Positions 1 through 64,000 of a stretch of 64,000 bases of DNA are shown one piece after another; the first letter of the stretch is position 1; the number at the start of each line of letters is the position of its first letter. A model generated the notes under the pieces. That model did not search any database. It was not told where the DNA came from and saw only the letters and a program-made list of their open reading frames with translations. The DNA lies in IMG/VR virus record IMGVR_UViG_3300045996_002451, positions 147,172 to 211,171 of that record; one strand, given 5' to 3'. The position numbers and the translations under genes are program-made. Origin of the DNA: a virus (lineage: Duplodnaviria; Heunggongvirae; Uroviricota; Caudoviricetes).

Positions 1-14
1 ACTACTACGCGGCG

Positions 15-1502
15 ATGACCCTCAAAGACCACATCAAAGACATGTACCAGGGGCCTCTCATCATCCAGGGGTCCGGATGGATCAAACCGTACGACCTGTG
101 CCAGGTTCAAGATCTGGTGTCCGGGCTGAACGGACCGTGTGAGGTAAAAGAAGTCATCCACACCATGAGTGTGGAGAGCGGGTTCATCACCGAGGTGACG
201 CCGGACGCGTGTGTGACCTTTATGGACTTCGACGGGCAGGAGATCTACGGCTGGAGCCAGATGATGGCGCTGCAGCTCATGACCAACCTGACCGGTCTCA
301 CCTTGATGGGGCTGGTGGCCCGGCACACCTCGAACCGCATAGCGGTAAAGGGAGTGCGCTTGCTGCGTGACTGGCTGAAGCACGAACTGAAGCACACCAC
401 CGACAGCGCCCTCCTCAATACGATCGGGCGCAAAGAGGCCGAACGGTTACTCCAGTCGATCAACGACGACATCAACCGCACCAGTGGCCGCGGCATCAGC
501 ATCAACGTGCTGCAGCCCGGTAAGGCCACGCCGCTGCGCGAGATGCCGGGTCGCGTCGCCAACAACGTACGTTACTTGAATAACCTGATCCGTCGCGGAG
601 GCTCCGGCAACTACGACAAGATCAACACGCTGCTGACCGAGCTGGTAGATGAGCAAGGGCTGTACCACTCTGTCTTCGCCAAGGCGCCGATGCCGATTCG
701 GAGTGTGGTGTCCACAACGCATGGCCTGCGCCGGATGATCGGGTTCAGCCGGGAAAGCAGCGCCAAGGTCATGGAGAAGGGACGCGAGCTGACTGCCCTC
801 GGACTGGATAAGATCGCGGAGGGCTCTGCCGCCGCCATCGCCAAGTTCCGGGAGCAAGAAGACGCGGCGAGAAAGACCCTGCAAGCCCTGGATCGGCGCA
901 CGGTCAAAGGCCAACGCGTCTACCAACTGCTCCAGCTTAAGAAGAAAGATCTGGAAGCACTGGGAGATGAGGCGGTAAACCTGGTGAAGGAGCATAAGGC
1001 CGCACAGCGGCTGCTGACCCTTTCCCGCGCCGGAATCAAGGGTGCCGAGCAACTGGTCGTCACCTCCGGCAACGCGGTCCGGATGGGTCCCCACGCCCTC
1101 CAGTGGTTGGCGACTTCGGCAGGCTCCCTCGTAGGTAAAGCCGTGGTGATGTCCGTGATCACCGGTCTTACCGACGGCCTGGCCCAGATGATCTTGCGCT
1201 GGGCGATCTCCCGGCAATGTCTGGTGATGTGGCCGCTCAAGGTGCGCGAGACGATCCTGGAAGCCGGGATCAACGGACACCGGGGAGCTGTGGTCGGCGA
1301 CGCGCAGAGCCAGTTCGACGAACTGATTTCCAAGGCGCTGAACCTGGGGAACGAGCACTGGTGGGCAGGCTTCATCCCGATGGTCAGCAACCTCGCCGAA
1401 GGGCAAGTACGCTACGATCACAGCGATCTGAAGCACAAACTTTACGGCGATCTCCGCGAGCTGGAGAACCCTGATCTGGCGACGGATGGCCTGGAACACT
1501 AG
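15..1502 (+). CDS. Tail/baseplate-associated structural protein. The reading frame is open back to the window edge, so it may be the C-terminal part of a larger tail protein.
   Basis: 495-aa ORF with no in-frame stop between position 3 and the ATG at 15. It sits directly upstream of the lysin and baseplate genes. No recognisable catalytic motifs. Confidence 0.4.
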   Translation: MTLKDHIKDMYQGPLIIQGSGWIKPYDLCQVQDLVSGLNGPCEVKEVIHTMSVESGFITEVTPDACVTFMDFDGQEIYGWSQMMALQLMTNLTGLTLMGLVARHTSNRIAVKGVRLLRDWLKHELKHTTDSALLNTIGRKEAERLLQSINDDINRTSGRGISINVLQPGKATPLREMPGRVANNVRYLNNLIRRGGSGNYDKINTLLTELVDEQGLYHSVFAKAPMPIRSVVSTTHGLRRMIGFSRESSAKVMEKGRELTALGLDKIAEGSAAAIAKFREQEDAARKTLQALDRRTVKGQRVYQLLQLKKKDLEALGDEAVNLVKEHKAAQRLLTLSRAGIKGAEQLVVTSGNAVRMGPHALQWLATSAGSLVGKAVVMSVITGLTDGLAQMILRWAISRQCLVMWPLKVRETILEAGINGHRGAVVGDAQSQFDELISKALNLGNEHWWAGFIPMVSNLAEGQVRYDHSDLKHKLYGDLRELENPDLATDGLEH

Positions 1503-1519
1503 GTCCATCCGTGCCCGAC

Positions 1520-1528
1520 GGGTAACAT
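1520..1528 (+). promoter_or_regulatory. Motif C (GGGTAACAT).
   Basis: CGGGTAACATTCC, 30 nt upstream of the lysin ATG and 12 nt 5' of a motif A variant. Confidence 0.35.
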
Positions 1529-1540
1529 TCCTTACGTCCT

Positions 1541-1554
1541 GTTACACGGGTACC
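1541..1554. promoter_or_regulatory. Motif A variant (GTTACACGGGTACC).
   Basis: One-arm mismatch. 4 nt upstream of the lysin ATG. Confidence 0.4.
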
Positions 1555-1558
1555 CGAT

Positions 1559-2164
1559 ATGTTTGACTTCTTGCGGGCGCTCCGACGCGAACAGTTGCAG
1601 ACGAGTGTCGAACCTTTTTCGCGGGTGGTAGAACGCCTGGCGATGCTGAACCCGCAAGCCGCGGAGTTTCAGCCGACGTCGATCGACACCGGTACCAGCG
1701 AGACTGGTGCTACGTTTGACTCCACGGTAAATATCGGGGGTCCGGTTCCCACTCCGAGTGAGGGAACGGTCCAGATCGCCAGCGTACCGGGAGTCGAAGT
1801 AGTTTCGTGGATGAACGCGAAACAGCGGGTGGTGGACGCGGTGCTTTGGAGTGACGTCCAACGTATGGCCAAGGATCTAGGCTTTGGGATCCGGGTCATC
1901 AGCGGCTGGCGACCCCCGGGGAAAATGGGTCAGCGCGGACTGCACGTGCACAACAAAGCGCTGGACATTCAACCGGCAGGGCCTCGACAGGGATCGGCAC
2001 TGTTCAAGTCGCAAGGTGACCAGATGGCGACCTGGCTACAGCACCGCTCAGGCAGAGGCTACGTCCTGAACAAAACCAGCTACACCGGCAGCTCCTACTA
2101 CAGCATCTTGTGGTGGGTAGCAGATCATTACGATCACCTGCACATTGGGGCGCCTGGAAAGTAG
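1559..2164 (+). CDS. Peptidase M15-like (DD/LD-peptidase, Hedgehog-type) cell-wall hydrolase, probably a tail-associated lysin.
   Basis: The motifs 'ISGWRPPGKMGQRGLHVHNKALDIQP' and 'DHLHIG' match the SxxR...H...G.A.D...H zinc-binding signature of M15 peptidases. The gene lies in the tail module. Confidence 0.6.
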   Translation: MFDFLRALRREQLQTSVEPFSRVVERLAMLNPQAAEFQPTSIDTGTSETGATFDSTVNIGGPVPTPSEGTVQIASVPGVEVVSWMNAKQRVVDAVLWSDVQRMAKDLGFGIRVISGWRPPGKMGQRGLHVHNKALDIQPAGPRQGSALFKSQGDQMATWLQHRSGRGYVLNKTSYTGSSYYSILWWVADHYDHLHIGAPGK

Positions 2165-2175
2165 CAAGGACTAAG

Positions 2176-2742
2176 ATGTCACGGTACGAAGATTTGATGA
2201 CCGGGATCGCGCAGCGTGTCCTGAGTGAAGGCGCGCCGATCCCGAATGTCCAGGGCTACATCCCGAAAGACGGGATCAGCGAAAAAGATTGGACCTGCAC
2301 CGTACGGTATCCCAACCCGAAAGGTGGAATGGAAGCCGGACAGATTGCGGGGGGTGGCAGTTACCTGGAGTCGCAAGGGATCTCCCTCCCGCGCGCGCCA
2401 GGCGGCACCATTGAGGGTGTTCGGCAAAAGGTCAAGGAGCACGACTGCGCGGTACTCCTCGGCTTTCAAGGCAACGACATCGGCAAGCCGCACATCATCC
2501 AGTTGCTGGACATCACGCACGGCGTGGATGGTAAGCAGCAACAAAATACCGCGGAGCGGAGCAACCCCACGGCGGACCAGGCCAAGACTGCGGCCACTCC
2601 GGCAATGGCGGCACCCATTATGGGACCGCCGATCCCCCCGAATCTCGCCAGTAAGTACCCGCCTTCTCCGAGCGCTCAGGCCCACGTCCGCAGTGAGGCC
2701 AAACAGTTCAAAGAGTGGTTCAAGAAAGCGCAAGGTAAATGA
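2176..2742 (+). CDS. Hypothetical baseplate-module protein.
   Basis: ATG at 2176 preceded by AAGGAC. Position is between the lysin and the gp25-like gene. No confident family assignment. Confidence 0.4.
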   Translation: MSRYEDLMTGIAQRVLSEGAPIPNVQGYIPKDGISEKDWTCTVRYPNPKGGMEAGQIAGGGSYLESQGISLPRAPGGTIEGVRQKVKEHDCAVLLGFQGNDIGKPHIIQLLDITHGVDGKQQQNTAERSNPTADQAKTAATPAMAAPIMGPPIPPNLASKYPPSPSAQAHVRSEAKQFKEWFKKAQGK

Positions 2743-3365
2743 TGGGACTGGGAAAATCTTTCCGCGAGCTGATCCTGCGCGTCAAAGGCGAGACCCCGCA
2801 GAAGCGGGCAGAGGCGAAGAACTATCCCTCCGGGTACGAAGTAGGGCTGCGCCATCCGGATACCAGCGCCCACGTGCTGCTGGGCGATAACGGGATGGTG
2901 GACCTCAAAGCCAGCGCCGCACGCCTTCTACTCCAGAAGAGTAACGGCACGGCGTTCCTGGAAGGCTCGGCAGTCTCCTTGACCGGTAAGGACATCCACC
3001 TGCACGCCGATCGACTCTGGGTCCACGGCTGGCAGCAGTTCGATCCCCTCGGCATGTGGCACAGTCCAGTCGCGCCGCCTCCCGGAGACCTGACCTGGAC
3101 GTGGCGCTTTGCGCCCCTGGTCGGCAACAGCGCGGAGTTACTGGCTGCGCTGCTCTCGATGCCGTTTGTGGTGGGTGACCCGGCACAACCGCAGTACACG
3201 CGGCCCGGTCCGGGAGGCCCGGCGCACCCGCCCGGCTCCGGTCAGCACACCGCTTACCTGAGTTCGATGCTTCATCCTCAACCCCTTTTCGGACCCAACC
3301 GGCAGATGGAGATGCTCTTCAAGCATCTGGCGGCGTTGACCAAGGAACTGTCCCATGGCGAGTGA
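2739..3365 (+). CDS. Hypothetical baseplate-module protein, possibly a spike or hub component.
   Basis: ATGA stop/start overlap with the upstream gene. Sits in the position of gpV-like genes in Mu/P2-type baseplate operons. Sequence similarity is weak. Confidence 0.35.
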   Translation: MMGLGKSFRELILRVKGETPQKRAEAKNYPSGYEVGLRHPDTSAHVLLGDNGMVDLKASAARLLLQKSNGTAFLEGSAVSLTGKDIHLHADRLWVHGWQQFDPLGMWHSPVAPPPGDLTWTWRFAPLVGNSAELLAALLSMPFVVGDPAQPQYTRPGPGGPAHPPGSGQHTAYLSSMLHPQPLFGPNRQMEMLFKHLAALTKELSHGE

Positions 3366-3753
3366 ACTGGTGGACCTGTTTAGTGACGATCAGGGCGAGA
3401 TCTTTGTCGGCCACAACGGTGACCTGCAGATCGCCCGCGATGACGAAGTGCTGGTGCAGGAAGTCGTGATGCGTCTGAAGACCACGAAAGGGGACTGGCA
3501 GCTTGTCCCTGAGTGCGGGGCCGACCTGGAGCTGTTGATCGGTGAGCCGCAACTGCCCCAGACCGGGGCCATGATGGAGAACCAGATCTCCGAAGCCCTG
3601 ACCAACGACGGCTTCTTCAGCGGTCGGCTGGTCCGGGTCAAAGCGGTACCCATCAACTGGCAGCAACTAAAGGGTATCGTTGAACTGGAAGGCATCGACA
3701 GTGACTTTGGGGTAGCGATGGACCTCGACCTCAAAGAGGGTGTCTTGGGGTAG
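3355..3753 (+). CDS. Baseplate wedge protein, gp25 / GPW family.
   Basis: 'KGDWQLVPECGADLELLIGE' matches the conserved RxGxxxxxPEFGxxL core of T4 gp25 / Mu gp46. Size is 132 aa. It overlaps the upstream gene. Confidence 0.65.
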   Translation: MASELVDLFSDDQGEIFVGHNGDLQIARDDEVLVQEVVMRLKTTKGDWQLVPECGADLELLIGEPQLPQTGAMMENQISEALTNDGFFSGRLVRVKAVPINWQQLKGIVELEGIDSDFGVAMDLDLKEGVLG

Positions 3754-3754
3754 T

Positions 3755-3770
3755 GTAGGACGCGTCATAC
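3755..3770. promoter_or_regulatory. Motif B near-palindrome (GTAGGACGCGTCATAC).
   Basis: Between the gp25-like gene and the glycosyltransferase gene. Confidence 0.45.
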
Positions 3771-3783
3771 ATGGAGCGAGCGG

Positions 3784-4974
3784 GTGTTGTTAAAGTTTGA
3801 TCAGCCTTACCGGGACCTGCGCGTCCTGGGTCTCATTGCCGACATGGCTGCCTGCGGTTACTACCGCATGGAGTATCCGTTTGAGTTCTTACGCCGGGGT
3901 GGGGCCAAGGCCGACACCACCGGTGCCGTCAATCTCCCCCTGCTGCAGGAGTACGACATCATTGTGGTCCAGCGCAGCTACAGCCCGGAACTGTTCGGGA
4001 TGCTGCAAGAGGCCCGGCGCTTCGGTAAGACCGTCCTGTACGAGGTAGACGATTACCTGCACGGCGTGCACCCGCACAGTCCGGCCTACAAGACGTTCCG
4101 ACCCAACGGGATAAACGTGCACTGGGTCGATCAATGGCTGAAGGGATCAGCAGGTCTCCTGACCAGCACTCCGGAGCTGGCGGGCGCCTACGGGCCGCTG
4201 GTGCCGCGTACGTGGGTGCTGCCGAACAACCTCGACTTCGGGATCCGCAACTGGGATCGACCGGCCAGTCGAGATCCGCGGCTGGAAGGCAAGCTGGTGA
4301 TCGGGTGGGCCGGATCCTCGTTTCACCCGGACGACATGTTGCCGCTTCAAGGAAGCCTGAAGAAGGTTCTGGAAAAGTATGGATCGCGGGTGGTGTTTGC
4401 CATCGCCTCCGGTCCGGCGCAGGTACGGCAGTTCCTGCAGCCGCTGAACCTTCCGTCCGAGCAGGTTGTCATCCTGGACCCCGTCCACTTCTGGGACTAC
4501 CCCCAACTCCTTTCCCAGTTTGATATCGGACTTGCCCCGCTTTCCAATACACTCTTCAACCGGTGCAAGTCCGAGCTGAAGCTGCTGGAATACGGCGCTT
4601 GGGGTATCCCGTATGTAGCCTCCAAGGTTGCGCCGTATAACCGCTTCCATCTGGCTAGCGGCGGACACGGAGGTTACCTGGCGACCAACACCCAGGAATG
4701 GGAAGCCGCGCTGGGTGCCCTCGTAGAGGATCCCAACAACTGGGGTGACCGGCACCTGTTCATCAAGGACTACGTCCGGGATCAGCACGACCTGGCGAAA
4801 GCCGCCTACCTGTGGGCAGGTTCGCTGCGTCAAGCGCGCGATCTGGCGCAGTACCAACCCGAGTTACGGTTGACCCCTGCAACGGCGGGTGCGCGCACCC
4901 CCGGCAGGAATGATCGCTGTCCCTGCGAAAGTGGGAACAAGTACAAGAAATGTTGTAGTCCAGCTTACGGATAG
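3784..4974 (+). CDS. GT-B-fold glycosyltransferase (GT4-like) with a C-terminal SEC-C zinc-binding motif.
   Basis: 'ELKLLEYGAWGIPYVAS' is an E-x7-E-type GT4 motif. The C-terminus 'CPCESGNKYKKCC' matches the SecA C-terminal metal-binding (SEC-C) motif. GTG start. Confidence 0.65.
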   Translation: MLLKFDQPYRDLRVLGLIADMAACGYYRMEYPFEFLRRGGAKADTTGAVNLPLLQEYDIIVVQRSYSPELFGMLQEARRFGKTVLYEVDDYLHGVHPHSPAYKTFRPNGINVHWVDQWLKGSAGLLTSTPELAGAYGPLVPRTWVLPNNLDFGIRNWDRPASRDPRLEGKLVIGWAGSSFHPDDMLPLQGSLKKVLEKYGSRVVFAIASGPAQVRQFLQPLNLPSEQVVILDPVHFWDYPQLLSQFDIGLAPLSNTLFNRCKSELKLLEYGAWGIPYVASKVAPYNRFHLASGGHGGYLATNTQEWEAALGALVEDPNNWGDRHLFIKDYVRDQHDLAKAAYLWAGSLRQARDLAQYQPELRLTPATAGARTPGRNDRCPCESGNKYKKCCSPAYG

Positions 4975-4982
4975 GAGTTGTC

Positions 4983-5543
4983 ATGAACCGCAGAAAGTTT
5001 TTTACCGGCCTGGGGTTAGCAGGTACTGGCTCACTCTTACCACCCATCGAGGAGCATCCCTCGGAACTGGTCCGGATCGACCAACCATACTTCGACCAGG
5101 ACGGTCGGGAACAGCTCCCGCTGTACTCTACCTGGAGACTGAGCGCGTTGGCTGTTGCCACCTTGGTCAAAGAAAACGGTCAGGTGGTCGGAAAACTGCA
5201 GGAGATCCAGATCAACTGTTACCGGAAAGTCGAACGCCTTAAGTTCAAAGGTGAAGTTGTTTACCGGTACGGTCCCCGGATCTATCAAGGTGTGTTGACG
5301 CCCTCCACGTTTTCTCCGTGGAGTTGGAACAGCACGCTGCAGCACGAAGTTCTCCACCTAGAAGTCAAAGCGTTGGCAACTAAAAAGTTAGAACGCCCAG
5401 ACTTCCAGATGCGCAATCTACGCATCGAAAGCTCAGATCTCATTAAGTACATGGTCTTTGAAGCTGAGGGTGTCGGTCTTAACTCGCTCAGCGCCTACTG
5501 GCAATACAACCAGTACGTGGACATCGACGGACCTCGTTTTTAA
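4983..5543 (+). CDS. Hypothetical protein with a twin-arginine (Tat)-like signal peptide.
   Basis: The N-terminus 'MNRRKFFTGLGLAGTGSLL' has the RRxFF Tat consensus followed by a hydrophobic h-region. Confidence 0.5.
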   Translation: MNRRKFFTGLGLAGTGSLLPPIEEHPSELVRIDQPYFDQDGREQLPLYSTWRLSALAVATLVKENGQVVGKLQEIQINCYRKVERLKFKGEVVYRYGPRIYQGVLTPSTFSPWSWNSTLQHEVLHLEVKALATKKLERPDFQMRNLRIESSDLIKYMVFEAEGVGLNSLSAYWQYNQYVDIDGPRF

Positions 5544-5548
5544 CTCAT

Positions 5549-5572
5549 GGGGTGTTACACGTGTAACACCCC
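5549..5572. promoter_or_regulatory. 24-bp perfect palindrome GGGGTGTTACACGTGTAACACCCC, the symmetric form of motif A.
   Basis: Intergenic, between the Tat-signal gene and baseplate J. Confidence 0.5.
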
Positions 5573-5584
5573 AACCTTACCACC

Positions 5585-6685
5585 ATGCTTATCCCTCCTA
5601 CCCAAGAAGAACTCTTCGCGCGTTTCCGCAGCGCCATGGAAGCCGTCGGTCTGACGCACTGGAGCCAGGGTAGCCGCATCGGTGCCATGGGTCGAGTGCA
5701 GGCCGCATACGTAGAAGAACTGTGGCAAAGTTTAGCCCAGACCGAAAGTAATCTGAACCCCTCTACCGCCCGCGGTCTGTACCTGGATCGTATGGGTAAC
5801 CAGTTCGGGGTCAAGCGGCTCGGCGCCTTAACGGCGGGCACGCTCGGCCAAGGACCTTCGGTGCAGTTCACCAACAACGGGGGAACACAGCTCACCGTAC
5901 CAGGAGGCACGCGTGTCTGGAGCACCCAGTCTCCGGAACTCGCCTTCTTCACCGTGCAAGATCTGACCTTGAGCGGGGGCGCACAGGGGTTCGTGGACGT
6001 GATGGCGGGAGCGGCAGGCGACCTGCACAACGTCGGTGCCAACACCCTGAACGCCCACAACGCCGGGATGAATCAGCTTACGGTCGTGAACGTGCGCCCG
6101 ATTGGTGGGGGCACCTTGCCGGAGAGCGACGCCAGCTACCGGTTCCGCATCAGCCAGGCGATGATGTCTCGCAGCGGTCAGACTTCGATCGCTTTGCAGC
6201 AGGCACTGCTCAAGTTGCCGGGCGTGCGGGAAGTCCTGATTCGTTCGGGAGCGCGGGGCAGCGGTACGCTGGACGTGATCCTGGTGCCGATCGACCGGGT
6301 GCCCTCCCAGGCTTTGTTGAGCGCGGCAGAGCAAGAAGTTGACCTGAACGTTGCCGCGGGGATCTCCTGGCGACTACTCACCCCGATCGTACGCCGCGTG
6401 GACCTCGACATCCAGCTTCAGATGAAGAGCGGGACAACCGTAGCCAGCGTCAAGGCGGCTGTAGACGGAGCGGCCCGTGCCTACATGGATAACCTCCGCG
6501 TAGATGACGGACTGGGCGGCAGCACCTTGATCTACAACGAGTTGATCTCCCGGATCATGGATGCGCACATCGATATCCTGGACGTCTCGGTTTCCCTCAG
6601 CCTGGACGGAGAGCGGACCTTGCAGACCAACATCCCCACCCGCGCGGGTGAGCGGTTGGTGTCCGGGTCTATCGGGATCAACTAA
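5585..6685 (+). CDS. Baseplate J-like protein (Mu gp47 / P2 gpJ family).
   Basis: 366 aa. Gene order is gp25-like ... J-like ... fibre genes. Composition is typical of Baseplate_J proteins. The call rests mainly on position and size. Confidence 0.5.
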   Translation: MLIPPTQEELFARFRSAMEAVGLTHWSQGSRIGAMGRVQAAYVEELWQSLAQTESNLNPSTARGLYLDRMGNQFGVKRLGALTAGTLGQGPSVQFTNNGGTQLTVPGGTRVWSTQSPELAFFTVQDLTLSGGAQGFVDVMAGAAGDLHNVGANTLNAHNAGMNQLTVVNVRPIGGGTLPESDASYRFRISQAMMSRSGQTSIALQQALLKLPGVREVLIRSGARGSGTLDVILVPIDRVPSQALLSAAEQEVDLNVAAGISWRLLTPIVRRVDLDIQLQMKSGTTVASVKAAVDGAARAYMDNLRVDDGLGGSTLIYNELISRIMDAHIDILDVSVSLSLDGERTLQTNIPTRAGERLVSGSIGIN

Positions 6686-7275
6686 TGCGTACGTTGTCGG
6701 AAGTGCTGGCAGATCCCGCGACCGTCACACGACTGGAAGCGGTCTGCCGAAAGCACCTCACCCATTTTCCAGAAGACCCCCGCAGTAGCTGTCTGTTCAT
6801 GTCCGCAGCCCTCCGGGAAAGCGGCACGAACGTCTCCCTCTTGTACCGGACCGACTACCTGGTTGCGGCTTTACGGCAGCAGGGTTGGGTGCAGATTCAT
6901 CCGGGTGAACTCGGAGACGTGTATGTACGTGGAGAGCAGGTAGGCCTGGTAGACCTGCAGACGGATCTGGAGGATCCTACGCTGCAGTGCTTCCGACTGC
7001 TCTCAGCACCTCTGCCGGAAAAGCCTTCCGGGGGTCCGGGCACCGAGTTGAAAAAGCGGTTGAGCCAGCTAGGTATTCACGTCACCCCTAACTGCTCGTG
7101 TAATCGTCGTGCTGCCTTGATGGATCAGAAAGGTCCGGACTGGTGTACGGAAAACCTGGACCTGATCGTGACGTGGTTGGGTGAAGAGGCGGCTCGCCGC
7201 CATCTCCTATTTGTTCCTTCTATCGCCAAGCTGTTGGTAAAACAGGCGATCCGCGCGAGTCGTCAGGCGCGTTAA
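6685..7275 (+). CDS. Hypothetical baseplate/tail protein, in the gpI-like position.
   Basis: ATGA overlap with the J-like gene. 196 aa. Immediately precedes the fibre genes. Confidence 0.4.
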   Translation: MRTLSEVLADPATVTRLEAVCRKHLTHFPEDPRSSCLFMSAALRESGTNVSLLYRTDYLVAALRQQGWVQIHPGELGDVYVRGEQVGLVDLQTDLEDPTLQCFRLLSAPLPEKPSGGPGTELKKRLSQLGIHVTPNCSCNRRAALMDQKGPDWCTENLDLIVTWLGEEAARRHLLFVPSIAKLLVKQAIRASRQAR

Positions 7276-7287
7276 CCAGCCCTTATT

Positions 7288-9870
7288 ATGGCAGTAACCT
7301 TTCTCGTTAGCCACGCCAGCACTCCTGCCTCCGGCGTCAGTGTGCGGCTTAGGGGCTCCGCTCCCGGCGTACCGGAAGAAGAATGGTATGACACTACCAT
7401 CGTCACCGGTGGGGACGGGTTAGCCGCGTTTTCCGGTGAGGAAGACTGGTCGTCCTGGCAAATGGACACCAGCAAGGCGTGCTACGCGCCTGCCACCTAC
7501 AACTACAACGCCGAGCAGTTGCACAACGTCGATCTGGTCAACGAGATCGGCTACCACGAAGTAGGGATCACCTGGGTGGGCGGCGGGGAGTGTGGCGAGG
7601 AGCCATGTGATCCGGGCGAGCAGCCGGGGCCGTGTTATGTGCTTTCCGAGGACGGGTGTAGCTGGGAACCTCCCGATACCGACTGCGCGGAAGGCGAAGA
7701 GTGGGACGAAGACGAGTGCGAGTGCGTTGCGATCGATCCGGATGAGTGTGCGCTCTCCTTAACGGTGCGCTCCCTGTCCACAGGTAACCCGGTCAGCGGG
7801 GCCCTGGTCACTTTCAGTGATGGTACCAGCGGCACTACCGACGCCAGTGGAGAGGTCACCTTCCCGGAGATGACCGCGGGCACGCTGACCTGGAACGTCA
7901 GCGGCACCAATTATTTACCGGTCTGGGACTCCGGCGAGTGCGGCGAGCACGAGACTTGGCTGCCGGATGATGACGAAACTGTCTCCGAGGTCTCCTACTG
8001 TTTCAGTGATCCCGACTGCGCAGGCTCTGCTGGACCCACGCCTACCGAGTGCTATCCCGCCATTACCAGCGTCCAGATCGTCGAGGATGCGGACGGTATT
8101 CCGCCGATCGATCAGAGTCATACCTACGACTCCACGCCCACGTTCGCCTGGACGGCAGACGGGGGTGTTGAGCCGTACCTGTATGTTTGGGAAGTCCGCA
8201 GCAGTGATGGCACTACCCTACTGGCCAGCGGTACGACGGTAGCCAATTTGGTGGAGCTGCCGGAACTAGACTACGACGAGTATCAGTTCCGCGTGCACGT
8301 CACCGACTCCGAAGGACACTGCTCACTCTGGACCGGGTTTGGTTTTGAGAGCACGGTGTTCGTCCCGGACGTGGTGATCGAGGAACCACCCGTCCTGGAA
8401 CCGGTGATCCCCCGCGCGCCGGAGCTGCTGCGCTACCTGCCCCGGTGGTACTCCGTCTACGGGGATGAAGAAAACCCCGGCACCGCAACCACGCTTTACC
8501 AATACTTCGAGCCTCAGCTCGTGGAGTGGGCCCGGTTTAACCGCAGCGTGGAGGAAGTGGCACAGAGCCTCTCCTTGTTGGAAGCGCCCGTAGCTCAACC
8601 CAGACTGGCCTGGACCCTGCACACCCGGATGGATGTGAACGCATCCTTCACGGTGAACGTCCGGCTGGACGGGGCGAGCGGTACGTTGAGCGGGGAGGTA
8701 CGTCGGGCAGAAAGCCTGTACGACTTCACCACGGCGTACGAACCGATCTATGTCCTGGACGAACAGGGCCGGATGGTGTTTCGCAACCTCTGCAGCCGCA
8801 TGCGTAGCATCACGCCGGACGGGGAAGACGTCTACCACTTGACCGGAGAAACCTCCGGGTTGGTGCGAGATGCGGACCTGACGGTGCTGAAAGACGGACT
8901 CTGGTACATCCTACCGGTAGACGGGGGCAGTGTGAACGTCTACACTGGCTCCTTGATGCTGCCTGCTACCTATAGTGGCGCCGCCACGATCCGCTACCTC
9001 TCCCGACGGTACCAAGAGACGGTTGAGGTCTCGGTAGCCGGAGAGCCATGGCAGACGCCGTATACCCTGGACCTATGGAACCGCTTTGACGAGCTGGGAC
9101 TGTTGATCGGGATCACGCGCCGCGCAGGGGAGGACAACGGACATTACCGGGAACGGTTGTATGCCCGCTGTCTGTCCAAGATCGGCACGGCGCAGGACTC
9201 CCTGGAGCAGCATGTCGCCGAGGATCTCTCCTTGGTTACGGTGCTGGAATGGGACGGCATCAGCACCTTGAATCTCGCAGCCTCCGGTCACTGGGGGATC
9301 CAGGACATCTACATCCAGGACGTACCAGAACTGGGACACGCGGTGGAAGAGGAGTTGCTTCCTACCGGTACCGCGGGACTCTACAGCTCCCATAAGCGTA
9401 CGTGGCTGGAAGGTTATTACCTGCATGTGGATGGCCGCACCGCTACCACCCTCACGTATCCGGACCTGTCCGTCTCCGGAAACCTGGTGGACTTTGGGAC
9501 CGCGGTCCCTGGTCGGGTTTGGGCAAACTACCGTTACCGGAACTACACCTTGACCCGCAGCAGTCAGGACACCATCACCACGGTGACTCCGGTGTCCGGG
9601 AATCTACTTCCCGGAAGCTATCAGGTACTCCTGGTACGCGGGGTTGTCGCCCACACGCTGGACGAGCGTAACTTCATCAACACCGAGTTGTTGGACGGGG
9701 CAGGAAGACCTAATGGTTACTTCCGTCAACTCCGCGAAACCCTCCTGCAGGGCTCACCGGTGCACGTAGGACGTTCCGGTTGGAACGGCTCCTACTGGTT
9801 GGATCGGGAGGACGACCGACCCCAAGTCTCCTACTTACCGCTGGTCTTTGATCAGACGGGGGAGGAGTAA
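7288..9870 (+). CDS. Tail fibre protein 1, with a Cys/acidic-rich N-terminal region.
   Basis: 860 aa. The Cys-rich 'CGEEPCDPGEQPGPC...' segment is in the N-terminal part. The C-terminal ~450 aa are paralogous to the next gene (for example 'LDLWNRFDELGLLIGITRRAGEDNGHYRERLYA' and 'GRSGWNGSYWLDRE'). Confidence 0.55.
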   Translation: MAVTFLVSHASTPASGVSVRLRGSAPGVPEEEWYDTTIVTGGDGLAAFSGEEDWSSWQMDTSKACYAPATYNYNAEQLHNVDLVNEIGYHEVGITWVGGGECGEEPCDPGEQPGPCYVLSEDGCSWEPPDTDCAEGEEWDEDECECVAIDPDECALSLTVRSLSTGNPVSGALVTFSDGTSGTTDASGEVTFPEMTAGTLTWNVSGTNYLPVWDSGECGEHETWLPDDDETVSEVSYCFSDPDCAGSAGPTPTECYPAITSVQIVEDADGIPPIDQSHTYDSTPTFAWTADGGVEPYLYVWEVRSSDGTTLLASGTTVANLVELPELDYDEYQFRVHVTDSEGHCSLWTGFGFESTVFVPDVVIEEPPVLEPVIPRAPELLRYLPRWYSVYGDEENPGTATTLYQYFEPQLVEWARFNRSVEEVAQSLSLLEAPVAQPRLAWTLHTRMDVNASFTVNVRLDGASGTLSGEVRRAESLYDFTTAYEPIYVLDEQGRMVFRNLCSRMRSITPDGEDVYHLTGETSGLVRDADLTVLKDGLWYILPVDGGSVNVYTGSLMLPATYSGAATIRYLSRRYQETVEVSVAGEPWQTPYTLDLWNRFDELGLLIGITRRAGEDNGHYRERLYARCLSKIGTAQDSLEQHVAEDLSLVTVLEWDGISTLNLAASGHWGIQDIYIQDVPELGHAVEEELLPTGTAGLYSSHKRTWLEGYYLHVDGRTATTLTYPDLSVSGNLVDFGTAVPGRVWANYRYRNYTLTRSSQDTITTVTPVSGNLLPGSYQVLLVRGVVAHTLDERNFINTELLDGAGRPNGYFRQLRETLLQGSPVHVGRSGWNGSYWLDREDDRPQVSYLPLVFDQTGEE

Positions 9871-9875
9871 CGCTC

Positions 9876-11363
9876 ATGCCTACACCTAACTCAGAACGCG
9901 CTATCTATCGGCCTCAACCCTCCGGGGGCGAGCGTTACTTGCCCGGTTGGCACATTGCTCGCACGGATCCGGACAGCCTGGTTTACCGCCTGGTACACCA
10001 ACTGGTCGATGAGTGTGTCCCGCTCCGAGAAGAGCAGGCGCGCGCGTATCAGATGAACTGGTTGACCACCGCGCCCGTGGATGAGCCGCGAACGCAGTGG
10101 ACGTGCGTCTATCCGTTTGACCCGCAAGATGAACTGACCGTGACGGTGACGACCGCCGCCGATCTCGAGATCGAGGTGCGTGCCGCGCTGAGCGATCACG
10201 ACTTTGTGCGGGCGACCGATCCGGTCTGGAAGCTGGACACCCCGCAAGGGCGCCTGGTTTTTCGTAACCTGGCCACGGTGGAAAAGGAGCTGACCTCCGT
10301 CACCACCAGCTACACCGTAACCGGAGAAGCTTCGGGACTGGTCGCTGACGCTAATCTATACTGGCAGGGACAGACGGATGATCCCTGGCAAGTCCTATCG
10401 GCAGACAGTTCCTTGCGGGACGGGGTGACCTTTACCTTGCCGGTCACCGGCGTCATCTCGGTGCGTTACCAGTCCCAGGCACGCTACGCTGACCTGGTCT
10501 CGGGCACGGTGCTCTTAGAGCGTCGCAGCAGCCGCACGGTGCCGTTGCCGCTTACCGTGGAGCCGCTCCTGAACCTCTTCGATGGCTGGGGGTCGATCCT
10601 CGGGATCCCCCGCCTGCCGGATGAGGACAACGTCGCGTACAAAGCACGGCTGCTCGCGGAAGCGGAAGCGCCGCCTAACTCCACGGAGACAGGGGTGATT
10701 CGGGGCATCGCCTCGCGTCTGGGGTTGCTTTCGCGCACCTACTGGAACGGGATCGACGAACTCGAGTTCTCTGAAGAGGAGGTCACCGCGGTCCACCTGG
10801 TCGGTGTGGACATGTTCTTCGGGGTCACCGAGCAGCTTACGCCGGAGCCGCGGGAAAGCGTCACCGAACCGGTAGACACCTACTACGCGTCCTACACGGA
10901 CTGGCGGGAAGGGTGGTACGTCTATGTCGACGGCGTGCCCGCACAGGGCGTGACCGTTTCGGGTAACGTCGTTACACTAGGGGAAGAGACCAGTGGGGTG
11001 GTGACCGCGGCCTACACCGTCGCGCGGTACCAGTTGGAGCGCGACGCGGAAGATTACATCCTCAGCGTGCAGCCAGGTCAAGGCCTGCCGCCCGGTAACT
11101 ACGTGGTCCTTTACTCCCGCCAGGTCCTGGTCCATGGGCTGGGTGCGGAGACCGTGCAGGATGCGCTGCTCCTGACCGCAGCCGGGCTGCCGAATGAACT
11201 CTTCCTAGAGCTGCACCGTACCCTGGCGAGTGGGAGTACCACGTCGCTGGGAAGGGCGGGTTGGGAAACTGCGTATTGGTTTGCTTCCCCGGAAGAGACG
11301 CCGGGGACTACTCAGGTGGCGTTGCCGTTTGACGCGCACCTGACATTGGGTGATGATGAGTAA
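9876..11363 (+). CDS. Tail fibre protein 2, a paralogue of fibre 1.
   Basis: It shares blocks with fibre 1: 'LNLFDGWGSILGIPRLPDEDNVAYKARLLA', 'REGWYVYVDGVP...VSGNVVTLG' and 'GRAGWETAYWFASPEE'. Confidence 0.5.
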   Translation: MPTPNSERAIYRPQPSGGERYLPGWHIARTDPDSLVYRLVHQLVDECVPLREEQARAYQMNWLTTAPVDEPRTQWTCVYPFDPQDELTVTVTTAADLEIEVRAALSDHDFVRATDPVWKLDTPQGRLVFRNLATVEKELTSVTTSYTVTGEASGLVADANLYWQGQTDDPWQVLSADSSLRDGVTFTLPVTGVISVRYQSQARYADLVSGTVLLERRSSRTVPLPLTVEPLLNLFDGWGSILGIPRLPDEDNVAYKARLLAEAEAPPNSTETGVIRGIASRLGLLSRTYWNGIDELEFSEEEVTAVHLVGVDMFFGVTEQLTPEPRESVTEPVDTYYASYTDWREGWYVYVDGVPAQGVTVSGNVVTLGEETSGVVTAAYTVARYQLERDAEDYILSVQPGQGLPPGNYVVLYSRQVLVHGLGAETVQDALLLTAAGLPNELFLELHRTLASGSTTSLGRAGWETAYWFASPEETPGTTQVALPFDAHLTLGDDE

Positions 11364-14100
11364 CTACGCTTACAACTATAGCTACGGAACTCCCGTACTG
11401 GGTTCGCCTTCCCTAACCGGACCGGTCGCACCTGTGATGGAGCTGCAGGACGGAGAAGACCGCCTGCAGCTTTTTACGTTGCAGGGGGCGGAAAACTTTC
11501 TGCGCGCTTACGCCCAGCTTTCGGTACTGGAACAGGAAAGAAGGGTGACCTATTGGGTGCCACCCGAGCCCCGACCGACCACCCAAGCGTTAGGCGCCTA
11601 CCTCGGTGCGGACGTGCGTTACACGGGTAACGACTACACGCCGTGGATCCTGTCTCGCCCGCCCGATCCGGTATTGACCAAGGCAACTCGCTACGAAAGC
11701 TTCTACCTCCAGAACCACCTGGCGGTAGATGGGCACACCCAGCACTGGTATCCGGAGTATCCAGTACGCGACCTGCAGGAGCAGTTGCTTCGCGGGGTCA
11801 AGGGAACCCGCCCCAACGTACCCCTCCTGTATCTGGGCGGGGCCTTACCTGGAGGCACCGACGTGCCGCTGCATACCAACTGGTACCAGTATGCGGGGCA
11901 CTCCATGTATTGGAAGCTGCGTCCGGTGGTCGACCATCTTTCCGAAGCGACCGGTAGATTACTACGACAGATCGATCTCCAGCCCTGGAATGAGATGGAG
12001 CTGGAACCGCTCCTGTTTGACCCACTGGGTGAGTGGCAGATCCCGGAACTGATGGAGTGCTTGGCCTCGACCTCCACCGTTATCGGTCGACCGGGCCTGA
12101 CCACTCTCCTGGCTAGCATCCTCGGCAAACCGCTGCACCTTTACACGCCGGACAAGCTACGTATCGATTGGAACTTAGGTCCCCGGAAAGCGACGCAGTG
12201 GACGATTCCCTGGTCGAGTCTCGCTAAGTCGGACATTGACTTCTCATTCTACAACAACGTCTGGGGCGAGTTCCCGAAGCTGGTGGAGCCGAAGAACCGT
12301 CCCCTGCGCGTGGGCATCCTGACCCCGGCCATGCTGATTGGCGGCGTAGAGCAGTGGATCCTCTCCCTGGTCCAACACACAGATAGGCAGCGTCTCTCCT
12401 GGGAAGGCGTCGCCGTTCTTTATCCAGAAAACCTGGACACCCGGATGTCGGACCGCATCGAGCCGTACTGCCCGGTGGGTGTAGGCCTTGGTGAGGTTGC
12501 CCGGCTGTCCCGAAGTTGCGATGTCCTCCTGGCCTGGGGACTTCCGGAATGGTGGAACTTCCTACCTCCGGACCGTAAATGCCAGGTGGTCTACGTGAAC
12601 CACGGCGTGGGTGACTGGTCCACGGCTTCCTGTAAAGGCGCAAGCCATGCGAACGGCCTGGTAGCGGTCTCGACCGCATCCAAGGACTGCTTCCCGGTCA
12701 GCCACCGGTCCCGCGTCCAGGTGATCCCCAACGGAACCGACCGCAAGCGGCTGGAAACCAGCCAGACCAAGGAGTCGCAGAAGTGGGCCTGGGGGATCGC
12801 TCCGGATAAGAAGGTCCTGGGGTTCCTGGGACGCTTTGCGTATGAGAAGAACCCGGACCTCCTGGTCAGCGCTGTGGCCGCGCTGCCGGAAGACTGGGTC
12901 GGGGTGATGGTCGGCAGCGGCAGCCCGGAAGCCGAGTCCGGACTCAAGAGTCTGGCGGAGGCGTGCTGCCCGGGACGCATCTTCTTCCCCGGACCTACTG
13001 AGGACGTGGGCGGGGCGCTTACCGGGTTCGACGTCCTGCTCGTGCCTTCCCATGAAGAAGGCTTCTGTTACGTGGTGATCGAAGCCTGGTTGAACGGCAC
13101 GCCGGTGGTGGCGACTCCCACGGGGGTGGCTGCAGAAGAGGTCGGGCTGGTGGCGTACATTCAAGCCGACGCACTCGGTTATGAAGTAGCGGAAATCGTA
13201 GAGCAGACTTACTACGATAGCTGGCTGCCTGTCCTGCTGAAGGAAGGGGTGAGCACGGCTACTGAGAAATACAGTCAGACGGCGTTTGGTGCAAACTGGA
13301 CGAACTATCTTTGCAGCTTCCCAAAAATCGAGCGCCCGCAGGAGCAACTCTGGGATGTGCGTCAGTTGCCGTTGGAGTTGATTCCGGGTGTCCAGGTAGT
13401 CCTGGCCGCACACAACGCCGGTCCCTGGCTGCAGCGCTGCCTGGACTCCATCGAGGTCGCGATGGAAGGGCTGCACTGGGGACTCTTCCTGGCGGATGAC
13501 GCGAGCACCGACGACACCCTGGCGATCGCCAAGGCGCACCGCACCAGTGCGGACTACGTGCGCATCCAAAGCTTTGCTAAAGCCCGCACCACGGGGGAAG
13601 CCAAGAACCGCGCCCTCGCGCTGGGTGCCGACCTGCGGGAAACCCTTCCGGCAATCGTGCACATGGATGCCGATGACGTGATGATGCCAGGCCGCGTGCG
13701 CTTCTTGCTGGCGCAGGCAGTGCGCACCGGGAAGCCGTTGGTGCACGGCACGGTGCGTTTCCGTTCCGTACCGCCCCAAGGCGTGGCCCAGTTACTGGAA
13801 GTAGCCGGGGGTAACCGGGAACAGTACGAGGCAGCGAACTTAACGCCGTGTATTACCCTGCACCACGCGTGCCTGATCCCCGAAGACCACAAGCTCTTTT
13901 GTGAAGACCTGCGCGCCATCGAGGACGGCGAACTGTGGACCAGGCTCCGCCTCTCCGGCATCCAGAGTGTTCCTTGTCCGGGACCACTCTCCCATGATTA
14001 CTACCCGCACTGGAACAGCACGGCGTATAACCCGGAAACGGAAATAAACATCGAGCGCTACTATCGTCGACGCGCACTACTAAAGCAAGAGACCCTTTAG
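11350..14100 (+). CDS. Tri-domain glycosyltransferase: GT9-like, then GT4, then GT2.
   Basis: The N-terminal region 'VIGRPGLTTLLASILGKPLHLY' resembles the heptosyltransferase (GT9) C-half. The middle 'EGFCYVVIEAWLNGTPVVAT' is a GT4 E-x7-E motif. The C-terminal 'LADDASTDDT' and 'HMDADDVMMP' are GT2 DxD motifs. The start overlaps the fibre 2 stop within 'ATGATGATGAGTAA'. Confidence 0.7.
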   Translation: MMMSNYAYNYSYGTPVLGSPSLTGPVAPVMELQDGEDRLQLFTLQGAENFLRAYAQLSVLEQERRVTYWVPPEPRPTTQALGAYLGADVRYTGNDYTPWILSRPPDPVLTKATRYESFYLQNHLAVDGHTQHWYPEYPVRDLQEQLLRGVKGTRPNVPLLYLGGALPGGTDVPLHTNWYQYAGHSMYWKLRPVVDHLSEATGRLLRQIDLQPWNEMELEPLLFDPLGEWQIPELMECLASTSTVIGRPGLTTLLASILGKPLHLYTPDKLRIDWNLGPRKATQWTIPWSSLAKSDIDFSFYNNVWGEFPKLVEPKNRPLRVGILTPAMLIGGVEQWILSLVQHTDRQRLSWEGVAVLYPENLDTRMSDRIEPYCPVGVGLGEVARLSRSCDVLLAWGLPEWWNFLPPDRKCQVVYVNHGVGDWSTASCKGASHANGLVAVSTASKDCFPVSHRSRVQVIPNGTDRKRLETSQTKESQKWAWGIAPDKKVLGFLGRFAYEKNPDLLVSAVAALPEDWVGVMVGSGSPEAESGLKSLAEACCPGRIFFPGPTEDVGGALTGFDVLLVPSHEEGFCYVVIEAWLNGTPVVATPTGVAAEEVGLVAYIQADALGYEVAEIVEQTYYDSWLPVLLKEGVSTATEKYSQTAFGANWTNYLCSFPKIERPQEQLWDVRQLPLELIPGVQVVLAAHNAGPWLQRCLDSIEVAMEGLHWGLFLADDASTDDTLAIAKAHRTSADYVRIQSFAKARTTGEAKNRALALGADLRETLPAIVHMDADDVMMPGRVRFLLAQAVRTGKPLVHGTVRFRSVPPQGVAQLLEVAGGNREQYEAANLTPCITLHHACLIPEDHKLFCEDLRAIEDGELWTRLRLSGIQSVPCPGPLSHDYYPHWNSTAYNPETEINIERYYRRRALLKQETL

Positions 14101-14103
14101 GTG

Positions 14104-14112
14104 GGGTAACAT
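14104..14112 (+). promoter_or_regulatory. Motif C (GGGTAACAT), 2 nt before the GT2 ATG.
   Basis: GGGGTAACATTTATG. Confidence 0.4.
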
Positions 14113-14114
14113 TT

Positions 14115-14714
14115 ATGGAGTTCAGTATTCTAGTAGTTACGCACAACCACGCGCACTACCTGCAGCGCGCCTTGCGCTCGGTAGCCGCAGTGGCCAAGGA
14201 CAGTGCGTACGAGATCTTGGTGTGTGACGACGGCAGCACCGACCAGACGGCCAAGCTGGTCAAGCAACTGCGCGGTGCGCTGCCGCTGCGTTACTACGCA
14301 GACGATAAAGCTCCGACCATTGGGTTTGCTCGCAACCGCGCGCTCAAGCGGGCACGAGGTACGCACCTGATGTTCCTGGATGCGGACGACATGTTGCTAC
14401 CTGGTCACCTGACTGGGCTGCGCTCCGGAAAAAACCCGGTTACCTACGGAGAGGCAGAGGGACCCCCCTCGCACTTTCCGAAGTTGGGTACCTTGCTTTT
14501 TCGCCGGGAACTGTTTACCAAATCCGGACTGCGTTTTGATCCGCGGTTGAAATGTGGTGAGGACTGGGATCTCTGGCTGCGCCTGCAAGAGCGGCAGATC
14601 GCGACGCACCATGTGCCTCAACTGGTCTACCAGCATTTCGACGCCCCGGAAGCGTTGTCGCAGCAGTACGATCGTGCTGCGTGGGAAGCGTATGTTTCCG
14701 CCCGGCGTCCCTAG
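14115..14714 (+). CDS. GT2-family (GT-A fold) glycosyltransferase.
   Basis: 'ILVVTHNHAHYLQRALRSV', 'ILVCDDGSTDQT' and 'FLDADDMLLPGHL' are canonical GT2 motifs. Confidence 0.7.
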   Translation: MEFSILVVTHNHAHYLQRALRSVAAVAKDSAYEILVCDDGSTDQTAKLVKQLRGALPLRYYADDKAPTIGFARNRALKRARGTHLMFLDADDMLLPGHLTGLRSGKNPVTYGEAEGPPSHFPKLGTLLFRRELFTKSGLRFDPRLKCGEDWDLWLRLQERQIATHHVPQLVYQHFDAPEALSQQYDRAAWEAYVSARRP

Positions 14715-14715
14715 T

Positions 14716-14729
14716 GTTACCCGTGTAAC
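14716..14729. promoter_or_regulatory. Motif A (GTTACCCGTGTAAC).
   Basis: Intergenic, 22 nt upstream of the 14751 ATG. Confidence 0.5.
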
Positions 14730-14750
14730 GGCCTTTGTTTTGAGCACGCG

Positions 14751-16454
14751 ATGTTATTGTCACCCCTCGTTGGTATCGCCAGTTTTCAGTCGGGCGTAGG
14801 TGATCAGGACGACCTCAAAGTCCAGCTCCGTGAGGATCTGAACGGGGGTTGGTTTGTCCGGTTGCGGGAAGGCTTCTACTACATCGGGCACAATGAGAGC
14901 TATCTCTTTGCGCAGAAGGCGTATGCCGAGGACACGCCCGCCTCGACGACTGCGATTGAAACCATCACGGTTACCGGGTTCACCGAGGACCCGACCGAAC
15001 TGGGACCGATCCTCCTCCGCACCAGTACCGGCAAGTCGCTGACGCGCGTCAGCTCCCCTTTCCGCGCCTACCAAAACCTTACCTTCACTGTCTCCGGAGA
15101 CGTGGCGACTGCGCCGGTCTCCGGTTTTGTGGTTTCTGTGGTGTCCGACCCGGCCAGTGGGATCTACTTGCAGGTTCCCAGCCTGGCGGACATCCTCTCG
15201 GTCGAGGACTACGTCTTTGATCCGGTAGCCAACACCGTCAAGGTCAAGGACACCGATCCTCCCGAGCTGTTCGCAACCTGGCTGCGCCACGAAGTAACCG
15301 GCGACCAACTACTCCAGCATGAGATCGTACGCGTAGACCGGGATGGGTTTGTGCGGACCCAGTTGACCGCGGTCTCCATGGCAAGCGGCCTGGTGCCGAC
15401 GATTCGCAAACCCACGCCTACAGGCGCCATCGAGGTCGAGCCTACGGCAGCCTCGGGTAACGTCCTGACCTTACCGACGAACTCCGGCATCAGCTCCGGT
15501 GACCTGGTGGCTGTCGAGTACTACGCGCAAGGCACCTACAGTGCGGTCTACAGTGCCGGAACGTTGACGGTCAAGTACCTGGCGAAAGAGGCGGTCGAAC
15601 ATTATCTGGAGTGGGAAACCAAGAGCACCGGCTACTACGACACCAGCGAACTGCCGGAAAGTCACAACGACTACGTACAGTTGAACCCGCTGCTGGAGCG
15701 TCAAGAGCCGTGCTTCCTTTACCTGTGCGCCACCGATCTGGCCAAACCGGTCGGCACCCGCGTAACCGTTACCCTGGCGGAGCAGAACCCGGTCTGGAGC
15801 GCGGAGCGCCCGGAACCATGTCTGGTCCGCGTGCTGGTGGAGGACCCGGAGGGAACCCGGATCCCGAAGACCGCGGTGACCTTAACGGCTACCCTGGCAG
15901 GTAACCCGCTGGTCTCCCTGGTCGCGCACACGGACTGGCATGGGAAGGCCCTGTTCCAGGTCACGCCCAACGCCTCCGGCGCCCTGGTGCTGACCGCTAC
16001 CGCAGGCGCCGTTTCCGGTACGACCACCATTACCGTGCACGACCGGGCCGCGACCCAGGACAGCGACGAACTGCAGCTCGGCAAGCTGCTCCTGCATCTG
16101 GAGAAAACGCCGTACCGCGACAACCTGTACCGCGTCAGTGCCTACTACTGCCACCTGGACGGCCCCCCTTTCCAGCCCCACAGCACCGTCAGTTCTTCGG
16201 AACCCTGGCGAGGCTCAGTGCGTTTCACCACCCGTCAATCCACCCTCTACACCTTGCAAGGTAATAAGCTCGGCCCCTCAGGCGAAGCCCTGCTAGACGT
16301 GGATGCGGTAGCTACCCTCTTGATCCAGCCGAGTGCCGGAGATGTGTTGCGGGCCGAAATCTACAGCCCGGATGGCACGCGCCGTCGGGTAGCTCGTCCC
16401 CTCCGACTGGTGAGTGTGGACACGAACAGTGCTCCGACTTTGGAAGACGCGTAA
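14751..16454 (+). CDS. Tail fibre / structural protein with a probable bacterial Ig-like domain.
   Basis: 'VTLTATLAGNPLVSLVAHTDWHGKALFQVTPNASGALVLTATAGAVSGTTTITV' is Big-domain-like. Located within the fibre module. Confidence 0.45.
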   Translation: MLLSPLVGIASFQSGVGDQDDLKVQLREDLNGGWFVRLREGFYYIGHNESYLFAQKAYAEDTPASTTAIETITVTGFTEDPTELGPILLRTSTGKSLTRVSSPFRAYQNLTFTVSGDVATAPVSGFVVSVVSDPASGIYLQVPSLADILSVEDYVFDPVANTVKVKDTDPPELFATWLRHEVTGDQLLQHEIVRVDRDGFVRTQLTAVSMASGLVPTIRKPTPTGAIEVEPTAASGNVLTLPTNSGISSGDLVAVEYYAQGTYSAVYSAGTLTVKYLAKEAVEHYLEWETKSTGYYDTSELPESHNDYVQLNPLLERQEPCFLYLCATDLAKPVGTRVTVTLAEQNPVWSAERPEPCLVRVLVEDPEGTRIPKTAVTLTATLAGNPLVSLVAHTDWHGKALFQVTPNASGALVLTATAGAVSGTTTITVHDRAATQDSDELQLGKLLLHLEKTPYRDNLYRVSAYYCHLDGPPFQPHSTVSSSEPWRGSVRFTTRQSTLYTLQGNKLGPSGEALLDVDAVATLLIQPSAGDVLRAEIYSPDGTRRRVARPLRLVSVDTNSAPTLEDA

Positions 16455-16457
16455 CTC

Positions 16458-18425
16458 ATGGCCATCAGCACACCTGTAAATCTGGGCCAAGACTCAGTAA
16501 CCACCACCGCTACCACGACCCCGCTGGTCGTAACCGTGGCAGCCGCTGCCGGTTCCGCCGTGATCGTCACGCTGTACTGCCGGGACCTGTTCCAGGCAGC
16601 TAGCGGCATGACGGTGGCGGACAGCGCCGGGAATACGTACACGCTGGTCCAGTGGAACGGGAACCTGTCCACTTACGGACGGATGGTGGTGTTCGCGAAC
16701 TACGACCTGGACTTCGATCTGGATGTCAGCGACACCATCACGGTTACCCATACCTCCACCAGTTCGCGGCGGCTGATTGGCGCAGTCGGGGTGACTGGCA
16801 TCAACTCCGTTAACCTGTACCGCGGTGCGCATGGTTACTGGCAGTCGGCGGACTCCGGCTACACTGCCGAGGAGACGCAGGGCGAAGAGCTGATCCTCAG
16901 CTACGTCGGGTTCCATGACAACGGCAACGTGCCACCCTTGTTTGTAGAGGGGGATGGCTTGAGCCCGCTGGCGGGAGAGCGCACCACCCTGGAAGCGCTG
17001 AACACCAGCTACAAAATTGTGAACACGCCCACCCGGGCCCGCGCGTACGGCTGGTTCACCACGAACTGGGAGAACCGCGGTTTCTACGCGGCCTACAACG
17101 CGTTTGTCCTTTCCTTCAAACAGGACACCGAACCGTTCTATGTGACGGTGCAGGACGGGGGTAGCCTGGCGGAAAGCGTGGCGACCCTGGGAGGTAACCG
17201 CTCGTTCACTGTCACGGACAGTGGGAGCTTGACGGAAGCGATGGGCGGCGGTACCAGCACCGCTCCGCCCGACGGCGCGCCGTTTGCGTTTACCGCTACG
17301 GATCAGGGCAGCCTGGGTGAGCGGATCTCCATCGGTTACGGCAACGTCACCCATGAACTGCGACTGGGTTCCCGGGTGCCGGAAGGCGGCGTCAACCTTG
17401 CCTGGCTGCAGATCCCGATCCTCTTCCCGCATGAGAACCTGTCGATCATCGACACCGCCAGTTTTGTCGCGGAAAACGAGGACCTGGTCTGGAAAGAGAA
17501 CGTCCCTACGGAGAGCGGCTTCCTCGATTCCGAGAACGGCTGGCTGTACCGCACGATCTACAACGAGTCGCTTCCCGGGGTCAGCGGGACAATCGGTGAG
17601 GGGCTGGCCAACTACGAACTGACGCGTGCTCCGGACGTCGGCACCACCCCCGCACAGTGGCACTTGCAGCACTTCACCAGTGAGATCCGGGTGCACCATC
17701 CGCGCAGCGGCGAACAGGGTATCGGCTGGTATCCCCGCGTCCAGGATGGACTGGTGATCCGGCGTCACATCCTACAGGCGAACGATACCAGTTGGCTTTC
17801 GGAGGTCTTCACGCCAGGCGACGAGCTGGTGCTCTACTACACCGTCTACGAGGCGCAGGATCTGCCGTACGACTCGGACGATCGCACTCTCCAGGTAACC
17901 CATCTGGTGACGGACCTGGACGGGAAAAACCTGCAGCTCCCGGATGGACTGCTGACTGAAGTCTCGAGCATCCGGGTCAACGATCAGGAACTGCTCAGCG
18001 CGACCCTCGATGCCAGCAGCACCCTGCCGGACAGTGTGGTAACTGGTTGGGATCCCGAGCAGGGCACCGTGAAGCTGGCCCGGACGCTGGACCCCGCGGA
18101 CCGGGTGTATGTGACGTACAAGCACCAGGCCGAGTTGTATACTTTCCGGGGCTTCTACGACGACACGGACGCGGTGTACCGAGACCTCGACCTGAACCCC
18201 GAGCCGGGGCACACGTACGATGGGGGCAGCCCTACGAGCGAGCTGCTGGACCGACCGGTCTTTATCTACCTGTTGCCGACCGCGGCTTACCGCCGCAGCG
18301 TCAAGAACGCCGACGGTTCTCGCACCTACGAAACCGAGCGTGTGTTCTACAGCGGCACGCGGTTCACGAAAAGCTTCTTGCGCTGGCAGTTGGGCAGTCG
18401 CACCAACGAAGCGGGCGATGTCTAG
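16458..18425 (+). CDS. Structural protein, fibre or spike associated.
   Basis: 655 aa. ATGG overlap with the upstream gene. Thr/Ser/Gly-rich beta-type composition. Confidence 0.4.
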   Translation: MAISTPVNLGQDSVTTTATTTPLVVTVAAAAGSAVIVTLYCRDLFQAASGMTVADSAGNTYTLVQWNGNLSTYGRMVVFANYDLDFDLDVSDTITVTHTSTSSRRLIGAVGVTGINSVNLYRGAHGYWQSADSGYTAEETQGEELILSYVGFHDNGNVPPLFVEGDGLSPLAGERTTLEALNTSYKIVNTPTRARAYGWFTTNWENRGFYAAYNAFVLSFKQDTEPFYVTVQDGGSLAESVATLGGNRSFTVTDSGSLTEAMGGGTSTAPPDGAPFAFTATDQGSLGERISIGYGNVTHELRLGSRVPEGGVNLAWLQIPILFPHENLSIIDTASFVAENEDLVWKENVPTESGFLDSENGWLYRTIYNESLPGVSGTIGEGLANYELTRAPDVGTTPAQWHLQHFTSEIRVHHPRSGEQGIGWYPRVQDGLVIRRHILQANDTSWLSEVFTPGDELVLYYTVYEAQDLPYDSDDRTLQVTHLVTDLDGKNLQLPDGLLTEVSSIRVNDQELLSATLDASSTLPDSVVTGWDPEQGTVKLARTLDPADRVYVTYKHQAELYTFRGFYDDTDAVYRDLDLNPEPGHTYDGGSPTSELLDRPVFIYLLPTAAYRRSVKNADGSRTYETERVFYSGTRFTKSFLRWQLGSRTNEAGDV

Positions 18426-18434
18426 GGTTGCACC

Positions 18435-20126
18435 ATGTCTACCTACTATGTAAGCCCTCAGGGCAGTAACACCAACAACGGCTCCACCAACGCGCCGTTC
18501 AAGACCCTCGCGAAAGCGGAGACGGTGGTCGTGAGCGGCGACACGGTGGTCCTGCGTGCAGGTAACCACACGGGTGGCGTCCTGTTCTCCGGGATCGATA
18601 ACTTGACCCTGGAAGCAGAAGGGGTAGCGGTACTAAACGCGGCAGGTGCAGGGTATGCGCTCAAGGTAATCGAGTGTGAGAACCTGGCAATCTCGGGGAT
18701 CCACTGCAAGAACGCCACCAACCATGGGTTGTTCCTGGTGGATGTGTCGGGCGGCGTCATCGAAGAGTGCCACTTCTACGACAACGACAGCAACGGTCTT
18801 TTGACCGCGAACTCCTCCGACCTGATCATCCGTAATAACCAGGCGTACCGGAACGGCAGCCACGGCATCTACTGCTCCCAGTCCGGAGACAACCTGGAGA
18901 TCTACGAAAACGAGTTGTGGGAGAACGACAGCTCGCAGCTTCAGGTCAACGCCAACCAAAGCGGCAAAGACTCGGGCAATCCCTATGAAGATGGGATCAG
19001 TGAGAACTGCGAGATCTACCGCAACAAGATCTGGAATGGTGGGAAGAACGGCGGCGCTGCCATCAACTTGATGGGCGTACATACCAGCACAATCCACAAC
19101 AACCTGATCTACGGACAGGTGAGCGGCGGGGGCATCGCCCTCTCCGACGACGGTGCCGGTGCGGGTTTCGGTTGTGAAGACAATACGATCTACCACAACA
19201 CCATCGTCTTTAAGCGGGATGTGGGACGGTTCGGCATCCAGGTCGTGGAAGACTCCACCGGCAATACCCTGAAGGCCAACATCATCGTGCGGCCTGGTAC
19301 GGCTTACGACTGTTTGGACACGGACGCCAGCACCCTCGCCACGCTTACCAGCGACTACAACATTTTCTACGGGGACACCAACGGGGTAGTAGACGGCCTG
19401 ACCCTTGCGGCCTGGGTCACCGCCAGTGGGGAGGACACCAACTCCCAGTTCCTGGACCCGGGGCTGACCTCCGACTTCCAACTGCTCGCGGACTCTCCGT
19501 GCCGGGAAGCCGCCCCCTCAGGTCTGGTCACCGTAGACTACGCCGGGGTGACGCGCCCGCAGGGTACCTTGCCGGACATCGGCTGCTACGAAGCCGTGGC
19601 GCTGACCGAGGATGAAGAGGAAGAGATCGCGGACAACGGCACGGGCGAAGCGGAAAGCGGGGACTGCTCCAAGCGCAGCACCTTCGGCCACGTCACCTTC
19701 GCGCGGGCCTACTTCGTAAATAGTTTGCCGCAAGACGACAGCCTTCCTGAAGACGACACCGTTGGCGGCGGTCTGGCAACCCTCCCGTCGGCGCTCCTGC
19801 TGGCCAAGATCCATGTGACGCCGAACTCTCACCTCCAGAATCTGAAGCTGGTGGATACGCGCGTACGCGGAGGCGGGATCCCGGTGTCGGTCAATACTGC
19901 CGACGTCAACCTGCCGGGGAACACCCGGCGCCAGGCGGAGACCTACTGGGACATCGGTGGATGGGACGGCGTGCCGGTTCCACTGGCCGGTTCGGTCCTG
20001 GTCGATCTGCCGGAGGGCGTACGCAATGGCAGCAGCCAGTACGCGCAGTTCACCGAGGAAGAGATCCTCGAGATTGCTCAGCGACACGTAGCCGCAGGGG
20101 TACGGGTCCTCGTGAGGTACCGTTGA
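18435..20126 (+). CDS. Tailspike with a right-handed parallel beta-helix (pectate-lyase-like), a putative polysaccharide depolymerase.
   Basis: Repeated PbH1-like turns: 'GIHCKNATNHGLFLVDVSGGVIEECHFYDNDSNGLL', 'NQAYRNGSHGIYCSQSGDNLEIYENELWEND', 'IYRNKIWNGG' and 'IHNNLIYG'. Confidence 0.7.
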   Translation: MSTYYVSPQGSNTNNGSTNAPFKTLAKAETVVVSGDTVVLRAGNHTGGVLFSGIDNLTLEAEGVAVLNAAGAGYALKVIECENLAISGIHCKNATNHGLFLVDVSGGVIEECHFYDNDSNGLLTANSSDLIIRNNQAYRNGSHGIYCSQSGDNLEIYENELWENDSSQLQVNANQSGKDSGNPYEDGISENCEIYRNKIWNGGKNGGAAINLMGVHTSTIHNNLIYGQVSGGGIALSDDGAGAGFGCEDNTIYHNTIVFKRDVGRFGIQVVEDSTGNTLKANIIVRPGTAYDCLDTDASTLATLTSDYNIFYGDTNGVVDGLTLAAWVTASGEDTNSQFLDPGLTSDFQLLADSPCREAAPSGLVTVDYAGVTRPQGTLPDIGCYEAVALTEDEEEEIADNGTGEAESGDCSKRSTFGHVTFARAYFVNSLPQDDSLPEDDTVGGGLATLPSALLLAKIHVTPNSHLQNLKLVDTRVRGGGIPVSVNTADVNLPGNTRRQAETYWDIGGWDGVPVPLAGSVLVDLPEGVRNGSSQYAQFTEEEILEIAQRHVAAGVRVLVRYR

Positions 20127-20515
20127 TGGACACTAAGGTCATTCAGGTGGGGGACCGCTCCAATCTCCGCTCCACCATCAGTATGACGTTGAAGCGGGTG
20201 CAAGAAGAAAATCTTGGCATCGACTTCAACCTCTTTAGAAAAGTTGTAGGGATCCTCACACAACTAGAGGATCATCAACTTCCAGCAGTGCTCTCTGTGG
20301 CACGTACCGAAACAGAGACGTCCGGGTCGGCCCTTCTGCTAGGGTGGGCCTTGGGATCAGAGGTGTTGTTTTTTGTGCTCTTCTCTAAGGAAGGTATCGG
20401 AACCCGAACCGGAGTGCTCGAAGCCGACTCAGAGTACCAGCCTTATCTGGGCAACGATCTGATCGGGTTGATCCGCAAGGTGCTGGAAACAGAAGAGTTA
20501 CCGGTACTGCAGTAA
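20126..20515 (+). CDS. Hypothetical protein.
   Basis: An ATG at 20126 overlaps the upstream stop (TGATG). The longer M at 19961 would overlap the tailspike by 165 nt. Confidence 0.3.
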   Translation: MDTKVIQVGDRSNLRSTISMTLKRVQEENLGIDFNLFRKVVGILTQLEDHQLPAVLSVARTETETSGSALLLGWALGSEVLFFVLFSKEGIGTRTGVLEADSEYQPYLGNDLIGLIRKVLETEELPVLQ

Positions 20516-20518
20516 CGT

Positions 20519-20532
20519 GTTACACGGGTAAC
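20519..20532. promoter_or_regulatory. Motif A (GTTACACGGGTAAC).
   Basis: Intergenic, 32 nt upstream of the 20564 ATG. Confidence 0.5.
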
Positions 20533-20563
20533 AGGTGCGTGCACTGCTAAGAAACAAGAGAAC

Positions 20564-21067
20564 ATGGCGACTAACAGTTACGAACAAGTGGTCTATCCCC
20601 AGGGGATCGATACCTTCCGGGAAGTCTTTGAAGTAGACAACCCGGAGAACATCGTCCATGCGGAGTTGCTCAACAAGGCGCAGAACGCAGTCCGCGCGAT
20701 TCAAACACATGTGCTCTACACCGCGGTTGGTCCGGAGACCCATGCCCCGGTGCTTTGTGTGGTGGCCCAGACCAAGGTGATTACCGGAGACACCGGCAGC
20801 AAGCGGTACAAGCTCCGCTTTGAGGTAGAAAGCGGCGTAGCCGACACCCTCTTCGGCGGCGCCCCGTTTGACCGAGACTTCGGGGTGATTCCCGCGGTGA
20901 CGGGCTACCGGGTAAAGAACGGGGTGCGCCAGTACTTCCGCGTGCAGTGCGCGCTGGGACCGGTGGATGAGACCAGCCGCTCCGTAATCGTGGACTGCGT
21001 CAAGAGCGGCAACGAGTGGAAGCGCGGCGATCAGATCGAGTGCGAACTGCTTTTGGTGAAGTTGTAG
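20564..21067 (+). CDS. Hypothetical structural-module protein.
   Basis: 167-aa ORF downstream of a motif A site at 20519. Confidence 0.4.
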   Translation: MATNSYEQVVYPQGIDTFREVFEVDNPENIVHAELLNKAQNAVRAIQTHVLYTAVGPETHAPVLCVVAQTKVITGDTGSKRYKLRFEVESGVADTLFGGAPFDRDFGVIPAVTGYRVKNGVRQYFRVQCALGPVDETSRSVIVDCVKSGNEWKRGDQIECELLLVKL

Positions 21068-21076
21068 GAAAGCCCC

Positions 21077-21574
21077 ATGGCCAAGATCATTGATCAACTG
21101 GATAACCTGACCGACTTTCCCAGTGCGGTGGATACGTTCACCAACTACCGGGATGGTGAAGGTCAAAGCTCCTGCATCAGTGCGACCATCGTCAACAAGC
21201 TGGAAGGCGCGTTGTATCGCACGCAGGAGTACGGTCAGCGTGTGGTACGGGTGCAGGAGAGCGCCAGTGTTACGGGAGACCGTAAACGGCTGGCCGTCCA
21301 CGCCACGCTGACCCTGGCCGCGACCGTGAAGTTCTATGAGTACGATCTGGTACTCAGTGCCGAGCAGGTACGCTTCCTCGGTAACTCCCCCTTCCGTCCG
21401 GGGAACATGCTCTTGGTCTCGGTCGCTCGTACTGACGCAGGTGGGGTGTCCTACCGCGGGGTGGCCACGCCGGTGGGCAATGACACCTTACGGATCTACC
21501 TGGACAACCTGGACACCTCCGGCTCCTTGACGGCAGGAACCTATCACCTGAGCGTGACCATTCTCGGAGGTTAA
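21077..21574 (+). CDS. Hypothetical structural-module protein.
   Basis: 165-aa ORF, tightly packed. Confidence 0.4.
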   Translation: MAKIIDQLDNLTDFPSAVDTFTNYRDGEGQSSCISATIVNKLEGALYRTQEYGQRVVRVQESASVTGDRKRLAVHATLTLAATVKFYEYDLVLSAEQVRFLGNSPFRPGNMLLVSVARTDAGGVSYRGVATPVGNDTLRIYLDNLDTSGSLTAGTYHLSVTILGG

Positions 21575-21575
21575 G

Positions 21576-22112
21576 ATGGCGATCGATGGAGAGAGTTCGG
21601 ACTTCCCAGAACGGCTCGACGACTGGGGCGAAGCGTTCAAGAACAACCAGTGCCCTCCGGAACGCTTCCGTGCTTCCCGGATGAACGCCCTGCATGACGC
21701 GTTATACAATCTGGAACAGCACACCCGCCGCGTGCTGATCACTGGTGATACCAACCTGCGCACCGATACCGGGGCCGATCGGCCCAAGCTCATGGTCAAG
21801 ACCTTCGTGGTCACCGTAACGGGCGGCGACGCGGAGACCAAGACCGCTAACCTGGAGGCGTTCACCACGGCTGAACTGGCTTTCTGGGACGGTAACCCGC
21901 TGGCCGCTACGCACAACGTGCACCTCTACGTGCGCAAGATCCGGGTAGACAACACCGAGAAGCAGTCCTACGTGGCCGGGTTAGCCTCCCCCGTAGTGGC
22001 TAGCGGCTCCGGCCAAACGATCACGCTCGCCCCTCTTCGCGATACCACCGGGGAAACCAACCTCAAGATTGGCAATGGTGATTACATCGTGACTTTGCTG
22101 ATTACGCGTTAG
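21576..22112 (+). CDS. Hypothetical structural-module protein.
   Basis: 178-aa ORF, 2-nt spacing from the upstream gene. Confidence 0.4.
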   Translation: MAIDGESSDFPERLDDWGEAFKNNQCPPERFRASRMNALHDALYNLEQHTRRVLITGDTNLRTDTGADRPKLMVKTFVVTVTGGDAETKTANLEAFTTAELAFWDGNPLAATHNVHLYVRKIRVDNTEKQSYVAGLASPVVASGSGQTITLAPLRDTTGETNLKIGNGDYIVTLLITR

Positions 22113-22114
22113 CT

Positions 22115-25100
22115 ATGAACAGTCTTATTCACCTGGTCCAAACTCACCTGCCGCAAGGGCAGCGCCGCGCGCTCGCGCAGTTCCTGGAGGAAGTCCAGAC
22201 CGGACGGGTTCCGGGTAACACCGAGGAGCTGCAGCGCCTGCTTACCTACGTCGGCGAGCTGCTTCCGGCGCCGAACAGTGACGTGACGTTGTCCGAAGGG
22301 TACAACGGAACGCTGCGCTCACTTCTGGCAAACCTGGCCGGGATGTATGCTGAGTTGGATCGGGTCGAAGCGGCGCAGGACGGGATGCTCGTCATGAACC
22401 AGCAGGAGCTGGACCGCATGGAGCTGGCGCTGCGTGACCTGGCCTCGATCCTAGAACAGGCGCAGCGTCTCTATGCCCCCAGCCTGCAGTACCACGACGT
22501 CTTCTTCGAGACCTTCGGACCGGGTACCGAATGGGAGCGCGGGCGCGACTGGTACTTGCCGAACCCCTCGATTAGCAGCAGCACCCAGGTAGAAAGCTTT
22601 CTCCCGGCCTACATCGATCCTCAGGACCGCTCCTTGAAGCTGCGTCCGGGCGGAGACTTCTCTCGCTCGACGAACACGCGCGGAGAACCGCTGGTCCGGG
22701 CAGAGATCGAAGAGCTGCTGGGTCTTTCCCTGGACCGGGTCCACGATCTGGACAAAGCCCTGGATGGTCGAAACGATACCTACTGGCGCGAGCTGATCCT
22801 CTCCTCTGCTCCGATTGAAGGCGATCCGCTCACCACGCCGTGGTTGCCGGAAACCTACACCGGGGGAGCCGCCTGCCGGGTACACCTGCAGTTCCCGTTC
22901 GCAGTCCCTTTCACCGAGCTGCAACTGCGCCCCTTTTCCAGCTACCCCGTGCGTGCCCTCCAGGTTATCTGGGACAACCGCAAGGATCGTTCGGACAATT
23001 TGCTCGTCGACGCGGACTTCACCTCCGGGGCAGTAACCTGGCTGAGCTACGCCCCTTCAGGGACCGTGGAGTTTGAAAGCGACGGCGGCTACGACAACGC
23101 GCCGCACGCGGTTCTCACGCCTGGGGGCGCACGCGCTACCGTAACCAACGCGGCCCAGTTCGCTCTGGCCAATGAGACGTTTGGTTACCACTTCCATGCC
23201 AAGGTCAAGCGTCACTCCACGTCCACCGTCCGGACCTTGATGCAGTGGTACAGCAGCGGTTCCGTCTTGCTCCGTAGTGACTGGTTGGATGTCCTGGGGC
23301 CGGACCAGGAATGGTTCGAGTACAGCAAACTCTTGATCCCGCCGACGACTGCCGCCTACGGTCTGGTGACCATGATGGCCGACGGCTCCGGTTCGGTTTG
23401 CCTGACGGATGTCCAACTTTCACCCACTGCCGGGGTGAGTAACCTGAACGAGACCGCGGAGCTGGAGAGTGGGATCCTGACCCTGCCGGTAGAAGGCGCC
23501 ACCGCCACCGATGTCTGGCTGGTCCTGTGTCAGCCGCACTACGAGTTCCTGCAGGTCGCGATGCCGGAGTCGCATGTGGCGCGCGAAGAGGTGTGGGAAG
23601 AGATCCTGCTGGCCGCGGAAAGCCGGGCCGATCAGATCTTCAACACCACCTATTCCAACTGGCAACTGGAGTCCGGTAAAGGACTTCAGGTAGAGCGCGA
23701 ACTAGGCGACGAGTCGCTCCTATTGCAGCAGGCCAAACAGCTTGGCGGACGGGTCCGTCAACTGGTGGTCGACCTTCTGCGCTACGTAAAGCCGGGTCCG
23801 GAGACGGTGCAGCTAAACCGTTACCTGTATGTCCTGGGAGCCTGGGAGATCACGGTGCGCCACCGGGAGTACGCGCCGCAAGGACTCTGGGTCTCCACGC
23901 CGTACACCCCGCGCGGGGAAGTGCGCGAAGTGCGCCTGCTCACCAACCCGCCTCTGTCCCAGCTTACCGCAGGGGATCCTCCGGAGGTGCGCTTCTGGTT
24001 GACCGCCCGTGCCGAGGACGGCGTGGATAAGGCGCAGGAGTTCAATGGGCGAGCCACCTTTGCCGCGGCGCATGAAGAGGCTGCCGATCGCAGCGACACC
24101 CACTTCTCCTTGATCCCGATCACCAAGAGCGAAGCCTACAGCGGCACGGACTACCGCGGTATCCTGCCGCTCAACCACCACCCGTATGTAGACCGTGAGC
24201 GCGTCTGGGAGATCCAGCGCACCTTGACTGAAGGGGATGTGGCCTGGCCGCTGCAGTACGACCCCAATCAAGAAAGCTACCACCTGTACCAGGTCGGTAA
24301 CCCGGAGAAGCGGGCCGGGCTGCTGGATGGTGATTGGGAGCTGGTCCATGTAGACGGCTACCGACCACTGCGGATCTCCATCGAGTTCCCGAACGGTACG
24401 TATGCCTTGCCGGACATCCTGGGACCGGTGCACCGCGGGGACTTCGGTTACGCCGGACCCGAGCTGCTGCGTATCACGGAAGTAGAGGGTGAGCGCTACA
24501 GCGAGGACGACGTCGACGAGGACGGACTGCCCGATCCCGATTTCCAGATCTCTCCGGAAGACTTGCAGGCTTATCGTAAAGCGGTACGCCGTAATCGGCG
24601 CAAGCGCAACCAGCGCAACAGCCGCCGCGTCAAGCTGCTGGATGTCGCGCTCCAGACGCGCTTCCAGGGGATCGTAACCAGTCCGAAGGGATCGGCCTTT
24701 ACCCTCTACTGGCACAAGAGCAGTGACGTGGTTACCGGGGCCGTTCCAACTTCTGGTAACATCATTACGAGTGGGGACGTGCTGATCAGTCCGTCCCTCT
24801 ACACCGTCGATCCGGTGAACGGCATCATCACCGTACACGCCACGCCGCCGAGCAACAATGCGGAGTACGACGCGTTCGTCGCGTACTACCATTACTACCG
24901 CAGCGAGGTGAACGGGCGCGAAGAGTTCGACACCCAGCGGACCGGCAGCGTGCCGACCTCCGGCATCGACTACGAAGGGGTGGCGGTACAGACCTATCCG
25001 GTAACCCGGAACATGACCGACTACGTACAGGGCGATACCGCCCGCTTGCGTGCCCCGGTCCTGAGCGAACTGGCAGAAGACTACTACCCGGTCTACGAGT

Positions 25101-25309
25101 ACCTGATTGATGAACGCGGGCGCGTCATCTTTGCCCAGAACTTCCACCCCTTCTCCGACACCCCGGTGAAGAAGATCACGGTGGAGTATGAAACCCTGGC
25201 CATCGAACCACGCCTGATGATCGAGTTTCCGAAGCGCTCCTCTGGCGGGTTCGCCGTTAAGAGTCCGGTGCTGCACGACTTCACGTTGGCCATGAACAGC
25301 CGTCAGTAG
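22115..25309 (+). CDS. Large virion-associated protein with a discoidin (F5/8 type C)-like motif.
   Basis: 1064 aa. 'ALDGRNDTYWRELIL' resembles the carbohydrate-binding-module 'DG...T.W' signature. Highly expressed-looking long ORF in the structural arm. Confidence 0.45.
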   Translation: MNSLIHLVQTHLPQGQRRALAQFLEEVQTGRVPGNTEELQRLLTYVGELLPAPNSDVTLSEGYNGTLRSLLANLAGMYAELDRVEAAQDGMLVMNQQELDRMELALRDLASILEQAQRLYAPSLQYHDVFFETFGPGTEWERGRDWYLPNPSISSSTQVESFLPAYIDPQDRSLKLRPGGDFSRSTNTRGEPLVRAEIEELLGLSLDRVHDLDKALDGRNDTYWRELILSSAPIEGDPLTTPWLPETYTGGAACRVHLQFPFAVPFTELQLRPFSSYPVRALQVIWDNRKDRSDNLLVDADFTSGAVTWLSYAPSGTVEFESDGGYDNAPHAVLTPGGARATVTNAAQFALANETFGYHFHAKVKRHSTSTVRTLMQWYSSGSVLLRSDWLDVLGPDQEWFEYSKLLIPPTTAAYGLVTMMADGSGSVCLTDVQLSPTAGVSNLNETAELESGILTLPVEGATATDVWLVLCQPHYEFLQVAMPESHVAREEVWEEILLAAESRADQIFNTTYSNWQLESGKGLQVERELGDESLLLQQAKQLGGRVRQLVVDLLRYVKPGPETVQLNRYLYVLGAWEITVRHREYAPQGLWVSTPYTPRGEVREVRLLTNPPLSQLTAGDPPEVRFWLTARAEDGVDKAQEFNGRATFAAAHEEAADRSDTHFSLIPITKSEAYSGTDYRGILPLNHHPYVDRERVWEIQRTLTEGDVAWPLQYDPNQESYHLYQVGNPEKRAGLLDGDWELVHVDGYRPLRISIEFPNGTYALPDILGPVHRGDFGYAGPELLRITEVEGERYSEDDVDEDGLPDPDFQISPEDLQAYRKAVRRNRRKRNQRNSRRVKLLDVALQTRFQGIVTSPKGSAFTLYWHKSSDVVTGAVPTSGNIITSGDVLISPSLYTVDPVNGIITVHATPPSNNAEYDAFVAYYHYYRSEVNGREEFDTQRTGSVPTSGIDYEGVAVQTYPVTRNMTDYVQGDTARLRAPVLSELAEDYYPVYEYLIDERGRVIFAQNFHPFSDTPVKKITVEYETLAIEPRLMIEFPKRSSGGFAVKSPVLHDFTLAMNSRQ

Positions 25310-25311
25310 TT

Positions 25312-25325
25312 GTTACCCGTGTAAC
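25312..25325. promoter_or_regulatory. Motif A (GTTACCCGTGTAAC).
   Basis: Intergenic, 3 nt upstream of the 25328 ATG. Confidence 0.5.
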
Positions 25326-25327
25326 CC

Positions 25328-27256
25328 ATGCTTACTTCTCCCCCTCCTTACAAACCGATTGTCGCACGGGCTGCCCGCTTACTGGAAACGCTGAATCAGC
25401 AGCTTCAGTCCGGGCAGATCAAAACGCGGGCGGAACTCCTGTTCCGCCTGCTAGGCTCCGTGCAAAACTTCACCCGAAACTTGCGCACGCCGACCATGGT
25501 CCCGCAACCGATGGGACGCGACGACCTGCTGATGCGCCAGTTGGTGGAGACCCCGCTAGGGCAGGCGCGCGAAGACCTGACCCTGGGGTTCGAGCAGACC
25601 GAGGCGGCGCGCCAGCTAACGCGGCACGTCTTGAACCTCTCCCTCTCGGAGCAGGCAGGGATGCAGGAGCGGTTGGCGGAGGTTACCTCACTGGTGGACC
25701 AGTTCCGACTCTGGGTCTCGGACACTACCGGGGACTTTGTGTGGGCCGGGGACACCTTCAACGACCTGACTAAGGTCGAGCCGCTCTCCACGATCTGGGT
25801 GAACACGCGGGGCGGTTGGACCAGCCTCAAGCCCCTCAGTAGCCGTTCCCTAACGTCGTTCATCCGTTCGGCGACGATCGATCGCGAGTACTCCAAGTGC
25901 GGACTGCCAGGCAACAACCTGGAGATCCGGTTTCCCGGCCAGGAAGCGTTTACCCGAATCAACTCGGAGCCCAGCCCGGTCCTGTATCGCACGACCGGCA
26001 ACACGGACCGGCTTGCCAACCTCTGGGACGGGGATCCAGGCACGTGGTTTGAATGGGAGATGACCCTGGTCCCGATCCCGCAAAAGACCATCCAGGCCGG
26101 GCTCTCCTACGTCTACGACCCTTCCGGTAAAGAGAACAAGACGATCCCGAACCTGGGGGACTGGCGCTGCTACATCCAGTGGCCGGGAGAGCAGGGGATC
26201 GACACCGGGACCGCCCGGTCCGGCTACCCGCTGGTCCAGTTCCAGACTTCCTTGACCGGAGCTGGGGATGAGGCGGAACACCAGCATGTCGAGGCTACGG
26301 GTAAGCCGGTGCGCCGCAAAGGCACGCGCCGGATCCAACCGGTGAACACCGGCAACACACGACAGTACCCGGTCGTCGAAGACGATCACCGCCTCCGTCT
26401 CGGGCTGACGGTGGAGCTGGATCAGGCGCGACCGATCTCCTGGATCGAGCTAACCCCCTTTATCCAGGGCGGCACCTATCCCACCGTTGAGCAGATCCTG
26501 ATCTCCCAGGACGGCGAACGGTGGAAGACCCTGCTGACCGAACCGACGACGTTGCATCCACGAATGAACCGCGGCATCGACTTCCAGAGCTATGGGGTAA
26601 CGGGTAGTAACTTTGAAGGGGTCGGAGTCTGGCCACTGCCCAGCACCCCCATTCAGTACCTGAAGTTCCTCTTCAAGCAAGAGGATGCCTACGAGTGTCC
26701 CCTGGGTATTGGGCACAGCTACCTGGTCCGGAAGAAGGGCAAGAAGGGCAACCGCCTGAAGGGTCCGATCCTGGTGGTGGGCAACGCGGAAAGCACCCCG
26801 AACACCACCGAACGGATCGCCCCGGAAGAAAGCGCCCAACAGACCGGGCGGCGCCTCCAGACCGGCTACGACATTTTCCAGGCCAGTCGCATGGTGATCG
26901 CACTGCGGGACCTGATGTTGGAAGAGCGCACCTACCAGGAACTGGGGATGCTGCTTGCCAAGCCGTACCGGCTATCCCGTGCGGTGCGCGCCGTTAGCTT
27001 GCTGGCTACGGAAGCGCTGCCGGAAGACTGGGAGCCTACCGATCCCGACGGCAACCGCTGGATCGAGTACGAAGTCAGTCCGAACGGGACGAACTGGTCC
27101 CGTATCATTCCGCAAGAGACGGAGCTGGACGAGAGCGTGGTCACCTTTGCTCAGCCCACCGATACCCTCTACTTCCGGGCCTCTTTCCGCCGACCGGAAG
27201 CGGTCCTGTCCGGCTCGCCTGCGCTACTGGCCTACGCACTGAAGTGCCTGGTCTAA
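25328..27256 (+). CDS. Large virion-associated protein, discoidin-like.
   Basis: 642 aa. 'NLWDGDPGTWFEWEM' and 'WIELTPFIQGGTYPTVEQILISQDGERW' motifs. Preceded by motif A at 25312. Confidence 0.45.
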   Translation: MLTSPPPYKPIVARAARLLETLNQQLQSGQIKTRAELLFRLLGSVQNFTRNLRTPTMVPQPMGRDDLLMRQLVETPLGQAREDLTLGFEQTEAARQLTRHVLNLSLSEQAGMQERLAEVTSLVDQFRLWVSDTTGDFVWAGDTFNDLTKVEPLSTIWVNTRGGWTSLKPLSSRSLTSFIRSATIDREYSKCGLPGNNLEIRFPGQEAFTRINSEPSPVLYRTTGNTDRLANLWDGDPGTWFEWEMTLVPIPQKTIQAGLSYVYDPSGKENKTIPNLGDWRCYIQWPGEQGIDTGTARSGYPLVQFQTSLTGAGDEAEHQHVEATGKPVRRKGTRRIQPVNTGNTRQYPVVEDDHRLRLGLTVELDQARPISWIELTPFIQGGTYPTVEQILISQDGERWKTLLTEPTTLHPRMNRGIDFQSYGVTGSNFEGVGVWPLPSTPIQYLKFLFKQEDAYECPLGIGHSYLVRKKGKKGNRLKGPILVVGNAESTPNTTERIAPEESAQQTGRRLQTGYDIFQASRMVIALRDLMLEERTYQELGMLLAKPYRLSRAVRAVSLLATEALPEDWEPTDPDGNRWIEYEVSPNGTNWSRIIPQETELDESVVTFAQPTDTLYFRASFRRPEAVLSGSPALLAYALKCLV

Positions 27257-27268
27257 AGGGTTGTTCGT

Positions 27269-29530
27269 ATGATTGCACGCCTGCAGAAAACTAAGCTCGT
27301 GGAGGAGATCCTCCTTAAAACGTTACAGTCCGGCGTCTACCCGGAGACGTCCAGCGTCCTGGAAGAGGTGCAGGCCCAACTGGGGAACCGGGCGTTCGGA
27401 AAACCGTTGACCCGGCTGCGACCCGCAGTACCCGGCAGACCGATCGGAAACACCCTCGGCACGGATCTGTACCTCACCCAGCTTGAGCTACGCGAAGATC
27501 TCGAGACCCTGTACACTGGGTTGATTAACCTCTCGGCGCGCGCGGTGGATGCCTACTCGATCTTTTCCGTGCGCCGGGACCGGCTCAGCTTGAAGATGGC
27601 GCAGCTCAAGGTGCAGGCCGGGACCATGCTGGCCCAGGTCTCTGCGGGCAGCCGGGCCTCGGTCAGCGACTCGTTCAATACGCTGGAGCATGTCGATCTG
27701 GACCGGACCAACGCCTACCTCGAACTGAACGAGGGCGTGGCCACCTTGAAGCCGGACAACGCGCAAAGCGTCGCTTACGACGGACGCCGGATCCGGGTCA
27801 CCCAACTGAACCGCCCGCTGGGAGCCGTGGAACTGGGGATGCCGTTCAGCGCGGTCTTTACCGCCTACCGGACCGATGCCTGGTACGTACAGGTCCCCAG
27901 CCTGGAAAGTGAATACGACGTAGTCGTCTCGGTTACGGGCGCAGACTACGAGCAGGGAGATACCGAAGAGGTTGAGGTCAACGCGCTGCGCGTGCAGCCG
28001 ACCGGTCCGCTCAAGCTGCGCCTGCAGTGGAGTCCGGACGGGTTCAACTGGCATGAGTTGGAGCCGGGCGTAGACACCCTGGTCACAGACCAGCGGACCT
28101 TCCACTTCCAGACCATTCGGGCCGGTTACCTGCGCCTGCGTCTCAAGCCCAGCGGCGGCGTCAGCAACAACGCCTACGTCCTGGGTCTCAAGAAGATCGA
28201 GCTGTTCCAGCGCGGGTATAACACCCAGACCACCCTCTACTCCCAGGAGTGGACGTTCTCGCAACCGGTACATACGGTGGTGGCGGAACTGGAAAAGGAA
28301 ACGCCCAGCGGTACGCGGATCGACAGCTACTTGGCGCAGAACCCGGACGGTCCCTGGATCAAGATCGGCAACGGCCCGGTAGCGTTTGGCACGGTGCGGG
28401 CGCCGCAGATCACCTTGAAAGACTTCAACCCGGAAAGCGACCTGAAGCGGTTCTACTACAGCACGGTGCCGGATCAGTACGTACTGCCGGAATCTGGAGA
28501 GCTGTGGGGCGGACGCAATCAGGTGCACCTCTCCGCGTTCCCCTGGAACTGGAACGCCAGCATGGACCGCGACCACCTGCCGATGCGCGAAGACTGGCAA
28601 CAGCCGCGCGGTGTGGTGCGGCAAGGGATCTTCGGTAACCGCGGCGAGCTTTCTTCTGCCGACGCCGTCGAGGACGGTTGGGTGGAAGACCGCAACCCGC
28701 TCGCGTTCCAAGAGTACAACGGTGAAAGCTACAGCGTCCTGGCCGTCACCCAGAGCGACGGCGAGTTCTCCCTGCAGCCGGGGTACAACTACCGCGTGCG
28801 CTCCTACCTGTACTGCAGCACGCCGCTTACCCTGGAAGGGCAGAAGATCGGCGTAGTGAACCCCGCGGATACCGGGGGCATCAGCAGCGCCGTCGTAGCG
28901 CCGCACAGTCTTTACCTGAACGGGGTCAAGGTGTACGAGCGCAAGGACTGCGTCCTTTCCCTGGACAACCTGACCGAAAGTTACCAGGCCACGCTGCCGT
29001 TGCAGCAAGGGTGGAACGAGCTGGAACTGCTGGTGCAGATTCCGGCAGACTTGCCCACGCTGCGTGAGACAGAAGATAGCGGCGTCTCCTCAGGTGGGAT
29101 CTACCTCTACTTCCAGCCGGATGTCTTCAACCACATCGACTCCATCATCACGGAAAGCCGCGCTTACCGCGAGCCCTGGAAGAAAGTCAGCGAGTTTGAT
29201 CTCCGCTACAACGTAGCTCCAGGTCGACGGGAAGTCTGGAGTTGGTGGAGGGACGCGACGACCGATGCGGTCTCCGGCGTCCTGTTTAACCACAACCCTG
29301 CGAACCCTACGTCGGGGTCTGTGGACTTCGATGAGGATGCTCCGTTCTACACCGTAGACGGACTGAACGCCGGGCGCGTGGTCGAGCTGGAACTGCGCTA
29401 CACCGTCGAGCGGACCGACCTGGATACCGACATCTATCCACGTAGCCTTTGGTTCCGCGCTGACCTGTCCAAGGACCCGGACGCGACCAGTCCGCCGCTC
29501 CTACACGGCTACCGGCTCATCGTGAACTAG
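27269..29530 (+). CDS. Large virion-associated protein.
   Basis: 753 aa. Contains 'LRLRLKPSGGVSNNAYVLGLKKIELFQ'. Same operon as the discoidin-like proteins. Confidence 0.45.
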   Translation: MIARLQKTKLVEEILLKTLQSGVYPETSSVLEEVQAQLGNRAFGKPLTRLRPAVPGRPIGNTLGTDLYLTQLELREDLETLYTGLINLSARAVDAYSIFSVRRDRLSLKMAQLKVQAGTMLAQVSAGSRASVSDSFNTLEHVDLDRTNAYLELNEGVATLKPDNAQSVAYDGRRIRVTQLNRPLGAVELGMPFSAVFTAYRTDAWYVQVPSLESEYDVVVSVTGADYEQGDTEEVEVNALRVQPTGPLKLRLQWSPDGFNWHELEPGVDTLVTDQRTFHFQTIRAGYLRLRLKPSGGVSNNAYVLGLKKIELFQRGYNTQTTLYSQEWTFSQPVHTVVAELEKETPSGTRIDSYLAQNPDGPWIKIGNGPVAFGTVRAPQITLKDFNPESDLKRFYYSTVPDQYVLPESGELWGGRNQVHLSAFPWNWNASMDRDHLPMREDWQQPRGVVRQGIFGNRGELSSADAVEDGWVEDRNPLAFQEYNGESYSVLAVTQSDGEFSLQPGYNYRVRSYLYCSTPLTLEGQKIGVVNPADTGGISSAVVAPHSLYLNGVKVYERKDCVLSLDNLTESYQATLPLQQGWNELELLVQIPADLPTLRETEDSGVSSGGIYLYFQPDVFNHIDSIITESRAYREPWKKVSEFDLRYNVAPGRREVWSWWRDATTDAVSGVLFNHNPANPTSGSVDFDEDAPFYTVDGLNAGRVVELELRYTVERTDLDTDIYPRSLWFRADLSKDPDATSPPLLHGYRLIVN

Positions 29531-29566
29531 GGGAACATTACATGTCTCTCAAAGATTGGAGTTGAT

Positions 29567-30010
29567 ATGGAAACCTTTATCCCCGTTCCGCCCATGCGTC
29601 CCGCAGCCTGTCTAACCACCACAAAAGGTCTAGGTTTTAACTGTACGTACGAACAGTACCCCAGTGCCGAAGCTTGGTTCCAGGCCCGCATCGGGGTAGA
29701 CAAGTTCACCCAAAGCTTGACCGACCTCCTTAATAAGCACCAAGCCGTGCTCAAGGCCAACGACCTTTGCGCGCGCCTGATCTTCGAGGCCCTGCTCCTC
29801 ACCGCGATGATCACCAATATGGGAGATGTAGGGCATCCCTACCTCGAGTTCATGGTACGCGGTGGGGGCAAAGACACAATGGACTTTTCCAGTTTGGATA
29901 TCCTGGTCGCGGAGATCCATGACGCGTACACCGATCGGGTCTTTCTGAAGGTCCGTATCACACGTGATCCGGAAAGTGACCAACTCCTCATCACCTCGGT
30001 TACCACCTAA
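29567..30010 (+). CDS. Hypothetical protein.
   Basis: 147-aa ORF. An upstream 'GGGGAACATTACATG' motif C variant lies at 29530. Confidence 0.4.
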   Translation: METFIPVPPMRPAACLTTTKGLGFNCTYEQYPSAEAWFQARIGVDKFTQSLTDLLNKHQAVLKANDLCARLIFEALLLTAMITNMGDVGHPYLEFMVRGGGKDTMDFSSLDILVAEIHDAYTDRVFLKVRITRDPESDQLLITSVTT

Positions 30011-30019
30011 CCGCTCGCT

Positions 30020-30033
30020 GGTACACGGGTAAC
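30020..30033. promoter_or_regulatory. Motif A variant (GGTACACGGGTAAC).
   Basis: Abuts the ATG at 30035. Confidence 0.4.
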
Positions 30034-30034
30034 A

Positions 30035-30259
30035 ATGATGTTCCCTTTCTGTCTGGATGATGCTCAGACCCTGCTCGCACTTGAAGCCGTCACCCGTATC
30101 CACCAAGAAGAAATCCTGCAAGTCAGCGCGATGTTGCAGGCTCCGATGGATAGAGAGTGGGCTGAAAATCTTCGTTACCACCGGGATCGTCGCAACGTCT
30201 CCCACGAAGTGATGGAGATCCTGAAAGAAGGACTACCAGATGCAGAGCCAGAAGGCTAA
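30035..30259 (+). CDS. Hypothetical small protein.
   Basis: 74 aa. The ATG directly follows a motif A variant ('GGTACACGGGTAACAATGATG'). Confidence 0.3.
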   Translation: MMFPFCLDDAQTLLALEAVTRIHQEEILQVSAMLQAPMDREWAENLRYHRDRRNVSHEVMEILKEGLPDAEPEG

Positions 30260-30470
30260 TCATCGCAAGCGCGGTTACCGAGAGAGCCGGACGTTTGTCA
30301 GCCGAGGTAAGCTGGCGGCGTCCGATCTCGCTCGCTTGCGTCAGGCGCAGCAGGTGAATGAACAAACTGCGCTGGAACTGCGCGACCTCTTTGTAGCGCC
30401 GCGGGAAACCTCCGTCAGTGCAGTTCAACACCTGCGCGCTCAACTTGCGTTTTACCTCAGAAACAACTAA
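30240..30470 (+). CDS. Hypothetical small protein.
   Basis: 76-aa ORF overlapping the previous gene by 20 nt. Confidence 0.3.
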   Translation: MQSQKANHRKRGYRESRTFVSRGKLAASDLARLRQAQQVNEQTALELRDLFVAPRETSVSAVQHLRAQLAFYLRNN

Positions 30471-30473
30471 GCC

Positions 30474-31535
30474 ATGGCCAACGAACAGCTTCGCTCCGCC
30501 CGCTCCCTCATGGAGACGGCAGACCTGGATACGATGCAGGCCGGGGGCCCCAGCAGCAGCACGCTCCTCAATGAGCAGCAGGCGTCCTTACTGACCGACC
30601 TGGTGGAACTGGATCGTCGCACCAGCGAGACGGAAACGGAGCTGGACCTGGCGACGCTTCTTTTCACGCACCAAAACTCGGCGCTGGCAGCACTACTGAC
30701 CAGCTTGGAGAGTCAGCTCCCGGCCACCTCCGAAACCTGGCTGGCCGACTTCTACACAGACAGCTACGTAGATGCGTCCACCACGGCAGAACACTCGGTG
30801 GAGTACGGTCAGGTGACGCTGCCGATTCTGCGTACGCAGGAAAACCTGGTGGGGTTCGACAGCCGCGAGCAGATCTGGGTACCGAAGACCACCCGCATCG
30901 CCTATGCCACCAGCGACGAAACGCCGGAAGAACAGGAATGGCTTTTCGACGACCGCGCGGTCTACGCCCTGGACGGGCGCAAAGATACGACGTGGTGGCG
31001 CGCGCGTCCTACGACGGAGGTCGTCTGGGTACGGGTGCAGGTCCCGGCGAACCTGAACGCTAGTCGTCTTTCCAATTGCATCATCCTCCACGCGTTTCCC
31101 TCCTTTGGGGCGGCACTGCTCTCCCTAGAGTACCGCGATCCGGCAGGTAACTGGACCGCGGCAGACCTTTCCTACCTGCCCGGTTGGGACGAGACGCAGG
31201 TGCAGAACATCGCCAACCTGCGCCTCTGGCTACCGCCGACCCAGATCACGGAGTTCCGGCTCAAGCTCGACCTGTCCGGCACGCAAGCCGATCTCTGGGG
31301 GTTCTCGAACATCCAACTCCAGTGGGTGGAGTTCCAGCCGTCGGCTACCTTGGTGGTAGACTACAGTCAACATTCTCCGCCTACCCTCGAAACCATCACG
31401 GTACTGGGTAAGGATCAGGATGCGCTGGAGTACCTGACGCAGAACCTGGTCGGTCCGCAAGTCTCGATCGGGTTGACGCAGGTCAGCCAGGGTACTACCC
31501 CGGTAATCACCGGTGTCCAGGTCGAAGCTGCGTAA
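30474..31535 (+). CDS. Discoidin-like domain protein.
   Basis: 'VYALDGRKDTTWWRARPTTEVVWVRVQVP' is a classic F5/8-type-C-like motif. 353 aa. Last gene before the hairpin at 31573. Confidence 0.45.
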   Translation: MANEQLRSARSLMETADLDTMQAGGPSSSTLLNEQQASLLTDLVELDRRTSETETELDLATLLFTHQNSALAALLTSLESQLPATSETWLADFYTDSYVDASTTAEHSVEYGQVTLPILRTQENLVGFDSREQIWVPKTTRIAYATSDETPEEQEWLFDDRAVYALDGRKDTTWWRARPTTEVVWVRVQVPANLNASRLSNCIILHAFPSFGAALLSLEYRDPAGNWTAADLSYLPGWDETQVQNIANLRLWLPPTQITEFRLKLDLSGTQADLWGFSNIQLQWVEFQPSATLVVDYSQHSPPTLETITVLGKDQDALEYLTQNLVGPQVSIGLTQVSQGTTPVITGVQVEAA

Positions 31536-31562
31536 AATAACTGCGTCGCCTTTGTCCATTTT

Positions 31563-31571
31563 GGGTAACAT
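31563..31571 (+). promoter_or_regulatory. Motif C (GGGTAACAT) followed by a hairpin.
   Basis: TGGGTAACATATAGTG, then an 11-bp-stem hairpin at 31573-31603. Confidence 0.4.
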
Positions 31572-31625
31572 ATAGTGCCTACTGAATCGCTAAGTAGGCA
31601 CTACGGATACTTAAAGGAACACTCA

Positions 31626-32555
31626 ATGGAACAGACAAAAGGGCGCTGGGTTCAGATCGGTCGAGCTGATTCGCGCGACATCCTCCTGGACATCACCGAC
31701 CCGGATGCGGACGGCGCGTTTTGGGATCGCTCGGAGGAGCGGCGCAAAAAGCAGAACAACGAACCGTTCAAGCGCGAACCGCGTTATGCGTTGACCCTGG
31801 TCAAGTACGACAAGTCCAAACCTGCGGGCAGCCGCGGTGAGGAGACGACGCACTGGCTGGAGGAGAACGCGTTGCTGCTCCTCATGCATGACATCCTCTC
31901 CCTTCGAAAAGGCGCAGAGAAAGAAGGCACCAACGGACGCAAGTTCCGAGAGCCGATCTGCCGCGACTACAAGGGAAGTCCGGAAGTCATCGAAGAGGGT
32001 AAACCCAAGGTCATGGTTTCCCGCAGTCTGACCGTCAAGTACAACGACGGACTCACCATGGGACCGGTCTACGAGTTCAACTTCATGAAGTGTGAAGGCG
32101 TAGCCAATGATCAGGGTGCCGTGGAACCCAAGAAGGGACCCGACGGCAAACCCGCCAAGGTCTTCTACGAAGGCGTGATCCGCGTTGGTACGGTCGGCAA
32201 CAAGCAGGGTGACTTTGTCCGCGAGATGGCGATGGGTGTCATCGAGTACATCCGGGCCAAGAAGTCGGCACAGCTCGCCCAGTTCCGCAACCAGTCAACC
32301 AAGTCGACTCCGTCTTACAGAGAGCGGCGACAAAACAACTACGAGCGTCCGGCGCCTCAGGAAGCGCCAGAACGCAACGTAGCTCCGCCCATCGGTCGCC
32401 AGGCTCCGGTAACGAGCCACGGTAACGGACGCCCACCGGTGGCAGAAACCGCTCCGGTACTCGCCGGTCCGGCTACCATCGACGATGGACAGTTTGACGA
32501 TCCGTTTTCGGAAGCCAACCTCGTGCCGCCGCCTCCGCCTAGCCGCGGCGGCTAG
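31626..32555 (+). CDS. Hypothetical protein with a disordered Pro/Gln-rich linker and an acidic 'DDGQFDDPF' C-terminal region (SSB-like tail). Function uncertain.
   Basis: ATG at 31626 with 'AAAGGAAC' upstream. The alternative GTG at 31575 lies inside a hairpin. The C-terminal architecture resembles SSB acidic tips. Confidence 0.35.
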   Translation: MEQTKGRWVQIGRADSRDILLDITDPDADGAFWDRSEERRKKQNNEPFKREPRYALTLVKYDKSKPAGSRGEETTHWLEENALLLLMHDILSLRKGAEKEGTNGRKFREPICRDYKGSPEVIEEGKPKVMVSRSLTVKYNDGLTMGPVYEFNFMKCEGVANDQGAVEPKKGPDGKPAKVFYEGVIRVGTVGNKQGDFVREMAMGVIEYIRAKKSAQLAQFRNQSTKSTPSYRERRQNNYERPAPQEAPERNVAPPIGRQAPVTSHGNGRPPVAETAPVLAGPATIDDGQFDDPFSEANLVPPPPPSRGG

Positions 32556-32561
32556 TCACGG

Positions 32562-32577
32562 TATGACGCGTCATACA
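32562..32577. promoter_or_regulatory. Motif B perfect palindrome (GTATGACGCGTCATAC).
   Basis: Immediately 5' of the 32580 terminator. Confidence 0.5.
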
Positions 32578-32579
32578 GC

Positions 32580-32607
32580 CCGAGAGATCGATCTCTCGGG
32601 CTTTTTC
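32580..32607 (+). terminator. Rho-independent terminator.
   Basis: Palindrome CCGAGAGATCGATCTCTCGG followed by GCTTTTTCTTG. Confidence 0.6.
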
Positions 32608-32613
32608 TTGTTC

Positions 32614-32622
32614 GGGTAACAT
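32614..32622 (+). promoter_or_regulatory. Motif C (GGGTAACAT) just after a terminator.
   Basis: CGGGTAACATC, ~95 nt upstream of the 32718 ATG. Confidence 0.35.
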
Positions 32623-32717
32623 CTTTCAGTGCACGTGCACACCCCGCTTCCGCTCCTTTTTTGCAAGCTGTACCCGGCCTCTGGTAAGGCGCCCCGGTTG
32701 GCCCTTTGGAGTATGTT

Positions 32718-33299
32718 ATGGCGTCGAGTCAACCACTCAATACGCACCCTTCGTTGAAGTCCTTAGCCGCAGACGAAGTAGAGATTGTCGTCAACTGGAT
32801 CCAGGATCTGGCCAAAGCTTCCCTAGAGCCGGACGCGCAGGTCCTCCTGCAAAACCTGGACAGCCTGATCTTCGGAAACAGCACCTCCGCCAAGTCCATT
32901 CCAGAACGTCTCCTGAACGAGATCAAGGACTGGCTGGACGAAGATGCGAACGAGGCTGGGATCCTCAACCTGTTGCAGCACGCCCTGGAGCGTGCAGGCA
33001 AGACGCGCTCTATCCCGCGCGCCACCCCGGAACAGATCAACATCATTCTGGAAAGCCAGGAAGAGGTCGGGGTCTTCTGGACCGTCGTCCAGCTTGAGGA
33101 CCTGACCCGCTGGCAAGCCGACACGATCATCAAAGGGTTGATCGTGCGCTCGGAAGTACGCCGGGCCACGGACTATTACGATTACCCGATCCGGCGCTTA
33201 CGCCGTGCGGTACGCGAAGAGCTGAACCTGGCCAAGGGTGAAGCAGCATCCGTACCGATTCGCCGCCCCGTGCGGCCCCACCTGGCCACGAACAGTTAA
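32718..33299 (+). CDS. Hypothetical protein.
   Basis: ATG at 32718 with GGAG 6 nt upstream. 194 aa. Confidence 0.4.
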   Translation: MASSQPLNTHPSLKSLAADEVEIVVNWIQDLAKASLEPDAQVLLQNLDSLIFGNSTSAKSIPERLLNEIKDWLDEDANEAGILNLLQHALERAGKTRSIPRATPEQINIILESQEEVGVFWTVVQLEDLTRWQADTIIKGLIVRSEVRRATDYYDYPIRRLRRAVREELNLAKGEAASVPIRRPVRPHLATNS

Positions 33300-33313
33300 C
33301 CCGAGAAACGTAG

Positions 33314-33709
33314 ATGCTCGACTTCATTTTCCAGAATGTGCCGCAAGTCACACCTCCTGCCGGGATGACGGTAGAGCAACTTGTTTCCGGTGTCGTCGGG
33401 ACGATGGTCCCGTTCCTCGCACAGATCGTGCGCAACCAAGTAATTGAGTTGAAGGGCTTGCAAGCGCTAGCCTTATCCATTATAGTGTCTGCAGTGCTCA
33501 CACTTTGGGGCTACCTAAGCCTGGACACCACCCCTACGACTGGTGAGTTCCTAACCAACCTAAGTGTGTGTTTCGCGAGCGCTCAGTTGGTTTACAATAG
33601 CTTGCAGAAAGGTGCTGTAAGCCAAGTGGCCAACCTAGCTGTAGGACTTCCTACCCTGACCGGAACCCCCCAACCGGAGCTGGAAAAGGAAGAGGCGCAG
33701 ACCGATTAA
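33314..33709 (+). CDS. Small membrane protein with 2-3 TM helices, a holin-like candidate.
   Basis: The hydrophobic segments 'GVVGTMVPFLAQIV', 'ALALSIIVSAVLTLWGYL' and 'LSVCFASAQLVY' are followed by a charged C-terminus. Confidence 0.35.
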   Translation: MLDFIFQNVPQVTPPAGMTVEQLVSGVVGTMVPFLAQIVRNQVIELKGLQALALSIIVSAVLTLWGYLSLDTTPTTGEFLTNLSVCFASAQLVYNSLQKGAVSQVANLAVGLPTLTGTPQPELEKEEAQTD

Positions 33710-33717
33710 CTCCTGCC

Positions 33718-33731
33718 GTTACCCGTGTAAC
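33718..33731. promoter_or_regulatory. Motif A (GTTACCCGTGTAAC).
   Basis: Intergenic, 16 nt upstream of the 33747 ATG. Confidence 0.5.
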
Positions 33732-33746
33732 CTTGTCCCGAAGTGA

Positions 33747-34442
33747 GTGTTGAAGATGCCTGCCCCGCGTAAGACCTCCACGAGCACCAAAGCGTTAGGC
33801 CCGGATGAGAAAATCGTCCAGCTCTTTTTCAAGAGTGTGGGCGCGCAGCTCGGTTATTACAACGCGCAGACCAAGTCGTTTAGCGACGACATGAAGATGC
33901 AGCCTCAATACCACACCACCCTCAAGGTGGTGCAGGAAGTCCTGACCAGCGGACAACTGAGCAGCAAGGAACTGGAGGACCTGATCCTCGACCGGTATCG
34001 TGCCGGGGAGCGTACGGTCAGTCTGGCCTCCCTGTTGCCCAAGCAGAAGAAGGCACTCGACGGTTCGGAGAACCTCCTAGAAGACGGGTTTACCTACGCT
34101 CATACGTACCTGTACGAGCGTACGAACCCGTCTTTTGCGATTGTGGGAGAGGGAATGGTCGCCACGGTTCCGGGTCGGGTCGCGTTGAAGAAGACCTTTA
34201 CCCTGGATGACCTGCTCACCTACTACTACGCCAAGACCGGGTGTGCCAAGGTTCCCGGTCGCAAGAACCGCGACCTGGGTGCGTTCCGTTACCTGCTCGA
34301 AGCGTATCCGCTCGACCGCGTGCTGCACGCCATTGACCTGGCTGGAGACATCGGGGTTCGGTCGGTACTCAAGTTAGAAGATCACATGGACGCCGCGGAA
34401 AAGGAAGTCAAGTACCTTGCCGCCCGTCGCCACGCCCTCTAA
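33747..34442 (+). CDS. Hypothetical protein.
   Basis: 231-aa ORF downstream of motif A at 33718. Confidence 0.4.
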   Translation: MLKMPAPRKTSTSTKALGPDEKIVQLFFKSVGAQLGYYNAQTKSFSDDMKMQPQYHTTLKVVQEVLTSGQLSSKELEDLILDRYRAGERTVSLASLLPKQKKALDGSENLLEDGFTYAHTYLYERTNPSFAIVGEGMVATVPGRVALKKTFTLDDLLTYYYAKTGCAKVPGRKNRDLGAFRYLLEAYPLDRVLHAIDLAGDIGVRSVLKLEDHMDAAEKEVKYLAARRHAL

Positions 34443-34452
34443 GGAGTTGATT

Positions 34453-34911
34453 ATGTCGTCCAAGTCTATTTACGAGATCCCTGCCGAACTGCGCGAAGCC
34501 GTGGCACAGATGGACAGCAACTGCGCCCTGGAAACCACCGTCTTTGATGCGATCGATGCGGCTGCCGACCTCCTCCAGTCCGTAGGCCTTGCGATGCGCC
34601 AGCGCAACCACCTCCAGCGCCAGATGAGCCTGGACACCTGTGGTGAAGGAGAACCGCTGGTGACCTACCTGGTAGAGATCAACAAGATGTTCAACCGCGT
34701 CGGCGTGCGCGTGCAAGCTCACCTCGAAGAGGGCATGAGCGCTGCCGTCGGGTTCGACAACGCAGAGTTCGGCACCGACTATGTGTTTGAGTTCGATGCG
34801 GACGGGCAGAACCGCCTAACGACTGCATCGGCCCAGAAGATGGAGCGGGAGTCGGGCAGCGATAAGGTAGCCGACATGTACCTGGCCGACACGGTCGGGG
34901 TGGAAGAGTAA
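34453..34911 (+). CDS. Hypothetical protein.
   Basis: ATG at 34453 preceded by AAGGAG. Confidence 0.4.
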   Translation: MSSKSIYEIPAELREAVAQMDSNCALETTVFDAIDAAADLLQSVGLAMRQRNHLQRQMSLDTCGEGEPLVTYLVEINKMFNRVGVRVQAHLEEGMSAAVGFDNAEFGTDYVFEFDADGQNRLTTASAQKMERESGSDKVADMYLADTVGVEE

Positions 34912-35531
34912 TGATCCTTTCCGATCAATGCATCCTCCGCGCACTGGAAGAACGGGGACTAGCCGTAGAGCCGCTAGAACTCGGTCATGTTGGTCCCAGT
35001 TCTTTTGATGTGCGTCTCGGAGTCGACCTGCAGCGCTTTCCCCGGAATGGAGACTGGGACAGCGAAGAGCTAGAAACGGTCTGGTGTCCGCGCTCCAAGC
35101 GTTATATTGGAGTGCTCGATCCGCTCAACCCCAAGTCTTTCCCGACGATGGTGCAGAACCGGATCAGCCGCGAAGCTCCGTACATCTTGATGCCCAACGA
35201 GTTCATCCTCGGCACTACCCTGGAGCGGGTAGTGATCCCCGCGGACCTGTGCGCGTTGGTAGATGGTCGGAGCAGCTACGGTCGACTCGGTCTGCTGGTG
35301 CACGCCACGGCAGGGTTCATCGACGCGGGGTTCGAGGGTCAGATCACCCTGGAAATTAAGAACTTGAACGACCACGCGATCAAGCTCTATCCCGGGGAAC
35401 GTTTGGGACAACTGCTGTTCTTTCAGCAGACCAGCCCGTCGCAAGTGCCCTATGGTCAGCGACCGGGCAGCAAGTATCAGGGTCAGACTGGGACCACGGC
35501 CAGTCGAGTTTGTTTGGATACTGAAAAGTAG
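34911..35531 (+). CDS. dcd: dCTP deaminase (dUTPase superfamily).
   Basis: 'MILSDQCILRALEERGLAVEP' is the canonical Dcd N-terminus. 'GFIDAGFEGQITLEIKN' is the conserved Dcd/dUTPase motif. Confidence 0.75.
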   Translation: MILSDQCILRALEERGLAVEPLELGHVGPSSFDVRLGVDLQRFPRNGDWDSEELETVWCPRSKRYIGVLDPLNPKSFPTMVQNRISREAPYILMPNEFILGTTLERVVIPADLCALVDGRSSYGRLGLLVHATAGFIDAGFEGQITLEIKNLNDHAIKLYPGERLGQLLFFQQTSPSQVPYGQRPGSKYQGQTGTTASRVCLDTEK

Positions 35532-35546
35532 TTTACGGAGTTTACG

Positions 35547-36569
35547 TTGCCACCTGCTGTTGCCTCCTCCCCGTTGCGTATCGGTCAGCCCGGGGGAAAC
35601 ATTTTTGACGCGCTAGAGACGAGTTGGTATCTGCGTGACTTCCACGACCGCGGTCTGCAGGTCACGGAGCCCCACTGGAACTTCGGCCAGTTCGAGAAGC
35701 TCGGAGCGTCCCTTCCCCAGCTCCGTGCCGGGATCTGGTACCACATTGCCCCGGAGAACGTGGGTAAGTCCATGTGGATGATCAACCTGGCGTGGCAGAT
35801 CCTGCAGAACAACGAGAACTGTTACTGGCTCGATTTCTCGCTGGATGACAGCAAGGACATGCGCTACAGCTACATCCTGGCGCGCACCGGGGAGATGCCG
35901 ATCGGACTAACCCTCCGGGCCGGAGATGCGTCGCTGGAGGACCGCCAACTGCGCACTTCGGAGATCGGGAAGTTCGCCAAGAACTGGTCCACGCGCCACA
36001 AGGTCTTTGCTACCTATCGTCAGAAGGACGGTCAGCCGGTAGAACCGCCGCGCCACGCGGAGCGGATCATCGACTGCATCAAGGAAGCCCGCAAGCAGAT
36101 CGGTCCGGACGCCAAGCTATGGGTCACCATCGACGGGTTCCACGACATTCGCCTGGAAGCCCGCGCCCAGGACGAAAACGAGCGTCAGCGCATCAAGAGC
36201 CAGATGTTCAAGGATGCGGCTCCGATGTACGACGCCATGATCATGATGAGCGCGCACTGCCGCAAGGACAGTCGCCGCCGTGGTATGAACGCCGACTCTT
36301 TCAAGGGGGATGACTCGGTGCTCTACGACGCGGTCGTCGTTACCACGGTTTACTCCGACGTGAACCTGAACCGCGAAGCCGCCGAACTCTCCTGGCAGCA
36401 GGAAGGTTCCGAGCGCAAGCTGCCGGTCCACGAGATCGATATCCAGAAGAACAAAGCGGGCGGGAACAAGGACGTTCTCTTCTACAACTTCCTGCCAGAA
36501 CGCTGCTGGGACTTCGAAGTAGACGAGGCTACCCAGACCTTCTACCGCAGCCTACTCTTCGGAGGTTAA
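35547..36569 (+). CDS. RecA-superfamily P-loop ATPase (DnaB-C / AAA_25-like), a putative replication helicase or loader.
   Basis: Walker A-like 'APENVGKS' and Walker B-like 'LWVTIDGFHD'. TTG start with ACGGAG upstream. Confidence 0.4.
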   Translation: MPPAVASSPLRIGQPGGNIFDALETSWYLRDFHDRGLQVTEPHWNFGQFEKLGASLPQLRAGIWYHIAPENVGKSMWMINLAWQILQNNENCYWLDFSLDDSKDMRYSYILARTGEMPIGLTLRAGDASLEDRQLRTSEIGKFAKNWSTRHKVFATYRQKDGQPVEPPRHAERIIDCIKEARKQIGPDAKLWVTIDGFHDIRLEARAQDENERQRIKSQMFKDAAPMYDAMIMMSAHCRKDSRRRGMNADSFKGDDSVLYDAVVVTTVYSDVNLNREAAELSWQQEGSERKLPVHEIDIQKNKAGGNKDVLFYNFLPERCWDFEVDEATQTFYRSLLFGG

Positions 36570-36592
36570 CTCCGAGAAAGGAGGGACCCACC

Positions 36593-36922
36593 GTGAAGCG
36601 CCCCCCTAGTTTCACGACGTGGGTCCGCCGCCAGGCAGGTCGCGACGACCTGATCGGTGACGTCGGACGCGCCGCGCAGAAAGAGGACTGGCCTCTCTGG
36701 GCATGGAAGCGGGAACACTACGCCGCTCACCTGCGCACTCATTCCTTTCGCAGCGCACAAAAAGCCCTGCGTATGGCCTGGTCCGAGTTCCAAGCAGAAC
36801 TGGAACGGCTAACAAAGCGGGAACCCCATGGCCGACAAAGAGACCCCCGACCAGACCCTGGACTTGATGGTCAAGTTACCGTCAGTGTACCAGTCCACTT
36901 TCCACCCTCTGTACAACGCTGA
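36593..36922 (+). CDS. Hypothetical protein.
   Basis: GTG-start ORF overlapping the next gene by ~95 nt. Boundaries uncertain. Confidence 0.25.
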   Translation: MKRPPSFTTWVRRQAGRDDLIGDVGRAAQKEDWPLWAWKREHYAAHLRTHSFRSAQKALRMAWSEFQAELERLTKREPHGRQRDPRPDPGLDGQVTVSVPVHFPPSVQR

Positions 36923-37424
36923 GATCATCCACGGCGACGAGGTCGAAGCGATTCTGGACGCTGCCGCCGAGCGAGGTCACCTGAACCTGCCGATGTCGGA
37001 TCTGCCGGTCAAGCACGCCTTAGCCAGAGCGTGGAAGTGTTACTGCAAAGAGGTGGAGCTGCCGTATATCGTAGTGGAGATCGACGCCTTGTGGGGTGGC
37101 TCGATTGAGTATGACCTGCGCCCGATGGGAGCGAAGATCCCGAGCATCCCTTTCCAGCTTTTCTGCCATGAGTTAAACGACTACCACGCCTCGTGTGTCG
37201 GTAAGGTTTCGAACCTGCTCCTGTCGATGCTGTACCGAGTCGCACCCACGGATGGGACGATCCTCTTTACCGCAAGCCGCTACGACGCCGTCCAGTTGGT
37301 CTTGGGCTACATTCTGGAAGTGCGTAACCGTTGTTGGGTCGAACAGGCCCCTGTGAACCCGAAAGACGTTGATGAGCAAATCGAACAGTCTGGTCCTGAT
37401 GATGGGCCGACCGAAGCACGGTAA
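36828..37424 (+). CDS. Hypothetical protein.
   Basis: 198-aa ORF. Confidence 0.35.
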   Translation: MADKETPDQTLDLMVKLPSVYQSTFHPLYNAEIIHGDEVEAILDAAAERGHLNLPMSDLPVKHALARAWKCYCKEVELPYIVVEIDALWGGSIEYDLRPMGAKIPSIPFQLFCHELNDYHASCVGKVSNLLLSMLYRVAPTDGTILFTASRYDAVQLVLGYILEVRNRCWVEQAPVNPKDVDEQIEQSGPDDGPTEAR

Positions 37425-37881
37425 AACTACCTTTGCCCGCAAAGCCGCGGCTGAACTAAAGGTACCGCTGGTTTCTTACCGGGACTTGTTTCAAGCGTTG
37501 ACCGGAGGCATCGTGGTCGACGAGTTCAATGTCAGACTGAACCAGGTGGTGCTGGATACAATTGGTTGGTACTTGTTAAAGGGGAAAACCGTCATCTATG
37601 ATGCGGGGAACATGACACGTGCCTCCCGGCAACCCCTGATGGAGATGGCGCAGGTGTTGGAGATCCCGGTGCACGGGATCTGGTGCGTGTGTGATGCTGC
37701 CACCCAGAAGGAACGTTTGCTTAGCGCAGGGTTCCCCCTGGAGCAGGCAGAGTTGATTAACCGTGTCTGGGAAGCGCCGAACATGGACGAGGGGTACGAA
37801 GAGATCGTCGTCCAGTTCACCGATGCTTCCGCGTTGTCCGAAGTAAAGTTGGTACATGATGGAGACCTCGGAAAAGCCTAA
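37369..37881 (+). CDS. P-loop kinase (AAA_33 / polynucleotide-kinase-like), a possible (d)NMP kinase.
   Basis: Walker A 'LMMGRPKHGKTTFA'. Small size. Sits in the nucleotide-metabolism neighbourhood. Confidence 0.5.
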   Translation: MMSKSNSLVLMMGRPKHGKTTFARKAAAELKVPLVSYRDLFQALTGGIVVDEFNVRLNQVVLDTIGWYLLKGKTVIYDAGNMTRASRQPLMEMAQVLEIPVHGIWCVCDAATQKERLLSAGFPLEQAELINRVWEAPNMDEGYEEIVVQFTDASALSEVKLVHDGDLGKA

Positions 37882-38254
37882 GCCCTGCTACTGGCTATTG
37901 CGGATCCCGCCGCTTGCCGTCGTGAAGCTGCTCTTTCGCGAAGACGGCATCTACTTCTGGAAAGCCCGGCTTAAAGGGAAGGTGGTGGACCCCGAGACCC
38001 AGGTGATCCGGGTAGGCTACGACATGGAGACCGACGCGATCCTGATGGTACTTCAGGGAAACAACGGATACCTGGTACCTGAAGGATCAACCATCCCCAC
38101 CGTCGCTCCAGAAATCACCCTGGTCAATCTGGACTACGAAGAGTTGGAACAACTACCCGAGCTGTTCGCTGACCCGGACTGCGGCAAAGGGGTAGAAGCC
38201 TGGGTGCGCCAGGTTACCGAAGACATGAAAGCCCTCGTAGGTAAACCGCTATGA
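37856..38254 (+). CDS. Hypothetical protein.
   Basis: 132-aa ORF. Confidence 0.35.
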   Translation: MMETSEKPKPCYWLLRIPPLAVVKLLFREDGIYFWKARLKGKVVDPETQVIRVGYDMETDAILMVLQGNNGYLVPEGSTIPTVAPEITLVNLDYEELEQLPELFADPDCGKGVEAWVRQVTEDMKALVGKPL

Positions 38255-38451
38255 GTATCGATCTCTTGTTAAGACGTGTAAGCAAAGAGCTAGCACAGCT
38301 CGAAGACGACCGTCTTTTCGCTAAGAGCTACACACAACGTTACCAATATCAACCGGACTTCGGACCGGGATATTACACGCTGTTGGGAGAGCCGATGCTC
38401 TCTTTTGCCAAGCGCCGTGCCGAACGCGCGTTGACTCAACTGAACTCATGA
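38251..38451 (+). CDS. Hypothetical small protein.
   Basis: 66 aa. ATGA overlap. Confidence 0.3.
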   Translation: MSIDLLLRRVSKELAQLEDDRLFAKSYTQRYQYQPDFGPGYYTLLGEPMLSFAKRRAERALTQLNS

Positions 38452-38666
38452 AACGTAAAGACCTTTCGCCTAATCCTTTAGACGCCCTCTTGTGTGCGCT
38501 GGCAGTGCTCGCGTTCTGCTACGGACTTGCCCACTTGGTCAGTACGTCGGAACGTGCGGTAAGGGTAGTCCAACCGCCTGCGCGTCTAAACGACGGCTGG
38601 CCCCACTTCTCCGCCAAACGTAACCGACGGCAGCGTCGGACGGGTAATGATTGGGATGTCGGATAA
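38448..38666 (+). CDS. Small membrane protein.
   Basis: 'LLCALAVLAFCYGLAHLV' is a TM segment. Confidence 0.3.
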   Translation: MKRKDLSPNPLDALLCALAVLAFCYGLAHLVSTSERAVRVVQPPARLNDGWPHFSAKRNRRQRRTGNDWDVG

Positions 38667-38913
38667 GCAGCTTCCTGTACTCCACGTAGGAGATAAAGTC
38701 TGGATCGAGGGCGAAGTCGTCGGTCTGACCAATATGAAGGGAGAGGCTCGGGTGAAGATCCGGGCCCTCTCTGGTTTTAGAGACGGTCGTACCCTTGTCC
38801 CGGCCCGGTTCTTGCAGCCGGACCGCTGGAACTGGGGACGCCGTCTGCGCGCGCGCCTGGGTGTTTGGTGGCGCTGTAAAGTCTGTCGACAGCAAGGACC
38901 CCCATGTCTTTAG
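38647..38913 (+). CDS. Hypothetical small protein.
   Basis: 88 aa. Followed by a terminator. Confidence 0.3.
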   Translation: MIGMSDKQLPVLHVGDKVWIEGEVVGLTNMKGEARVKIRALSGFRDGRTLVPARFLQPDRWNWGRRLRARLGVWWRCKVCRQQGPPCL

Positions 38914-38919
38914 CTCGAT

Positions 38920-38956
38920 AAGCAAGCCCTCTCTTGAAAGGGGGCTTGCTTTTTAT
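38920..38956 (+). terminator. Rho-independent terminator.
   Basis: AAGCAAGCCC / GGGCTTGCTT stem followed by TTTTATTT. Confidence 0.6.
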
Positions 38957-38980
38957 TTGGACCTCTCGTACAATACTGGT

Positions 38981-38996
38981 GTATGACGCGTCATAC
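38981..38996. promoter_or_regulatory. Motif B perfect palindrome (GTATGACGCGTCATAC).
   Basis: Immediately 3' of the 38920 terminator. Confidence 0.5.
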
Positions 38997-39019
38997 AATA
39001 TTTTGAACCGGAGATCTCG

Positions 39020-39469
39020 TTGAACTACCGTTCCCTCACCACCAAATTACTCTTCGTGTTCCTGGCTGGCTGTGTGGGGTTGGCACTGTACGACTTCCTG
39101 CCTGCGACTAATCGCGCCAATGGGGACACGATCAGCGAGGTTATGGGAGGCTTACCGCCGATCCCGATCCTCCTCATTGTCCTACTGGTTGGACTGCTGG
39201 TAGGTCATTTCTGGTGGGAGAACCCGCTGTGGCGCAAGCTGGAGTTCCAGCGTATCCAGCAGTGGTTTGCGTTGGCGCCGCAACGCTGTGCGCTTTGCCG
39301 CCTGGAGTCTTACGGTTATACAGAGGGGTTCATCGATGCTGGAGCGCCCTGGCCGGAGCACGCCTGCGGTGACGCTCTGGCCAAATGTACCCGGCTTCCG
39401 CACGACGGGCCGTGTAACGGGTTACCGTGTGATTACGTGCTGGAAAAGCTAGCAGAGCAAACCAAGTAA
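39020..39469 (+). CDS. Membrane protein with a Cys-rich C-terminus and a possible lipoprotein signal.
   Basis: 'LLFVFLAGCVGLALYDF' lipobox-like segment, a second TM, and multiple Cys in the C-terminus. TTG start. Confidence 0.35.
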   Translation: MNYRSLTTKLLFVFLAGCVGLALYDFLPATNRANGDTISEVMGGLPPIPILLIVLLVGLLVGHFWWENPLWRKLEFQRIQQWFALAPQRCALCRLESYGYTEGFIDAGAPWPEHACGDALAKCTRLPHDGPCNGLPCDYVLEKLAEQTK

Positions 39470-39669
39470 TGAGCAACCTTTACTTTACGAAGGAAGAGTT
39501 TGCCGAGTGCTACCCATCCTTAGCTAAGCCGCTTTTCGAGTCGCCGGACGGCGTCTACCTAGGGGCACGGCTGCGTTACAAACTGGTCGGGAACGTGGTG
39601 ATCGCGGGACAGATGGGTTTCTGGGAAACCCTCGGTCACTTGTTCAAGACGTGGAGGAAACACGCCTGA
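39469..39669 (+). CDS. Hypothetical small protein.
   Basis: 66-aa ORF. Confidence 0.3.
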   Translation: MSNLYFTKEEFAECYPSLAKPLFESPDGVYLGARLRYKLVGNVVIAGQMGFWETLGHLFKTWRKHA

Positions 39670-39935
39670 TGGAATACGTCCATGTCAACGTCAACCGGAT
39701 CAAGAGCAACGGGGTGAAACTGCGCGAAGGCGCCGTCACCACCCTGGCAGAACTGGAACCGGTAGTGACCGCCAAGCCTAGTCGGAGCGAAACCGGTGTC
39801 TACGGCCAGCGGATCGCGATCCTGGATGCCCTCGGTAACGAGGTGGCGTACGTGACCTACGATCCGTTTCATCCACTGCCGTGCGGAGCCAAGGCGTGGA
39901 TCGAAGCACCGCATGGGACTAAGGTAATCGCATGA
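39651..39935 (+). CDS. Hypothetical small protein.
   Basis: 94-aa ORF. Confidence 0.3.
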   Translation: MEETRLMEYVHVNVNRIKSNGVKLREGAVTTLAELEPVVTAKPSRSETGVYGQRIAILDALGNEVAYVTYDPFHPLPCGAKAWIEAPHGTKVIA

Positions 39936-40495
39936 GCCAGATCAAGACCAAACGCGAAGCGATCGACCTGGCACAGCGCGGACGTTTCGGCAATACGATG
40001 CCGGTGTGGAAAAGCCTGGAAGAGGTAGAGGCTAGCGGTTACACGGGTAACGTGATGGTCCGCTACGCCGAGCCGGGCAGCGCCTGGAATATACCCAGTG
40101 CCGATCTCGCCACGGCAGGTTATTGGGTCCACGCTTTCTGTCGCCAAGGGGCGCTGCTCGAAAAGTTTCACTTCACCGTCGGCGGAAGCTGCGGTAGCCG
40201 CCTGATCAACGGCGAGGTGATGCAAAACTACTTAGGCTTCCAACTGCACTACAACGACACGCAGCCGACGATGGTCATGCGGGAGTCGTTGAAGCAGGAA
40301 AACGGTGTCAAGAACGCCTCCGGCCTCCAGGCTAAGCTGATCCTCCAGCACTACATGGACCCCTCCAGCTACGCCGACCTGGAGGCGATCTGGGACGAAT
40401 GGCCGGATGCCGTGGTGGAGTTTACGGTGTTCAGTCAGGATGTGGGGAACATCCCTCGTCGCAACACCATCTTCTGGGAAGTACGCAGCTATTGA
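39932..40495 (+). CDS. Hypothetical protein.
   Basis: 187-aa ORF. Contains an in-coding motif A copy at 40038. Confidence 0.4.
   Translation: MSQIKTKREAIDLAQRGRFGNTMPVWKSLEEVEASGYTGNVMVRYAEPGSAWNIPSADLATAGYWVHAFCRQGALLEKFHFTVGGSCGSRLINGEVMQNYLGFQLHYNDTQPTMVMRESLKQENGVKNASGLQAKLILQHYMDPSSYADLEAIWDEWPDAVVEFTVFSQDVGNIPRRNTIFWEVRSY
40038..40051. promoter_or_regulatory. Motif A (GTTACACGGGTAAC) inside coding sequence.
   Basis: Lies within the 39932-40495 ORF. A possible internal regulatory site. Confidence 0.3.
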
Positions 40496-40733
40496 AACCC
40501 CTAGCACAAGACGTCCGGATCGATTACACCAACTGGCGCAACGAACGCTCCAGTCGGATCATCTCTCCGATCGAGTTGTTCTTCGGCTCCAACCTCTACC
40601 ATCCAGAAGCTCAGTGGCTTCTCGTGGCCCTGGATGTAGAGAAGAACGCCACACGCACCTTTGCGTTGAAGAACATCCATCATTGGCAGCCCGCTCGCTC
40701 AACCCACATGCTCTCGGAGCAGAAAGAAACCCC

Positions 40734-41303
40734 ATGAGTTTTACTAAGCAGCAGATTACCGGTTTCCTGAAGCGCACCTACGAGTTGGCCAGTCAGAGCC
40801 GCGACACCAGCAACCAGAACGGCGCCATCATCGTGGACTCCTATTCAGGGAAGATCCTGAGCGAAGGGTTCAATGACTTCCCGACCGGCTGCCAGGATCT
40901 TCCGGAGCGTCACGAGCGCCCCCTCAAGTACTCCTACTTCCGCCATGCCGAGCGACACGCCTGCTACAACGCGGCCAAGCGCGGCAACAAGACCGACGGC
41001 ATGACGATGATCTGTCCCTGGTTCGCCTGCGACAGTTGCGCCATTGCCATCATCGAGTCCGGCGTACGCCGTGTCATCGGCCATCAGCAGCGTATGGCAG
41101 AGACGCCGGAGCGCTGGAAAGAGAATGTGGATCTCGCCCTGGAGATGCTGGCCGAAGCGGGGGTGGACTACACCTTTTTCGACGGCCCGGTGAAGGCTGA
41201 CCCCATCATCGTCAACAGCGTGCTCTGGTCTCCGAGCGGTAAGATCGTGGTACCCGTTGCTGCCCCGGTGGTACCGGTAGAGGTGCAGCATGTGGCGGAA
41301 TGA
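40734..41303 (+). CDS. dCMP / cytidine-deoxycytidylate deaminase.
   Basis: 'FRHAERHACYNA' (H-A-E) and 'CPWFACDSC' (PCxxC) zinc-binding motifs. ATG at 40734. Confidence 0.7.
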   Translation: MSFTKQQITGFLKRTYELASQSRDTSNQNGAIIVDSYSGKILSEGFNDFPTGCQDLPERHERPLKYSYFRHAERHACYNAAKRGNKTDGMTMICPWFACDSCAIAIIESGVRRVIGHQQRMAETPERWKENVDLALEMLAEAGVDYTFFDGPVKADPIIVNSVLWSPSGKIVVPVAAPVVPVEVQHVAE

Positions 41304-41754
41304 AACTCCGGAGAAGCGCGTAGACCGCTTGTGGTGGGGCGGTCTAACCTTGCTCATTCTCGTTGGTATTCTCCTCCTAGGGCTGGCGATCAAACACGTG
41401 ATCACCACCCCGGTAAAAGCTGAGATTACCTGGGAAGCGGGTAAGGGCTACACCAACGGGATCGATAACGACTACCTGGGAGAGGAGGGCGTGAAGCACA
41501 CCCCGGTGGTGATCGCGGAAGCACAACTCACACCCCTCTCGCGCGAGCGCTCGTTATACACCGTCGTCTTCTATGACCGTGAGACCGCCACCAAGTGGGT
41601 CCTCCAAGGCAGCGAGGAGAGCCTGGCTGAGCGTGTCTGGAGCCGGGTCGTTGAGAACGACGGCGTAGAGATGGACTGGACCGGTAGCCCGGAAAACGCG
41701 CTGATCGTTGGTTGTAGCTGGGGTACGGAAGACAACGTGACGGAAGTACGCTAA
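41290..41754 (+). CDS. Membrane protein.
   Basis: The N-terminal segment 'LWWGGLTLLILVGILLLGLAI' is a TM helix. Confidence 0.4.
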   Translation: MWRNETPEKRVDRLWWGGLTLLILVGILLLGLAIKHVITTPVKAEITWEAGKGYTNGIDNDYLGEEGVKHTPVVIAEAQLTPLSRERSLYTVVFYDRETATKWVLQGSEESLAERVWSRVVENDGVEMDWTGSPENALIVGCSWGTEDNVTEVR

Positions 41755-42095
41755 TGGCCAAGCGAAAGAGCCTGAAGCCAGAGCACTGTGAGATCCGACC
41801 GATCCATGCGCTGACGTGTGACGAAACCGGGGCGCTCGTTTGGCAAACAGGAAGCTGGGAGCTGGTGCTGCGCACCGAGGATGAAGACTCCTTTATGGAC
41901 GGGGACATCTTCCTTTCCATGACCCCGGAAGCGATGCGCATGATTCATCGGTTGCTCGGCGTCGCTCTTTCCCAGGAAGAGATCTTCGGAAAAGAAACGC
42001 CCTACCCGCCTCCGGTTGAGCAGACTGAAGAGTTGACCCCTACCCATGAAACCCCCAAAGCCGCAGTTGGAAAGTTCGACACCCGCCCGCGTTAG
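41754..42095 (+). CDS. Hypothetical protein.
   Basis: 113-aa ORF. ATGG overlap. Confidence 0.35.
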   Translation: MAKRKSLKPEHCEIRPIHALTCDETGALVWQTGSWELVLRTEDEDSFMDGDIFLSMTPEAMRMIHRLLGVALSQEEIFGKETPYPPPVEQTEELTPTHETPKAAVGKFDTRPR

Positions 42096-42393
42096 CTGGT
42101 TCTGGAACGACGTTAAGCTCGTAGGTAAGTACTCCCCTTACGTGTCGATGGTGCTGCTGGAGTCCGCCAACCTCCAGCAGCTCTGGCAAATGTGGACGCG
42201 GCAGACCGCAGCCGGGCAGTCCTTTACCGGTTGGTTCACGGTCTGGCTGGCCCTGGTGGTCTGGTGCAACTTCTACCGCACCATTGCGCCGGAGCAAAAC
42301 CGCTCCGCCTTCCGGGTAACGCTGGTGGGGGTAGCCATCAACTCCCTGGTCTGGGGGTCGGTGCTGTACTTCCGCATGATCGGGAGAGGTTGA
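42046..42393 (+). CDS. Membrane protein. Start uncertain.
   Basis: Trp-rich TM segments 'WFTVWLALVVWCNFY' and 'VGVAINSLVWGSVLYF'. The listed start overlaps the upstream gene by 50 nt. Confidence 0.3.
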   Translation: MKPPKPQLESSTPARVSWFWNDVKLVGKYSPYVSMVLLESANLQQLWQMWTRQTAAGQSFTGWFTVWLALVVWCNFYRTIAPEQNRSAFRVTLVGVAINSLVWGSVLYFRMIGRG

Positions 42394-42770
42394 TGATCTC
42401 GCTAAAAGATTGGTATGCCAAGCTCGTAGGTAATCGTGAAGAGTCGAAGGTAGAGAAACCGGAACCTACCGTGCTTGAGCCTCAACCCGTAAGACGCCTG
42501 GTCAGTACTCTGCTGTACGACACGGAACTCGCGGAGAAGGTAGCCTGGAAGATGGAAACCAGCTACAACGGTCGGTACATGTACTACAAATGGATCCTCT
42601 ACCGTACCGATAACGGACGCTGGTTTCGGGTGAACTACCTAGATGACCGAGAACAGTTAACGCCGCTGGATACCGGTATGGCAGAACAACACCTGAGAGA
42701 GACGCTGCCGATGCAGCAGCTCCTACCGCTATTGGAAAAGCACTTTAACGTGCGGGTGTCTCCCGCGTGA
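42393..42770 (+). CDS. Hypothetical protein.
   Basis: An ATG at 42393 overlaps the upstream stop (TGATGA). ~125 aa. Confidence 0.4.
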   Translation: MISLKDWYAKLVGNREESKVEKPEPTVLEPQPVRRLVSTLLYDTELAEKVAWKMETSYNGRYMYYKWILYRTDNGRWFRVNYLDDREQLTPLDTGMAEQHLRETLPMQQLLPLLEKHFNVRVSPA

Positions 42771-42786
42771 AATCAGGAAACGGATC

Positions 42787-42972
42787 ATGCCTAGTTGGGG
42801 AGAGGTCACGCAGGTCAAACAATGCGCGTGCTGTAAGCAGGTGGACGACCCACTCTACTTCCAGGAGTTCAAGGATCAACACACCATGAGTGATTACCTG
42901 AACAAGGAGAACTGGGTCTGCCGCGGCTGCCTGAACACCGGGAAGCCTCAAGCAGCCAAGGGTAACATCTGA
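42787..42972 (+). CDS. Small zinc-ribbon protein.
   Basis: 'CACCKQ ... CRGC' pairs. 61 aa. Confidence 0.35.
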   Translation: MPSWGEVTQVKQCACCKQVDDPLYFQEFKDQHTMSDYLNKENWVCRGCLNTGKPQAAKGNI

Positions 42973-43191
42973 GGGGATCACGTCCCCTTTTCCACCGCTG
43001 CTCTCCCCTCAGGACCACCGCCATGTCCGACCAGAACGAAGTGATCTTTAGTGCCGACTTCAAAGGTCTCCCGCTCAAAAACAGCCAGTACGGCGGGCCG
43101 AAGCCGCCGAAAGGACCCAGTACCTCCAAAGGCTCCAAGCCGCCGAAAGGCAAAGGCTCCGGCAAGTCCGGCAAGAAGTAGGAGTACGGGG

Positions 43192-43557
43192 ATGCCACGC
43201 CAGCCCAAGCCGCCTCGACGCCGGACCGTTATCTACGGTCTCGTGGATCCACGCGATGGCTTGATCTACTACGTTGGCAAGACCACGAACCCGAGCCGTC
43301 GGGTTGAGGGTCACCTGAAGGAGACCGTCAACAAGAACCGGGTCGCGTGGATCAAGGATCTGGTAGCACACAAGTTGCTGCCGATCCTGATCATCCTGGA
43401 AACGGTCCCCAAGGACAAGACCTGGGAAGATACGGAAATCTATTGGATCGCCAAGGGAAGGGCGCTGGGATGGCCGCTGCTTAACGTCAGCGACGGCGGC
43501 AACGAACCGCCTCGCTACACCAACGTGCCTACCCGAGGAACACGCAGAGGATACTGA
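43192..43557 (+). CDS. GIY-YIG endonuclease, a free-standing homing-endonuclease-like gene.
   Basis: 'VIYGLVDPRDGLIYYVGKTTNPSRRVEGH' is the GIY-x10-YIG motif with a conserved R and H. ATG at 43192 with GGAG upstream. Preceded by a 52-aa Lys/Pro/Gly-rich ORF (43022-43180). Confidence 0.6.
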   Translation: MPRQPKPPRRRTVIYGLVDPRDGLIYYVGKTTNPSRRVEGHLKETVNKNRVAWIKDLVAHKLLPILIILETVPKDKTWEDTEIYWIAKGRALGWPLLNVSDGGNEPPRYTNVPTRGTRRGY

Positions 43558-43568
43558 TGAGCCCTCCT

Positions 43569-43582
43569 GTTACCCGTGTAAC
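43569..43582. promoter_or_regulatory. Motif A (GTTACCCGTGTAAC).
   Basis: Just after the GIY-YIG gene stop. Confidence 0.45.
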
Positions 43583-43767
43583 ACGTTCCCTGCACTGTAA
43601 GTTGTTGGGAGCACTGGGTAACCCGATGACCGCTTACGGAGGCGGCGTGCTCACCACGATCAGTTTGTTAGTGAACGAGAAGCTGCCGGAACTGGCAGTG
43701 CTTACCCATCTAGCCATGGTGGTTCTGGTGGTTGGAGTACTGTCGGGCTGGCGAGATTACGGAGAAG

Positions 43768-44004
43768 ATGATGGCAGGTAATAACGCGGTGCGCCGACCT
43801 TCAGTGATGCTGTGCAAGGCATGCAAGGCTGAAGCCGTTGTGGGCCAGGGGAACTTCCGCAAGGAAACCCGCATGGCATACCGAGAGATCGGAGACCCCA
43901 CGCAAAAGGAAAGCTATTCCCGCTCCCTGGCCGTTAGCCAGGAGGTGCTGGTGTGCATCCACTGCAACCACGTGCAGGAAGAACTCGGCTTCATTCGGAG
44001 CTAA
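43768..44004 (+). CDS. Small zinc-ribbon protein.
   Basis: 'CKAC ... CIHC' pairs. Confidence 0.35.
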   Translation: MMAGNNAVRRPSVMLCKACKAEAVVGQGNFRKETRMAYREIGDPTQKESYSRSLAVSQEVLVCIHCNHVQEELGFIRS

Positions 44005-44121
44005 GTAATGAACCTGGAAGAGCGCATCCTACTCGTGATCAGTCTGGTGCTGGTAGGAGCGCTCGCCCTTTTTTCCGCGTTGATTCAGTTGAGTCTGGTT
44101 AGTCGTTAACGGGGTAGAATA

Positions 44122-44409
44122 ATGAACAACCGAGCGTTGAACCGAAATGAGTGGGGCGTGCGAGTAGAGACCCAGATCGTCCGGGCCGGGGCACAGCACC
44201 GGGTGGAAGCGACCAAAGCACAGATCCAGAAATGGGATCCCGCGCTAGTCGGCAAGAGTGTCTTTAATGAGCAGCGACTGGTGGAAGCCCGAGAGCGCCT
44301 GCAGCGCGACCAACTGTACCTCTCGGTGCTACAAAGCCACGGGGCGCCGCACATCATCCTCTCGGTTGAAGACTGCGTCTACTTTGGTCTGCATGTGTTA
44401 GAGAGCTAG
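44122..44409 (+). CDS. Hypothetical protein.
   Basis: 95-aa ORF. Confidence 0.35.
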   Translation: MNNRALNRNEWGVRVETQIVRAGAQHRVEATKAQIQKWDPALVGKSVFNEQRLVEARERLQRDQLYLSVLQSHGAPHIILSVEDCVYFGLHVLES

Positions 44410-44415
44410 AACCTC

Positions 44416-45018
44416 GTGGCTAACAGCTTTGAGAACGAGATGAGCGAGAGCGCGCAGCATCTGGGCATCTGTTACCAGAAGCTGGCAATCCCCATGCGGC
44501 TCTGCCACATGACCAAGCGCTTGATCAAGCTAAAAACCAACCCTTACGACGCCTTTGCCATCCATGAAGGTCGGCACTACGCGCTGGAGTTGAAAAGCTT
44601 GGACGAGCACGGCAGCTTTCCACTGGTCAACATCGAACCTCATCAGATCGAAGGTCTCCAGTCCGCGGCGATCTCCGGGGCCAAAGCCTTCTTACTGGTT
44701 AACATGAGAAGGCAGAAGGGCAAGACAGCGAACCGCGCGTGGTCGCTTCCTATTGAGTACTGGGATGAACTCCTGGCTTTACTGGAAACGGCCAAGCGGA
44801 AGAGTATTCCCTACCGCTACTTTACGGAAGAGCTGCTCTTTACTGAGTTGCCTCGCCGCCGAGTAGAGAACGCGTTTGGTGCAGAGGAGCTGGTCTGGGA
44901 CCTCCGGGTTCCGCTGGGTATCGTAACTGAGCCGGTCAAGCTGCCTGCGTTAGATGATGAGCCTCCTTATGATCCGGAGAACCCTTGGGCGTTGCCTCCG
45001 GTTGAAGTACGCGTGTAG
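44416..45018 (+). CDS. Putative PD-(D/E)xK nuclease (VRR-NUC / RecU-like).
   Basis: 'YDAFAIHEGRHYALELKS' fits a D ... E-x-K catalytic core. Tentative. Confidence 0.3.
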   Translation: MANSFENEMSESAQHLGICYQKLAIPMRLCHMTKRLIKLKTNPYDAFAIHEGRHYALELKSLDEHGSFPLVNIEPHQIEGLQSAAISGAKAFLLVNMRRQKGKTANRAWSLPIEYWDELLALLETAKRKSIPYRYFTEELLFTELPRRRVENAFGAEELVWDLRVPLGIVTEPVKLPALDDEPPYDPENPWALPPVEVRV

Positions 45019-45024
45019 CACGCG

Positions 45025-45040
45025 TCATACATAGAGTCCG
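45025..45040. promoter_or_regulatory. Motif B variant (GTAGCACGCGTCATAC).
   Basis: Upstream of the GroES-like gene. Confidence 0.4.
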
Positions 45041-45061
45041 TATCCCGAGTTAAGAGAGTTT

Positions 45062-45604
45062 ATGAACACCCTGCTTTCCCAGATCCTTGAAAACAAGAAC
45101 CTCGCCCTGAAGACGATCGGCGCCAACCCGCAGCTTGTCCAGCCGCTCGGCAGCTACATCGTCGTGAAGCTGATCAAGGCGGACGAGTACACCCTGGGTG
45201 GGATCGCCCTGACCGCGCAGTCCATCGAGAAGAACCAGCCGCAGCTTGCGGAGGTGATCAGCGTGGGCCCGGGACAGCGCGGCATGACCGACGGCGTCGC
45301 GATCCCGGTCTGCACCAAGCCGGGCGATCTGGTGCTGGTCGTAAAGCACACCCCGTACGAGATCAAGCTGAACGGCGAAGTCTTCTGGGTGGCGTTTGAA
45401 GGCGACCTGCTGGGCGTCATCAACCAGGAAGAGCTGGCGGTGACCCTGGCCGTAGAGCAGGCCCGCCTGGAAGCGGAGCGGCTGGACCGAGAAGCCAAGC
45501 TCGCTGCCGAAGAGGCGACGAAGGGCAAACTGGTCGAGAAGCTGGATGATGGAGAGCTGCGCGAGAGCAAGGGCGGCATCCTGATCGCCACTGCGGGGGC
45601 CTAA
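45062..45604 (+). CDS. GroES / Cpn10-like co-chaperonin (T4 gp31-like) with a charged coiled-coil C-terminal extension.
   Basis: The pattern 'YIVVKLIKADEYTLGGIALTAQSIEKNQPQLAEVISVGPG ... KPGDLVLVVKHTPYEIKLNGEVFWVAFEGDLLGVI' parallels the GroES mobile-loop and roof-hairpin layout. Confidence 0.5.
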   Translation: MNTLLSQILENKNLALKTIGANPQLVQPLGSYIVVKLIKADEYTLGGIALTAQSIEKNQPQLAEVISVGPGQRGMTDGVAIPVCTKPGDLVLVVKHTPYEIKLNGEVFWVAFEGDLLGVINQEELAVTLAVEQARLEAERLDREAKLAAEEATKGKLVEKLDDGELRESKGGILIATAGA

Positions 45605-45609
45605 GCCCT

Positions 45610-45960
45610 ATGTCCCAGAAGCTTTCACCCCCTGCCTTGCGCGGGGGGTTGTACCCTTCGGCGCACATGCGGCGCTGCCCGGCCTTCCACTACTGCGCGC
45701 GCTGTCACATGTGCGCGAACTTCAACATCCATAATGAGATGTGTAATCGGTGTGAAGAACGGAAAGCGCCCAAGCGTTACTGCAAGTGTACGCCTGCAGA
45801 ACGCCACGCTCTGATCCAGGTGGAGAAGATCACGAACAAACCGCTCTGGGATCCAAACAACGCCGAGCGCGGCGAAGTGTTAATCCAGACGGACCACACC
45901 CCGATCAACCAGGACATGGTCCAGGCGATCAAAGAGATGAAGTCCGCGGGTCAGGAGTAG
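45610..45960 (+). CDS. Cys/His-rich small protein.
   Basis: 'RRCPAFHYCARCHMCANFNIHNEMCNRCEERKAPKRYCKC' is a multi-Cys metal-binding-like segment. Confidence 0.35.
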   Translation: MSQKLSPPALRGGLYPSAHMRRCPAFHYCARCHMCANFNIHNEMCNRCEERKAPKRYCKCTPAERHALIQVEKITNKPLWDPNNAERGEVLIQTDHTPINQDMVQAIKEMKSAGQE

Positions 45961-45962
45961 CG

Positions 45963-46136
45963 ATGTCGTACCTAGAGATTGTTCGTAAAGACGGCACCGT
46001 CCTCGGTACGATCGATGAGGTGAACCACCACGTTGAGGTGGGCGTGGACTGGGCTAACCAGCCGCATAAGACCGTTAAGCAGGCTAAAGCCAAGAAGGCT
46101 AAGGCCAAGAAAGAAGAGCAGATCGATGAGCGTTGA
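45963..46136 (+). CDS. Hypothetical small basic protein.
   Basis: 57 aa with a 'KAKKAKAKKEE' tail. ATG at 45963. Confidence 0.3.
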   Translation: MSYLEIVRKDGTVLGTIDEVNHHVEVGVDWANQPHKTVKQAKAKKAKAKKEEQIDER

Positions 46137-46614
46137 GAACACTGGCGTAGAAGGTACCGAGATCAACTTTGAGGTGATCGTGCTGCGCTTCCTGCAGGCG
46201 TGTCAGCAGATCCGGGAGATGGGCACGTACATTCATCACGTCCGCATCCATCCCGACCTGAAGCAAGGGTTTCAAGCAGAGTTGGGACGCGTGCCGGAGG
46301 AGGTCCTACCCTCCGCGATGATTGCCAAGATTCAGATCGAAGAAGATCCCTCTGAAAAAGAGATCCGGATCATCACGGGTAAGGACATCGAACGCATGTA
46401 CCTGGAGCGGCACTTCGGTCCGCGCGAGGAAGGCGGCACGGGAGTCCTGCCCAATCTGATGAACTACCTACAGAAGAACAAGATCCCCGTTACGGTAGAT
46501 CTCCCCTTCCTACGTACCCTCTTTCTTTTGGAGGCCGTGGAACGGATCGACAGTCGGGTAATCACCGCTTCTGCAGGAGCGCTTCCCAACCTCGCCGATT
46601 TGCGTCGGCGATAA
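46126..46614 (+). CDS. Hypothetical protein.
   Basis: ATG at 46126. 162 aa. Followed by a terminator. Confidence 0.35.
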   Translation: MSVENTGVEGTEINFEVIVLRFLQACQQIREMGTYIHHVRIHPDLKQGFQAELGRVPEEVLPSAMIAKIQIEEDPSEKEIRIITGKDIERMYLERHFGPREEGGTGVLPNLMNYLQKNKIPVTVDLPFLRTLFLLEAVERIDSRVITASAGALPNLADLRRR

Positions 46615-46626
46615 CCGACGGTCTTT

Positions 46627-46657
46627 AAGGTCACCTGGAAACGGGTGACCTTTTTTA
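46627..46657 (+). terminator. Rho-independent terminator upstream of the sigma factor gene.
   Basis: AAGGTCACC-tggaaacg-GGTGACCTT followed by TTTTTT. Confidence 0.6.
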
Positions 46658-46662
46658 ACGCT

Positions 46663-47289
46663 ATGGAACCTAAAAGCTGTGCCGATCAGTCCAGCGCTTT
46701 AACCGAGAGTATCGCGCGTTACCAAGCTGGAGACTCGCAGGCGGCTGCCGAGCTGCTCACGTCCTGCGAAGCTTATCTGAACCGCTGGTTCCGACTCCTG
46801 ATCCAGGGAACGTTCACCAAGAACGACACGGAGATCCGCCAGTTTCTAGGGCTGCTTAGCAGTGATCTGGAGCCCGCCCTGGCTGCCAAGAACCTGGCCC
46901 GCCAGTTGCGCTCCTATTCCTCAGCCGATCTACGGCAGGAGGTACGCGCGCTCTTTCTCCAGCTTGCTCTGGAACATGGTGAGATCTACGCGCACTTTCC
47001 GCACCAGCTCAAGGGACGCATCCACGTCCTCCTCGGCGATCCCCTCAACTATCAGGACGAGCTAGGGAACAGCACACCCTTCGGCGCACTGGACGAAGCT
47101 TGGGTACAGGGACAGTGTGGAAACGGGTTCTCGCAGCTTACAGAGCAGCAGAGACGTATTGTGCGCTGCTGCTTCTGGCACGCCTACCCGATTCCCCACA
47201 CGGCGCACATCTTAAAGCTCTCGGTGGAAGAGATCCAGCAAGAACTGGCCACTATCCGGAACGCGTTAAAAGACCTAAACCGACGTTAA
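46663..47289 (+). CDS. Sigma-70-family (ECF-like) sigma factor.
   Basis: Region-2-like 'SIARYQAGDSQAAAELL ... YLNRWFRLL' and region-4 HTH 'LTEQQRRIVRCCFWHAYPIPHTAHILKLSVEEIQQELATIRNALKDL'. The ATG at 46663 follows a terminator. Confidence 0.55.
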   Translation: MEPKSCADQSSALTESIARYQAGDSQAAAELLTSCEAYLNRWFRLLIQGTFTKNDTEIRQFLGLLSSDLEPALAAKNLARQLRSYSSADLRQEVRALFLQLALEHGEIYAHFPHQLKGRIHVLLGDPLNYQDELGNSTPFGALDEAWVQGQCGNGFSQLTEQQRRIVRCCFWHAYPIPHTAHILKLSVEEIQQELATIRNALKDLNRR

Positions 47290-47306
47290 ACAGCTTAAAG
47301 AAACTC

Positions 47307-47343
47307 AGCTAGTGGTGGCCCTAGGGCCACCACTAGCTTTTTG
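47307..47343 (+). terminator. Rho-independent terminator.
   Basis: A 32-bp perfect palindrome AGCTAGTGGTGGCCCTAGGGCCACCACTAGCT followed by TTTTT. Confidence 0.65.
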
Positions 47344-47356
47344 TTACACGGGTAAT
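47343..47356. promoter_or_regulatory. Motif A variant (GTTACACGGGTAAT).
   Basis: Immediately after the 47307 terminator, upstream of the nuclease gene. Confidence 0.4.
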
Positions 47357-47423
47357 TGCGTGAGTCAAGCGAGGGCATCTTCGCTACATTAAAGTAGATG
47401 TAGAGCGCTTGCACTCCCCCAAG

Positions 47424-47432
47424 GGGTAACAT
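47424..47432 (+). promoter_or_regulatory. Motif C (GGGTAACAT) overlapping the TTG at 47432.
   Basis: GGGGTAACATTGAG. Confidence 0.4.
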
Positions 47433-48604
47433 TGAGTAGTAAGCAGCACCACCGGAAACGAGGAATCAGTATGGGTGTACGACTCGCCAAACCAGTCCTG
47501 GACTGGGCAGCCACCGAAGACGTGGCCACCGCGCTTCATCTGGAGCGTGATGTCTCTCCGCGAGACAACAGCTACATCCGCCTTTCCGGGCTCTACCAGT
47601 GTAAGCGTCAGCTCGCGTACCGCGTTAACTGGTTCAAGGAAGGGCGTGAAGAGCTGCCGATGGGTGCGCAGACCCTGGGGATCTTTGACGTCGGTCACGC
47701 GATGCACTACCACCTACAGATGCGGCTGTCCAAGCACGGAACGCTGGGTTGGGTGGACGCAGATCCGGTGATCGCTGAAAACGCGGACGGGAAGAAGCGC
47801 CTGGACTGGGAAGGAAACTTCGAAGTCTCCCTGATCGACCATGAGTACCGGGTGCGAGGTACGTTGGACTGTCTGACGTATCCGCTGCTCCTGAAGACCG
47901 TGGAGCGCGATGGTCAGACGTTCGAGACGTACGAGGTTGTGCCAGAAGGTACGGAAGGTGCCAAACGGTACATCATCGACATCAAGACGTGTTCAGCACG
48001 CGACACGTGGAAGGTCAACAAGAAAACGGGGAACCTGGAACGTAAGCCTTCCGGTTTCGAAAAGCTGGAGGCGCCTAAGCCGGAGCACGTGACTCAGGCC
48101 ATGATGTATAGCTGGATGGTGACCCGTCCGAACTTCTCGACGGAGCGCGAACCCAAGCCCCTGGCCGTGATGCCAGACGTCATGATCCTGTACGTGGCGA
48201 AGGACGTACCACCTGATTACTACTCTCGCTATCCCGAGATGTACCCCGAGGACAAGCGCCTGCTCCACTCGCCGTACAAGATCTTCCGGGTAGCGGCAGA
48301 CATGGTGCGGGTGAACACCGCCCTGACCAAGGTGAACTCGGTCTGGTCAGACCTGGATAACAACCGTCTTCCGAGTCGTGATTATCAACACCGGGTGGAC
48401 TGGCCTGCGTATCCTTGCCTTGATTGTGGCTTCCGCAAGGAGTGCTACTCCGAAGAAGGTTTCTTCAAAGCGGATCCTGAAGACTACCCGCTGCGCGTCC
48501 TTTACCGACGTGAACAGCTTCTGGAGCAAATCGATGCCCGCAAAACCGCAGACGCTCAAGATGGTACGAACGGTGGCGGAGGTAGCAGTCTACCAATTGG
48601 GTAA
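47432..48604 (+). CDS. RecB-family / Cas4-like PD-(D/E)xK exonuclease with a C-terminal Cys cluster.
   Basis: 'GIFDVGHAMHYHLQ', 'IDHEYRVRGTLDCL', 'YIIDIKT' (D-x-K), the 'QAMMY' (QxxxY) motif, and C-terminal 'CLDCGFRKEC'. TTG at 47432 or ATG at 47472. Confidence 0.5.
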   Translation: MSSKQHHRKRGISMGVRLAKPVLDWAATEDVATALHLERDVSPRDNSYIRLSGLYQCKRQLAYRVNWFKEGREELPMGAQTLGIFDVGHAMHYHLQMRLSKHGTLGWVDADPVIAENADGKKRLDWEGNFEVSLIDHEYRVRGTLDCLTYPLLLKTVERDGQTFETYEVVPEGTEGAKRYIIDIKTCSARDTWKVNKKTGNLERKPSGFEKLEAPKPEHVTQAMMYSWMVTRPNFSTEREPKPLAVMPDVMILYVAKDVPPDYYSRYPEMYPEDKRLLHSPYKIFRVAADMVRVNTALTKVNSVWSDLDNNRLPSRDYQHRVDWPAYPCLDCGFRKECYSEEGFFKADPEDYPLRVLYRREQLLEQIDARKTADAQDGTNGGGGSSLPIG

Positions 48605-48926
48605 CTGCGCGGACCCGAGCTGCAATGCGCCGCTGATCCCTGCAATGAAGCAGATGCTCTTCGTGATCTCGGAGAGCACCTGCATGGGCTTCTGTGATCG
48701 CGAATGCTACCTGTCGGGGCATCAGGCCTTACTGGAACGCTATGAAGCGAGTAAGGCCGTAGAGAAGACAGACATGCTCAGCGGACTGGGTTACGATGAG
48801 CACAAGCCGGAACCGGTCGGTGAAAACGAAGGGTTAGCGGTCAGTCCGAAAGCGGAAGCCGTCGCAGCCAAACCGGTGAAGACCCGTACTCGGAAGGTGA
48901 AGAAGCCTACCACAGAAGGCACCTAA
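48561..48926 (+). CDS. Cys-rich hypothetical protein. Start uncertain.
   Basis: 'CADPSCNAP ... CMGFCDRECY'. The last + strand gene before the convergent terminator. It overlaps the upstream gene for any candidate start before 48646. Confidence 0.3.
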   Translation: MVRTVAEVAVYQLGNCADPSCNAPLIPAMKQMLFVISESTCMGFCDRECYLSGHQALLERYEASKAVEKTDMLSGLGYDEHKPEPVGENEGLAVSPKAEAVAAKPVKTRTRKVKKPTTEGT

Positions 48927-48951
48927 ACCCGGCGAGCAAACGAAAATAAGC

Positions 48952-48984
48952 GGCACCCCTCCGAATCAGGAGGGGTGCCTTTTT
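48952..48984. terminator. Bidirectional rho-independent terminator at the convergence of the + and - arms.
   Basis: GGCACCCCTCC-gaatca-GGAGGGGTGCC with TTTTT downstream and AAAATAAG upstream, which reads as a T-run on the - strand. Confidence 0.65.
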
Positions 48985-49193
48985 ATTGGTCAGACACTCA
49001 AGGCTTTTGCGGATGCAGTAGACCGGTCCACCGACACGACTGACAGTTCCAGCGACCGTGTTTAGGTGGTAGGGACGTCCGCAGCGTCTTTTTCAAGGTA
49101 GCCGCAGACGTGGCTACTTGCATCTTTACACTCTGGCAGCGCGGGCACTCCGGCCAACCATCCCCATTCCAGGTGGTGGTGAGCCGTTCTTCT

Positions 49194-49574
49194 TTAGGTT
49201 TGGCCATGGGGCTCAACCGGCTCAGGCAGCATGCTGGCGTCCAGTACCGCGTCTACGTAGGCGCCGATACTCTCTGCCAAGCTACGACTCCGGGGGTCTG
49301 CCGAGGCGCTGGCCAATACGTGTAGGCCTTTTTCGCGGACTTGCTTCAAAGTCGTGTGCAGCGTGTTCATGTTACGCCGGACCAACTGCAGCTCGTCCGT
49401 CACACGAACTAGCTCTAACGCCGCGCGCGGTGCGGTCTTCTGCAACAGAAAGTATTTTTGCGTACGCTCGACGGCTTCCCCGTGTGCGATCCGCAACTCT
49501 CCGGCCAACGTGTCCCGTTCAGCGCGCAGCGCGTCCAGCTCGGCTTGCAAAGACTCCAGGGTAGGTTCCGACAT
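49194..49574 (-). CDS. Hypothetical coiled-coil protein.
   Basis: An ATG at 49574 is preceded by AAGGAG. 'LESLQAELDALRAERDTLAGELR' is coiled-coil-like. Confidence 0.4.
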   Translation of the reverse strand: MSEPTLESLQAELDALRAERDTLAGELRIAHGEAVERTQKYFLLQKTAPRAALELVRVTDELQLVRRNMNTLHTTLKQVREKGLHVLASASADPRSRSLAESIGAYVDAVLDASMLPEPVEPHGQT

Positions 49575-49578
49575 AGGG

Positions 49579-49956
49579 CTACTCCTTCTTCTTACTCCGC
49601 CGCGCCTGTTCTTCCAGAATGATCTTACGGATGGACTTGGCGGCATCCTTCACGTTGCCGTAATGGCTGACCAGCCCGTCGAAGTCCGCCATAAGTTGGA
49701 CCCGTTCCAGGTTCTCGTTCAACGGCTTCTGCGGAAAGTGAATGCCGTTCTCGGCATACTTCCAGTCTTCCAGATGACCCACCAGGCAGCGCGCGCCTGC
49801 GGCGTTGACGAACTTTCCCTCGACCCAGTGTTCGGGTCGGGTAATCACGATGCGCGCGAGCACCTCATCGGACAGCTTCTTCACCGCGGCGGTAATCCGG
49901 CTCAATCGTTCAGAAGCAGTGGGCTCAGTGTAGCCCTTAGTTGCACCCCAGGCCAT
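49579..49956 (-). CDS. Hypothetical protein.
   Basis: An ATG at 49956 is preceded by AAGGAAG. Confidence 0.4.
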   Translation of the reverse strand: MAWGATKGYTEPTASERLSRITAAVKKLSDEVLARIVITRPEHWVEGKFVNAAGARCLVGHLEDWKYAENGIHFPQKPLNENLERVQLMADFDGLVSHYGNVKDAAKSIRKIILEEQARRSKKKE

Positions 49957-49960
49957 GGTA

Positions 49961-50374
49961 TTATCTCTTCCTTTTTTGTTGCCCTTTGATGTACGGGGCA
50001 CGGTCGTCCAGCTCAGTGAAGACAAAGCTGCAGTGATGACAACTGGTGTTCGCTTTCAAGATCTGATGCTTGCAGACAGGGCACTGTTTCTCGGCACTTG
50101 CGGTCATCCGAGAGCCTTCTTGGCTAAGCCAGGTCGAGGTTTCCCTGTCCCTGGCTAGTTGGATCCGCTGACTAACATCTCCGCTGTAGTGCCGTTTCAT
50201 CCGTTCTTGATAGGTCTGCTTCGGCTCGATTGCTTTGATAACGTGCTGCTGCAAGTACGTGAACTTTTCCCCGCACTCCGGACTGTGGTGGGTGATCTCG
50301 ACGTCCAACAGGTAGATCCAAATCTCCTGGAGACAGAAGGGGCAACGTACCAACCAACGAAGTTTGTCTGCCAT
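49961..50374 (-). CDS. Zinc-ribbon protein.
   Basis: 'CPFC ... HHSPEC' and 'CPVCKH ... CHHC' knuckles. Confidence 0.4.
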   Translation of the reverse strand: MADKLRWLVRCPFCLQEIWIYLLDVEITHHSPECGEKFTYLQQHVIKAIEPKQTYQERMKRHYSGDVSQRIQLARDRETSTWLSQEGSRMTASAEKQCPVCKHQILKANTSCHHCSFVFTELDDRAPYIKGQQKRKR

Positions 50375-50379
50375 AGGAT

Positions 50380-50772
50380 CTAGACTTCAGGTCGAGGCGG
50401 GGACTTACTGGGACCTTCGGCCCCGACCATCGCGATCCTCGATATCAAGCTGGAAAAGAAGGGATGTTCGTCCATGCCATTCTGCTCGGTCCAATCGATC
50501 AGCTCCCCGAAAAGTGCGTAGTAGTCCCGCTCGCGCAGTTCGTACGCCAGGTTCGCCTTTTCGAGGTAGTCCAGTGAGCGCTGCTGGCGAGCTACTAGCT
50601 CCAACAAGAAGACGACGTCTCGATCGTAGAAGTCGACGTAGTCATATTTTTTCCACCGGCTCCGCGTGGGTAGGTTCTTTTCGATCCACGCCAGGCGCGT
50701 CGCGATCTCTTCTTCGACGAACCAGTGCCACTTTCTTTTGGACTTGGCCTGCTTCTTCTTTTTCTTAGCCAT
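50380..50772 (-). CDS. Hypothetical protein with a Lys-rich N-terminus.
   Basis: 'MAKKKKKQAKSKRK ...'. GGAGGA RBS. Follows a - strand terminator and a motif A site. Confidence 0.4.
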   Translation of the reverse strand: MAKKKKKQAKSKRKWHWFVEEEIATRLAWIEKNLPTRSRWKKYDYVDFYDRDVVFLLELVARQQRSLDYLEKANLAYELRERDYYALFGELIDWTEQNGMDEHPFFSSLISRIAMVGAEGPSKSPPRPEV

Positions 50773-50803
50773 TAGCTCGTCCTCCAGGTAAGTATAGTAG
50801 GTT

Positions 50804-50835
50804 CAAAAAGAGGGAGGCTCAATTGAGCCTCCCTC
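50804..50835 (-). terminator. Rho-independent terminator on the - strand.
   Basis: GAGGGAGGCTC-aatt-GAGCCTCCCTC. The plus-strand AAAAA at 50805-50809 reads as a T-run on the - strand. Confidence 0.6.
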
Positions 50836-50842
50836 GGTGGGT

Positions 50843-50856
50843 GTTACCCGTGTAAC
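50843..50856. promoter_or_regulatory. Motif A (GTTACCCGTGTAAC).
   Basis: Between the SPFH gene stop and the - strand terminator. Confidence 0.5.
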
Positions 50857-50859
50857 CGG

Positions 50860-51717
50860 TTAGCGCAGTTGAATGTTGGTGAACGGGATCCCGGGAGTAC
50901 CGACCCGCGGCACTTCGCCGCCCGCCTTCTTCCACTTCTCGATCGCCAGTTTGCGCAGCTCCAGCTTTTTGATCTTGATCGCAGTGCTGCCGCTCTGGGA
51001 ACCCAGCAACCGGTTTTGTTCGGCTTGCTGCTGGGCCTTGATCAGGATGGTCTGGGCTTCCTGCTCGGCACGCTTCTGCTCGGCCTGCGCGTTACCCAGT
51101 TCTTGCCGGGCTTCGAGGCGTTCCTTGATACGAGCTTCGATCTCATTGGGGCGCCGCATGTCCTGGATGTACAGGTTGTCCAGGGTAAAGCCGGACTCAC
51201 TCATCGATGCACGCAAGGCGGACTGAGCCTGGTCGCCGAAGAGGGCCTTCTTGTTGGCCACGATCTCGGCGAAACTCATCTTGGTGGCGGCGTTGACCAT
51301 CGCTTCCTGGGTAAAAACCAGAAGGATCTCGTGGAACTTGCTCATGTCCGCGGTGCCGAAGGTCTCAAAGACGCGCACGGCGTTGGACTTATCCACGTGA
51401 AACGCGACAGTGGTGTCCACCTCGATCGGGACACCCTCCTGGGTGACCACCACGATGGCGTCCCCTTCGGCGTCCGACTCGTCCACCTTCTTCTGGGCGA
51501 AGCTAACGTTGATCGTCTTGGTGGGGAAGTCCTCTACCCGCTCCTGGTCCAGCGGGTTGACGCTGACCACGCTCGGCTCGAGCGGTTGGGAGTTAATCCC
51601 GGTGCGCCCGTTGTACTTGATCCCCACATGGGAGGGCGGGATCTGGTGACAGCCGGAGGTGAACCCCAGGACGATCAGGGCGCCGAGCCCGCAGAGCACG
51701 TTTTTCCAGTTCTTCAT
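50860..51717 (-). CDS. SPFH / Band-7 (prohibitin / HflC-like) protein with a signal peptide and possible lipobox.
   Basis: N-terminal 'LCGLGALIVLGFTSGC'. The SPFH core is followed by a long Ala/Gln/Glu-rich coiled coil 'EARIKERLEARQELGNAQAEQKRAEQEAQ'. Confidence 0.6.
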   Translation of the reverse strand: MKNWKNVLCGLGALIVLGFTSGCHQIPPSHVGIKYNGRTGINSQPLEPSVVSVNPLDQERVEDFPTKTINVSFAQKKVDESDAEGDAIVVVTQEGVPIEVDTTVAFHVDKSNAVRVFETFGTADMSKFHEILLVFTQEAMVNAATKMSFAEIVANKKALFGDQAQSALRASMSESGFTLDNLYIQDMRRPNEIEARIKERLEARQELGNAQAEQKRAEQEAQTILIKAQQQAEQNRLLGSQSGSTAIKIKKLELRKLAIEKWKKAGGEVPRVGTPGIPFTNIQLR

Positions 51718-52640
51718 TAGTTTCCTCCCACGGCCACTGCGGCCTCGCCGACGACTACCGAGACGCCCTTACCACTGGGCACATCCGGGAAGCGCCCGTT
51801 CCAGGCGTCGATCGCCGCTTCGTCAATTTCCAAGCTCATCATTTCCAGCGAAGCGCTGTGGGTCTTCGTGGCGGTCATCTCCCGGGCCTTGGCCTGGGCG
51901 TTGGCGGTAATGAGCGCCGTCTTGCGCTCGATCTCCGCCTGCTCCTTGTGCGTCTTGGCGATCTCCGTACCGGTCATGATGTTGACCCGCTGGTTGATCT
52001 TGGTCTGCACGTTAGCATCCGGGTAGGGACGCAGGAAGAAGGCACGGTAGATGGTGATCCCCTTGCTCTCGAGTTTCTTCTTGAGGTTCAGGGTAAGCTT
52101 CTTGCCCGCGTCTTCCAGGGCCGGGGCGATTAACGTCTGCGCATCATACTCCGGACCGATGTCGTTCGCGGCATCCTGCAGCGCCCGGCGAATGTGCTGG
52201 CTCTGGATCGTCCGGATATCCGCTTTGCCGAAGTTGGCAAAGACGGTACCGAGCTTATCCGGATCGATGTGGTAAAGCACGCCGACATCAAAGAGAGTGG
52301 ACGCGGTGTCCGAGGTGGTGATGCGCACCGCGTCGGCCTGCTTCAGATCGCCGACCCGAGCATCCTGGGTGTAGAGGGCGAGCTGCGGCTTCGTGGGGAA
52401 CGTGTACAACTCATACATCGGCGCCACGTAGTGACGTCCGGGCTTGAAGATCTTCACGGTACCGTCCGGGTTGATCACCAGACCGTTCTTGGTGTTTGCG
52501 CCTGCACGGGCGCTGTACATCACCCCGACTTCACCGGCGTCTACCCGGGTCCCGGTGAAGAACCACACGCCCCAGACCACCACAATGACCGCCAAGGCGG
52601 CGATCAGGGCACATCCTACGTTGCTTGATTTACTGGACAT
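51717..52640 (-). CDS. SPFH / Band-7 (HflK-like) membrane protein.
   Basis: N-terminal TM 'CALIAALAVIVVVWGVWFF'. SPFH-type core with a C-terminal coiled coil 'EQAEIERKTALITANAQAKARE'. Confidence 0.6.
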   Translation of the reverse strand: MSSKSSNVGCALIAALAVIVVVWGVWFFTGTRVDAGEVGVMYSARAGANTKNGLVINPDGTVKIFKPGRHYVAPMYELYTFPTKPQLALYTQDARVGDLKQADAVRITTSDTASTLFDVGVLYHIDPDKLGTVFANFGKADIRTIQSQHIRRALQDAANDIGPEYDAQTLIAPALEDAGKKLTLNLKKKLESKGITIYRAFFLRPYPDANVQTKINQRVNIMTGTEIAKTHKEQAEIERKTALITANAQAKAREMTATKTHSASLEMMSLEIDEAAIDAWNGRFPDVPSGKGVSVVVGEAAVAVGGN

Positions 52641-52861
52641 TAGTTTCCTTTTCCGAACCGAGCTTGAAGGTCCTGCTCGATTTCTTGGTGTGCGCGCTGT
52701 TTCAACTCGGCGTCCAGCGCCGCGCGCTGACGTTTTTCCTCATCCTCTTGGGAGAGGCGCTGCCAGTCCTGCTTGATCCGTCTCCACACGCGCGCCGCGG
52801 TGAAGCCGAGCACTAAGCCCAGGATCAGCAGTAAAAACATGTTCAGCCAGATTGCTGTCAT
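52640..52861 (-). CDS. Small single-TM protein co-encoded with the SPFH pair, an NfeD-like accessory candidate.
   Basis: 'IWLNMFLLLILGLVLGF' TM segment then a charged coiled coil. ATGT/ATGA overlaps on both sides. Confidence 0.4.
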   Translation of the reverse strand: MTAIWLNMFLLLILGLVLGFTAARVWRRIKQDWQRLSQEDEEKRQRAALDAELKQRAHQEIEQDLQARFGKGN

Positions 52862-54510
52862 TCTTGGTCCTTGTGATTTCTCACCGCGTCCAGGAACGCG
52901 TTGAACAGGGGGTGCGCTGCCTCGAACTGACTCTTGTACTCGGGGTGGTACTGGACACCGACAAAGAAAGGATGCACGGATGGATCCAGCTCAACCGCAT
53001 CGTACGTATCTCGACCATTGTCCTTGGCCATCGCAGAGATGGTCAAGCCTCCCTCGATCAGTTTTGGCGCATACTCCGGGTTCAGTTGGTACCGGTGCCG
53101 GTAGCGCTCTTGCACGACTTCCCCTTCGATGTAGATCTCCTGAAGGCGCGTCCCGGACCCAAAGGCCACCGAGACGTTTCCCTTACGTAAGGCACCCCGA
53201 ATATCGGTGGAGGAGAAGCGTTGGATAACCACCGGATGCGGCGTCTTCGGATCGATCTCCGTACTGTTTGCCCCGGCCAGGGCCAGCACGTTTTGCGCGT
53301 ACTCGACCACCGCCATCTGGAACCCATAGCAGAGTCCCAGGTAAGGCAGCTTCTTTTCTCGCGCGTAACGGATCGCACGGATCTTACCGTCGGCGCCGCG
53401 GCTGCCCCACCCCTGCGGGATGATCACCCCGTCGCAGTACTTCATGGTGGTCTCGAAGCTTTCAGGATCTTGTTCGATCCCTTCCGCATCGATCCATTCT
53501 ACCAGGACCCGCACGCCGGTATGCGTCTCAGAGTGCTTCAGCGCCTCAATGACGGACACGTAGCTATCGGGAAGCTGGTAGTCGCCGGAACCGAGGTACT
53601 TGGCCACGATGCCGATGCGAACGGCGGCGCCCTCTCCGTTCAAGAGGAGATTGACCCGCTTCTTCCAGTTCGCTAACTTGGGCCGGGCAATGACCGTAAC
53701 CCCCAGGCGCTTCAGTAGTTTCTGCGCGAACTTCTGCTCTTCGAACAAGAGCGGCACCTGGTAGATGGTCTTCACGTCCGGGGCCAGGATGATCTCATCC
53801 TCACGCAGGTGCGTGTTGGCTGCGATCTTCTCCTTGCGCACCCCGTCTACCACGTACTTAGCGGCGGAACGAAGCACCAGGAAATCCGGCTGGATCCCCG
53901 CATCATAAAGCTGGCGAATGGAGAGCTGTACCGGTTTGCTCTTCATCTCGCCCAGGCTCTCGATGTACGGCAGGTACGCCACGTGAACGTGCGCCACCCG
54001 TCCGGGATGCTTCTTGGTCATCATCCGCGCAGCTTCCAGGAAGACCTGGATCTGGTACTCACCCACCGTGCCGCCAAACTCGCAGATGACGAAGTCGGCT
54101 TCATGGTGTTTCCCGCAGGCTTCCACGCGGCGGATGACCGCCTCGGGCACGTGGGGTACCATCTCCAAGGTCTTCCCGCCGAAGGCGTGGGAGCGCTCCT
54201 CATCCATGATCTCGCGAAGCACGCTGCCCATCGTGAGGTAGTTGTGGGCCGTCGTGTCTTCACCGATGAAGCGCTCGTAGTGTCCCAGGTCTTGGTCGGT
54301 CTCGAGCCCGTCCGAAGTGACAAACACTTCGCCGTGCTCCACCGGGTTCATCGTGCCTGCATCGCCATTCAAGTACGCGTCGGCTTTCATGCAAGCCACG
54401 GAATAACCGCGCGTCCGAAGTAGCGTGCCAAGGGAAGCAGCCACGATCCCCTTACCCAGACCGGAGATCACGCCTCCGGAAATGAAAATGTAACGTGTGT
54501 GGTTAGCCAT
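52858..54510 (-). CDS. pyrG: CTP synthase.
   Basis: N-terminal 'TRYIFISGGVISGLGKGI' is the canonical PyrG start. The GATase domain has 'LGLCYGFQMAVVEYA' and 'YHPEY'. 550 aa. Confidence 0.85.
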   Translation of the reverse strand: MANHTRYIFISGGVISGLGKGIVAASLGTLLRTRGYSVACMKADAYLNGDAGTMNPVEHGEVFVTSDGLETDQDLGHYERFIGEDTTAHNYLTMGSVLREIMDEERSHAFGGKTLEMVPHVPEAVIRRVEACGKHHEADFVICEFGGTVGEYQIQVFLEAARMMTKKHPGRVAHVHVAYLPYIESLGEMKSKPVQLSIRQLYDAGIQPDFLVLRSAAKYVVDGVRKEKIAANTHLREDEIILAPDVKTIYQVPLLFEEQKFAQKLLKRLGVTVIARPKLANWKKRVNLLLNGEGAAVRIGIVAKYLGSGDYQLPDSYVSVIEALKHSETHTGVRVLVEWIDAEGIEQDPESFETTMKYCDGVIIPQGWGSRGADGKIRAIRYAREKKLPYLGLCYGFQMAVVEYAQNVLALAGANSTEIDPKTPHPVVIQRFSSTDIRGALRKGNVSVAFGSGTRLQEIYIEGEVVQERYRHRYQLNPEYAPKLIEGGLTISAMAKDNGRDTYDAVELDPSVHPFFVGVQYHPEYKSQFEAAHPLFNAFLDAVRNHKDQE

Positions 54511-55298
54511 CAGTCCTCAAAGTCGTAAAGACGCACCAGTACTTCCGGTTCCGGTTCCGCTGCAGGGGGTTCTGGGTTGGGTGAGAACGCTCGAAGTTGG
54601 GCCGCTTCGGTGTAGTAGTTTCCGTTTCGGTTCTTAAGGCGTGCTTTTCTTAACGTTTCCAAACCGCTAAAGAAAATACGCAGCATGATTTGTTCCGGAG
54701 GAACGTTAGCCCAACGGCTGATCGAGGTCACCCGTTCCTGTACGGTGCGCCACGGCATATTGGGGTTTACGGCGTCCTGGAGTTCGTCGAGTACGCTATC
54801 GATCCGGTCTTCCCGCGTCTCCTCTCGGCGACTAAAGAGGGGAATAGAGGGGTCGACAGGGTTAAGGCCTTGGATGTAGTTCTCATAAAACCGCACCTGA
54901 TTAGCGCGCTCAACCTCCTGCATGCTGATACGTTTCTGCCTAACATCCGAGAAGTCGATGGCGGGTGGTGTGGGCTTGGCAGCGTTCTTCCAGTACTGAC
55001 CTAAATTTGGGAAACTGATTGCTTCTATCTTTTCCAACGAAGCTAATAAGCGATTCGCTTCGCCTCCGCCCGCGATACTCTCCGCGCGTGCAGCACCCGT
55101 CTCTCCAGACACTCCAGTTGGATCTGGAAGGGGTGTTGAAACTGGGTCTTGCGACACAACGCCTTGAGCTTCAGCTTCGCTTCCGTCAGGCTGGAAAGTG
55201 GACTTTCGACGAGCTTTTTCACGTAAACGGGGAAGCTTCCCTTTTCCACCTGACTTAGTTGGTTTGCCGCTACCAGTTCCATCTTTTGGATCGTCCAT
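54510..55298 (-). CDS. Hypothetical protein ending in 'VRLYDFED'. Start uncertain.
   Basis: C-terminal motif shared with the family. The listed start overlaps the 55043-55540 ORF. An alternative in-frame ATG lies at 54923. Confidence 0.35.
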   Translation of the reverse strand: MDDPKDGTGSGKPTKSGGKGKLPRLREKARRKSTFQPDGSEAEAQGVVSQDPVSTPLPDPTGVSGETGAARAESIAGGGEANRLLASLEKIEAISFPNLGQYWKNAAKPTPPAIDFSDVRQKRISMQEVERANQVRFYENYIQGLNPVDPSIPLFSRREETREDRIDSVLDELQDAVNPNMPWRTVQERVTSISRWANVPPEQIMLRIFFSGLETLRKARLKNRNGNYYTEAAQLRAFSPNPEPPAAEPEPEVLVRLYDFED

Positions 55299-55540
55299 AC
55301 CGTCACTACCCCTCCCAAAAACCCGGGTTCTTCTCTCTGCTGCACCACCAGGGCAGTTCGGTATTCATCCTGTTCCGCCCGCTGGAATAGTAGCTCTTCC
55401 GCCTCTGCTTGCGTGGCGCACTGTTCTACAGGTACCAGGTGATACCACAACGTGCTCCAGAGAGAGTCGTAGTCTTCTTCGCTAGGCCGCACGAAGGTAA
55501 ACAGACTGTAGACGATTTGGAAATCGGTGGTGGCAGCCAT
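55043..55540 (-). CDS. Hypothetical protein.
   Basis: An ATG at 55540 immediately follows a motif B half-site. Confidence 0.35.
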   Translation of the reverse strand: MAATTDFQIVYSLFTFVRPSEEDYDSLWSTLWYHLVPVEQCATQAEAEELLFQRAEQDEYRTALVVQQREEPGFLGGVVTVWTIQKMELVAANQLSQVEKGSFPVYVKKLVESPLSSLTEAKLKLKALCRKTQFQHPFQIQLECLERRVLHARRVSRAEAKRIAY

Positions 55541-55544
55541 AGTG

Positions 55545-55560
55545 TAACACGCGTCATACA
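55545..55560. promoter_or_regulatory. Motif B variant (GTAACACGCGTCATAC).
   Basis: Abuts the 55540 start codon on the - strand. Confidence 0.4.
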
Positions 55561-55615
55561 AGAGAGCAAGCAACGGCTGATTTAGTGTAACGCTAAATGG
55601 GACTTATGTCACTTC

Positions 55616-56014
55616 CTACGATGGGATCGCGTCTTCCGGATCGTCAAAATCATACAGGCGTACTGGTGCTTGTTCTGGCTCCGGGGGCGTTACTGCTCGC
55701 TTCTGATTCTTAGGCATCCAACCTTTGTACGGCTTAGGCTCCGGAGGACTGATTTTGATAGGAATGGCTGCCATCTGAGCGATCAACTGGTCTTGCAGTT
55801 TTGTGTAATCTTTTTTCGAAGCACGCGCGGATCCCTGCTGAACTGTGCGTTCAGCTCTAAGCTTTTCCGCGACGCTTTGATCGTAGACCAGTTCAGTGCC
55901 TTCCCAATTAAGGGGTACTAAACAGATGCGGCAGTAAGAAGGTTGCTCAGCTATTTTCAAGCGGGTGTAACAAACCGGGCAACCCGTCGTCTTAGAGATG
56001 TCTAGGCTTGGCAT
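55616..56014 (-). CDS. N-terminal zinc-ribbon protein with C-terminal 'VRLYDFDDPEDAIPS'.
   Basis: 'CPVC ... CRIC' plus the shared terminal motif. Confidence 0.45.
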   Translation of the reverse strand: MPSLDISKTTGCPVCYTRLKIAEQPSYCRICLVPLNWEGTELVYDQSVAEKLRAERTVQQGSARASKKDYTKLQDQLIAQMAAIPIKISPPEPKPYKGWMPKNQKRAVTPPEPEQAPVRLYDFDDPEDAIPS

Positions 56015-56838
56015 GGTACGCTAAAGAACTCCCGCTGAGGCAGCATCACCGCGGTCAGTAGACCGCCGTAGCAACTTCCGGTATCGATCCCAATCTTTTC
56101 CGGACGGTTCAAAGGCTTCCAGCTATCTTTCATCCCAGGTTGCCAGATACCACTCTGCACCTCCGTGGACTGCGGCGTGTGTCCGAAGATCACCGGCTTG
56201 TCCAGACGATGCTTGGTGTCGTAGATCCATTCGTCCCGGATCCAGAGCTTCTGAAAACGGCTGCACTGGCCGGGACGCTTCCCCGGCTGGAAACCGGCGT
56301 GCACGTAGTAACCGTGCTCGTCCTCATAGTCCAGCTTCAGGGAAGCAAACCAGTTCATCAAATCTTGGCCCAGCAGGGAGGTGATCCCTTCCGCGGCCAC
56401 GCCGAGAAATACCTTTTCCAGCAGTTTCAAGGTGACTGCGCGGCGTCCACCTGCGACATCGATCAGGCGCGCAAACTCCACCGGACCCAGGAAGCTTTTC
56501 ATCGCTTCGACGCCGCCGTTGCTTTCCCAGAGACCCGCATCGTAGAGTCTATGTCCACCCTGTTCCACCCGCAGGTGATCCAGCAGCATGTCCTCATGGT
56601 TGCCGATTAAGGTCACCACGGGTCCGGGCCAATAAGCCTGGCACTCTTTGGCCACTCCCCATTCCTGCAGCTCCTGCACGATGCGGATCACACCCCGACT
56701 GTCGGGGCCCCGGTCGATGTAGTCGCCTACAAAGACCAGGGTATCCCCTTCTTCAGCCAGGGGCTCGATCTGCGCCAGCAACTGCTGCAAAGGTTCGGCA
56801 AAGCCGTGTACATCACCGATCGCAAAGGTTTTACTCAT
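56002..56838 (-). CDS. Ser/Thr protein phosphatase (PPP-family metallophosphoesterase, lambda-PPase / ApaH-like).
   Basis: 'GDVHG', 'GDYIDRG' and 'GNHE' metallophosphatase motifs. Confidence 0.75.
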   Translation of the reverse strand: MSKTFAIGDVHGFAEPLQQLLAQIEPLAEEGDTLVFVGDYIDRGPDSRGVIRIVQELQEWGVAKECQAYWPGPVVTLIGNHEDMLLDHLRVEQGGHRLYDAGLWESNGGVEAMKSFLGPVEFARLIDVAGGRRAVTLKLLEKVFLGVAAEGITSLLGQDLMNWFASLKLDYEDEHGYYVHAGFQPGKRPGQCSRFQKLWIRDEWIYDTKHRLDKPVIFGHTPQSTEVQSGIWQPGMKDSWKPLNRPEKIGIDTGSCYGGLLTAVMLPQREFFSVPCQA

Positions 56839-56871
56839 GGGTTTCTCCGGCTTCGCCTTACCTACCTCTGG

Positions 56872-57804
56872 CTACGTCACGATCTCCAGGACTTCCATCG
56901 CCTGACGCAGCAAGTTTAACCGAGCGTCTCGGGTCATACTGCGCCACTGCTGCTTACTCATCCCGGTACTGCCGCCACTCACCAGCTCCAGTACGGCATC
57001 CAGGTTGCCGACAGGCACCACCGCGGTGGTGCGCGTAGCATCGGGCTGGATGTGGTGACCCCGCTTCACCGCCTCGGAAGGGCGCACGCGGACCGAGGTG
57101 ATTTTCGTGCCACTGCGGCGAGGAGGCGCAGCGGTGAGCGGCGTGCGCGTATTGGTACGCATCACCCCGTTCTTGATGTTGCGCGCCAACATCTGTACGT
57201 AGCTGTACACCGCGTTAGCGACTTTGCCGATCTCCACCTGTTCGGTGTAGGTGGGCATGCGCTTGCGGGGATCGATCCCCCGGGCCAGCAACTCCTTGAC
57301 GATCGTATGGGCCTTGGTGCCCTCTTGAAAGTTCTGGAGCAGGTCCTGGGACGGATCAGCGGGAGGAGCCGTTTCGATCACCTCAGTCGGAGAGGTCGTC
57401 ATGATTTGTCGAGGTCCTACTTGGTAGACCGGAGGCGCTTTGGCGTCCTGCGCGCTGACGTACTCGAAGAACGCCTCCAGCACGCGCAGCTCGTTCAAAG
57501 CCCTTCGGACCAGAATACATGGGATATCCAGCTTATCAGCCGCCTTACGGGTATTGACGGAGTTGGTGTGGCTGATGCAGTCGAGCATGATCATGGCAAG
57601 ATCTGCCCCGGACAGCTCCTGCTCCAGCTTTCGCAGGGGCAAGCGCCTTTTCGTGTCCACCCACACCAACTCCGCCGCTAACAGTTCGGAGAGTGCTTCA
57701 AGCCGTTTTTCCTCTCGCCTGCCACCAATCAGGAAGATCCGTTTGCCCTGGGTAAGCGACAGGACACGTTCCATAAATGGTTCGGTGGAAGAGGGGGTTT
57801 GCAT
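56872..57804 (-). CDS. Hypothetical protein with a possible N-terminal Rossmann / SLOG-like domain and a low-complexity C-terminus.
   Basis: The spacing in 'RIFLIGGRREEK ... LAMIMLDCISHTNS ... DIPCILV' resembles DUF2325/SLOG. An ATG at 57804 has GGAG upstream. Confidence 0.35.
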   Translation of the reverse strand: MQTPSSTEPFMERVLSLTQGKRIFLIGGRREEKRLEALSELLAAELVWVDTKRRLPLRKLEQELSGADLAMIMLDCISHTNSVNTRKAADKLDIPCILVRRALNELRVLEAFFEYVSAQDAKAPPVYQVGPRQIMTTSPTEVIETAPPADPSQDLLQNFQEGTKAHTIVKELLARGIDPRKRMPTYTEQVEIGKVANAVYSYVQMLARNIKNGVMRTNTRTPLTAAPPRRSGTKITSVRVRPSEAVKRGHHIQPDATRTTAVVPVGNLDAVLELVSGGSTGMSKQQWRSMTRDARLNLLRQAMEVLEIVT

Positions 57805-57808
57805 GCGG

Positions 57809-59383
57809 TTACTCCGGCTCGGCACTGCCTTCGAGGATGCGCGCCTGGGTCTTAGGATACAGGGCGTACCACTTCTTAAGCAAGCGTCGATAGTCGTTGG
57901 CGTATTTGTACAGCGCCCCTACGCCCGTGCGCAGCTCGCACTCGTAGAGGAACTTGTCTGCTGTGGTGCCGTGCTCGTAGCTACTCTCCGCGCCCAACAC
58001 CAACCAGTAGACATAGGTAGAGTACCCTTGCGTCAGCAGGTTCAACGCCGTACGCGTCATCGTCCGCCCGATCTCCGCAAGCGCTTCTAGCTGTTTGCGT
58101 TCCTCCTGGGCCCAGCTCGGCAACTCATCCTCGGCCCAGTAGAAACCGACCGGGATCAGCGGCGCGAACTTGTACCCCGTACGGTGCCGGTTCATGTCCC
58201 GCAGACAAGCGAAGTCTACGGCTCCGATCGAAAAGCGTACAAAGGTACGCCGCAGCCAGGCCCCTACCCAGGCATACCGGTTCTCGTGGAACTCCAGGTC
58301 CTGGTAGAACTCCCCGTCGAAGAAGTTGCGTTCTTCTTGGTGCCCGTAGAACGTGTGCTCTGTTTCAGGACACCAGACGGCCAGGTGAACCGGCGAAGTC
58401 GCACTGGAACGGGTGATCGGAAGCGTCTCATTCAGGAAGGTCTGCCCGATCCCGGTATAGGAAGTCTGCCGCGCGGCCTTGAACTCCTGCTCGAAGCCTT
58501 GGGTCCAGTACGCCTTGGCCACGGCGTGCTTGACCAGTCGCGGGGTAACCAGCTCCAGTTCTTCCCGCAGCAGCTTGCCTAGCGCCTGGCCTTCGGACAG
58601 CGGTTGAGACAGCAGCTTCTGGATCAACTCGGTCCAGCCGCGGGCGTTCATGACCAGCATCACGTTGGTCTGTACGGCAGCCGGGATGAAGCAGCGTGCC
58701 CGGTCGAAGGCGTAGTTGCGCTTCAGCCGTTCCAGCTTGAGCCGGGCTTTTTCGTCGGTCTTGGCTTCTTCGATGAGTGAACTGGGGATCTTGGCGACGG
58801 TGGGATCCTTTTCGAAGATTCCGGACCAGAGCGCGTACGCCTGATTGTAGGCGTCAAACGCGAGCGCGGTCTGCTGCGTCCATTCAGGGGCGTCCACTAC
58901 GCCTAGCGCCTCTGCCGAAGGTAAGCCTTCCGCGGAGAACTTGCAGTAGCGCGTGCTCGTCTCCTGTCCGGAGGCCGTCGGCACCTGACTCCAGATCCAG
59001 TAGACCAGGTAGACCGAGACGTTGTCGAGGAACATCGCGACTGGCGCCATGTCCGCAATCGAGGCATGGCCGTAGTCCACCATCTTGAAGATGGAGTCGA
59101 CCCCTTTGTCCGGGTTGCCGGGGCGATAATTGTTCGCTACGGTGTGGAAGCGTTCGTAATCGTCATCCCATTCCGCACGGTGGCTTTCTGCCACGAGCGT
59201 AAGGAACTTCTCGAGGGTTTCCTGCTTGTTACCAAGATCAATCTTTTCGAGGATCGCCTCCAAGCCCTCTCCATTGCGACTGTAGCGCGCGCCGGTGGCA
59301 GCTAGTTCTTCGGCGGTCAGGGCAACCTTCCCCGCGGCCAGCGCGGCTTCAGTGGGCTTTAGGGCGACGTATGTAACTTTCAT
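57809..59383 (-). CDS. Tandem-domain flavin-dependent thymidylate synthase (ThyX)-like protein.
   Basis: 'ARCFIPAAVQTNVMLVMNARGWTELI' matches the ThyX AR..LP...T...N.R motif. The first half has 'ETSTRY' without RHR. The second half has 'NRHRTGYKF'. 524 aa is about twice ThyX length. Confidence 0.45.
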   Translation of the reverse strand: MKVTYVALKPTEAALAAGKVALTAEELAATGARYSRNGEGLEAILEKIDLGNKQETLEKFLTLVAESHRAEWDDDYERFHTVANNYRPGNPDKGVDSIFKMVDYGHASIADMAPVAMFLDNVSVYLVYWIWSQVPTASGQETSTRYCKFSAEGLPSAEALGVVDAPEWTQQTALAFDAYNQAYALWSGIFEKDPTVAKIPSSLIEEAKTDEKARLKLERLKRNYAFDRARCFIPAAVQTNVMLVMNARGWTELIQKLLSQPLSEGQALGKLLREELELVTPRLVKHAVAKAYWTQGFEQEFKAARQTSYTGIGQTFLNETLPITRSSATSPVHLAVWCPETEHTFYGHQEERNFFDGEFYQDLEFHENRYAWVGAWLRRTFVRFSIGAVDFACLRDMNRHRTGYKFAPLIPVGFYWAEDELPSWAQEERKQLEALAEIGRTMTRTALNLLTQGYSTYVYWLVLGAESSYEHGTTADKFLYECELRTGVGALYKYANDYRRLLKKWYALYPKTQARILEGSAEPE

Positions 59384-59393
59384 CGCGTTCTTT

Positions 59394-59804
59394 CTAGTTG
59401 AGGACCGCAGCTTTTCGGGGGAGGGGGCGAGACGGTACGTCGTCCATGTCTTGCATGTCCGGACAGTCGGGTCCGTGTACCGGACAGATCCCTTCCTTCA
59501 AACCCTGCATCGCCAGCAGGACCTGGGTGACCTTACCTAACGTATCCATCGCGACATCGATACCGACGGCAAGCACGGCATCTATCTGCTTGGGCATATC
59601 GGTATGCCCTTCCACCAGTTCGACCATGGCAGATACGAGCTTCCAGCGTACGGCGTCGTCGCCTTCCAGCACCAGGTTGTCCAGACTGAGGCTCACGGGA
59701 GGTTCGGGGATCCCCTGTGCTTTACGACTCAGCGCTTCCTGGGAGATCCGCTTGGTCGTTTCAACCAATGCTTGCATGTTTTCCAGGGTTAAATCTCTGC
59801 GCAT
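59394..59804 (-). CDS. Hypothetical protein.
   Basis: 136-aa ORF downstream of a hairpin and motif A at 59825. Confidence 0.4.
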   Translation of the reverse strand: MRRDLTLENMQALVETTKRISQEALSRKAQGIPEPPVSLSLDNLVLEGDDAVRWKLVSAMVELVEGHTDMPKQIDAVLAVGIDVAMDTLGKVTQVLLAMQGLKEGICPVHGPDCPDMQDMDDVPSRPLPRKAAVLN

Positions 59805-59824
59805 CCCAGTGTTCCTAACTACGG

Positions 59825-59838
59825 GTTACCCGTGTAAC
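59825..59838. promoter_or_regulatory. Motif A (GTTACCCGTGTAAC).
   Basis: 20 nt upstream (on the - strand) of the 59804 start codon. Confidence 0.5.
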
Positions 59839-59846
59839 AAAGATGA

Positions 59847-59881
59847 GTGCCTGGAGCCGATCGGACTGTGCTCCAGGCACA
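59847..59881 (-). terminator. Hairpin (11-bp stem) immediately 3' of the 59888 gene. A weak terminator or an RNA processing site.
   Basis: GTGCCTGGAGC-12 nt loop-GCTCCAGGCAC with a weak T-tract. Confidence 0.35.
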
Positions 59882-59887
59882 GTGGCA

Positions 59888-60235
59888 TCAACTCCCGGTA
59901 ATGGCGTGAAGGAATCCGAACCTCTTGAGGTGTTCCGGCTCTTCAAATTGAATGGCCGCTTCTGCGAACCCTTCCACGATTGTCGGTGTGAAGCCTTGTT
60001 CAGACGTTAAGGTGACTACCTTTACTTTGAACGAGACGGTGACGTGATGTAGCTCAAGTTCTTCGTGAGGTCGTACCTCCTCAACCTGAAGAGAACCAAC
60101 CTCATAGGTGTATTGACACAGATGATCGAACCCTTCCGGGGTACCCCCGTTGACCTGCGCTGGAACCATTGCGTCCAACTGGCGGCGGAGATCTTCGAGC
60201 ATGGTGTCAGTGACACTATAAAACTGAGCGGGCAC
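59888..60235 (-). CDS. Hypothetical protein.
   Basis: 115-aa ORF. Confidence 0.4.
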   Translation of the reverse strand: MPAQFYSVTDTMLEDLRRQLDAMVPAQVNGGTPEGFDHLCQYTYEVGSLQVEEVRPHEELELHHVTVSFKVKVVTLTSEQGFTPTIVEGFAEAAIQFEEPEHLKRFGFLHAITGS

Positions 60236-60301
60236 ACTGCCTCCATTATGCAGTTTTTAGCGGCTAGATTGCCGCGGCAGCAGGATAACTGAACAGTTAC
60301 C

Positions 60302-60535
60302 CTACTTCGGTTCCTCGCAAGGCACCTCGACTACCAGGGTCTCGTTCCAGTCAACTGCTGGTTGGACTACCCGGAAGGACCGCCGATAGCCACGGTTCGT
60401 GTCCCAGCCTGAGACAACCTCACCGATACGTGGTTTGGACGCACCTTGAAATTGCAGGCGGACCTCACGAGGACATTCTTGGACCCGTAACACGTGGGTC
60501 CGAGCTTTTCTACGCATCCTAACTCTTCTGGGCAA
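60302..60535 (-). CDS. Hypothetical small basic protein.
   Basis: 77 aa, starting 'MPRRVRMRRKAR'. Confidence 0.3.
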   Translation of the reverse strand: MPRRVRMRRKARTHVLRVQECPREVRLQFQGASKPRIGEVVSGWDTNRGYRRSFRVVQPAVDWNETLVVEVPCEEPK

Positions 60536-60540
60536 GCAGG

Positions 60541-60643
60541 TAGTGAGACAGGGTGCCCTTAAAAGTGCAGCACGCTGAAGTCGCCCTCCATTGTAACTGT
60601 TCGCCCTGTCTCACTACCTGCTCTTTAAGCGGACCCTGACCCG
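60541..60643. other. Structured non-coding region: a ~20-bp inverted repeat enclosing a ~45-nt loop, plus smaller hairpins.
   Basis: GCAGGTAGTGAGACAGGG(T)G at 60546-60565 pairs with CGCCCTGTCTCACTACCTGC at ~60612-60631. The 175-nt gap between - strand genes has no convincing ORF. Confidence 0.4.
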
Positions 60644-60709
60644 CCCACGGCCAGGTCCTACCGGTCAGTCTTCCCAAACCCACCGGTAGCTGTTTCACCC
60701 GGCACCTGG

Positions 60710-61369
60710 TTAGCCGCCCATACCCGGTGCGAGCTGGTCCGAAGTCTTGACTACGGGACACTTAAGGAGTTTTCCGTTGTAGTTAGGGAAGACTTGCGTG
60801 AAGACGCGCGTCTGCGTCTCGAAGTCCTCGATGGCCTCCAAGAAGTTCACAGCTTCAGCGCCCATTGATTGCCGGACGTGGTTGCGCATCGCAATCCGCA
60901 TCTGCTCCTGAGCCAGCTCGTAGGTTGCACAAACCTGTAAGCTGGCAGTTTCTCCAACAGGTTGCAGAATGACCAAGAACACCTCGTCTCGCGGTTCTTG
61001 GGCGTCCGTCAGTACTGCTTCCTCAGGCTCGGGTGCCGGGTTAGGATCGGGAAGCAACGAAACCAGTACGTCATCCGGAAGGGTGTTGCGATGATTGATC
61101 TGGGATGCGAGCAGGTCCACACGGGCGTAGTCCGGGAGGCTGGCGATCGGAATGACGCCACCGGGGTCTTCGACGGAGAAACCATCCTTGACCCAGTAGA
61201 AGATGGCTTCAGTCGCCTGGAGCCTGATCGCGTTCTGTTCTTCCGGCTCCGCGTTGCTCTGCAGGTAGTGGCGTTTGAACGCACCGGTGGGTCGTTCTTC
61301 GAGCACACAGGTTGGTGCCGAGCGCCGGTCAAACTCCACCAACACGATCGTTTCGGGGTTTACACTCAT
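60710..61369 (-). CDS. Hypothetical protein.
   Basis: 219-aa ORF. Confidence 0.4.
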   Translation of the reverse strand: MSVNPETIVLVEFDRRSAPTCVLEERPTGAFKRHYLQSNAEPEEQNAIRLQATEAIFYWVKDGFSVEDPGGVIPIASLPDYARVDLLASQINHRNTLPDDVLVSLLPDPNPAPEPEEAVLTDAQEPRDEVFLVILQPVGETASLQVCATYELAQEQMRIAMRNHVRQSMGAEAVNFLEAIEDFETQTRVFTQVFPNYNGKLLKCPVVKTSDQLAPGMGG

Positions 61370-61380
61370 GGGATATCCTC

Positions 61381-61785
61381 TCAGGTTTTCTTACGCGGAA
61401 CGATGGTGACACGTCCCTCTTTATCGGAAGCATCAAACGCTTCCAAGGCCTCTAACTGCAACCGCTCGTAAACGGAGATCTTCTCTAGGCCTAGATTCGA
61501 CGTCTTCCTATTGCCTACATAACGGCGCATCGCGTTTACCAGCTTATCCAGTACAGCGGTAGGAAGCTGCGTCATCTGGTTCTTTTTACGGTTCGCCAAC
61601 TCAACTTCCGCCTGTTGGATCAACGTGGTGATCTCCCCGTCTTCCAGATCCTCCAGATTAAACGCCAGGGAGTTTTCGTCTGCAAACGGATCATAACCGT
61701 AGATACGGGTGTTCGAGTTGGGAGGGGGAGTGTCTTGCGACGCAGGATCATCTTCTCCCAAAAAATCGTACATACGCTCAGACAA
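61381..61785 (-). CDS. Hypothetical protein with an N-terminal 'RMYDFLGEDDP' motif.
   Basis: Terminal motif family. Also an internal 'RIYGYDPFADE'. Confidence 0.4.
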   Translation of the reverse strand: MSERMYDFLGEDDPASQDTPPPNSNTRIYGYDPFADENSLAFNLEDLEDGEITTLIQQAEVELANRKKNQMTQLPTAVLDKLVNAMRRYVGNRKTSNLGLEKISVYERLQLEALEAFDASDKEGRVTIVPRKKT

Positions 61786-61803
61786 CCGTTTCCTCCTTTC
61801 TAC

Positions 61804-62220
61804 TTACGTCGATTCCTCGAAGTCGTAGAGACGAGGACGCTTTTCCGTCATGGTGTAGTACCGGGTCTCGGCGGTGTGCGTGGTTGCAGGCGCCGCGGTC
61901 ATTTCTGGTAACGGTTGCCCAGCCTTTAAGTAGACGACCTCTCGGTCAATCAGGTCTCCGAACTCCGACTCCCAACCCAGCACTTCGGGAGCTACCGTAA
62001 CAAAGTCGCGCTTCATGCGGTCCATGACAAAGGTGTTGTGCATCCGCAGGGCCTCGTCCACGGTGCCGAAGCAGCTCTGCATCGAGGTAGAGAGGTGTTT
62101 AAGCGTACCCCAATGCGTGCGAAAGTAGTAACGCTTTCCTTGCTTGAGGACCCTGGAGACAAAGGCTTCCTTTTTAGACCCCTTGGTGCGGAGCAGGTAG
62201 ACAGAGGCAATGACACTCAT
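61804..62220 (-). CDS. Hypothetical protein ending in 'RLYDFEEST'.
   Basis: C-terminal motif family. Confidence 0.4.
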   Translation of the reverse strand: MSVIASVYLLRTKGSKKEAFVSRVLKQGKRYYFRTHWGTLKHLSTSMQSCFGTVDEALRMHNTFVMDRMKRDFVTVAPEVLGWESEFGDLIDREVVYLKAGQPLPEMTAAPATTHTAETRYYTMTEKRPRLYDFEEST

Positions 62221-62221
62221 T

Positions 62222-62521
62222 TTAACCTACCTGTTCCAGATCGGCGAGTAGCTGCGCGGCAGTCTTGATCCCGTAGATAGAGATCGGTGACCAGATACCT
62301 TGGACCTCGTACGGAAAGAACCCTTGCCGGAGTACGTACTGTTCGGGATCGGCGTAGCGCGTCAGTGCTGCGTGCAGTCGATTGAAGAGCGGACGCTCGA
62401 TTACAATCGGTGTCTTGCGGCGCTGTGCCACGAACTCCAGCAGTTCTTCATCCGTGTACTGGTTCAGGGGATGCTGGTGCGAATTGGGAAGCGCATCAAA
62501 ATCATAAGCTCGTGCAGACAT
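62222..62521 (-). CDS. Hypothetical protein with N-terminal 'MSARAYDFD'.
   Basis: Its ATG overlaps the stop of the upstream gene (TGATG). No Cys. Confidence 0.4.
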   Translation of the reverse strand: MSARAYDFDALPNSHQHPLNQYTDEELLEFVAQRRKTPIVIERPLFNRLHAALTRYADPEQYVLRQGFFPYEVQGIWSPISIYGIKTAAQLLADLEQVG

Positions 62522-62796
62522 CACTCTTCTCCGAAACTATAGACCCGGTTGATGTTGCTGGAAACGGTGGGTCCGCTCACGAGCAACGCGTCCGATCTAG
62601 CGAGGATGGCATGCCGGGGGCAGTAATCCTTTTTGTTGGGCTTGTCGTAGACCCAGCCCTGCTTTTCCAGCGCCTGTCGGGCCACACCCGGCGTGAACTG
62701 CTCATGGTTAAAGAGCGGAGTCGGCATCTGGCAGGCGTCGCAGCAGACGTTGAAGTGTTTAGCTGCTGGACCTTTTCCTCCGCGCCTAGTAATCAT
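62521..62796 (-). CDS. Small zinc-ribbon protein, paralogue E, ending in 'NRVYSFGEE'.
   Basis: 'CCDAC ... GWVYD ... DYCPRH'. Alignable with paralogues A-D. Confidence 0.45.
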   Translation of the reverse strand: MITRRGGKGPAAKHFNVCCDACQMPTPLFNHEQFTPGVARQALEKQGWVYDKPNKKDYCPRHAILARSDALLVSGPTVSSNINRVYSFGEE

Positions 62797-62798
62797 CT

Positions 62799-63134
62799 TC
62801 ACTCCTCAAAATCGTAAACCCGGTTGGGTGACTCAGTCTCTCCGAGCTGATCCGTTTTGTAGCGCAAGTCCACCACGATACCTGCGTCTTCGAGCGCTGA
62901 CTTGGCAATGGCCAGATCGATACGCAGTTGCGTGACCAGACAGCGTGGACAGCTAGGTCCACGGCGACTAGACCCAGGAAGCGGGACATCCCAGCCGCGG
63001 ATCGTCAACTCTTCGCGTAACTCGGCATCGTCCAGCTCGAACGCGGTCTTCCAATTGATCTTTACGTTACAAAACTCACAGCCCACGTCATAAAGCCAAC
63101 TGGAGGACATCTGGGTCTTTCTGAGGTACCGCAT
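62799..63134 (-). CDS. Small zinc-ribbon protein, paralogue D, ending in 'NRVYDFEE'.
   Basis: 'WLYDVGCEFCN ... LTIRGW ... SCPRC'. Confidence 0.45.
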   Translation of the reverse strand: MRYLRKTQMSSSWLYDVGCEFCNVKINWKTAFELDDAELREELTIRGWDVPLPGSSRRGPSCPRCLVTQLRIDLAIAKSALEDAGIVVDLRYKTDQLGETESPNRVYDFEE

Positions 63135-63139
63135 GTGCG

Positions 63140-63421
63140 TTAGTCCTCGAAGTCGTAGATGCGCGTGGGCGAGGTCTTAGCGATGAAGCCCTGGGTGATC
63201 CGATCCTGGCAAACGGGACAGACGTCCATGATCGTATTGGTCTTCTCGTGGATCTCGGTCGTCCAGCCTTCGCTTTTGGCGAGCGCTCGAACCTTGGACT
63301 CCAGACCTGCGCCGCGGGAAAAAGCGGCTCGAAACGCGGTATGGCATCCCGGCACGTTACAGCCAAGGTAATACACCACGAGTTTACTTTCCGCTTCTTT
63401 ACCCCAAGCTGTATCGATCAT
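63140..63421 (-). CDS. Small zinc-ribbon protein, paralogue C, ending in 'TRIYDFED'.
   Basis: 'YYLGCNVPGCH ... LAKSEGW ... DVCPVCQ'. Confidence 0.45.
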   Translation of the reverse strand: MIDTAWGKEAESKLVVYYLGCNVPGCHTAFRAAFSRGAGLESKVRALAKSEGWTTEIHEKTNTIMDVCPVCQDRITQGFIAKTSPTRIYDFED

Positions 63422-63696
63422 TAGGGATCCTCGAAGCTGTAGACGCGGTTGCTCTCTTTTTCAGCTTTTGGTTGGGCTACATCTGTAAGCGCGCACTGTT
63501 CGCAATAGTCCATGCTGGTGACCAAATCAGGTCTAGCGTAGCAGACCCAACCGTGCTTAGCAGAAAGCTCCCGTAAACCTACTGGGTTGTTGTAACCGTC
63601 AAAGCAACCCAGACGCAGTGCCCGCACACACCGATATCCAGAGCAGTAAAGGTAGTACCACGACCAACTGCCCCTGTCCTTAAAGATGTGGAACAT
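63421..63696 (-). CDS. Small zinc-ribbon protein, paralogue B, ending in 'NRVYSFEDP'.
   Basis: 'YYLYCSGYRC ... LSAKHGW ... DYCEQC'. TAATG overlap with paralogue C. Confidence 0.45.
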   Translation of the reverse strand: MFHIFKDRGSWSWYYLYCSGYRCVRALRLGCFDGYNNPVGLRELSAKHGWVCYARPDLVTSMDYCEQCALTDVAQPKAEKESNRVYSFEDP

Positions 63697-63698
63697 GA

Positions 63699-64000
63699 CT
63701 ACTCCTCAAAGCTGTAGATCCGGTTTTGAAGGGTTGGTTCTGGGGATGGCGGTGCTTGTTCGACCTGACATGCCGGACAGACGTCTTTTACATTCATATT
63801 TACAGGCGTAGCAACACTACTACGCCACGACACGCTAAAGTTATCCCAATTGTAGCGTCTCTTTACTTCTGCTCTTAGTTTCGCTCGATCGCTAATAGAG
63901 AGCACGAGATCTCTTTGTACGAGAGCTACCGCATGGTGACACCCGTGAATGTCACAATGAACGAAGTACAGGTACGTGTTACGGTTACTGTCACCTAAGT
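63699..64000 (-). CDS. Small zinc-ribbon protein, paralogue A, ending in 'NRIYSFEE'. Its 5' end is cut by the window edge.
   Basis: The in-frame upstream translation to the window edge gives 'YLYFVHCDIHGCHH ... VKRRYNW ... DVCPACQ', which is the same architecture. The listed GTG start is therefore probably internal. Confidence 0.4.
   Translation of the reverse strand, partial: LGDSNRNTYLYFVHCDIHGCHHAVALVQRDLVLSISDRAKLRAEVKRRYNWDNFSVSWRSSVATPVNMNVKDVCPACQVEQAPPSPEPTLQNRIYSFEE

What the first reader, a model, noticed from the sequence alone, without database searches (positions are those of the whole stretch)
1520..47432. Heptamer GGGTAAC(AT) half-site hugging start codons (motif C)
GGGTAACAT occurs at 1520, 14104, 31563, 32614 and 47424, and as GGGGAACAT at 29530. 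In several cases it sits 0-3 nt before an ATG, GTG or TTG (GGGGTAACATTTATG, GGGTAACATATAGTG, GGGTAACATTG). The same GGGTAAC heptamer is the right arm of motif A, where the 14-mer equals rc(GTGTAAC)+GGGTAAC. So A sites are inverted pairs and C sites are single copies of one recognition element. Its position at the start codon suggests leaderless-mRNA promoters or a translation-level regulator rather than a Shine-Dalgarno sequence.
Basis: seen in the sequence. Interest (0 to 1): 0.6.

Follow-up and report, generated by a model that had tools for sequence, protein, structure and literature searches.

The report
Promoter -10 box, not start-codon signal
GGGTAACAT is most likely the -10 box (TAACAT preceded by GGG) of ordinary sigma-70-type promoters in an uncultured jumbo phage, and its apparent contact with start codons comes mostly from reading ORFs at their longest.

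Summary
The motif is real. GGGTAACAT occurs six times, the five listed plus 42960. All six are on the + strand, and five lie between + strand genes, against 0.3-0.5 expected.

Seven related metagenomic phage loci carry the equivalent sites in the two orthologous intergenic regions. They read GGGTAACAT, GGGTATAAT, GGGTAAAAT, GGGTAATAT, GGGTATTAT, TGGTATAAT, GGTTAACAT and GGGTAAACT. Positions 1-5 and 8-9 are conserved and 6-7 vary. That is the T-A-n-n-A-T pattern of a sigma-70 -10 hexamer with G at -14, not the pattern of the motif A arm. Three orthologues also have a -35-like hexamer exactly 17 bp upstream.

The start-codon contact mostly fails. GTG 31575 and TTG 47432 are upstream ORF extensions; the better-supported starts are ATG 31626 and ATG 47471. 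Only ATG 14115 is a real start 2 nt after the motif. Distances to the starts are 2, 30, 38, 54, 54 and 95 nt, so none fits a leaderless mRNA.

Motif A is a separate palindromic element that is independent of orientation and evolves on its own (GATACACCTGTATC in one relative).

One point remains open: all six sites are identical and share GGGTAAC with motif A. Overall this is an ordinary promoter class in a new phage clade.

The parts
1520..1528 (+). C site 1: GGG + TAACAT, 30 nt before ATG 1559. A motif-A variant (1541-1554) lies in the predicted leader.
14104..14112 (+). C site 2, atypical. It sits in a 14-nt gap between stop TAG 14098-14100 and the genuine ATG 14115. GGGGT lies 7 nt before the ATG, so it probably serves as a Shine-Dalgarno sequence. 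If it is also a promoter, the transcript would start inside the gene.
31563..31571 (+). C site 3: the best-supported promoter -10 box. It is the only long conserved block in the spacer shared with L103. Orthologues read GGGTATAAT, GGGTAAAAT, GGGTAATAT, GGGTATTAT and TGGTATAAT.
31573..31603 (+). An 11-bp stem-loop that starts 2 nt after the -10 box (z = -4.8). Hairpins of unrelated sequence sit at the same place in L103, L109 and L113 (z = -5.1, -3.9, -5.3). Probably a 5'-terminal mRNA hairpin.
31626..32555 (+). Gene downstream of site 3, with corrected start ATG 31626 (SD AAAGGAA). GTG 31575 is an ORF extension.
32578..32606 (+). Intrinsic-terminator-like hairpin GCCCGAGAGATC/GATCTCTCGGGC plus a T tract, immediately upstream of C site 4.
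32614..32622 (+). C site 4, following the terminator and 95 nt before ATG 32718 (Met-Ala-Ser conserved with L103). Orthologues read GGGTAACAT (L103), GGTTAACAT (L105), GGGTAAACT (L108) and GGGTAATCT (L112).
42960..42968 (+). It lies in the last codons (AKGNI*) of the small zinc-ribbon-like ORF 42787-42972 and directly before a hairpin plus T tract. Its function is uncertain; it may be the one chance copy.
47307..47342 (+). Terminator-like hairpin plus T tract after the sigma-like gene. It is followed by the motif-A variant GTTACACGGGTAAT (47343-47356).
47424..47432 (+). C site 6, 38 nt before ATG 47471 (SD GAGGA) of a Cas4-like exonuclease gene. TTG 47432 is an in-frame ORF extension.
44112..44120 (+). 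Variant GGGTAGAAT in a 12-nt gap between a 33-codon membrane-peptide ORF (44008-44109) and ATG 44122. GGGGT lies 6 nt before the ATG, so it is probably a Shine-Dalgarno sequence.
46645..47289 (+). 214-aa sigma-70-family protein, a candidate phage sigma factor and a possible reader of one of the motif classes.

Best explanation
GGGTAACAT is the -10 region of sigma-70-family promoters of the extended -10 type, which work largely without a -35 element. TAACAT supplies T-12, A-11, A-8 and T-7, and GGG occupies -15 to -13, giving the G at -14.

Inferred mechanism: a holoenzyme binds it and starts transcription about 6-8 nt downstream. The primary sigma of the unknown host is the most likely reader, and the phage's own sigma-like protein is the alternative. 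The resulting mRNAs have ordinary leaders of about 20-90 nt with their own Shine-Dalgarno sequences. At site 31563 the mRNA begins with a stable 5' hairpin.

The sites mark operon starts within the + strand gene block, twice directly after terminators.

The copy at 14104 and the variant at 44112 sit in 12-14 nt gaps. They more probably act through their GGGGT as ribosome-binding sites.

What is shown: enrichment, strand and intergenic bias, orthologous conservation with a -10-type substitution pattern, -35-like hexamers at 17 bp in three relatives, and the corrected start at 31626. The corrected start at 47471 rests on its SD and is an inference.

What is inferred: promoter activity itself, the transcription start positions, and which sigma reads the motif.
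For: Enrichment: 6 copies, all on the + strand, against 0.28-0.47 expected. Five of the six lie in intergenic DNA.

Orthologous spacers: L103 (62-66% amino-acid identity) keeps the exact 9-mer at both orthologous spacers, where it is the only long conserved block. More distant relatives have GGGTATAAT, GGGTAAAAT, GGGTAATAT, GGGTATTAT, TGGTATAAT, GGTTAACAT, GGGTAAACT and GGGTAATCT at the same places.

Column counts over 26 sites: G/G/G at -15/-14/-13 in 20/24/24, T-12 in 24, A-11 in 24, A-8 in 21 and T-7 in 25. The two middle positions are free.

-35-like hexamers at exactly 17 bp: L105 TGGACA-17-TATAAT, L108 TGGACG-17-TAAAAT, L103 TTGCCA-17-TAACAT.

Strand and location: GGTA[AT][ACT][AC]T in the window plus 7 relatives gives 21 sense-strand intergenic hits against 1 antisense, and 22 against 22 in coding DNA.

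Distance to starts: in relatives the motif lies 18-165 nt before called starts, with one unconserved exception at 3 nt (L109 9339).

Context: terminator followed by motif at 32614 and 47424. Conserved-position hairpins directly downstream in four lineages.
Against: There is no transcript data, so promoter activity and start sites are inferred.

The window sites have no recognisable -35 element, and a standard sigma-70 scan finds nothing enriched.

The extension is GGG, not the canonical TGn.

Site 14104 cannot serve the gene it abuts: the ATG is 2 nt after the hexamer.

Site 42960 is inside an ORF and directly before a terminator-like hairpin.

The stems at 31573 and in L103 begin 2 nt after the hexamer, upstream of a canonical +1.

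The pattern used was derived by eye from some of the same spacers, so that count is partly circular.

All six window sites are identical at the two positions that vary freely in relatives, and this makes them share GGGTAAC with motif A. A plain host -10 box does not explain that.
Confidence: 0.7

Rival explanations
1. Half-site model. GGGTAAC is one recognition element for a phage DNA-binding protein that binds motif A as a dimer and C sites as single copies. It could, for example, be a regulator that occludes or activates the C promoters.
For: The 7-nt identity between C and the right arm of A holds in the window and in L103. All six window C sites are identical at positions 6-7, which vary freely in relatives. 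A and C co-occur in two spacers, 1503-1558 and 47290-47431. After removing A and C, 14 other GGGTAAC copies remain against 6.6 expected in total.
Against: Orthologous C sites conserve positions 1-5 and 8-9 and vary at 6-7, the opposite of what an arm (GTAAC) would show. All 6 C sites end in AT and none of the A sites does. C is strictly co-oriented with genes, while A occurs in both orientations. In L110 the A motif is GATACACCTGTATC while the -10-like sites are GGTAATAT. In L112 the A arms are GTAAC while the -10-like sites are TGGTATAAT and GGGTAATCT. No remnant of a left arm lies upstream of any C site.
Confidence: 0.12
2. The motif acts on mRNA at translation initiation. It would be either a Shine-Dalgarno-like GGGGT/GGGT element or the binding site of a translational regulator next to the start codon.
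For: At 14104, GGGGT lies 7 nt before the genuine ATG 14115 in a 14-nt intercistronic gap. At 44112, GGGGT lies 6 nt before ATG 44122. GGGGU can pair with the anti-SD through 5 bp including one G-U (own reasoning). GTAAC lies 1-4 nt before three real starts (14115, 25328, 30035) against 0.42 expected.
Against: Four of six C sites are 30-95 nt from the best start, and those genes have their own SD. Orthologous copies are 18-165 nt upstream, apart from one unconserved copy in L109. The conserved AT at positions 8-9 has no role in an SD. The start-adjacent GTAAC cases are mostly motif A sites in very short gaps, where any intergenic element must touch the start.
Confidence: 0.1
3. Leaderless-mRNA promoters: transcription starts at the A, G or T of the adjacent start codon.
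For: A start-type trinucleotide follows within 0-3 nt at 3 of 6 sites.
Against: That frequency is not above chance (p = 0.07). Two of the three are not the supported starts. The hexamer-to-start distance is 2 nt at 14115, too short for a sigma-70-type discriminator (own knowledge), and 30-95 nt elsewhere. A TTG or GTG start is a poor leaderless initiator (own knowledge).
Confidence: 0.03
4. Chance or compositional repeat with no function.
For: The raw p of 1e-5 does not survive correction for about 43,000 9-mers. One copy (42960) is inside a coding region.
Against: The exact 9-mer is kept in both orthologous spacers of L103, and the -10-like counterpart is kept in six further relatives. The strand ratio in intergenic DNA is 21:1.
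Confidence: 0.03

Closest known systems
Extended -10 promoters without a -35 element, such as the middle and late promoters of Thermus phage P23-45 read by host sigma-A holoenzyme (PMC3950348)
   Same: A -10 hexamer with an immediately upstream G-containing extension. No discernible -35 element at most sites. Used by a phage for non-early genes. Works like a sigma region 2/3 contact that does not need sigma region 4.
   Different: The extension here is GGG (G at -15 in 20 of 26 sites) rather than TG or TGTG. The host and the sigma are unknown. Nothing resembling the P23-45 regulators gp39 and gp76 was recognised in the window (no dedicated search was made), and there are no transcript data.
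Phage T4 late promoters (TATAAATA, read by the phage sigma gp55; own knowledge)
   Same: A -10-only promoter class upstream of structural genes in a large virulent phage. A phage-encoded sigma-family protein is present here too (46645-47289).
   Different: The window's sigma-like protein carries a region 4, unlike gp55. Three orthologous sites have TTGACA-like -35 hexamers at 17 bp, which points to a primary sigma.
Late promoters of jumbo phage AR9, read by its non-virion RNA polymerase: AACA-(6N)-T-A/G (PMC5312081)
   Same: A short, -35-less motif containing AACA, upstream of late genes of a jumbo phage.
   Different: None of the six window sites has T-A/G six nt after AACA (read). Relatives replace AACA by ATAA, AAAA or AATA. 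No RNA polymerase beta-like genes were seen in the window.
Promoter-early stem-loop cassettes (PeSL) of T4-type phages (own knowledge)
   Same: An intergenic promoter immediately followed by a stem-loop, as at 31563 and its orthologues.
   Different: A significant hairpin follows only 1-2 of the six window sites. There is no evidence of mobility or recombination at these sites.

Membership tests
sigma-70-type -10 promoter element | A hexamer with T-12, A-11 and T-7 conserved and the middle positions tolerant | tested here: met
   All six window sites read TAACAT. Over 26 sites in the window plus 7 relatives, T-12 is present in 24, A-11 in 24, A-8 in 21 and T-7 in 25, and positions -10 and -9 vary.
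sigma-70-type -10 promoter element | Intergenic, upstream of a gene and co-oriented with it | tested here: met
   21 sense-strand against 1 antisense intergenic hits, and 22 against 22 in coding DNA. The pattern was partly derived from the same spacers.
sigma-70-type -10 promoter element | A primary transcript 5' end about 6-8 nt downstream | not testable with these tools
   No transcriptome is available for this uncultured phage.
extended -10 class (TGn) | T-15 and G-14 immediately upstream of the hexamer | tested here: inconclusive
   G-14 is present in 24 of 26 sites, but -15 is G in 20 and T in 1 of the 26 as aligned. Read in register, the canonical TGG or TGn extension occurs only in L112 and L113 (TGGTATAAT, TGGTATATA, TGGCTATAAT).
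extended -10 class (TGn) | -35 element absent or dispensable | tested here: met
   No column upstream of the motif is conserved across the 26 sites. TTGACA-like hexamers occur at 17 bp in only three orthologues.
leaderless-mRNA promoter | The -10 hexamer ends about 5-9 nt before the first base of the start codon | tested here: not met
   The distances are 2, 30, 38, 54, 54 and 95 nt.
Shine-Dalgarno sequence | Anti-SD complementarity 4-10 nt before a genuine start | tested here: inconclusive
   Met at 14104 (GGGGT, 7 nt) and at the variant 44112 (6 nt). Not met at 1520, 31563, 32614 and 42960. At 47424 it holds only for the doubtful TTG start.
half-site of the motif A palindrome | The conserved positions in orthologues coincide with the arm (GTAAC), and A and C change in parallel between lineages | tested here: not met
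   The arm-completing bases (AC) are the variable ones. In L110, A is GATACACCTGTATC and C is GGTAATAT. In L112, the A arms are GTAAC and C is GGTATAAT or GGTAATCT.
AR9-type late promoter read by the phage's non-virion RNA polymerase | AACA, six nucleotides, then T followed by A or G at +1 | tested here: not met
   0 of 6 sites fit (sequences; consensus from PMC5312081).
ECF-sigma promoter with GGGTAAC as the -35 box | An invariant AAC, with a CGT-type -10 element 16-17 nt downstream | tested here: not met
   No common element lies at a fixed distance downstream (read). AAC is lost in orthologous sites such as GGGTATAAT and GGGTAATAT.

The most novel reading that the evidence does not exclude
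In this lineage (the window phage and L103), GGGTAAC would be a unit read by a phage factor at two kinds of site: as an inverted pair in the 14-mer found in very short intercistronic gaps, and as a single copy overlapping the -10 box of the C promoters. One protein would then couple promoter activity to the palindromic sites. It could be a repressor or anti-activator that shuts these promoters, or the phage sigma-like protein itself. That would explain why all six promoters carry the same TAACAT while relatives use any TAnnAT.
Probability: 0.15. Interest if true: 0.55.

Novelty: new member of a known kind. Interest (0 to 1): 0.25.

Why it matters
The result gives a first, testable promoter model, GGG-TAnnAT without a -35 element, for an uncultured clade of jumbo phages (contigs of 211-263 kb). 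This clade has no close relative among sequenced phages.

It corrects two gene starts.

It separates three repeated intergenic elements that a sequence-only reading had merged or linked. These are the directional -10 box (C), the orientation-independent 14-mer palindrome (A) and the ACGCGTCATACA palindrome (B).

As a discovery it is modest, because the element behaves like a textbook promoter. The unresolved identity of the six sites and their overlap with motif A is the only part a specialist might find surprising.

Tried and rejected
- Megablast of 49 kb of the window against 50,697 phage records found no match.
- An exact scan of IMG/VR for the 14-mer returned only single chance hits.
- The search for related loci in viral contigs and metagenome contigs found no relatives. 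Relatives had to be reached through protein homologues and their contigs.
- The exact-product look-up of a window protein failed, so the rest of the 211-kb contig could not be read.
- Homologues of the 916-aa glycosyltransferase gave no usable relative, so site 14104 could not be tested by conservation. Sites 1520, 42960 and 47424 also lack orthologous data.
- A standard sigma-70 scan showed no enrichment.
- Maximal-order Markov k-mer statistics were uninformative.
- No tRNA genes were found, and no Rfam family matched.
- A single-sequence AlphaFold model of the sigma-like protein was too poor to use (pLDDT 46).
- A hairpin after the motif is not a general feature. It is significant only at 31563 and weakly at 42960.
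- GGGTAAC as an ECF-type -35 box, and the AR9 AACA-N6-TA/G model, were considered and rejected on spacing and on the sequences in relatives.
- Pfam scans of 20 small ORFs for a DNA-binding protein that might read motifs A or B found nothing.

Full report
**Context**

The window has about 60% G+C and no nucleotide match in 50,697 phage records. One of its proteins is 100% identical to a protein on a 211,171-bp JGI contig. PHROG hits are to virion, baseplate and tail proteins and to glycosyltransferases. The window is therefore part of an uncultured jumbo phage.

Genes run on the + strand from 1 to about 48.6 kb and on the - strand from about 49 to 64 kb. By my own ORF-based gene calls, only about 4-5% of the window is intergenic.

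**The observation**

GGGTAACAT occurs six times: the five listed sites and 42960. All six are on the + strand. Expected counts are 0.28 and 0.47 under a 3rd-order Markov model.

The raw p is 1e-5, which would not survive correction for all 9-mers. But five copies lie between + strand genes. The dinucleotide AT follows 6 of the 20 GGGTAAC copies that are not part of the exact motif A, and it follows none of the A sites.

GGGGAACAT at 29530 is one of four such variants. The other three lie inside genes.

The shared heptamer is confirmed. GTTACACGGGTAAC occurs 10 times exactly and 4 times as a variant, on both strands and mostly in short gaps.

**Relatives**

Collection scans found nothing. Protein homologues led to contigs from seven related phages, at 43-66% amino-acid identity and 46-69% G+C: L103/L104, L105-L107, L108, L109, L110/L111, L112 and L113.

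The spacer after the conserved 353-aa gene holds window site 31563. The sequences at that position are:

| Locus | Sequence |
|---|---|
| L103 | GGGTAACATGTAG |
| L105 | GGGTATAAT |
| L108 | GGGTAAAAT |
| L109 | GGGTAATAT |
| L113 | GGGTATTAT |
| L112 | TGGTATAAT |

The next spacer holds window site 32614. There L103 has GGGTAACAT, L105 GGTTAACAT, L108 GGGTAAACT and L112 GGGTAATCT.

In the window/L103 alignment of the first spacer, the motif is the only long conserved block.

Over 26 aligned sites, GGG, T, A, A and T are nearly invariant, while the two bases between TA and AT vary. This is the signature of a sigma-70 -10 hexamer (T-12, A-11, A-8, T-7) with G at -14.

Three orthologues also carry a -35-like hexamer exactly 17 bp upstream: TGGACA in L105, TGGACG in L108 and TTGCCA in L103. 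The window sites have none.

The relaxed pattern GGTA[AT][ACT][AC]T gives 21 sense-strand intergenic hits against 1 antisense, and 22 against 22 in coding DNA. The pattern was partly derived from these spacers, so the strand asymmetry is the informative part.

**Start codons**

After 31563 the supported start is ATG 31626. It has an SD AAAGGAA, and orthologues start at the equivalent Met. GTG 31575 only extends the ORF.

After 47424 the likely start is ATG 47471 with SD GAGGA, in frame with TTG 47432. This rests on the SD alone.

After 32614 the start is ATG 32718, with Met-Ala-Ser shared with L103. After 1520 it is ATG 1559.

Site 42960 lies in the last codons of the small ORF 42787-42972 and precedes a hairpin plus T tract.

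Only ATG 14115 is a genuine start 2 nt after the motif: the Pfam GT2 profile begins at residue 4.

A start-type triplet within 0-3 nt is expected at 18% of positions, so 3 of 6 gives p = 0.07.

The distances of 2, 30, 38, 54, 54 and 95 nt exclude leaderless transcripts. In relatives the motif lies 18-165 nt before called starts. The one exception is L109 9339, 3 nt before a pipeline-called GTG, and it is absent from the close relative L113.

**Architecture**

Sites 32614 and 47424 follow terminator-like hairpins with T tracts.

Site 31563 is followed 2 nt later by an 11-bp stem (z = -4.8). Hairpins of unrelated sequence occupy the same place in L103, L109 and L113 (z = -5.1, -3.9, -5.3). This fits a 5'-terminal mRNA stem-loop, although the stems begin slightly upstream of a canonical +1.

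The copy at 14104 and the variant GGGTAGAAT at 44112 sit in 12-14 nt gaps with GGGGT 6-7 nt before the ATG. They probably act as ribosome-binding sites.

**Relation to motif A**

A occurs in both orientations upstream of + strand genes. It never ends in AT. Its arms co-vary between lineages:

| Locus | Motif A form | Copies |
|---|---|---|
| window | GTTACACGGGTAAC | 10 exact, 4 variants |
| L110 | GATACACCTGTATC | 6, both orientations (one with centre AGGA) |
| L108 | GTTAC-N4-GTAAC | 3 |
| L112 | GTTAC/GGTAC-N4-GTAAC/GTACC | 3, one of them a perfect GTTAC/GTAAC pair |
| L103 | GATACACGGGTAAC | 2 |

In L110 and L112 the -10-like sites do not follow the A arm. C is therefore not a half-site of A across the clade.

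Two things remain unexplained. The six window promoters are identical at the two free positions, and that identity creates the 7-nt overlap with A.

Real start-codon proximity belongs to A and to GTAAC in very short gaps: 25312 at 2 nt, 30020 at 1 nt, 1541 at 4 nt, and L103, L105 and L112 at 2-3 nt.

**Which polymerase**

No RNA polymerase gene was seen in the window.

ORF 46645-47289 is a sigma-70-family protein. Its own hits are below threshold. However, 21 of 35 homologues hit Sigma70_r4 and 12 hit Sigma70_ECF, and a profile of the family finds sigma F, FliA and ECF sigmas in the PDB.

The TTGACA-like -35 hexamers and the TATAAT consensus in relatives favour a primary host sigma. The phage sigma remains possible.

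The AR9 late-promoter rule AACA-N6-T(A/G) (PMC5312081) and an ECF-type -35 reading both fail. The closest described analogue is the extended -10, -35-less promoter class of Thermus phage P23-45 (PMC3950348).

**Verdict**

The repeat is real. The start-codon, leaderless and half-site readings are not. This is an ordinary promoter class in a novel phage clade.

Noticed in passing
window 32561-32576, about 3758-3772, about 38984-39000 and about 45019-45032; L103 about 15143-15158; L105, L108 and L112 at the orthologous place: Motif B is a second strongly enriched element, ACGCGTCATACA (p about 1e-13), part of the palindrome GTATGACGCGTCATAC. Three copies lie 13-35 nt before starts (3784, 39020, 45062). 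One lies between a stop codon and a terminator, and that position is conserved in relatives as GTATTACGCGTAATAC or GGATACTACGCGTAGTATCC.
   Followed up: partly
window 1541, 5554, 11618, 14716, 20519, 25312, 30020, 33718, 40038, 43569, 47343, 50843, 59825; L110 1362, 8352, 11067, 12201, 15258, 20160: Motif A is a clade-wide 14-bp palindrome with lineage-specific, co-varying arms and a fixed asymmetric centre (ACGG here, ACCT in L110). It is independent of orientation. It often fills very short gaps 1-7 nt before ATG codons that lack a canonical SD. The perfect-palindrome copy GTTACACGTGTAAC is 12/14 identical to the ParB parS consensus (own knowledge). No ParB was seen in the window.
   Followed up: partly
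window 46645-47289 (+): A 214-aa diverged sigma-70-family protein (regions 2 and 4, closest to ECF, FliA and sigma F). It is the last gene of an operon that starts at a motif B site and ends at a terminator just upstream of a motif A variant and C site 47424.
   Followed up: yes
window, C-termini of the - strand genes 54510-55298, 55616-56014, 61804-62220, 62521-62802, 62799-63134, 63140-63421, 63421-63696 and 63699-63905: Eight otherwise unrelated small proteins end in the same peptide, R-[VIL]-Y-[DS]-F-[EDG]-[ED], within 0-8 residues of the stop. Two more have YDF near the N-terminus. It looks like a shared docking or targeting tail.
   Followed up: no
window 34911-35531, 37369-37881, 40407-41303, 52858-54510, 57809-59383, 3784-4974, 11350-14100, 14115-14714: There is a dense set of nucleotide-metabolism and sugar-transfer genes: a dCTP deaminase-like protein, a P-loop kinase, dCMP deaminase, CTP synthase, a 524-aa ThyX-like protein and three glycosyltransferases. 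Relatives add PfkB-family kinases and DNA methyltransferase-family domains (Dam, MT-A70). This suggests a modified DNA base.
   Followed up: no
window 44008-44109 (+): An unannotated 33-codon ORF encodes a hydrophobic peptide (MNLEERILLVISLVLVGALALFSALIQLSLVSR). It lies in what first looked like a 117-nt spacer.
   Followed up: no
window 43051-43557 (+) and 44416-45018 (+): A GIY-YIG domain ORF and a RecU-like resolvase lie among small genes. Relatives carry GIY-YIG/NUMOD3 and Endonuclease_7 genes at different places in the same structural block, which suggests mobile homing endonucleases.
   Followed up: no

What the first reader, a model, noticed from the sequence alone, without database searches (positions are those of the whole stretch)
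1541..59838. Recurrent 14-bp inverted repeat GTTAC-N4-GTAAC (motif A) at 12 mostly intergenic sites
GTTACCCGTGTAAC or its reverse complement GTTACACGGGTAAC occurs at 14716, 20519, 25312, 33718, 40038, 43569, 50843 and 59825. The symmetric form GTTACACGTGTAAC occurs at 5555, inside a 24-bp perfect palindrome. One-mismatch variants occur at 1541, 30020 and 47343. The chance expectation for an exact 14-mer in 64 kb is below 0.001. Sites lie 3-45 nt upstream of start codons on both arms and in both orientations. That pattern fits a dimeric regulator operator or a phage-specific promoter element that synchronises many operons.
Basis: seen in the sequence. Interest (0 to 1): 0.8.

Follow-up and report, generated by a model that had tools for sequence, protein, structure and literature searches.

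The report
Evenly spaced palindromic protein-binding sites
A 14-letter near-palindrome recurs about every 5,000 bases at gene boundaries of an uncultured giant phage and is kept in distant relatives, so it is most likely a docking site for a paired DNA-binding protein acting across the whole genome, not a promoter.

Summary
There are 13 sites, not 12, matching GTTAC[A/C]CG[T/G]GTAAC with at most one mismatch (0 expected). No weaker copies exist.

- **Placement:** 11 of 13 sites lie in the 5% of non-coding DNA.
- **Spacing:** gaps are 3.1-9.0 kb with CV 0.35, far more even than chance (P about 1e-4).
- **Conservation:** the same 14-mer sits at orthologous junctions in relatives with 54-69% amino-acid identity. 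It also sits inside an orthologous glycosyltransferase gene, where it is the longest identical DNA run between proteins only 33% identical.
- **Form:** orientation is mixed and flips between orthologous sites. Natural variants are one-sided and destroy the weak hairpin (-2 kcal/mol). This indicates recognition of duplex DNA by a dimer.
- **Against a promoter:** some sites lie 1-4 nt from start codons, one lies between a stop codon and a terminator, and two are intragenic.

The 16-bp form TGTTACACGTGTAACA matches the ParB site parS at 14 of 16 positions, but no ParB gene or other clear DNA-binding gene is in the window.

Best reading: a dispersed operator or nucleation array for an unidentified dimeric protein. 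The closest analogues are KorB OB sites, Cluster O 17-bp repeats and stoperators. The binder and its effect are unknown.

The parts
1541..1554 (.). Motif A site, variant GTTACACGGGTACC. It lies 38 nt after the stop of the SLT/tape-measure-like gene and 4 nt before the ATG at 1559. A GGGTAACAT motif sits 12 nt upstream (1520-1528).
   Evidence: L103 6167 lies at the orthologous junction.
5554..5567 (.). Motif A site, fully symmetric GTTACACGTGTAAC. With flanks it reads TGTTACACGTGTAACA. It lies 17 nt upstream of the baseplate J gene (5585).
   Evidence: Orthologous to L103/L104 9952, ATTACACGGGTAAC.
5549..5572 (.). Perfect 24-bp palindrome GGGGTGTTACACGTGTAACACCCC that embeds site 5554. This is the only copy with a stable hairpin (-19 kcal/mol as RNA).
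11618..11631 (.). Motif A site, exact, intragenic at codons 90-94 (RYTGN) of glycosyltransferase gene 11350-14100.
   Evidence: L103 14964 lies at the orthologous codons. The 18 identical nt are the longest identical run in a gene pair with 33% aa and 47% nt identity.
14716..14729 (.). Motif A site, exact. It lies 1 nt after the stop of GT2 gene 14115-14714 and 21 nt before the ATG at 14751.
20519..20532 (.). Motif A site, exact. It lies at the end of a 437-nt gene-free stretch, 31 nt before the ATG at 20564 (167-aa gene).
   Evidence: Orthologous sites are L120 10377 (exact, opposite orientation) and L114 20647 = L117 8422, GGTACACGTGTAAC.
20497..20516 (.). Extra GTTAC-N10-GTAAC inverted repeat directly abutting site 20519.
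25312..25325 (.). Motif A site, exact. It fills an 18-nt intergenic gap: 2 nt after the stop of the 1064-aa virion gene and 2 nt before the ATG at 25328.
30020..30033 (.). Motif A site, variant GGTACACGGGTAAC. It lies 9 nt after a stop codon and 1 nt before the ATG at 30035.
   Evidence: This variant does not fold.
33718..33731 (.). Motif A site, exact. It lies 8 nt after a stop codon and 15 nt before the GTG at 33747.
40038..40051 (.). Motif A site, exact, intragenic at codons 36-40 (YTGN) of gene 39932-40495.
43569..43582 (.). Motif A site, exact. It lies 11 nt after the stop of a GIY-YIG endonuclease-like ORF (43051-43557).
47343..47356 (.). Motif A site, variant GTTACACGGGTAAT. It lies 4 nt after the intrinsic terminator hairpin at 47307-47338 (within its T run) and 67 nt upstream of a GGGTAACAT motif (47424).
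50843..50856 (.). Motif A site, exact, on the leftward arm. It lies 3 nt after the stop of SPFH gene 50860-51717 and 7 nt before the terminator at 50835-50810.
59825..59838 (.). Motif A site, exact, on the leftward arm. It lies just downstream of a hairpin (59847-59880) and 20 nt before the start of gene 59394-59804.

Best explanation
Motif A, (T)GTTAC[A/C]CG[T/G]GTAAC(A), is a recognition site on double-stranded DNA for a dimeric sequence-specific DNA-binding protein. The protein has not been identified. It could be phage-encoded outside this window, one of the window's ORFans, or a host protein.

The phage keeps these sites as a dispersed, evenly spaced array of about one per 4.9 kb. They are placed where they cost least, in the few bases between genes, and occasionally inside a gene.

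The array therefore works at the scale of the whole genome, not as the promoter of each downstream gene. The most likely mode is nucleation or loading sites, or roadblock-type operators, from which the bound protein covers or silences roughly 5-kb domains. KorB does this from its OB operators on plasmid RK2, ParB from parS, and Noc from NBS.

**Shown:**
- the sites exist and are non-random;
- they are intergenic and evenly spaced;
- they are conserved at orthologous positions across relatives with 54-69% aa identity, including within a coding region;
- they are independent of orientation;
- hairpin potential is weak, and natural variants abolish it.

**Inferred:**
- a protein dimer binds the site;
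- binding has a genome-wide regulatory or organising effect;
- the binder may belong to the ParB/KorB class. This rests only on sequence resemblance to parS/NBS and on the site layout.
For: **Non-randomness.** There are 13 sites against 0 expected, and the score distribution is bimodal with no weak sites.

**Selection on position.** 11 of 13 sites lie in 5.3% non-coding DNA (P = 6.5e-13). Some intergenic gaps consist almost only of the motif, for example the 18-nt gap 25310-25327.

**Even spacing.** CV is 0.35 and the minimum gap is 3.1 kb. P is about 1e-4 against random junction placement. The two intragenic sites split what would otherwise be 9.2- and 9.9-kb gaps.

**Conservation in relatives.**
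- L103/L104 (69% aa identity in baseplate J, GC 66%) carry the same 14-mer at three junctions orthologous to window 1541, 5554 and 11618.
- L120 and L114/L117 (54-56% aa identity) carry it at the junction orthologous to window 20519.
- L114 also has three GTTAC-N4-GTAAC copies with other centres against 0.01 expected. This points to the arms as the contacted bases.

**DNA-level constraint in coding sequence.** The glycosyltransferase orthologues share 33% aa and 47% nt identity. Their longest identical run, 18 nt, is the motif. All six codons are identical, against 44% codon identity at other identical residues.

**Duplex, dimer-type recognition.**
- Orientation relative to transcription is 8:4:1, and it flips between orthologous sites.
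- All variants are single-sided changes at positions 1, 2, 13 or 14.
- The RNA hairpin is only -1.8 to -2.5 kcal/mol, and the 1541 and 30020 variants do not fold.
- Arm centres are 9 bp apart, about one helical turn.

**Resemblance to ParB-family sites.** The 5553-5568 site TGTTACACGTGTAACA matches consensus parS TGTTTCAC-GTGAAACA at 14 of 16 positions. The common form has one parS-type half (A at position 6) and one NBS-type half (C at position 6). Consensus sequences are from PMC7383237.

**Precedent.** KorB loads at dispersed OB operators and slides to silence distant promoters (PMC11790492).

**A separate promoter candidate exists.** The strand-specific motif GGGTAACAT has 6 copies, all on the coding strand, against 0.28 expected. 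It is conserved in L103, where leaders contain a Shine-Dalgarno sequence. This frees motif A from the promoter role.
Against: - **No binder found.** Pfam, PHROGs or NCBIfam scans of about 90 window ORFs gave no ParB domain and no HTH regulator. The only hit is a sub-threshold ECF-sigma-like protein. About 147 kb of the 211-kb source contig could not be seen.
- **The parS resemblance may be convergence.** It rests on a CACGTG-centred palindrome. Position 4 differs in both halves, and canonical ParB discriminates against C at position 6 (PMC7383237).
- **Even spacing is not shown outside this lineage.** L114+L117 has one canonical site in 35 kb, and L120 has one in 11 kb.
- **Closeness to gene starts is also what a classical operator would show.** Sites range from -75 to +270 relative to starts, so a simple repressor operator cannot be separated from a loading site.
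- **The asymmetric centre is unexplained.** It is strongly conserved in 12 of 13 sites, which a symmetric homodimer does not explain.
- **No expression or binding data exist.**
Confidence: 0.6

Rival explanations
1. Phage-specific promoter, or the -35-like element of one, read by the phage's ECF-like sigma factor (46645-47289). Each site would start transcription of the downstream gene block.
For: - Eight sites lie 1-31 nt upstream of start codons.
- One half of the motif (GGGTAAC) is identical to the core of the strand-specific promoter-like motif GGGTAACAT.
- ECF -35 elements typically contain GTAAC or GAAAC (my own knowledge).
- The window encodes a weak ECF-type sigma homologue.
- In relatives, the junction upstream of baseplate J is a terminator-plus-promoter boundary.
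Against: - The motif is palindromic with no strand bias (8:4:1), and orientation flips between orthologous sites.
- Sites 1541, 25312 and 30020 end 1-4 nt before the start codon, which leaves no room for a transcript start and leader.
- Site 50843 fires straight into a terminator 7 nt away.
- Two sites are inside genes, far from the next start.
- No conserved -10 or CGT element sits at a fixed distance.
- Relatives without the motif have 0-9 nt gaps at the same junctions, so those genes do not need a promoter there.
Confidence: 0.12
2. RNA-level element. A 5-bp stem with a 4-nt loop in the polycistronic mRNA would serve as a processing site, a 3'-end stabiliser, or a device for translational coupling at gene junctions.
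For: - The sites hug stop codons, 1-11 nt for most. In L103 the TAA stop lies inside the motif.
- The stem forms in either orientation.
- Site 5554 sits in a stable 10-bp-stem hairpin.
- Several sites adjoin other hairpins or terminators.
Against: - The hairpin is marginal at -1.8 to -2.5 kcal/mol. In context its stability is mostly no better than shuffles.
- The natural variants at 1541, 30020, L103 9952 and L114 20647 are uncompensated and break the stem.
- The loop differs with orientation (CCGU, ACGG or ACGU), yet orthologous sites flip orientation.
- Exact 14-nt conservation, including stem bases that could covary, is not what a structural RNA shows.
- There is no U tract.
Confidence: 0.07
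3. Target of a DNA-cutting, nicking or recombination enzyme. Examples are fixed single-strand interruptions as in T5 or phiKMV-type phages, or short linker sequences that promote module exchange between co-infecting relatives.
For: - The layout is regular, dispersed and junction-located.
- The centre is asymmetric and its orientation alternates for 10 consecutive sites (P = 0.033). That pattern would place nicks on alternate strands.
- GIY-YIG (43051-43557, ending 11 nt before site 43569), RecU-like and Cas4-like nuclease genes are nearby.
Against: - The alternation is not conserved. L103 has three sites in the same orientation, and orthologous sites flip.
- Known phage nick sites are strand-specific and not palindromic (my own knowledge).
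- Gene order around the sites is collinear with relatives, with no sign of rearrangement at them.
- Nuclease adjacency occurs at only one site.
Confidence: 0.1
4. Sites for a host global regulator captured by the phage. One candidate is host ParB, with the sites acting as parS mimics. Another is a LexA-type repressor with a 5-N4-5 box. Either would tie the phage to host cell state or titrate the host factor.
For: - The site matches consensus parS at 14 of 16 positions.
- The 5-4-5 architecture is that of Gram-positive SOS boxes, CGAAC-N4-GTTCG. TTAC-N3-GTAA is the Bdellovibrio LexA box (my own knowledge).
- No binder gene is visible in the window.
Against: - The same exact 14-mer is kept in phages with GC contents of 60%, 64-65% and 66%. 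They probably infect different hosts, which fits a phage-borne binder better.
- The host is unknown.
- C at position 6 in one half disfavours canonical ParB (PMC7383237).
Confidence: 0.08
5. Selfish or neutral short palindromic insertion (REP/MITE-like) with no function for the phage.
For: - The sites are intergenic and identical, and they look 'inserted' into otherwise tight junctions.
Against: - The unit is only 14 bp, with no flanking conservation, terminal repeats or target duplications.
- It is conserved at orthologous positions across 54-69% aa divergence and under purifying selection in a coding region.
- It is evenly spaced.
Confidence: 0.02

Closest known systems
KorB operators (OB) of IncP plasmid RK2, and ParB-family nucleation sites generally (parS/ParB, NBS/Noc)
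   Same: - Short palindromes are bound by a dimer.
- About a dozen copies are dispersed over about 60 kb of a mobile replicon (12 OB sites on RK2, from my own knowledge). Some are promoter-proximal, some distant or intragenic.
- Action is at a distance, by loading a sliding clamp (PMC11790492).
- Sequence resembles parS at 14 of 16 positions for the symmetric copy. The two halves differ at exactly the position (6, A versus C) that separates parS from NBS (PMC7383237).
   Different: - No ParB-fold protein was found in the window.
- Position 4 differs from parS in both halves.
- Canonical parS sites cluster near the origin.
- Nothing is known about CTP dependence or spreading here.
- The replicon is a lytic-looking jumbo phage, not a plasmid or chromosome.
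17-bp dyad-symmetric repeats of Cluster O mycobacteriophages (TGTTCGG-N3-CCGAACA; PMC4351075)
   Same: - Arms are invariant inverted repeats with a biased asymmetric centre that shows no meaningful orientation.
- There are more than 30 copies per phage genome, many between ORFs, some near 5' ends of genes and some intragenic.
[quoted passage not shown]
- They are predicted to bind a dimeric protein.
- Their function is unknown.
   Different: - The sequence and spacer differ (7-3-7 versus 5-4-5).
- Cluster O repeats are denser toward one genome end, whereas these are evenly spaced.
- About one third of Cluster O sites are intragenic, against 2 of 13 here.
Stoperators of Cluster A mycobacteriophages (L5 gp71 repressor)
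   Same: - Many operator copies sit in short intergenic gaps inside long operons on both arms.
- The proposed action is on elongating RNA polymerase or global silencing, not on single promoters.
   Different: - Stoperators are asymmetric 13-bp sites bound by a monomer and have a fixed orientation relative to transcription (PMC4351075 discussion; my own knowledge). Motif A is palindromic with mixed orientation.
- No repressor, integrase or evidence of temperate life is seen in the window.
Dispersed repressor operators of temperate phages (phiC31 conserved inverted repeats; P1 C1 operators)
   Same: Ten to twenty copies of one operator are scattered across the genome, including late regions, and are bound by one phage regulator (my own knowledge).
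   Different: - Those operators are tied to an identified immunity repressor and mostly overlap promoters.
- P1 operators are asymmetric.
- None is reported to be evenly spaced.

Membership tests
ParB/parS-type nucleation sites (including Noc/NBS and KorB/OB) | A 14-16 bp palindrome matching the family's site consensus (parS TGTTTCAC-GTGAAACA; NBS TATTTCCC-GGGAAATA) | tested here: inconclusive
   The symmetric copy 5553-5568, TGTTACACGTGTAACA, matches parS at 14 of 16 positions. The common form matches at 13 of 16, with one A6 (parS-like) half and one C6 (NBS-like) half. Position 4 is A instead of T in both halves. I estimate the chance of such a match to one given motif at about 4e-4 per half-site. 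After allowing for the dozens of known motifs I compared from memory, it is about 1-2%.
ParB/parS-type nucleation sites (including Noc/NBS and KorB/OB) | A ParB-fold protein (N-terminal CTPase/ParBc domain plus HTH) encoded by the replicon or host | tested here: not met
   No ParBc or other ParB-family hit appeared in about 90 window ORFs scanned with Pfam, PHROGs or NCBIfam. The remaining roughly 147 kb of the 211-kb contig and the host genome could not be examined.
ParB/parS-type nucleation sites (including Noc/NBS and KorB/OB) | CTP-dependent clamp closure and spreading or sliding from the site | not testable with these tools
   This needs biochemistry or ChIP-seq. A phage CTP synthase gene (52858-54510) is only circumstantial.
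Stoperators (Cluster A mycobacteriophages) | Many copies in short intergenic gaps within operons on both arms | tested here: met
   11 of 13 sites lie in intergenic gaps of 18-437 nt on both arms.
Stoperators (Cluster A mycobacteriophages) | Asymmetric site with one orientation relative to transcription | tested here: not met
   The arms are palindromic. Centre orientation relative to transcription is 8:4:1, and it flips between orthologous sites.
Stoperators (Cluster A mycobacteriophages) | Cognate immunity repressor and temperate lifestyle | tested here: inconclusive
   No repressor or integrase was detected in the window. The rest of the genome was not seen.
Cluster O-type dyad repeats | Invariant inverted arms, a biased asymmetric centre without meaningful orientation, and dispersal both between and within genes | tested here: met
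   compared with the description in PMC4351075. The sequence itself is unrelated, so this is an analogue, not a homologue.
Phage-specific promoter | Fixed orientation and a workable, roughly constant distance to the downstream gene start or transcript start | tested here: not met
   Orientation is mixed. Distance to the next start codon ranges from 1 to 149 nt. Three sites lie within 4 nt of the start codon, two are intragenic, and one lies just upstream of a terminator.
Phage-specific promoter | Transcript 5' ends at the sites | not testable with these tools
   No transcriptome is available for this uncultured phage.
Intrinsic terminator or structured RNA element | Stable stem, a U tract for terminators, and pairing kept by compensatory change | tested here: not met
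   Free energy is -1.8 to -2.5 kcal/mol and there is no U tract. Variants are one-sided and unfold the stem. No Rfam family matches. Genuine terminators exist elsewhere.
REP/MITE-like mobile palindromes | A longer unit with conserved flanks or terminal repeats, and presence/absence polymorphism instead of orthologous conservation | tested here: not met
   Only 14-16 bp are conserved. Sites are orthologous in L103, L114/L117 and L120.
LexA/SOS box of 5-N4-5 type | Match to the host's LexA box, with boxes upstream of host SOS genes | not testable with these tools
   The host is unknown. Only the architecture (5-4-5) is shared with CGAAC-N4-GTTCG.

The most novel reading that the evidence does not exclude
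The phage chromosome carries a regular array of hybrid parS/NBS-like sites, one per about 5 kb, which extrapolates to about 40 over 211 kb. These would load a ParB-family CTP-dependent clamp, either phage-encoded outside the window or hijacked from the host.

The clamp would coat, silence or organise the jumbo genome domain by domain. The second palindrome in the window, motif B (TGTATGACGCGTCATACA, 6 copies next to terminators and promoter-like regions), would act as the KorA-like clamp-arresting partner operator.

This would be the first KorB/KorA-style long-range silencing or chromosome-organising system described on a virulent jumbo phage.
Probability: 0.15. Interest if true: 0.85.

Novelty: new variant of a known kind. 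Interest (0 to 1): 0.55.

Why it matters
Dispersed palindromic repeats are known in several phage genomes, for example Cluster O mycobacteriophages, but their function is still open. This case adds several things.

- **Direct evidence of DNA-level selection.** The motif sits at orthologous junctions across relatives with 54-69% amino-acid identity, and it is preserved inside a gene whose protein has diverged to 33% identity.
- **A statistically even spacing.** This argues for a genome-scale role such as domain insulation, clamp loading or chromosome organisation, as opposed to gene-by-gene promoter control.
- **A concrete, testable lead.** The resemblance to parS/NBS can be checked directly.

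If the binder proves to be a ParB/KorB-like clamp, long-range clamp-mediated silencing would extend from plasmids and ICEs to lytic jumbo phages.

On the practical side, the motif, together with motifs B and C, gives a first regulatory 'grammar' for an uncultured jumbo-phage lineage. It also gives a bait sequence for finding the regulator.

Tried and rejected
**Source and relatives**
- No near-identical phage exists in INPHARED. Protein matches there are remote only.
- The source contig (JGI, 211,171 bp) could not be fetched.
- A scan of IMG/VR for the 14-mer gave only single chance hits. The one multi-hit locus, L009, is a coding repeat (YxGNY) in a 1405-aa protein.
- Scans of viral, metagenome and genome contigs for baseplate J relatives added little.
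- A viral-contig scan for the 17-mer CGTTACACGGGTAACGA, taken from the intragenic glycosyltransferase site, found nothing.
- The third homologue search, on the ThyX-like protein, returned mainly bacterial-type ThyX, and no closer phage relative could be picked out. It was effectively wasted.

**Literature**
- No paper contains the motif sequence.

**Other explanations for the asymmetric centre**
- Restriction-site avoidance does not explain it. CACGTG is not avoided, at 15 observed against 17 expected. Avoidance of CCCGGG may explain why no site has C at position 6 in both halves.

**Equivalent palindromes in relatives lacking motif A**
- The candidate GGACA-N3-TGTCC upstream of baseplate J in L105 does not recur in L105 or L115.

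**Promoter partner elements**
- No ECF-type partner element (CGT about 16 nt downstream) is consistently present at motif A or motif C sites.

**Search for a binder**
- Pfam, PHROGs and NCBIfam scans found no DNA-binding domain apart from the weak sigma-like hit.
- Single-sequence AlphaFold models were low-confidence: pLDDT 46 for the sigma-like protein and 51 for the 231-aa protein downstream of site 33718.
- Foldseek against the PDB gave nothing.

**Missing site in the 9-kb gap**
- A PWM scan found no degenerate motif A in 50.8-59.8 kb. Only a motif B copy lies there, at 55543.

**Alternating orientation**
- It is nominally significant (P = 0.033) but not conserved in relatives, so I treat it as unexplained and probably chance.

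Full report
**1. What is there**

A search for GTTAC-N4-GTAAC finds 10 exact copies against 0.05 expected. A search for GTTACCCGTGTAAC with up to 1 mismatch finds 13 distinct sites against 0.00 expected. They start at 1541, 5554, 11618, 14716, 20519, 25312, 30020, 33718, 40038, 43569, 47343, 50843 and 59825.

Allowing 2-3 mismatches adds only one chance-level hit. A PWM built from the sites separates them (at least 20.9 bits) from everything else (at most 8.4 bits). So there is no tail of weak sites.

The consensus is GTTAC[A/C]CG[T/G]GTAAC, with a weak T and A preference at the flanking positions. Symmetrised, T occurs at 14 of 26 flanks. This gives the 16-mer TGTTAC..GTAACA.

Twelve of 13 sites are asymmetric at the centre, CCGT or its complement ACGG. 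One is fully symmetric (ACGT) and lies in a 24-bp perfect palindrome at 5549-5572.

**2. Genomic setting**

The window is part of a 211,171-bp JGI metagenome contig. The window's own proteins are returned as P0001, P0026 and P0045, each with that contig length.

It is a contractile-tailed jumbo phage with no close relative in GenBank phages. Recognisable genes include:
- baseplate J, a sheath initiator and a large SLT-containing protein;
- three glycosyltransferases;
- CTP synthase, dCTP deaminase, a dCMP-deaminase-like protein, a long ThyX and a P-loop kinase;
- two SPFH proteins, a GroES-like protein, and GIY-YIG, RecU-like and Cas4-like nucleases;
- a weak ECF-type sigma homologue.

Genes run rightward to about 49 kb and leftward from 64 kb to 49.2 kb, converging on a bidirectional terminator at 48952-48979. 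My gene model is a GC3-periodicity heuristic curated by hand, not a formal gene caller. It covers 94.7% of the window.

**3. Placement**

Eleven of 13 sites fall in the 5.3% non-coding DNA (P = 6.5e-13). Several intergenic gaps are little more than the motif, for example 25310-25327, which is 18 nt.

Distance to the upstream stop codon is 1-11 nt for most sites. Distance to the downstream start is 1-31 nt for eight sites and 70-149 nt for three.

The two intragenic copies lie early in their genes, at codon 90 of 916 and codon 36 of 187. Both are in the reading frame xGT TAC ACG GGT AAC.

Three sites adjoin intrinsic terminators or terminator-like hairpins, but on either side of them:
- 47343 lies just after a terminator;
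- 50843 lies between a stop codon and a terminator;
- 59825 lies just after a hairpin.

**4. Even spacing (new)**

Gaps are 4013, 6064, 3098, 5803, 4793, 4708, 3698, 6320, 3531, 3774, 3500 and 8982 bp. The mean is 4857 and the CV is 0.35.

Three null models were tried. One was uniform placement. The second placed 11 sites at random among the 31 usable intergenic gaps. The third placed them among all 82 junctions. Each of the last two added two random positions for the intragenic sites.

Under all three, P is about 1e-4 for a CV this low and at most 1e-5 for a minimum gap this large. For the 11 intergenic sites alone, P is 0.0025. The two intragenic sites split what would otherwise be 9.2- and 9.9-kb gaps.

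**5. Conservation in relatives**

Baseplate J homologues define a family of uncultured jumbo phages with GC content from 36% to 70%.

- *L103/L104, the closest relative (69% aa identity, GC 66%).* It has the same 14-mer at 6167, 9952 (ATTACACGGGTAAC) and 14964, against 0.00 expected. Spacing is 3.8 and 5.0 kb. Gene order places these at the junctions and codons orthologous to window 1541, 5554 and 11618.
- *The intragenic pair.* The two glycosyltransferases share only 33% aa and 47% nt identity. The longest identical nucleotide run in the whole gene, 18 nt (CGTTACACGGGTAACGAC), is the motif. All six codons are identical, although only 44% of identical residues elsewhere use the same codon. This is direct evidence for selection on the DNA sequence itself.
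- *A second lineage (54-56% aa identity, GC 64-65%).* It has the motif at the junction upstream of the 171-aa gene, orthologous to window 20519. L120 10377 is exact GTTACCCGTGTAAC, in the opposite orientation to the window. L114 20647 (the same site as L117 8422) is GGTACACGTGTAAC.
- *Arms-only copies.* L114 and L117 also carry four GTTAC-N4-GTAAC copies with other centres inside genes: three in L114 against 0.01 expected, and one more in L117. At least one is not conserved in L120.
- *Lineages without the motif.* L105, L112, L115, L116, L118 and L121 have no canonical copy of the motif in the 14-21 kb surveyed. Their gaps at the same junctions are 0-9 nt.

The element is therefore a lineage-specific addition, not something the flanking genes need.

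**6. DNA or RNA; monomer or dimer**

Relative to transcription, the centre reads ACGG at 8 sites, CCGT at 4 and ACGT at 1. Orthologous sites flip.

The RNA hairpin is marginal at -1.8 to -2.5 kcal/mol. The natural variants at positions 2 and 13 (1541, 30020) do not fold at all. All variants, in the window and in relatives, are uncompensated single-sided changes at positions 1, 2, 13 or 14. The inner TAC-N-CG-N-GTA never varies in canonical sites.

This is the pattern of a duplex site read by a dimer whose two recognition elements lie one helical turn apart. It is not the pattern of a structured RNA. No Rfam family matches.

**7. Why it is not the promoter**

- There is no room for a transcript start and leader at three sites.
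- One site lies immediately upstream of a terminator.
- Two sites are intragenic.
- Orientation is mixed.
- No partner element is found.

A different motif fits a promoter far better. GGGTAACAT has 6 copies against 0.28 expected, all on the coding strand of the rightward arm. It occurs after terminators and upstream of genes. It is conserved at two orthologous places in L103, followed there by Shine-Dalgarno-containing leaders of 16-33 nt. It shares the heptamer GGGTAAC with one half of motif A. That relationship is unexplained.

A third motif, the 18-bp palindrome TGTATGACGCGTCATACA (motif B), has 6 copies. One search found 13 hits to its 13-mer core at up to 2 mismatches, against 1.4 expected. 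It lies next to terminators and gene starts. It is conserved at an orthologous junction in L103.

**8. Comparison with known systems**

- *Site architecture.* The 5-4-5 form is that of classical dimer operators: 434-type operators, FNR-type boxes and Gram-positive SOS boxes (my own knowledge).
- *Site sequence.* The symmetric 16-mer matches consensus parS TGTTTCAC-GTGAAACA at 14 of 16 positions. The two halves of the common form differ at position 6 (A versus C). That is one of the two positions that separate parS from the Noc site NBS, TATTTCCC-GGGAAATA (PMC7383237).
- *Site layout.* About a dozen copies per 60 kb, at mixed distances from genes, recalls KorB OB operators on RK2. KorB is a ParB-family CTP clamp that loads at OB and slides to silence distant promoters (PMC11790492).
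- *Phage precedents.* The nearest are the Cluster O 17-bp dyad repeats. These are described as invariant arms with a biased but unoriented centre, more than 30 copies, not associated with promoters, and of unknown function (PMC4351075). Cluster A stoperators are also close, but they are asymmetric and oriented, unlike motif A.

Membership in the ParB/parS family is not established. No ParB-fold protein or any clear DNA-binding protein was found among about 90 window ORFs. However, 70% of the genome is unseen.

**9. Verdict**

The promoter half is not.

Most likely (about 0.6), motif A is a dispersed array of binding sites for a dimeric DNA-binding protein acting genome-wide. Whether that means roadblock-type silencing, clamp loading or chromosome organisation cannot be decided here. 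I put about 0.15 on a ParB/KorB-like clamp system specifically.

The conserved asymmetric centre is unexplained: 12 of 13 sites are asymmetric, P = 0.0017 if the halves were independent. The apparent alternation of orientation is also unexplained: 9 of 11 adjacent pairs alternate, P = 0.033, but the pattern is not conserved in relatives.

Interest is moderate. It is a well-supported new variant of a known but poorly understood kind of phage genome feature, with one testable lead that could make it considerably more interesting.

Noticed in passing
window 3754-3771, 21691-21708, 32560-32577, 38980-38997, 45014-45031, 55543-55560; L103 8495-8512: There is a second recurrent element, an 18-bp palindrome TGTATGACGCGTCATACA (motif B). 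Its 13-mer core gives 13 hits at up to 2 mismatches against 1.4 expected. Most copies are intergenic and sit next to strong terminators or gene starts. An orthologous copy in L103 lies between the sheath-initiator and glycosyltransferase genes. It may be a promoter-overlapping operator.
   Followed up: partly
window 1520, 14104, 31563, 32614, 42960, 47424 (all + strand); L103 5638 and 17144: There is a third recurrent element, GGGTAACAT (motif C). It has 6 copies against 0.28 expected, all on the coding strand. It occurs after terminators and just upstream of genes, and it is conserved at two orthologous places in L103, where Shine-Dalgarno-containing leaders follow. It is the best promoter candidate (TAACAT resembles a -10 element). 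It shares GGGTAAC with one half of motif A.
   Followed up: partly
whole window: The palindromes CAGCTG, GCCGGC, GAGCTC and CGGCCG are completely absent (0 observed against 38, 22, 18 and 15 expected). CCCGGG is depleted (14 against 38). This is a strong signature of avoiding host restriction enzymes.
   Followed up: no
window 60236-60709 (- strand): This 474-nt gene-free stretch has very strong predicted RNA structure (MFE -214 kcal/mol, z = -6.1 against shuffles), including an approximately 20-bp stem. No Rfam family matches. It may be a structured non-coding RNA or a regulatory region.
   Followed up: partly
window 20127-20563: This 437-nt stretch lies upstream of site 20519 and has no convincing coding signal. 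Its predicted fold is moderately strong (z = -3.1). The overlapping ORF 19961-20515 has no family match.
   Followed up: partly
window 34911-35531, 37369-37881, 40407-41303, 52858-54510, 56002-56838, 57809-59383: A nucleotide-metabolism set is present: dCTP deaminase, a P-loop kinase (AAA_33), a dCMP-deaminase-like protein, CTP synthase, a metallophosphoesterase and a long (524-aa) ThyX. Among the few ThyX homologues that carry an organism name are MAGs labelled Armatimonadota, Abditibacteriaceae and Akkermansiaceae. This may reflect dNTP-pool remodelling or DNA base modification, and it gives a weak hint about the host.
   Followed up: no
window 50860-51717 and 51717-52640 (- strand): Two adjacent SPFH/Band 7 paralogues are encoded by the phage.
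   Followed up: no
window 43051-43557, 44416-45018, 47432-48604, 45062-45604: This region holds a free-standing GIY-YIG endonuclease-like ORF that ends 11 nt before motif A site 43569. It also holds a RecU-like resolvase, a Cas4/PD-(D/E)XK-like exonuclease and a GroES-like Cpn10. The annotated TTG start of 47432-48604 may really be the ATG at about 47471, which is preceded by GAGGA.
   Followed up: no
L105 9800-10000, L115 9850-10000, L112 9856-9880, L114 9920-9965: In relatives lacking motif A, the junction upstream of baseplate J carries a terminator-like hairpin. L105 and L115 also have conserved TGTCC-rich sequence there. So this junction looks like a transcription-unit boundary across the family.
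   Followed up: partly
L009 3384-4645 (IMGVR_UViG_3300034790_000094): An unrelated AT-rich viral contig has four GTTAC-N4-GTAAC copies within 1.3 kb. They are a coding repeat (S/Y-x-G-N-Y-T-R) inside a 1405-aa ORF. This is a false lead for the motif.
   Followed up: yes
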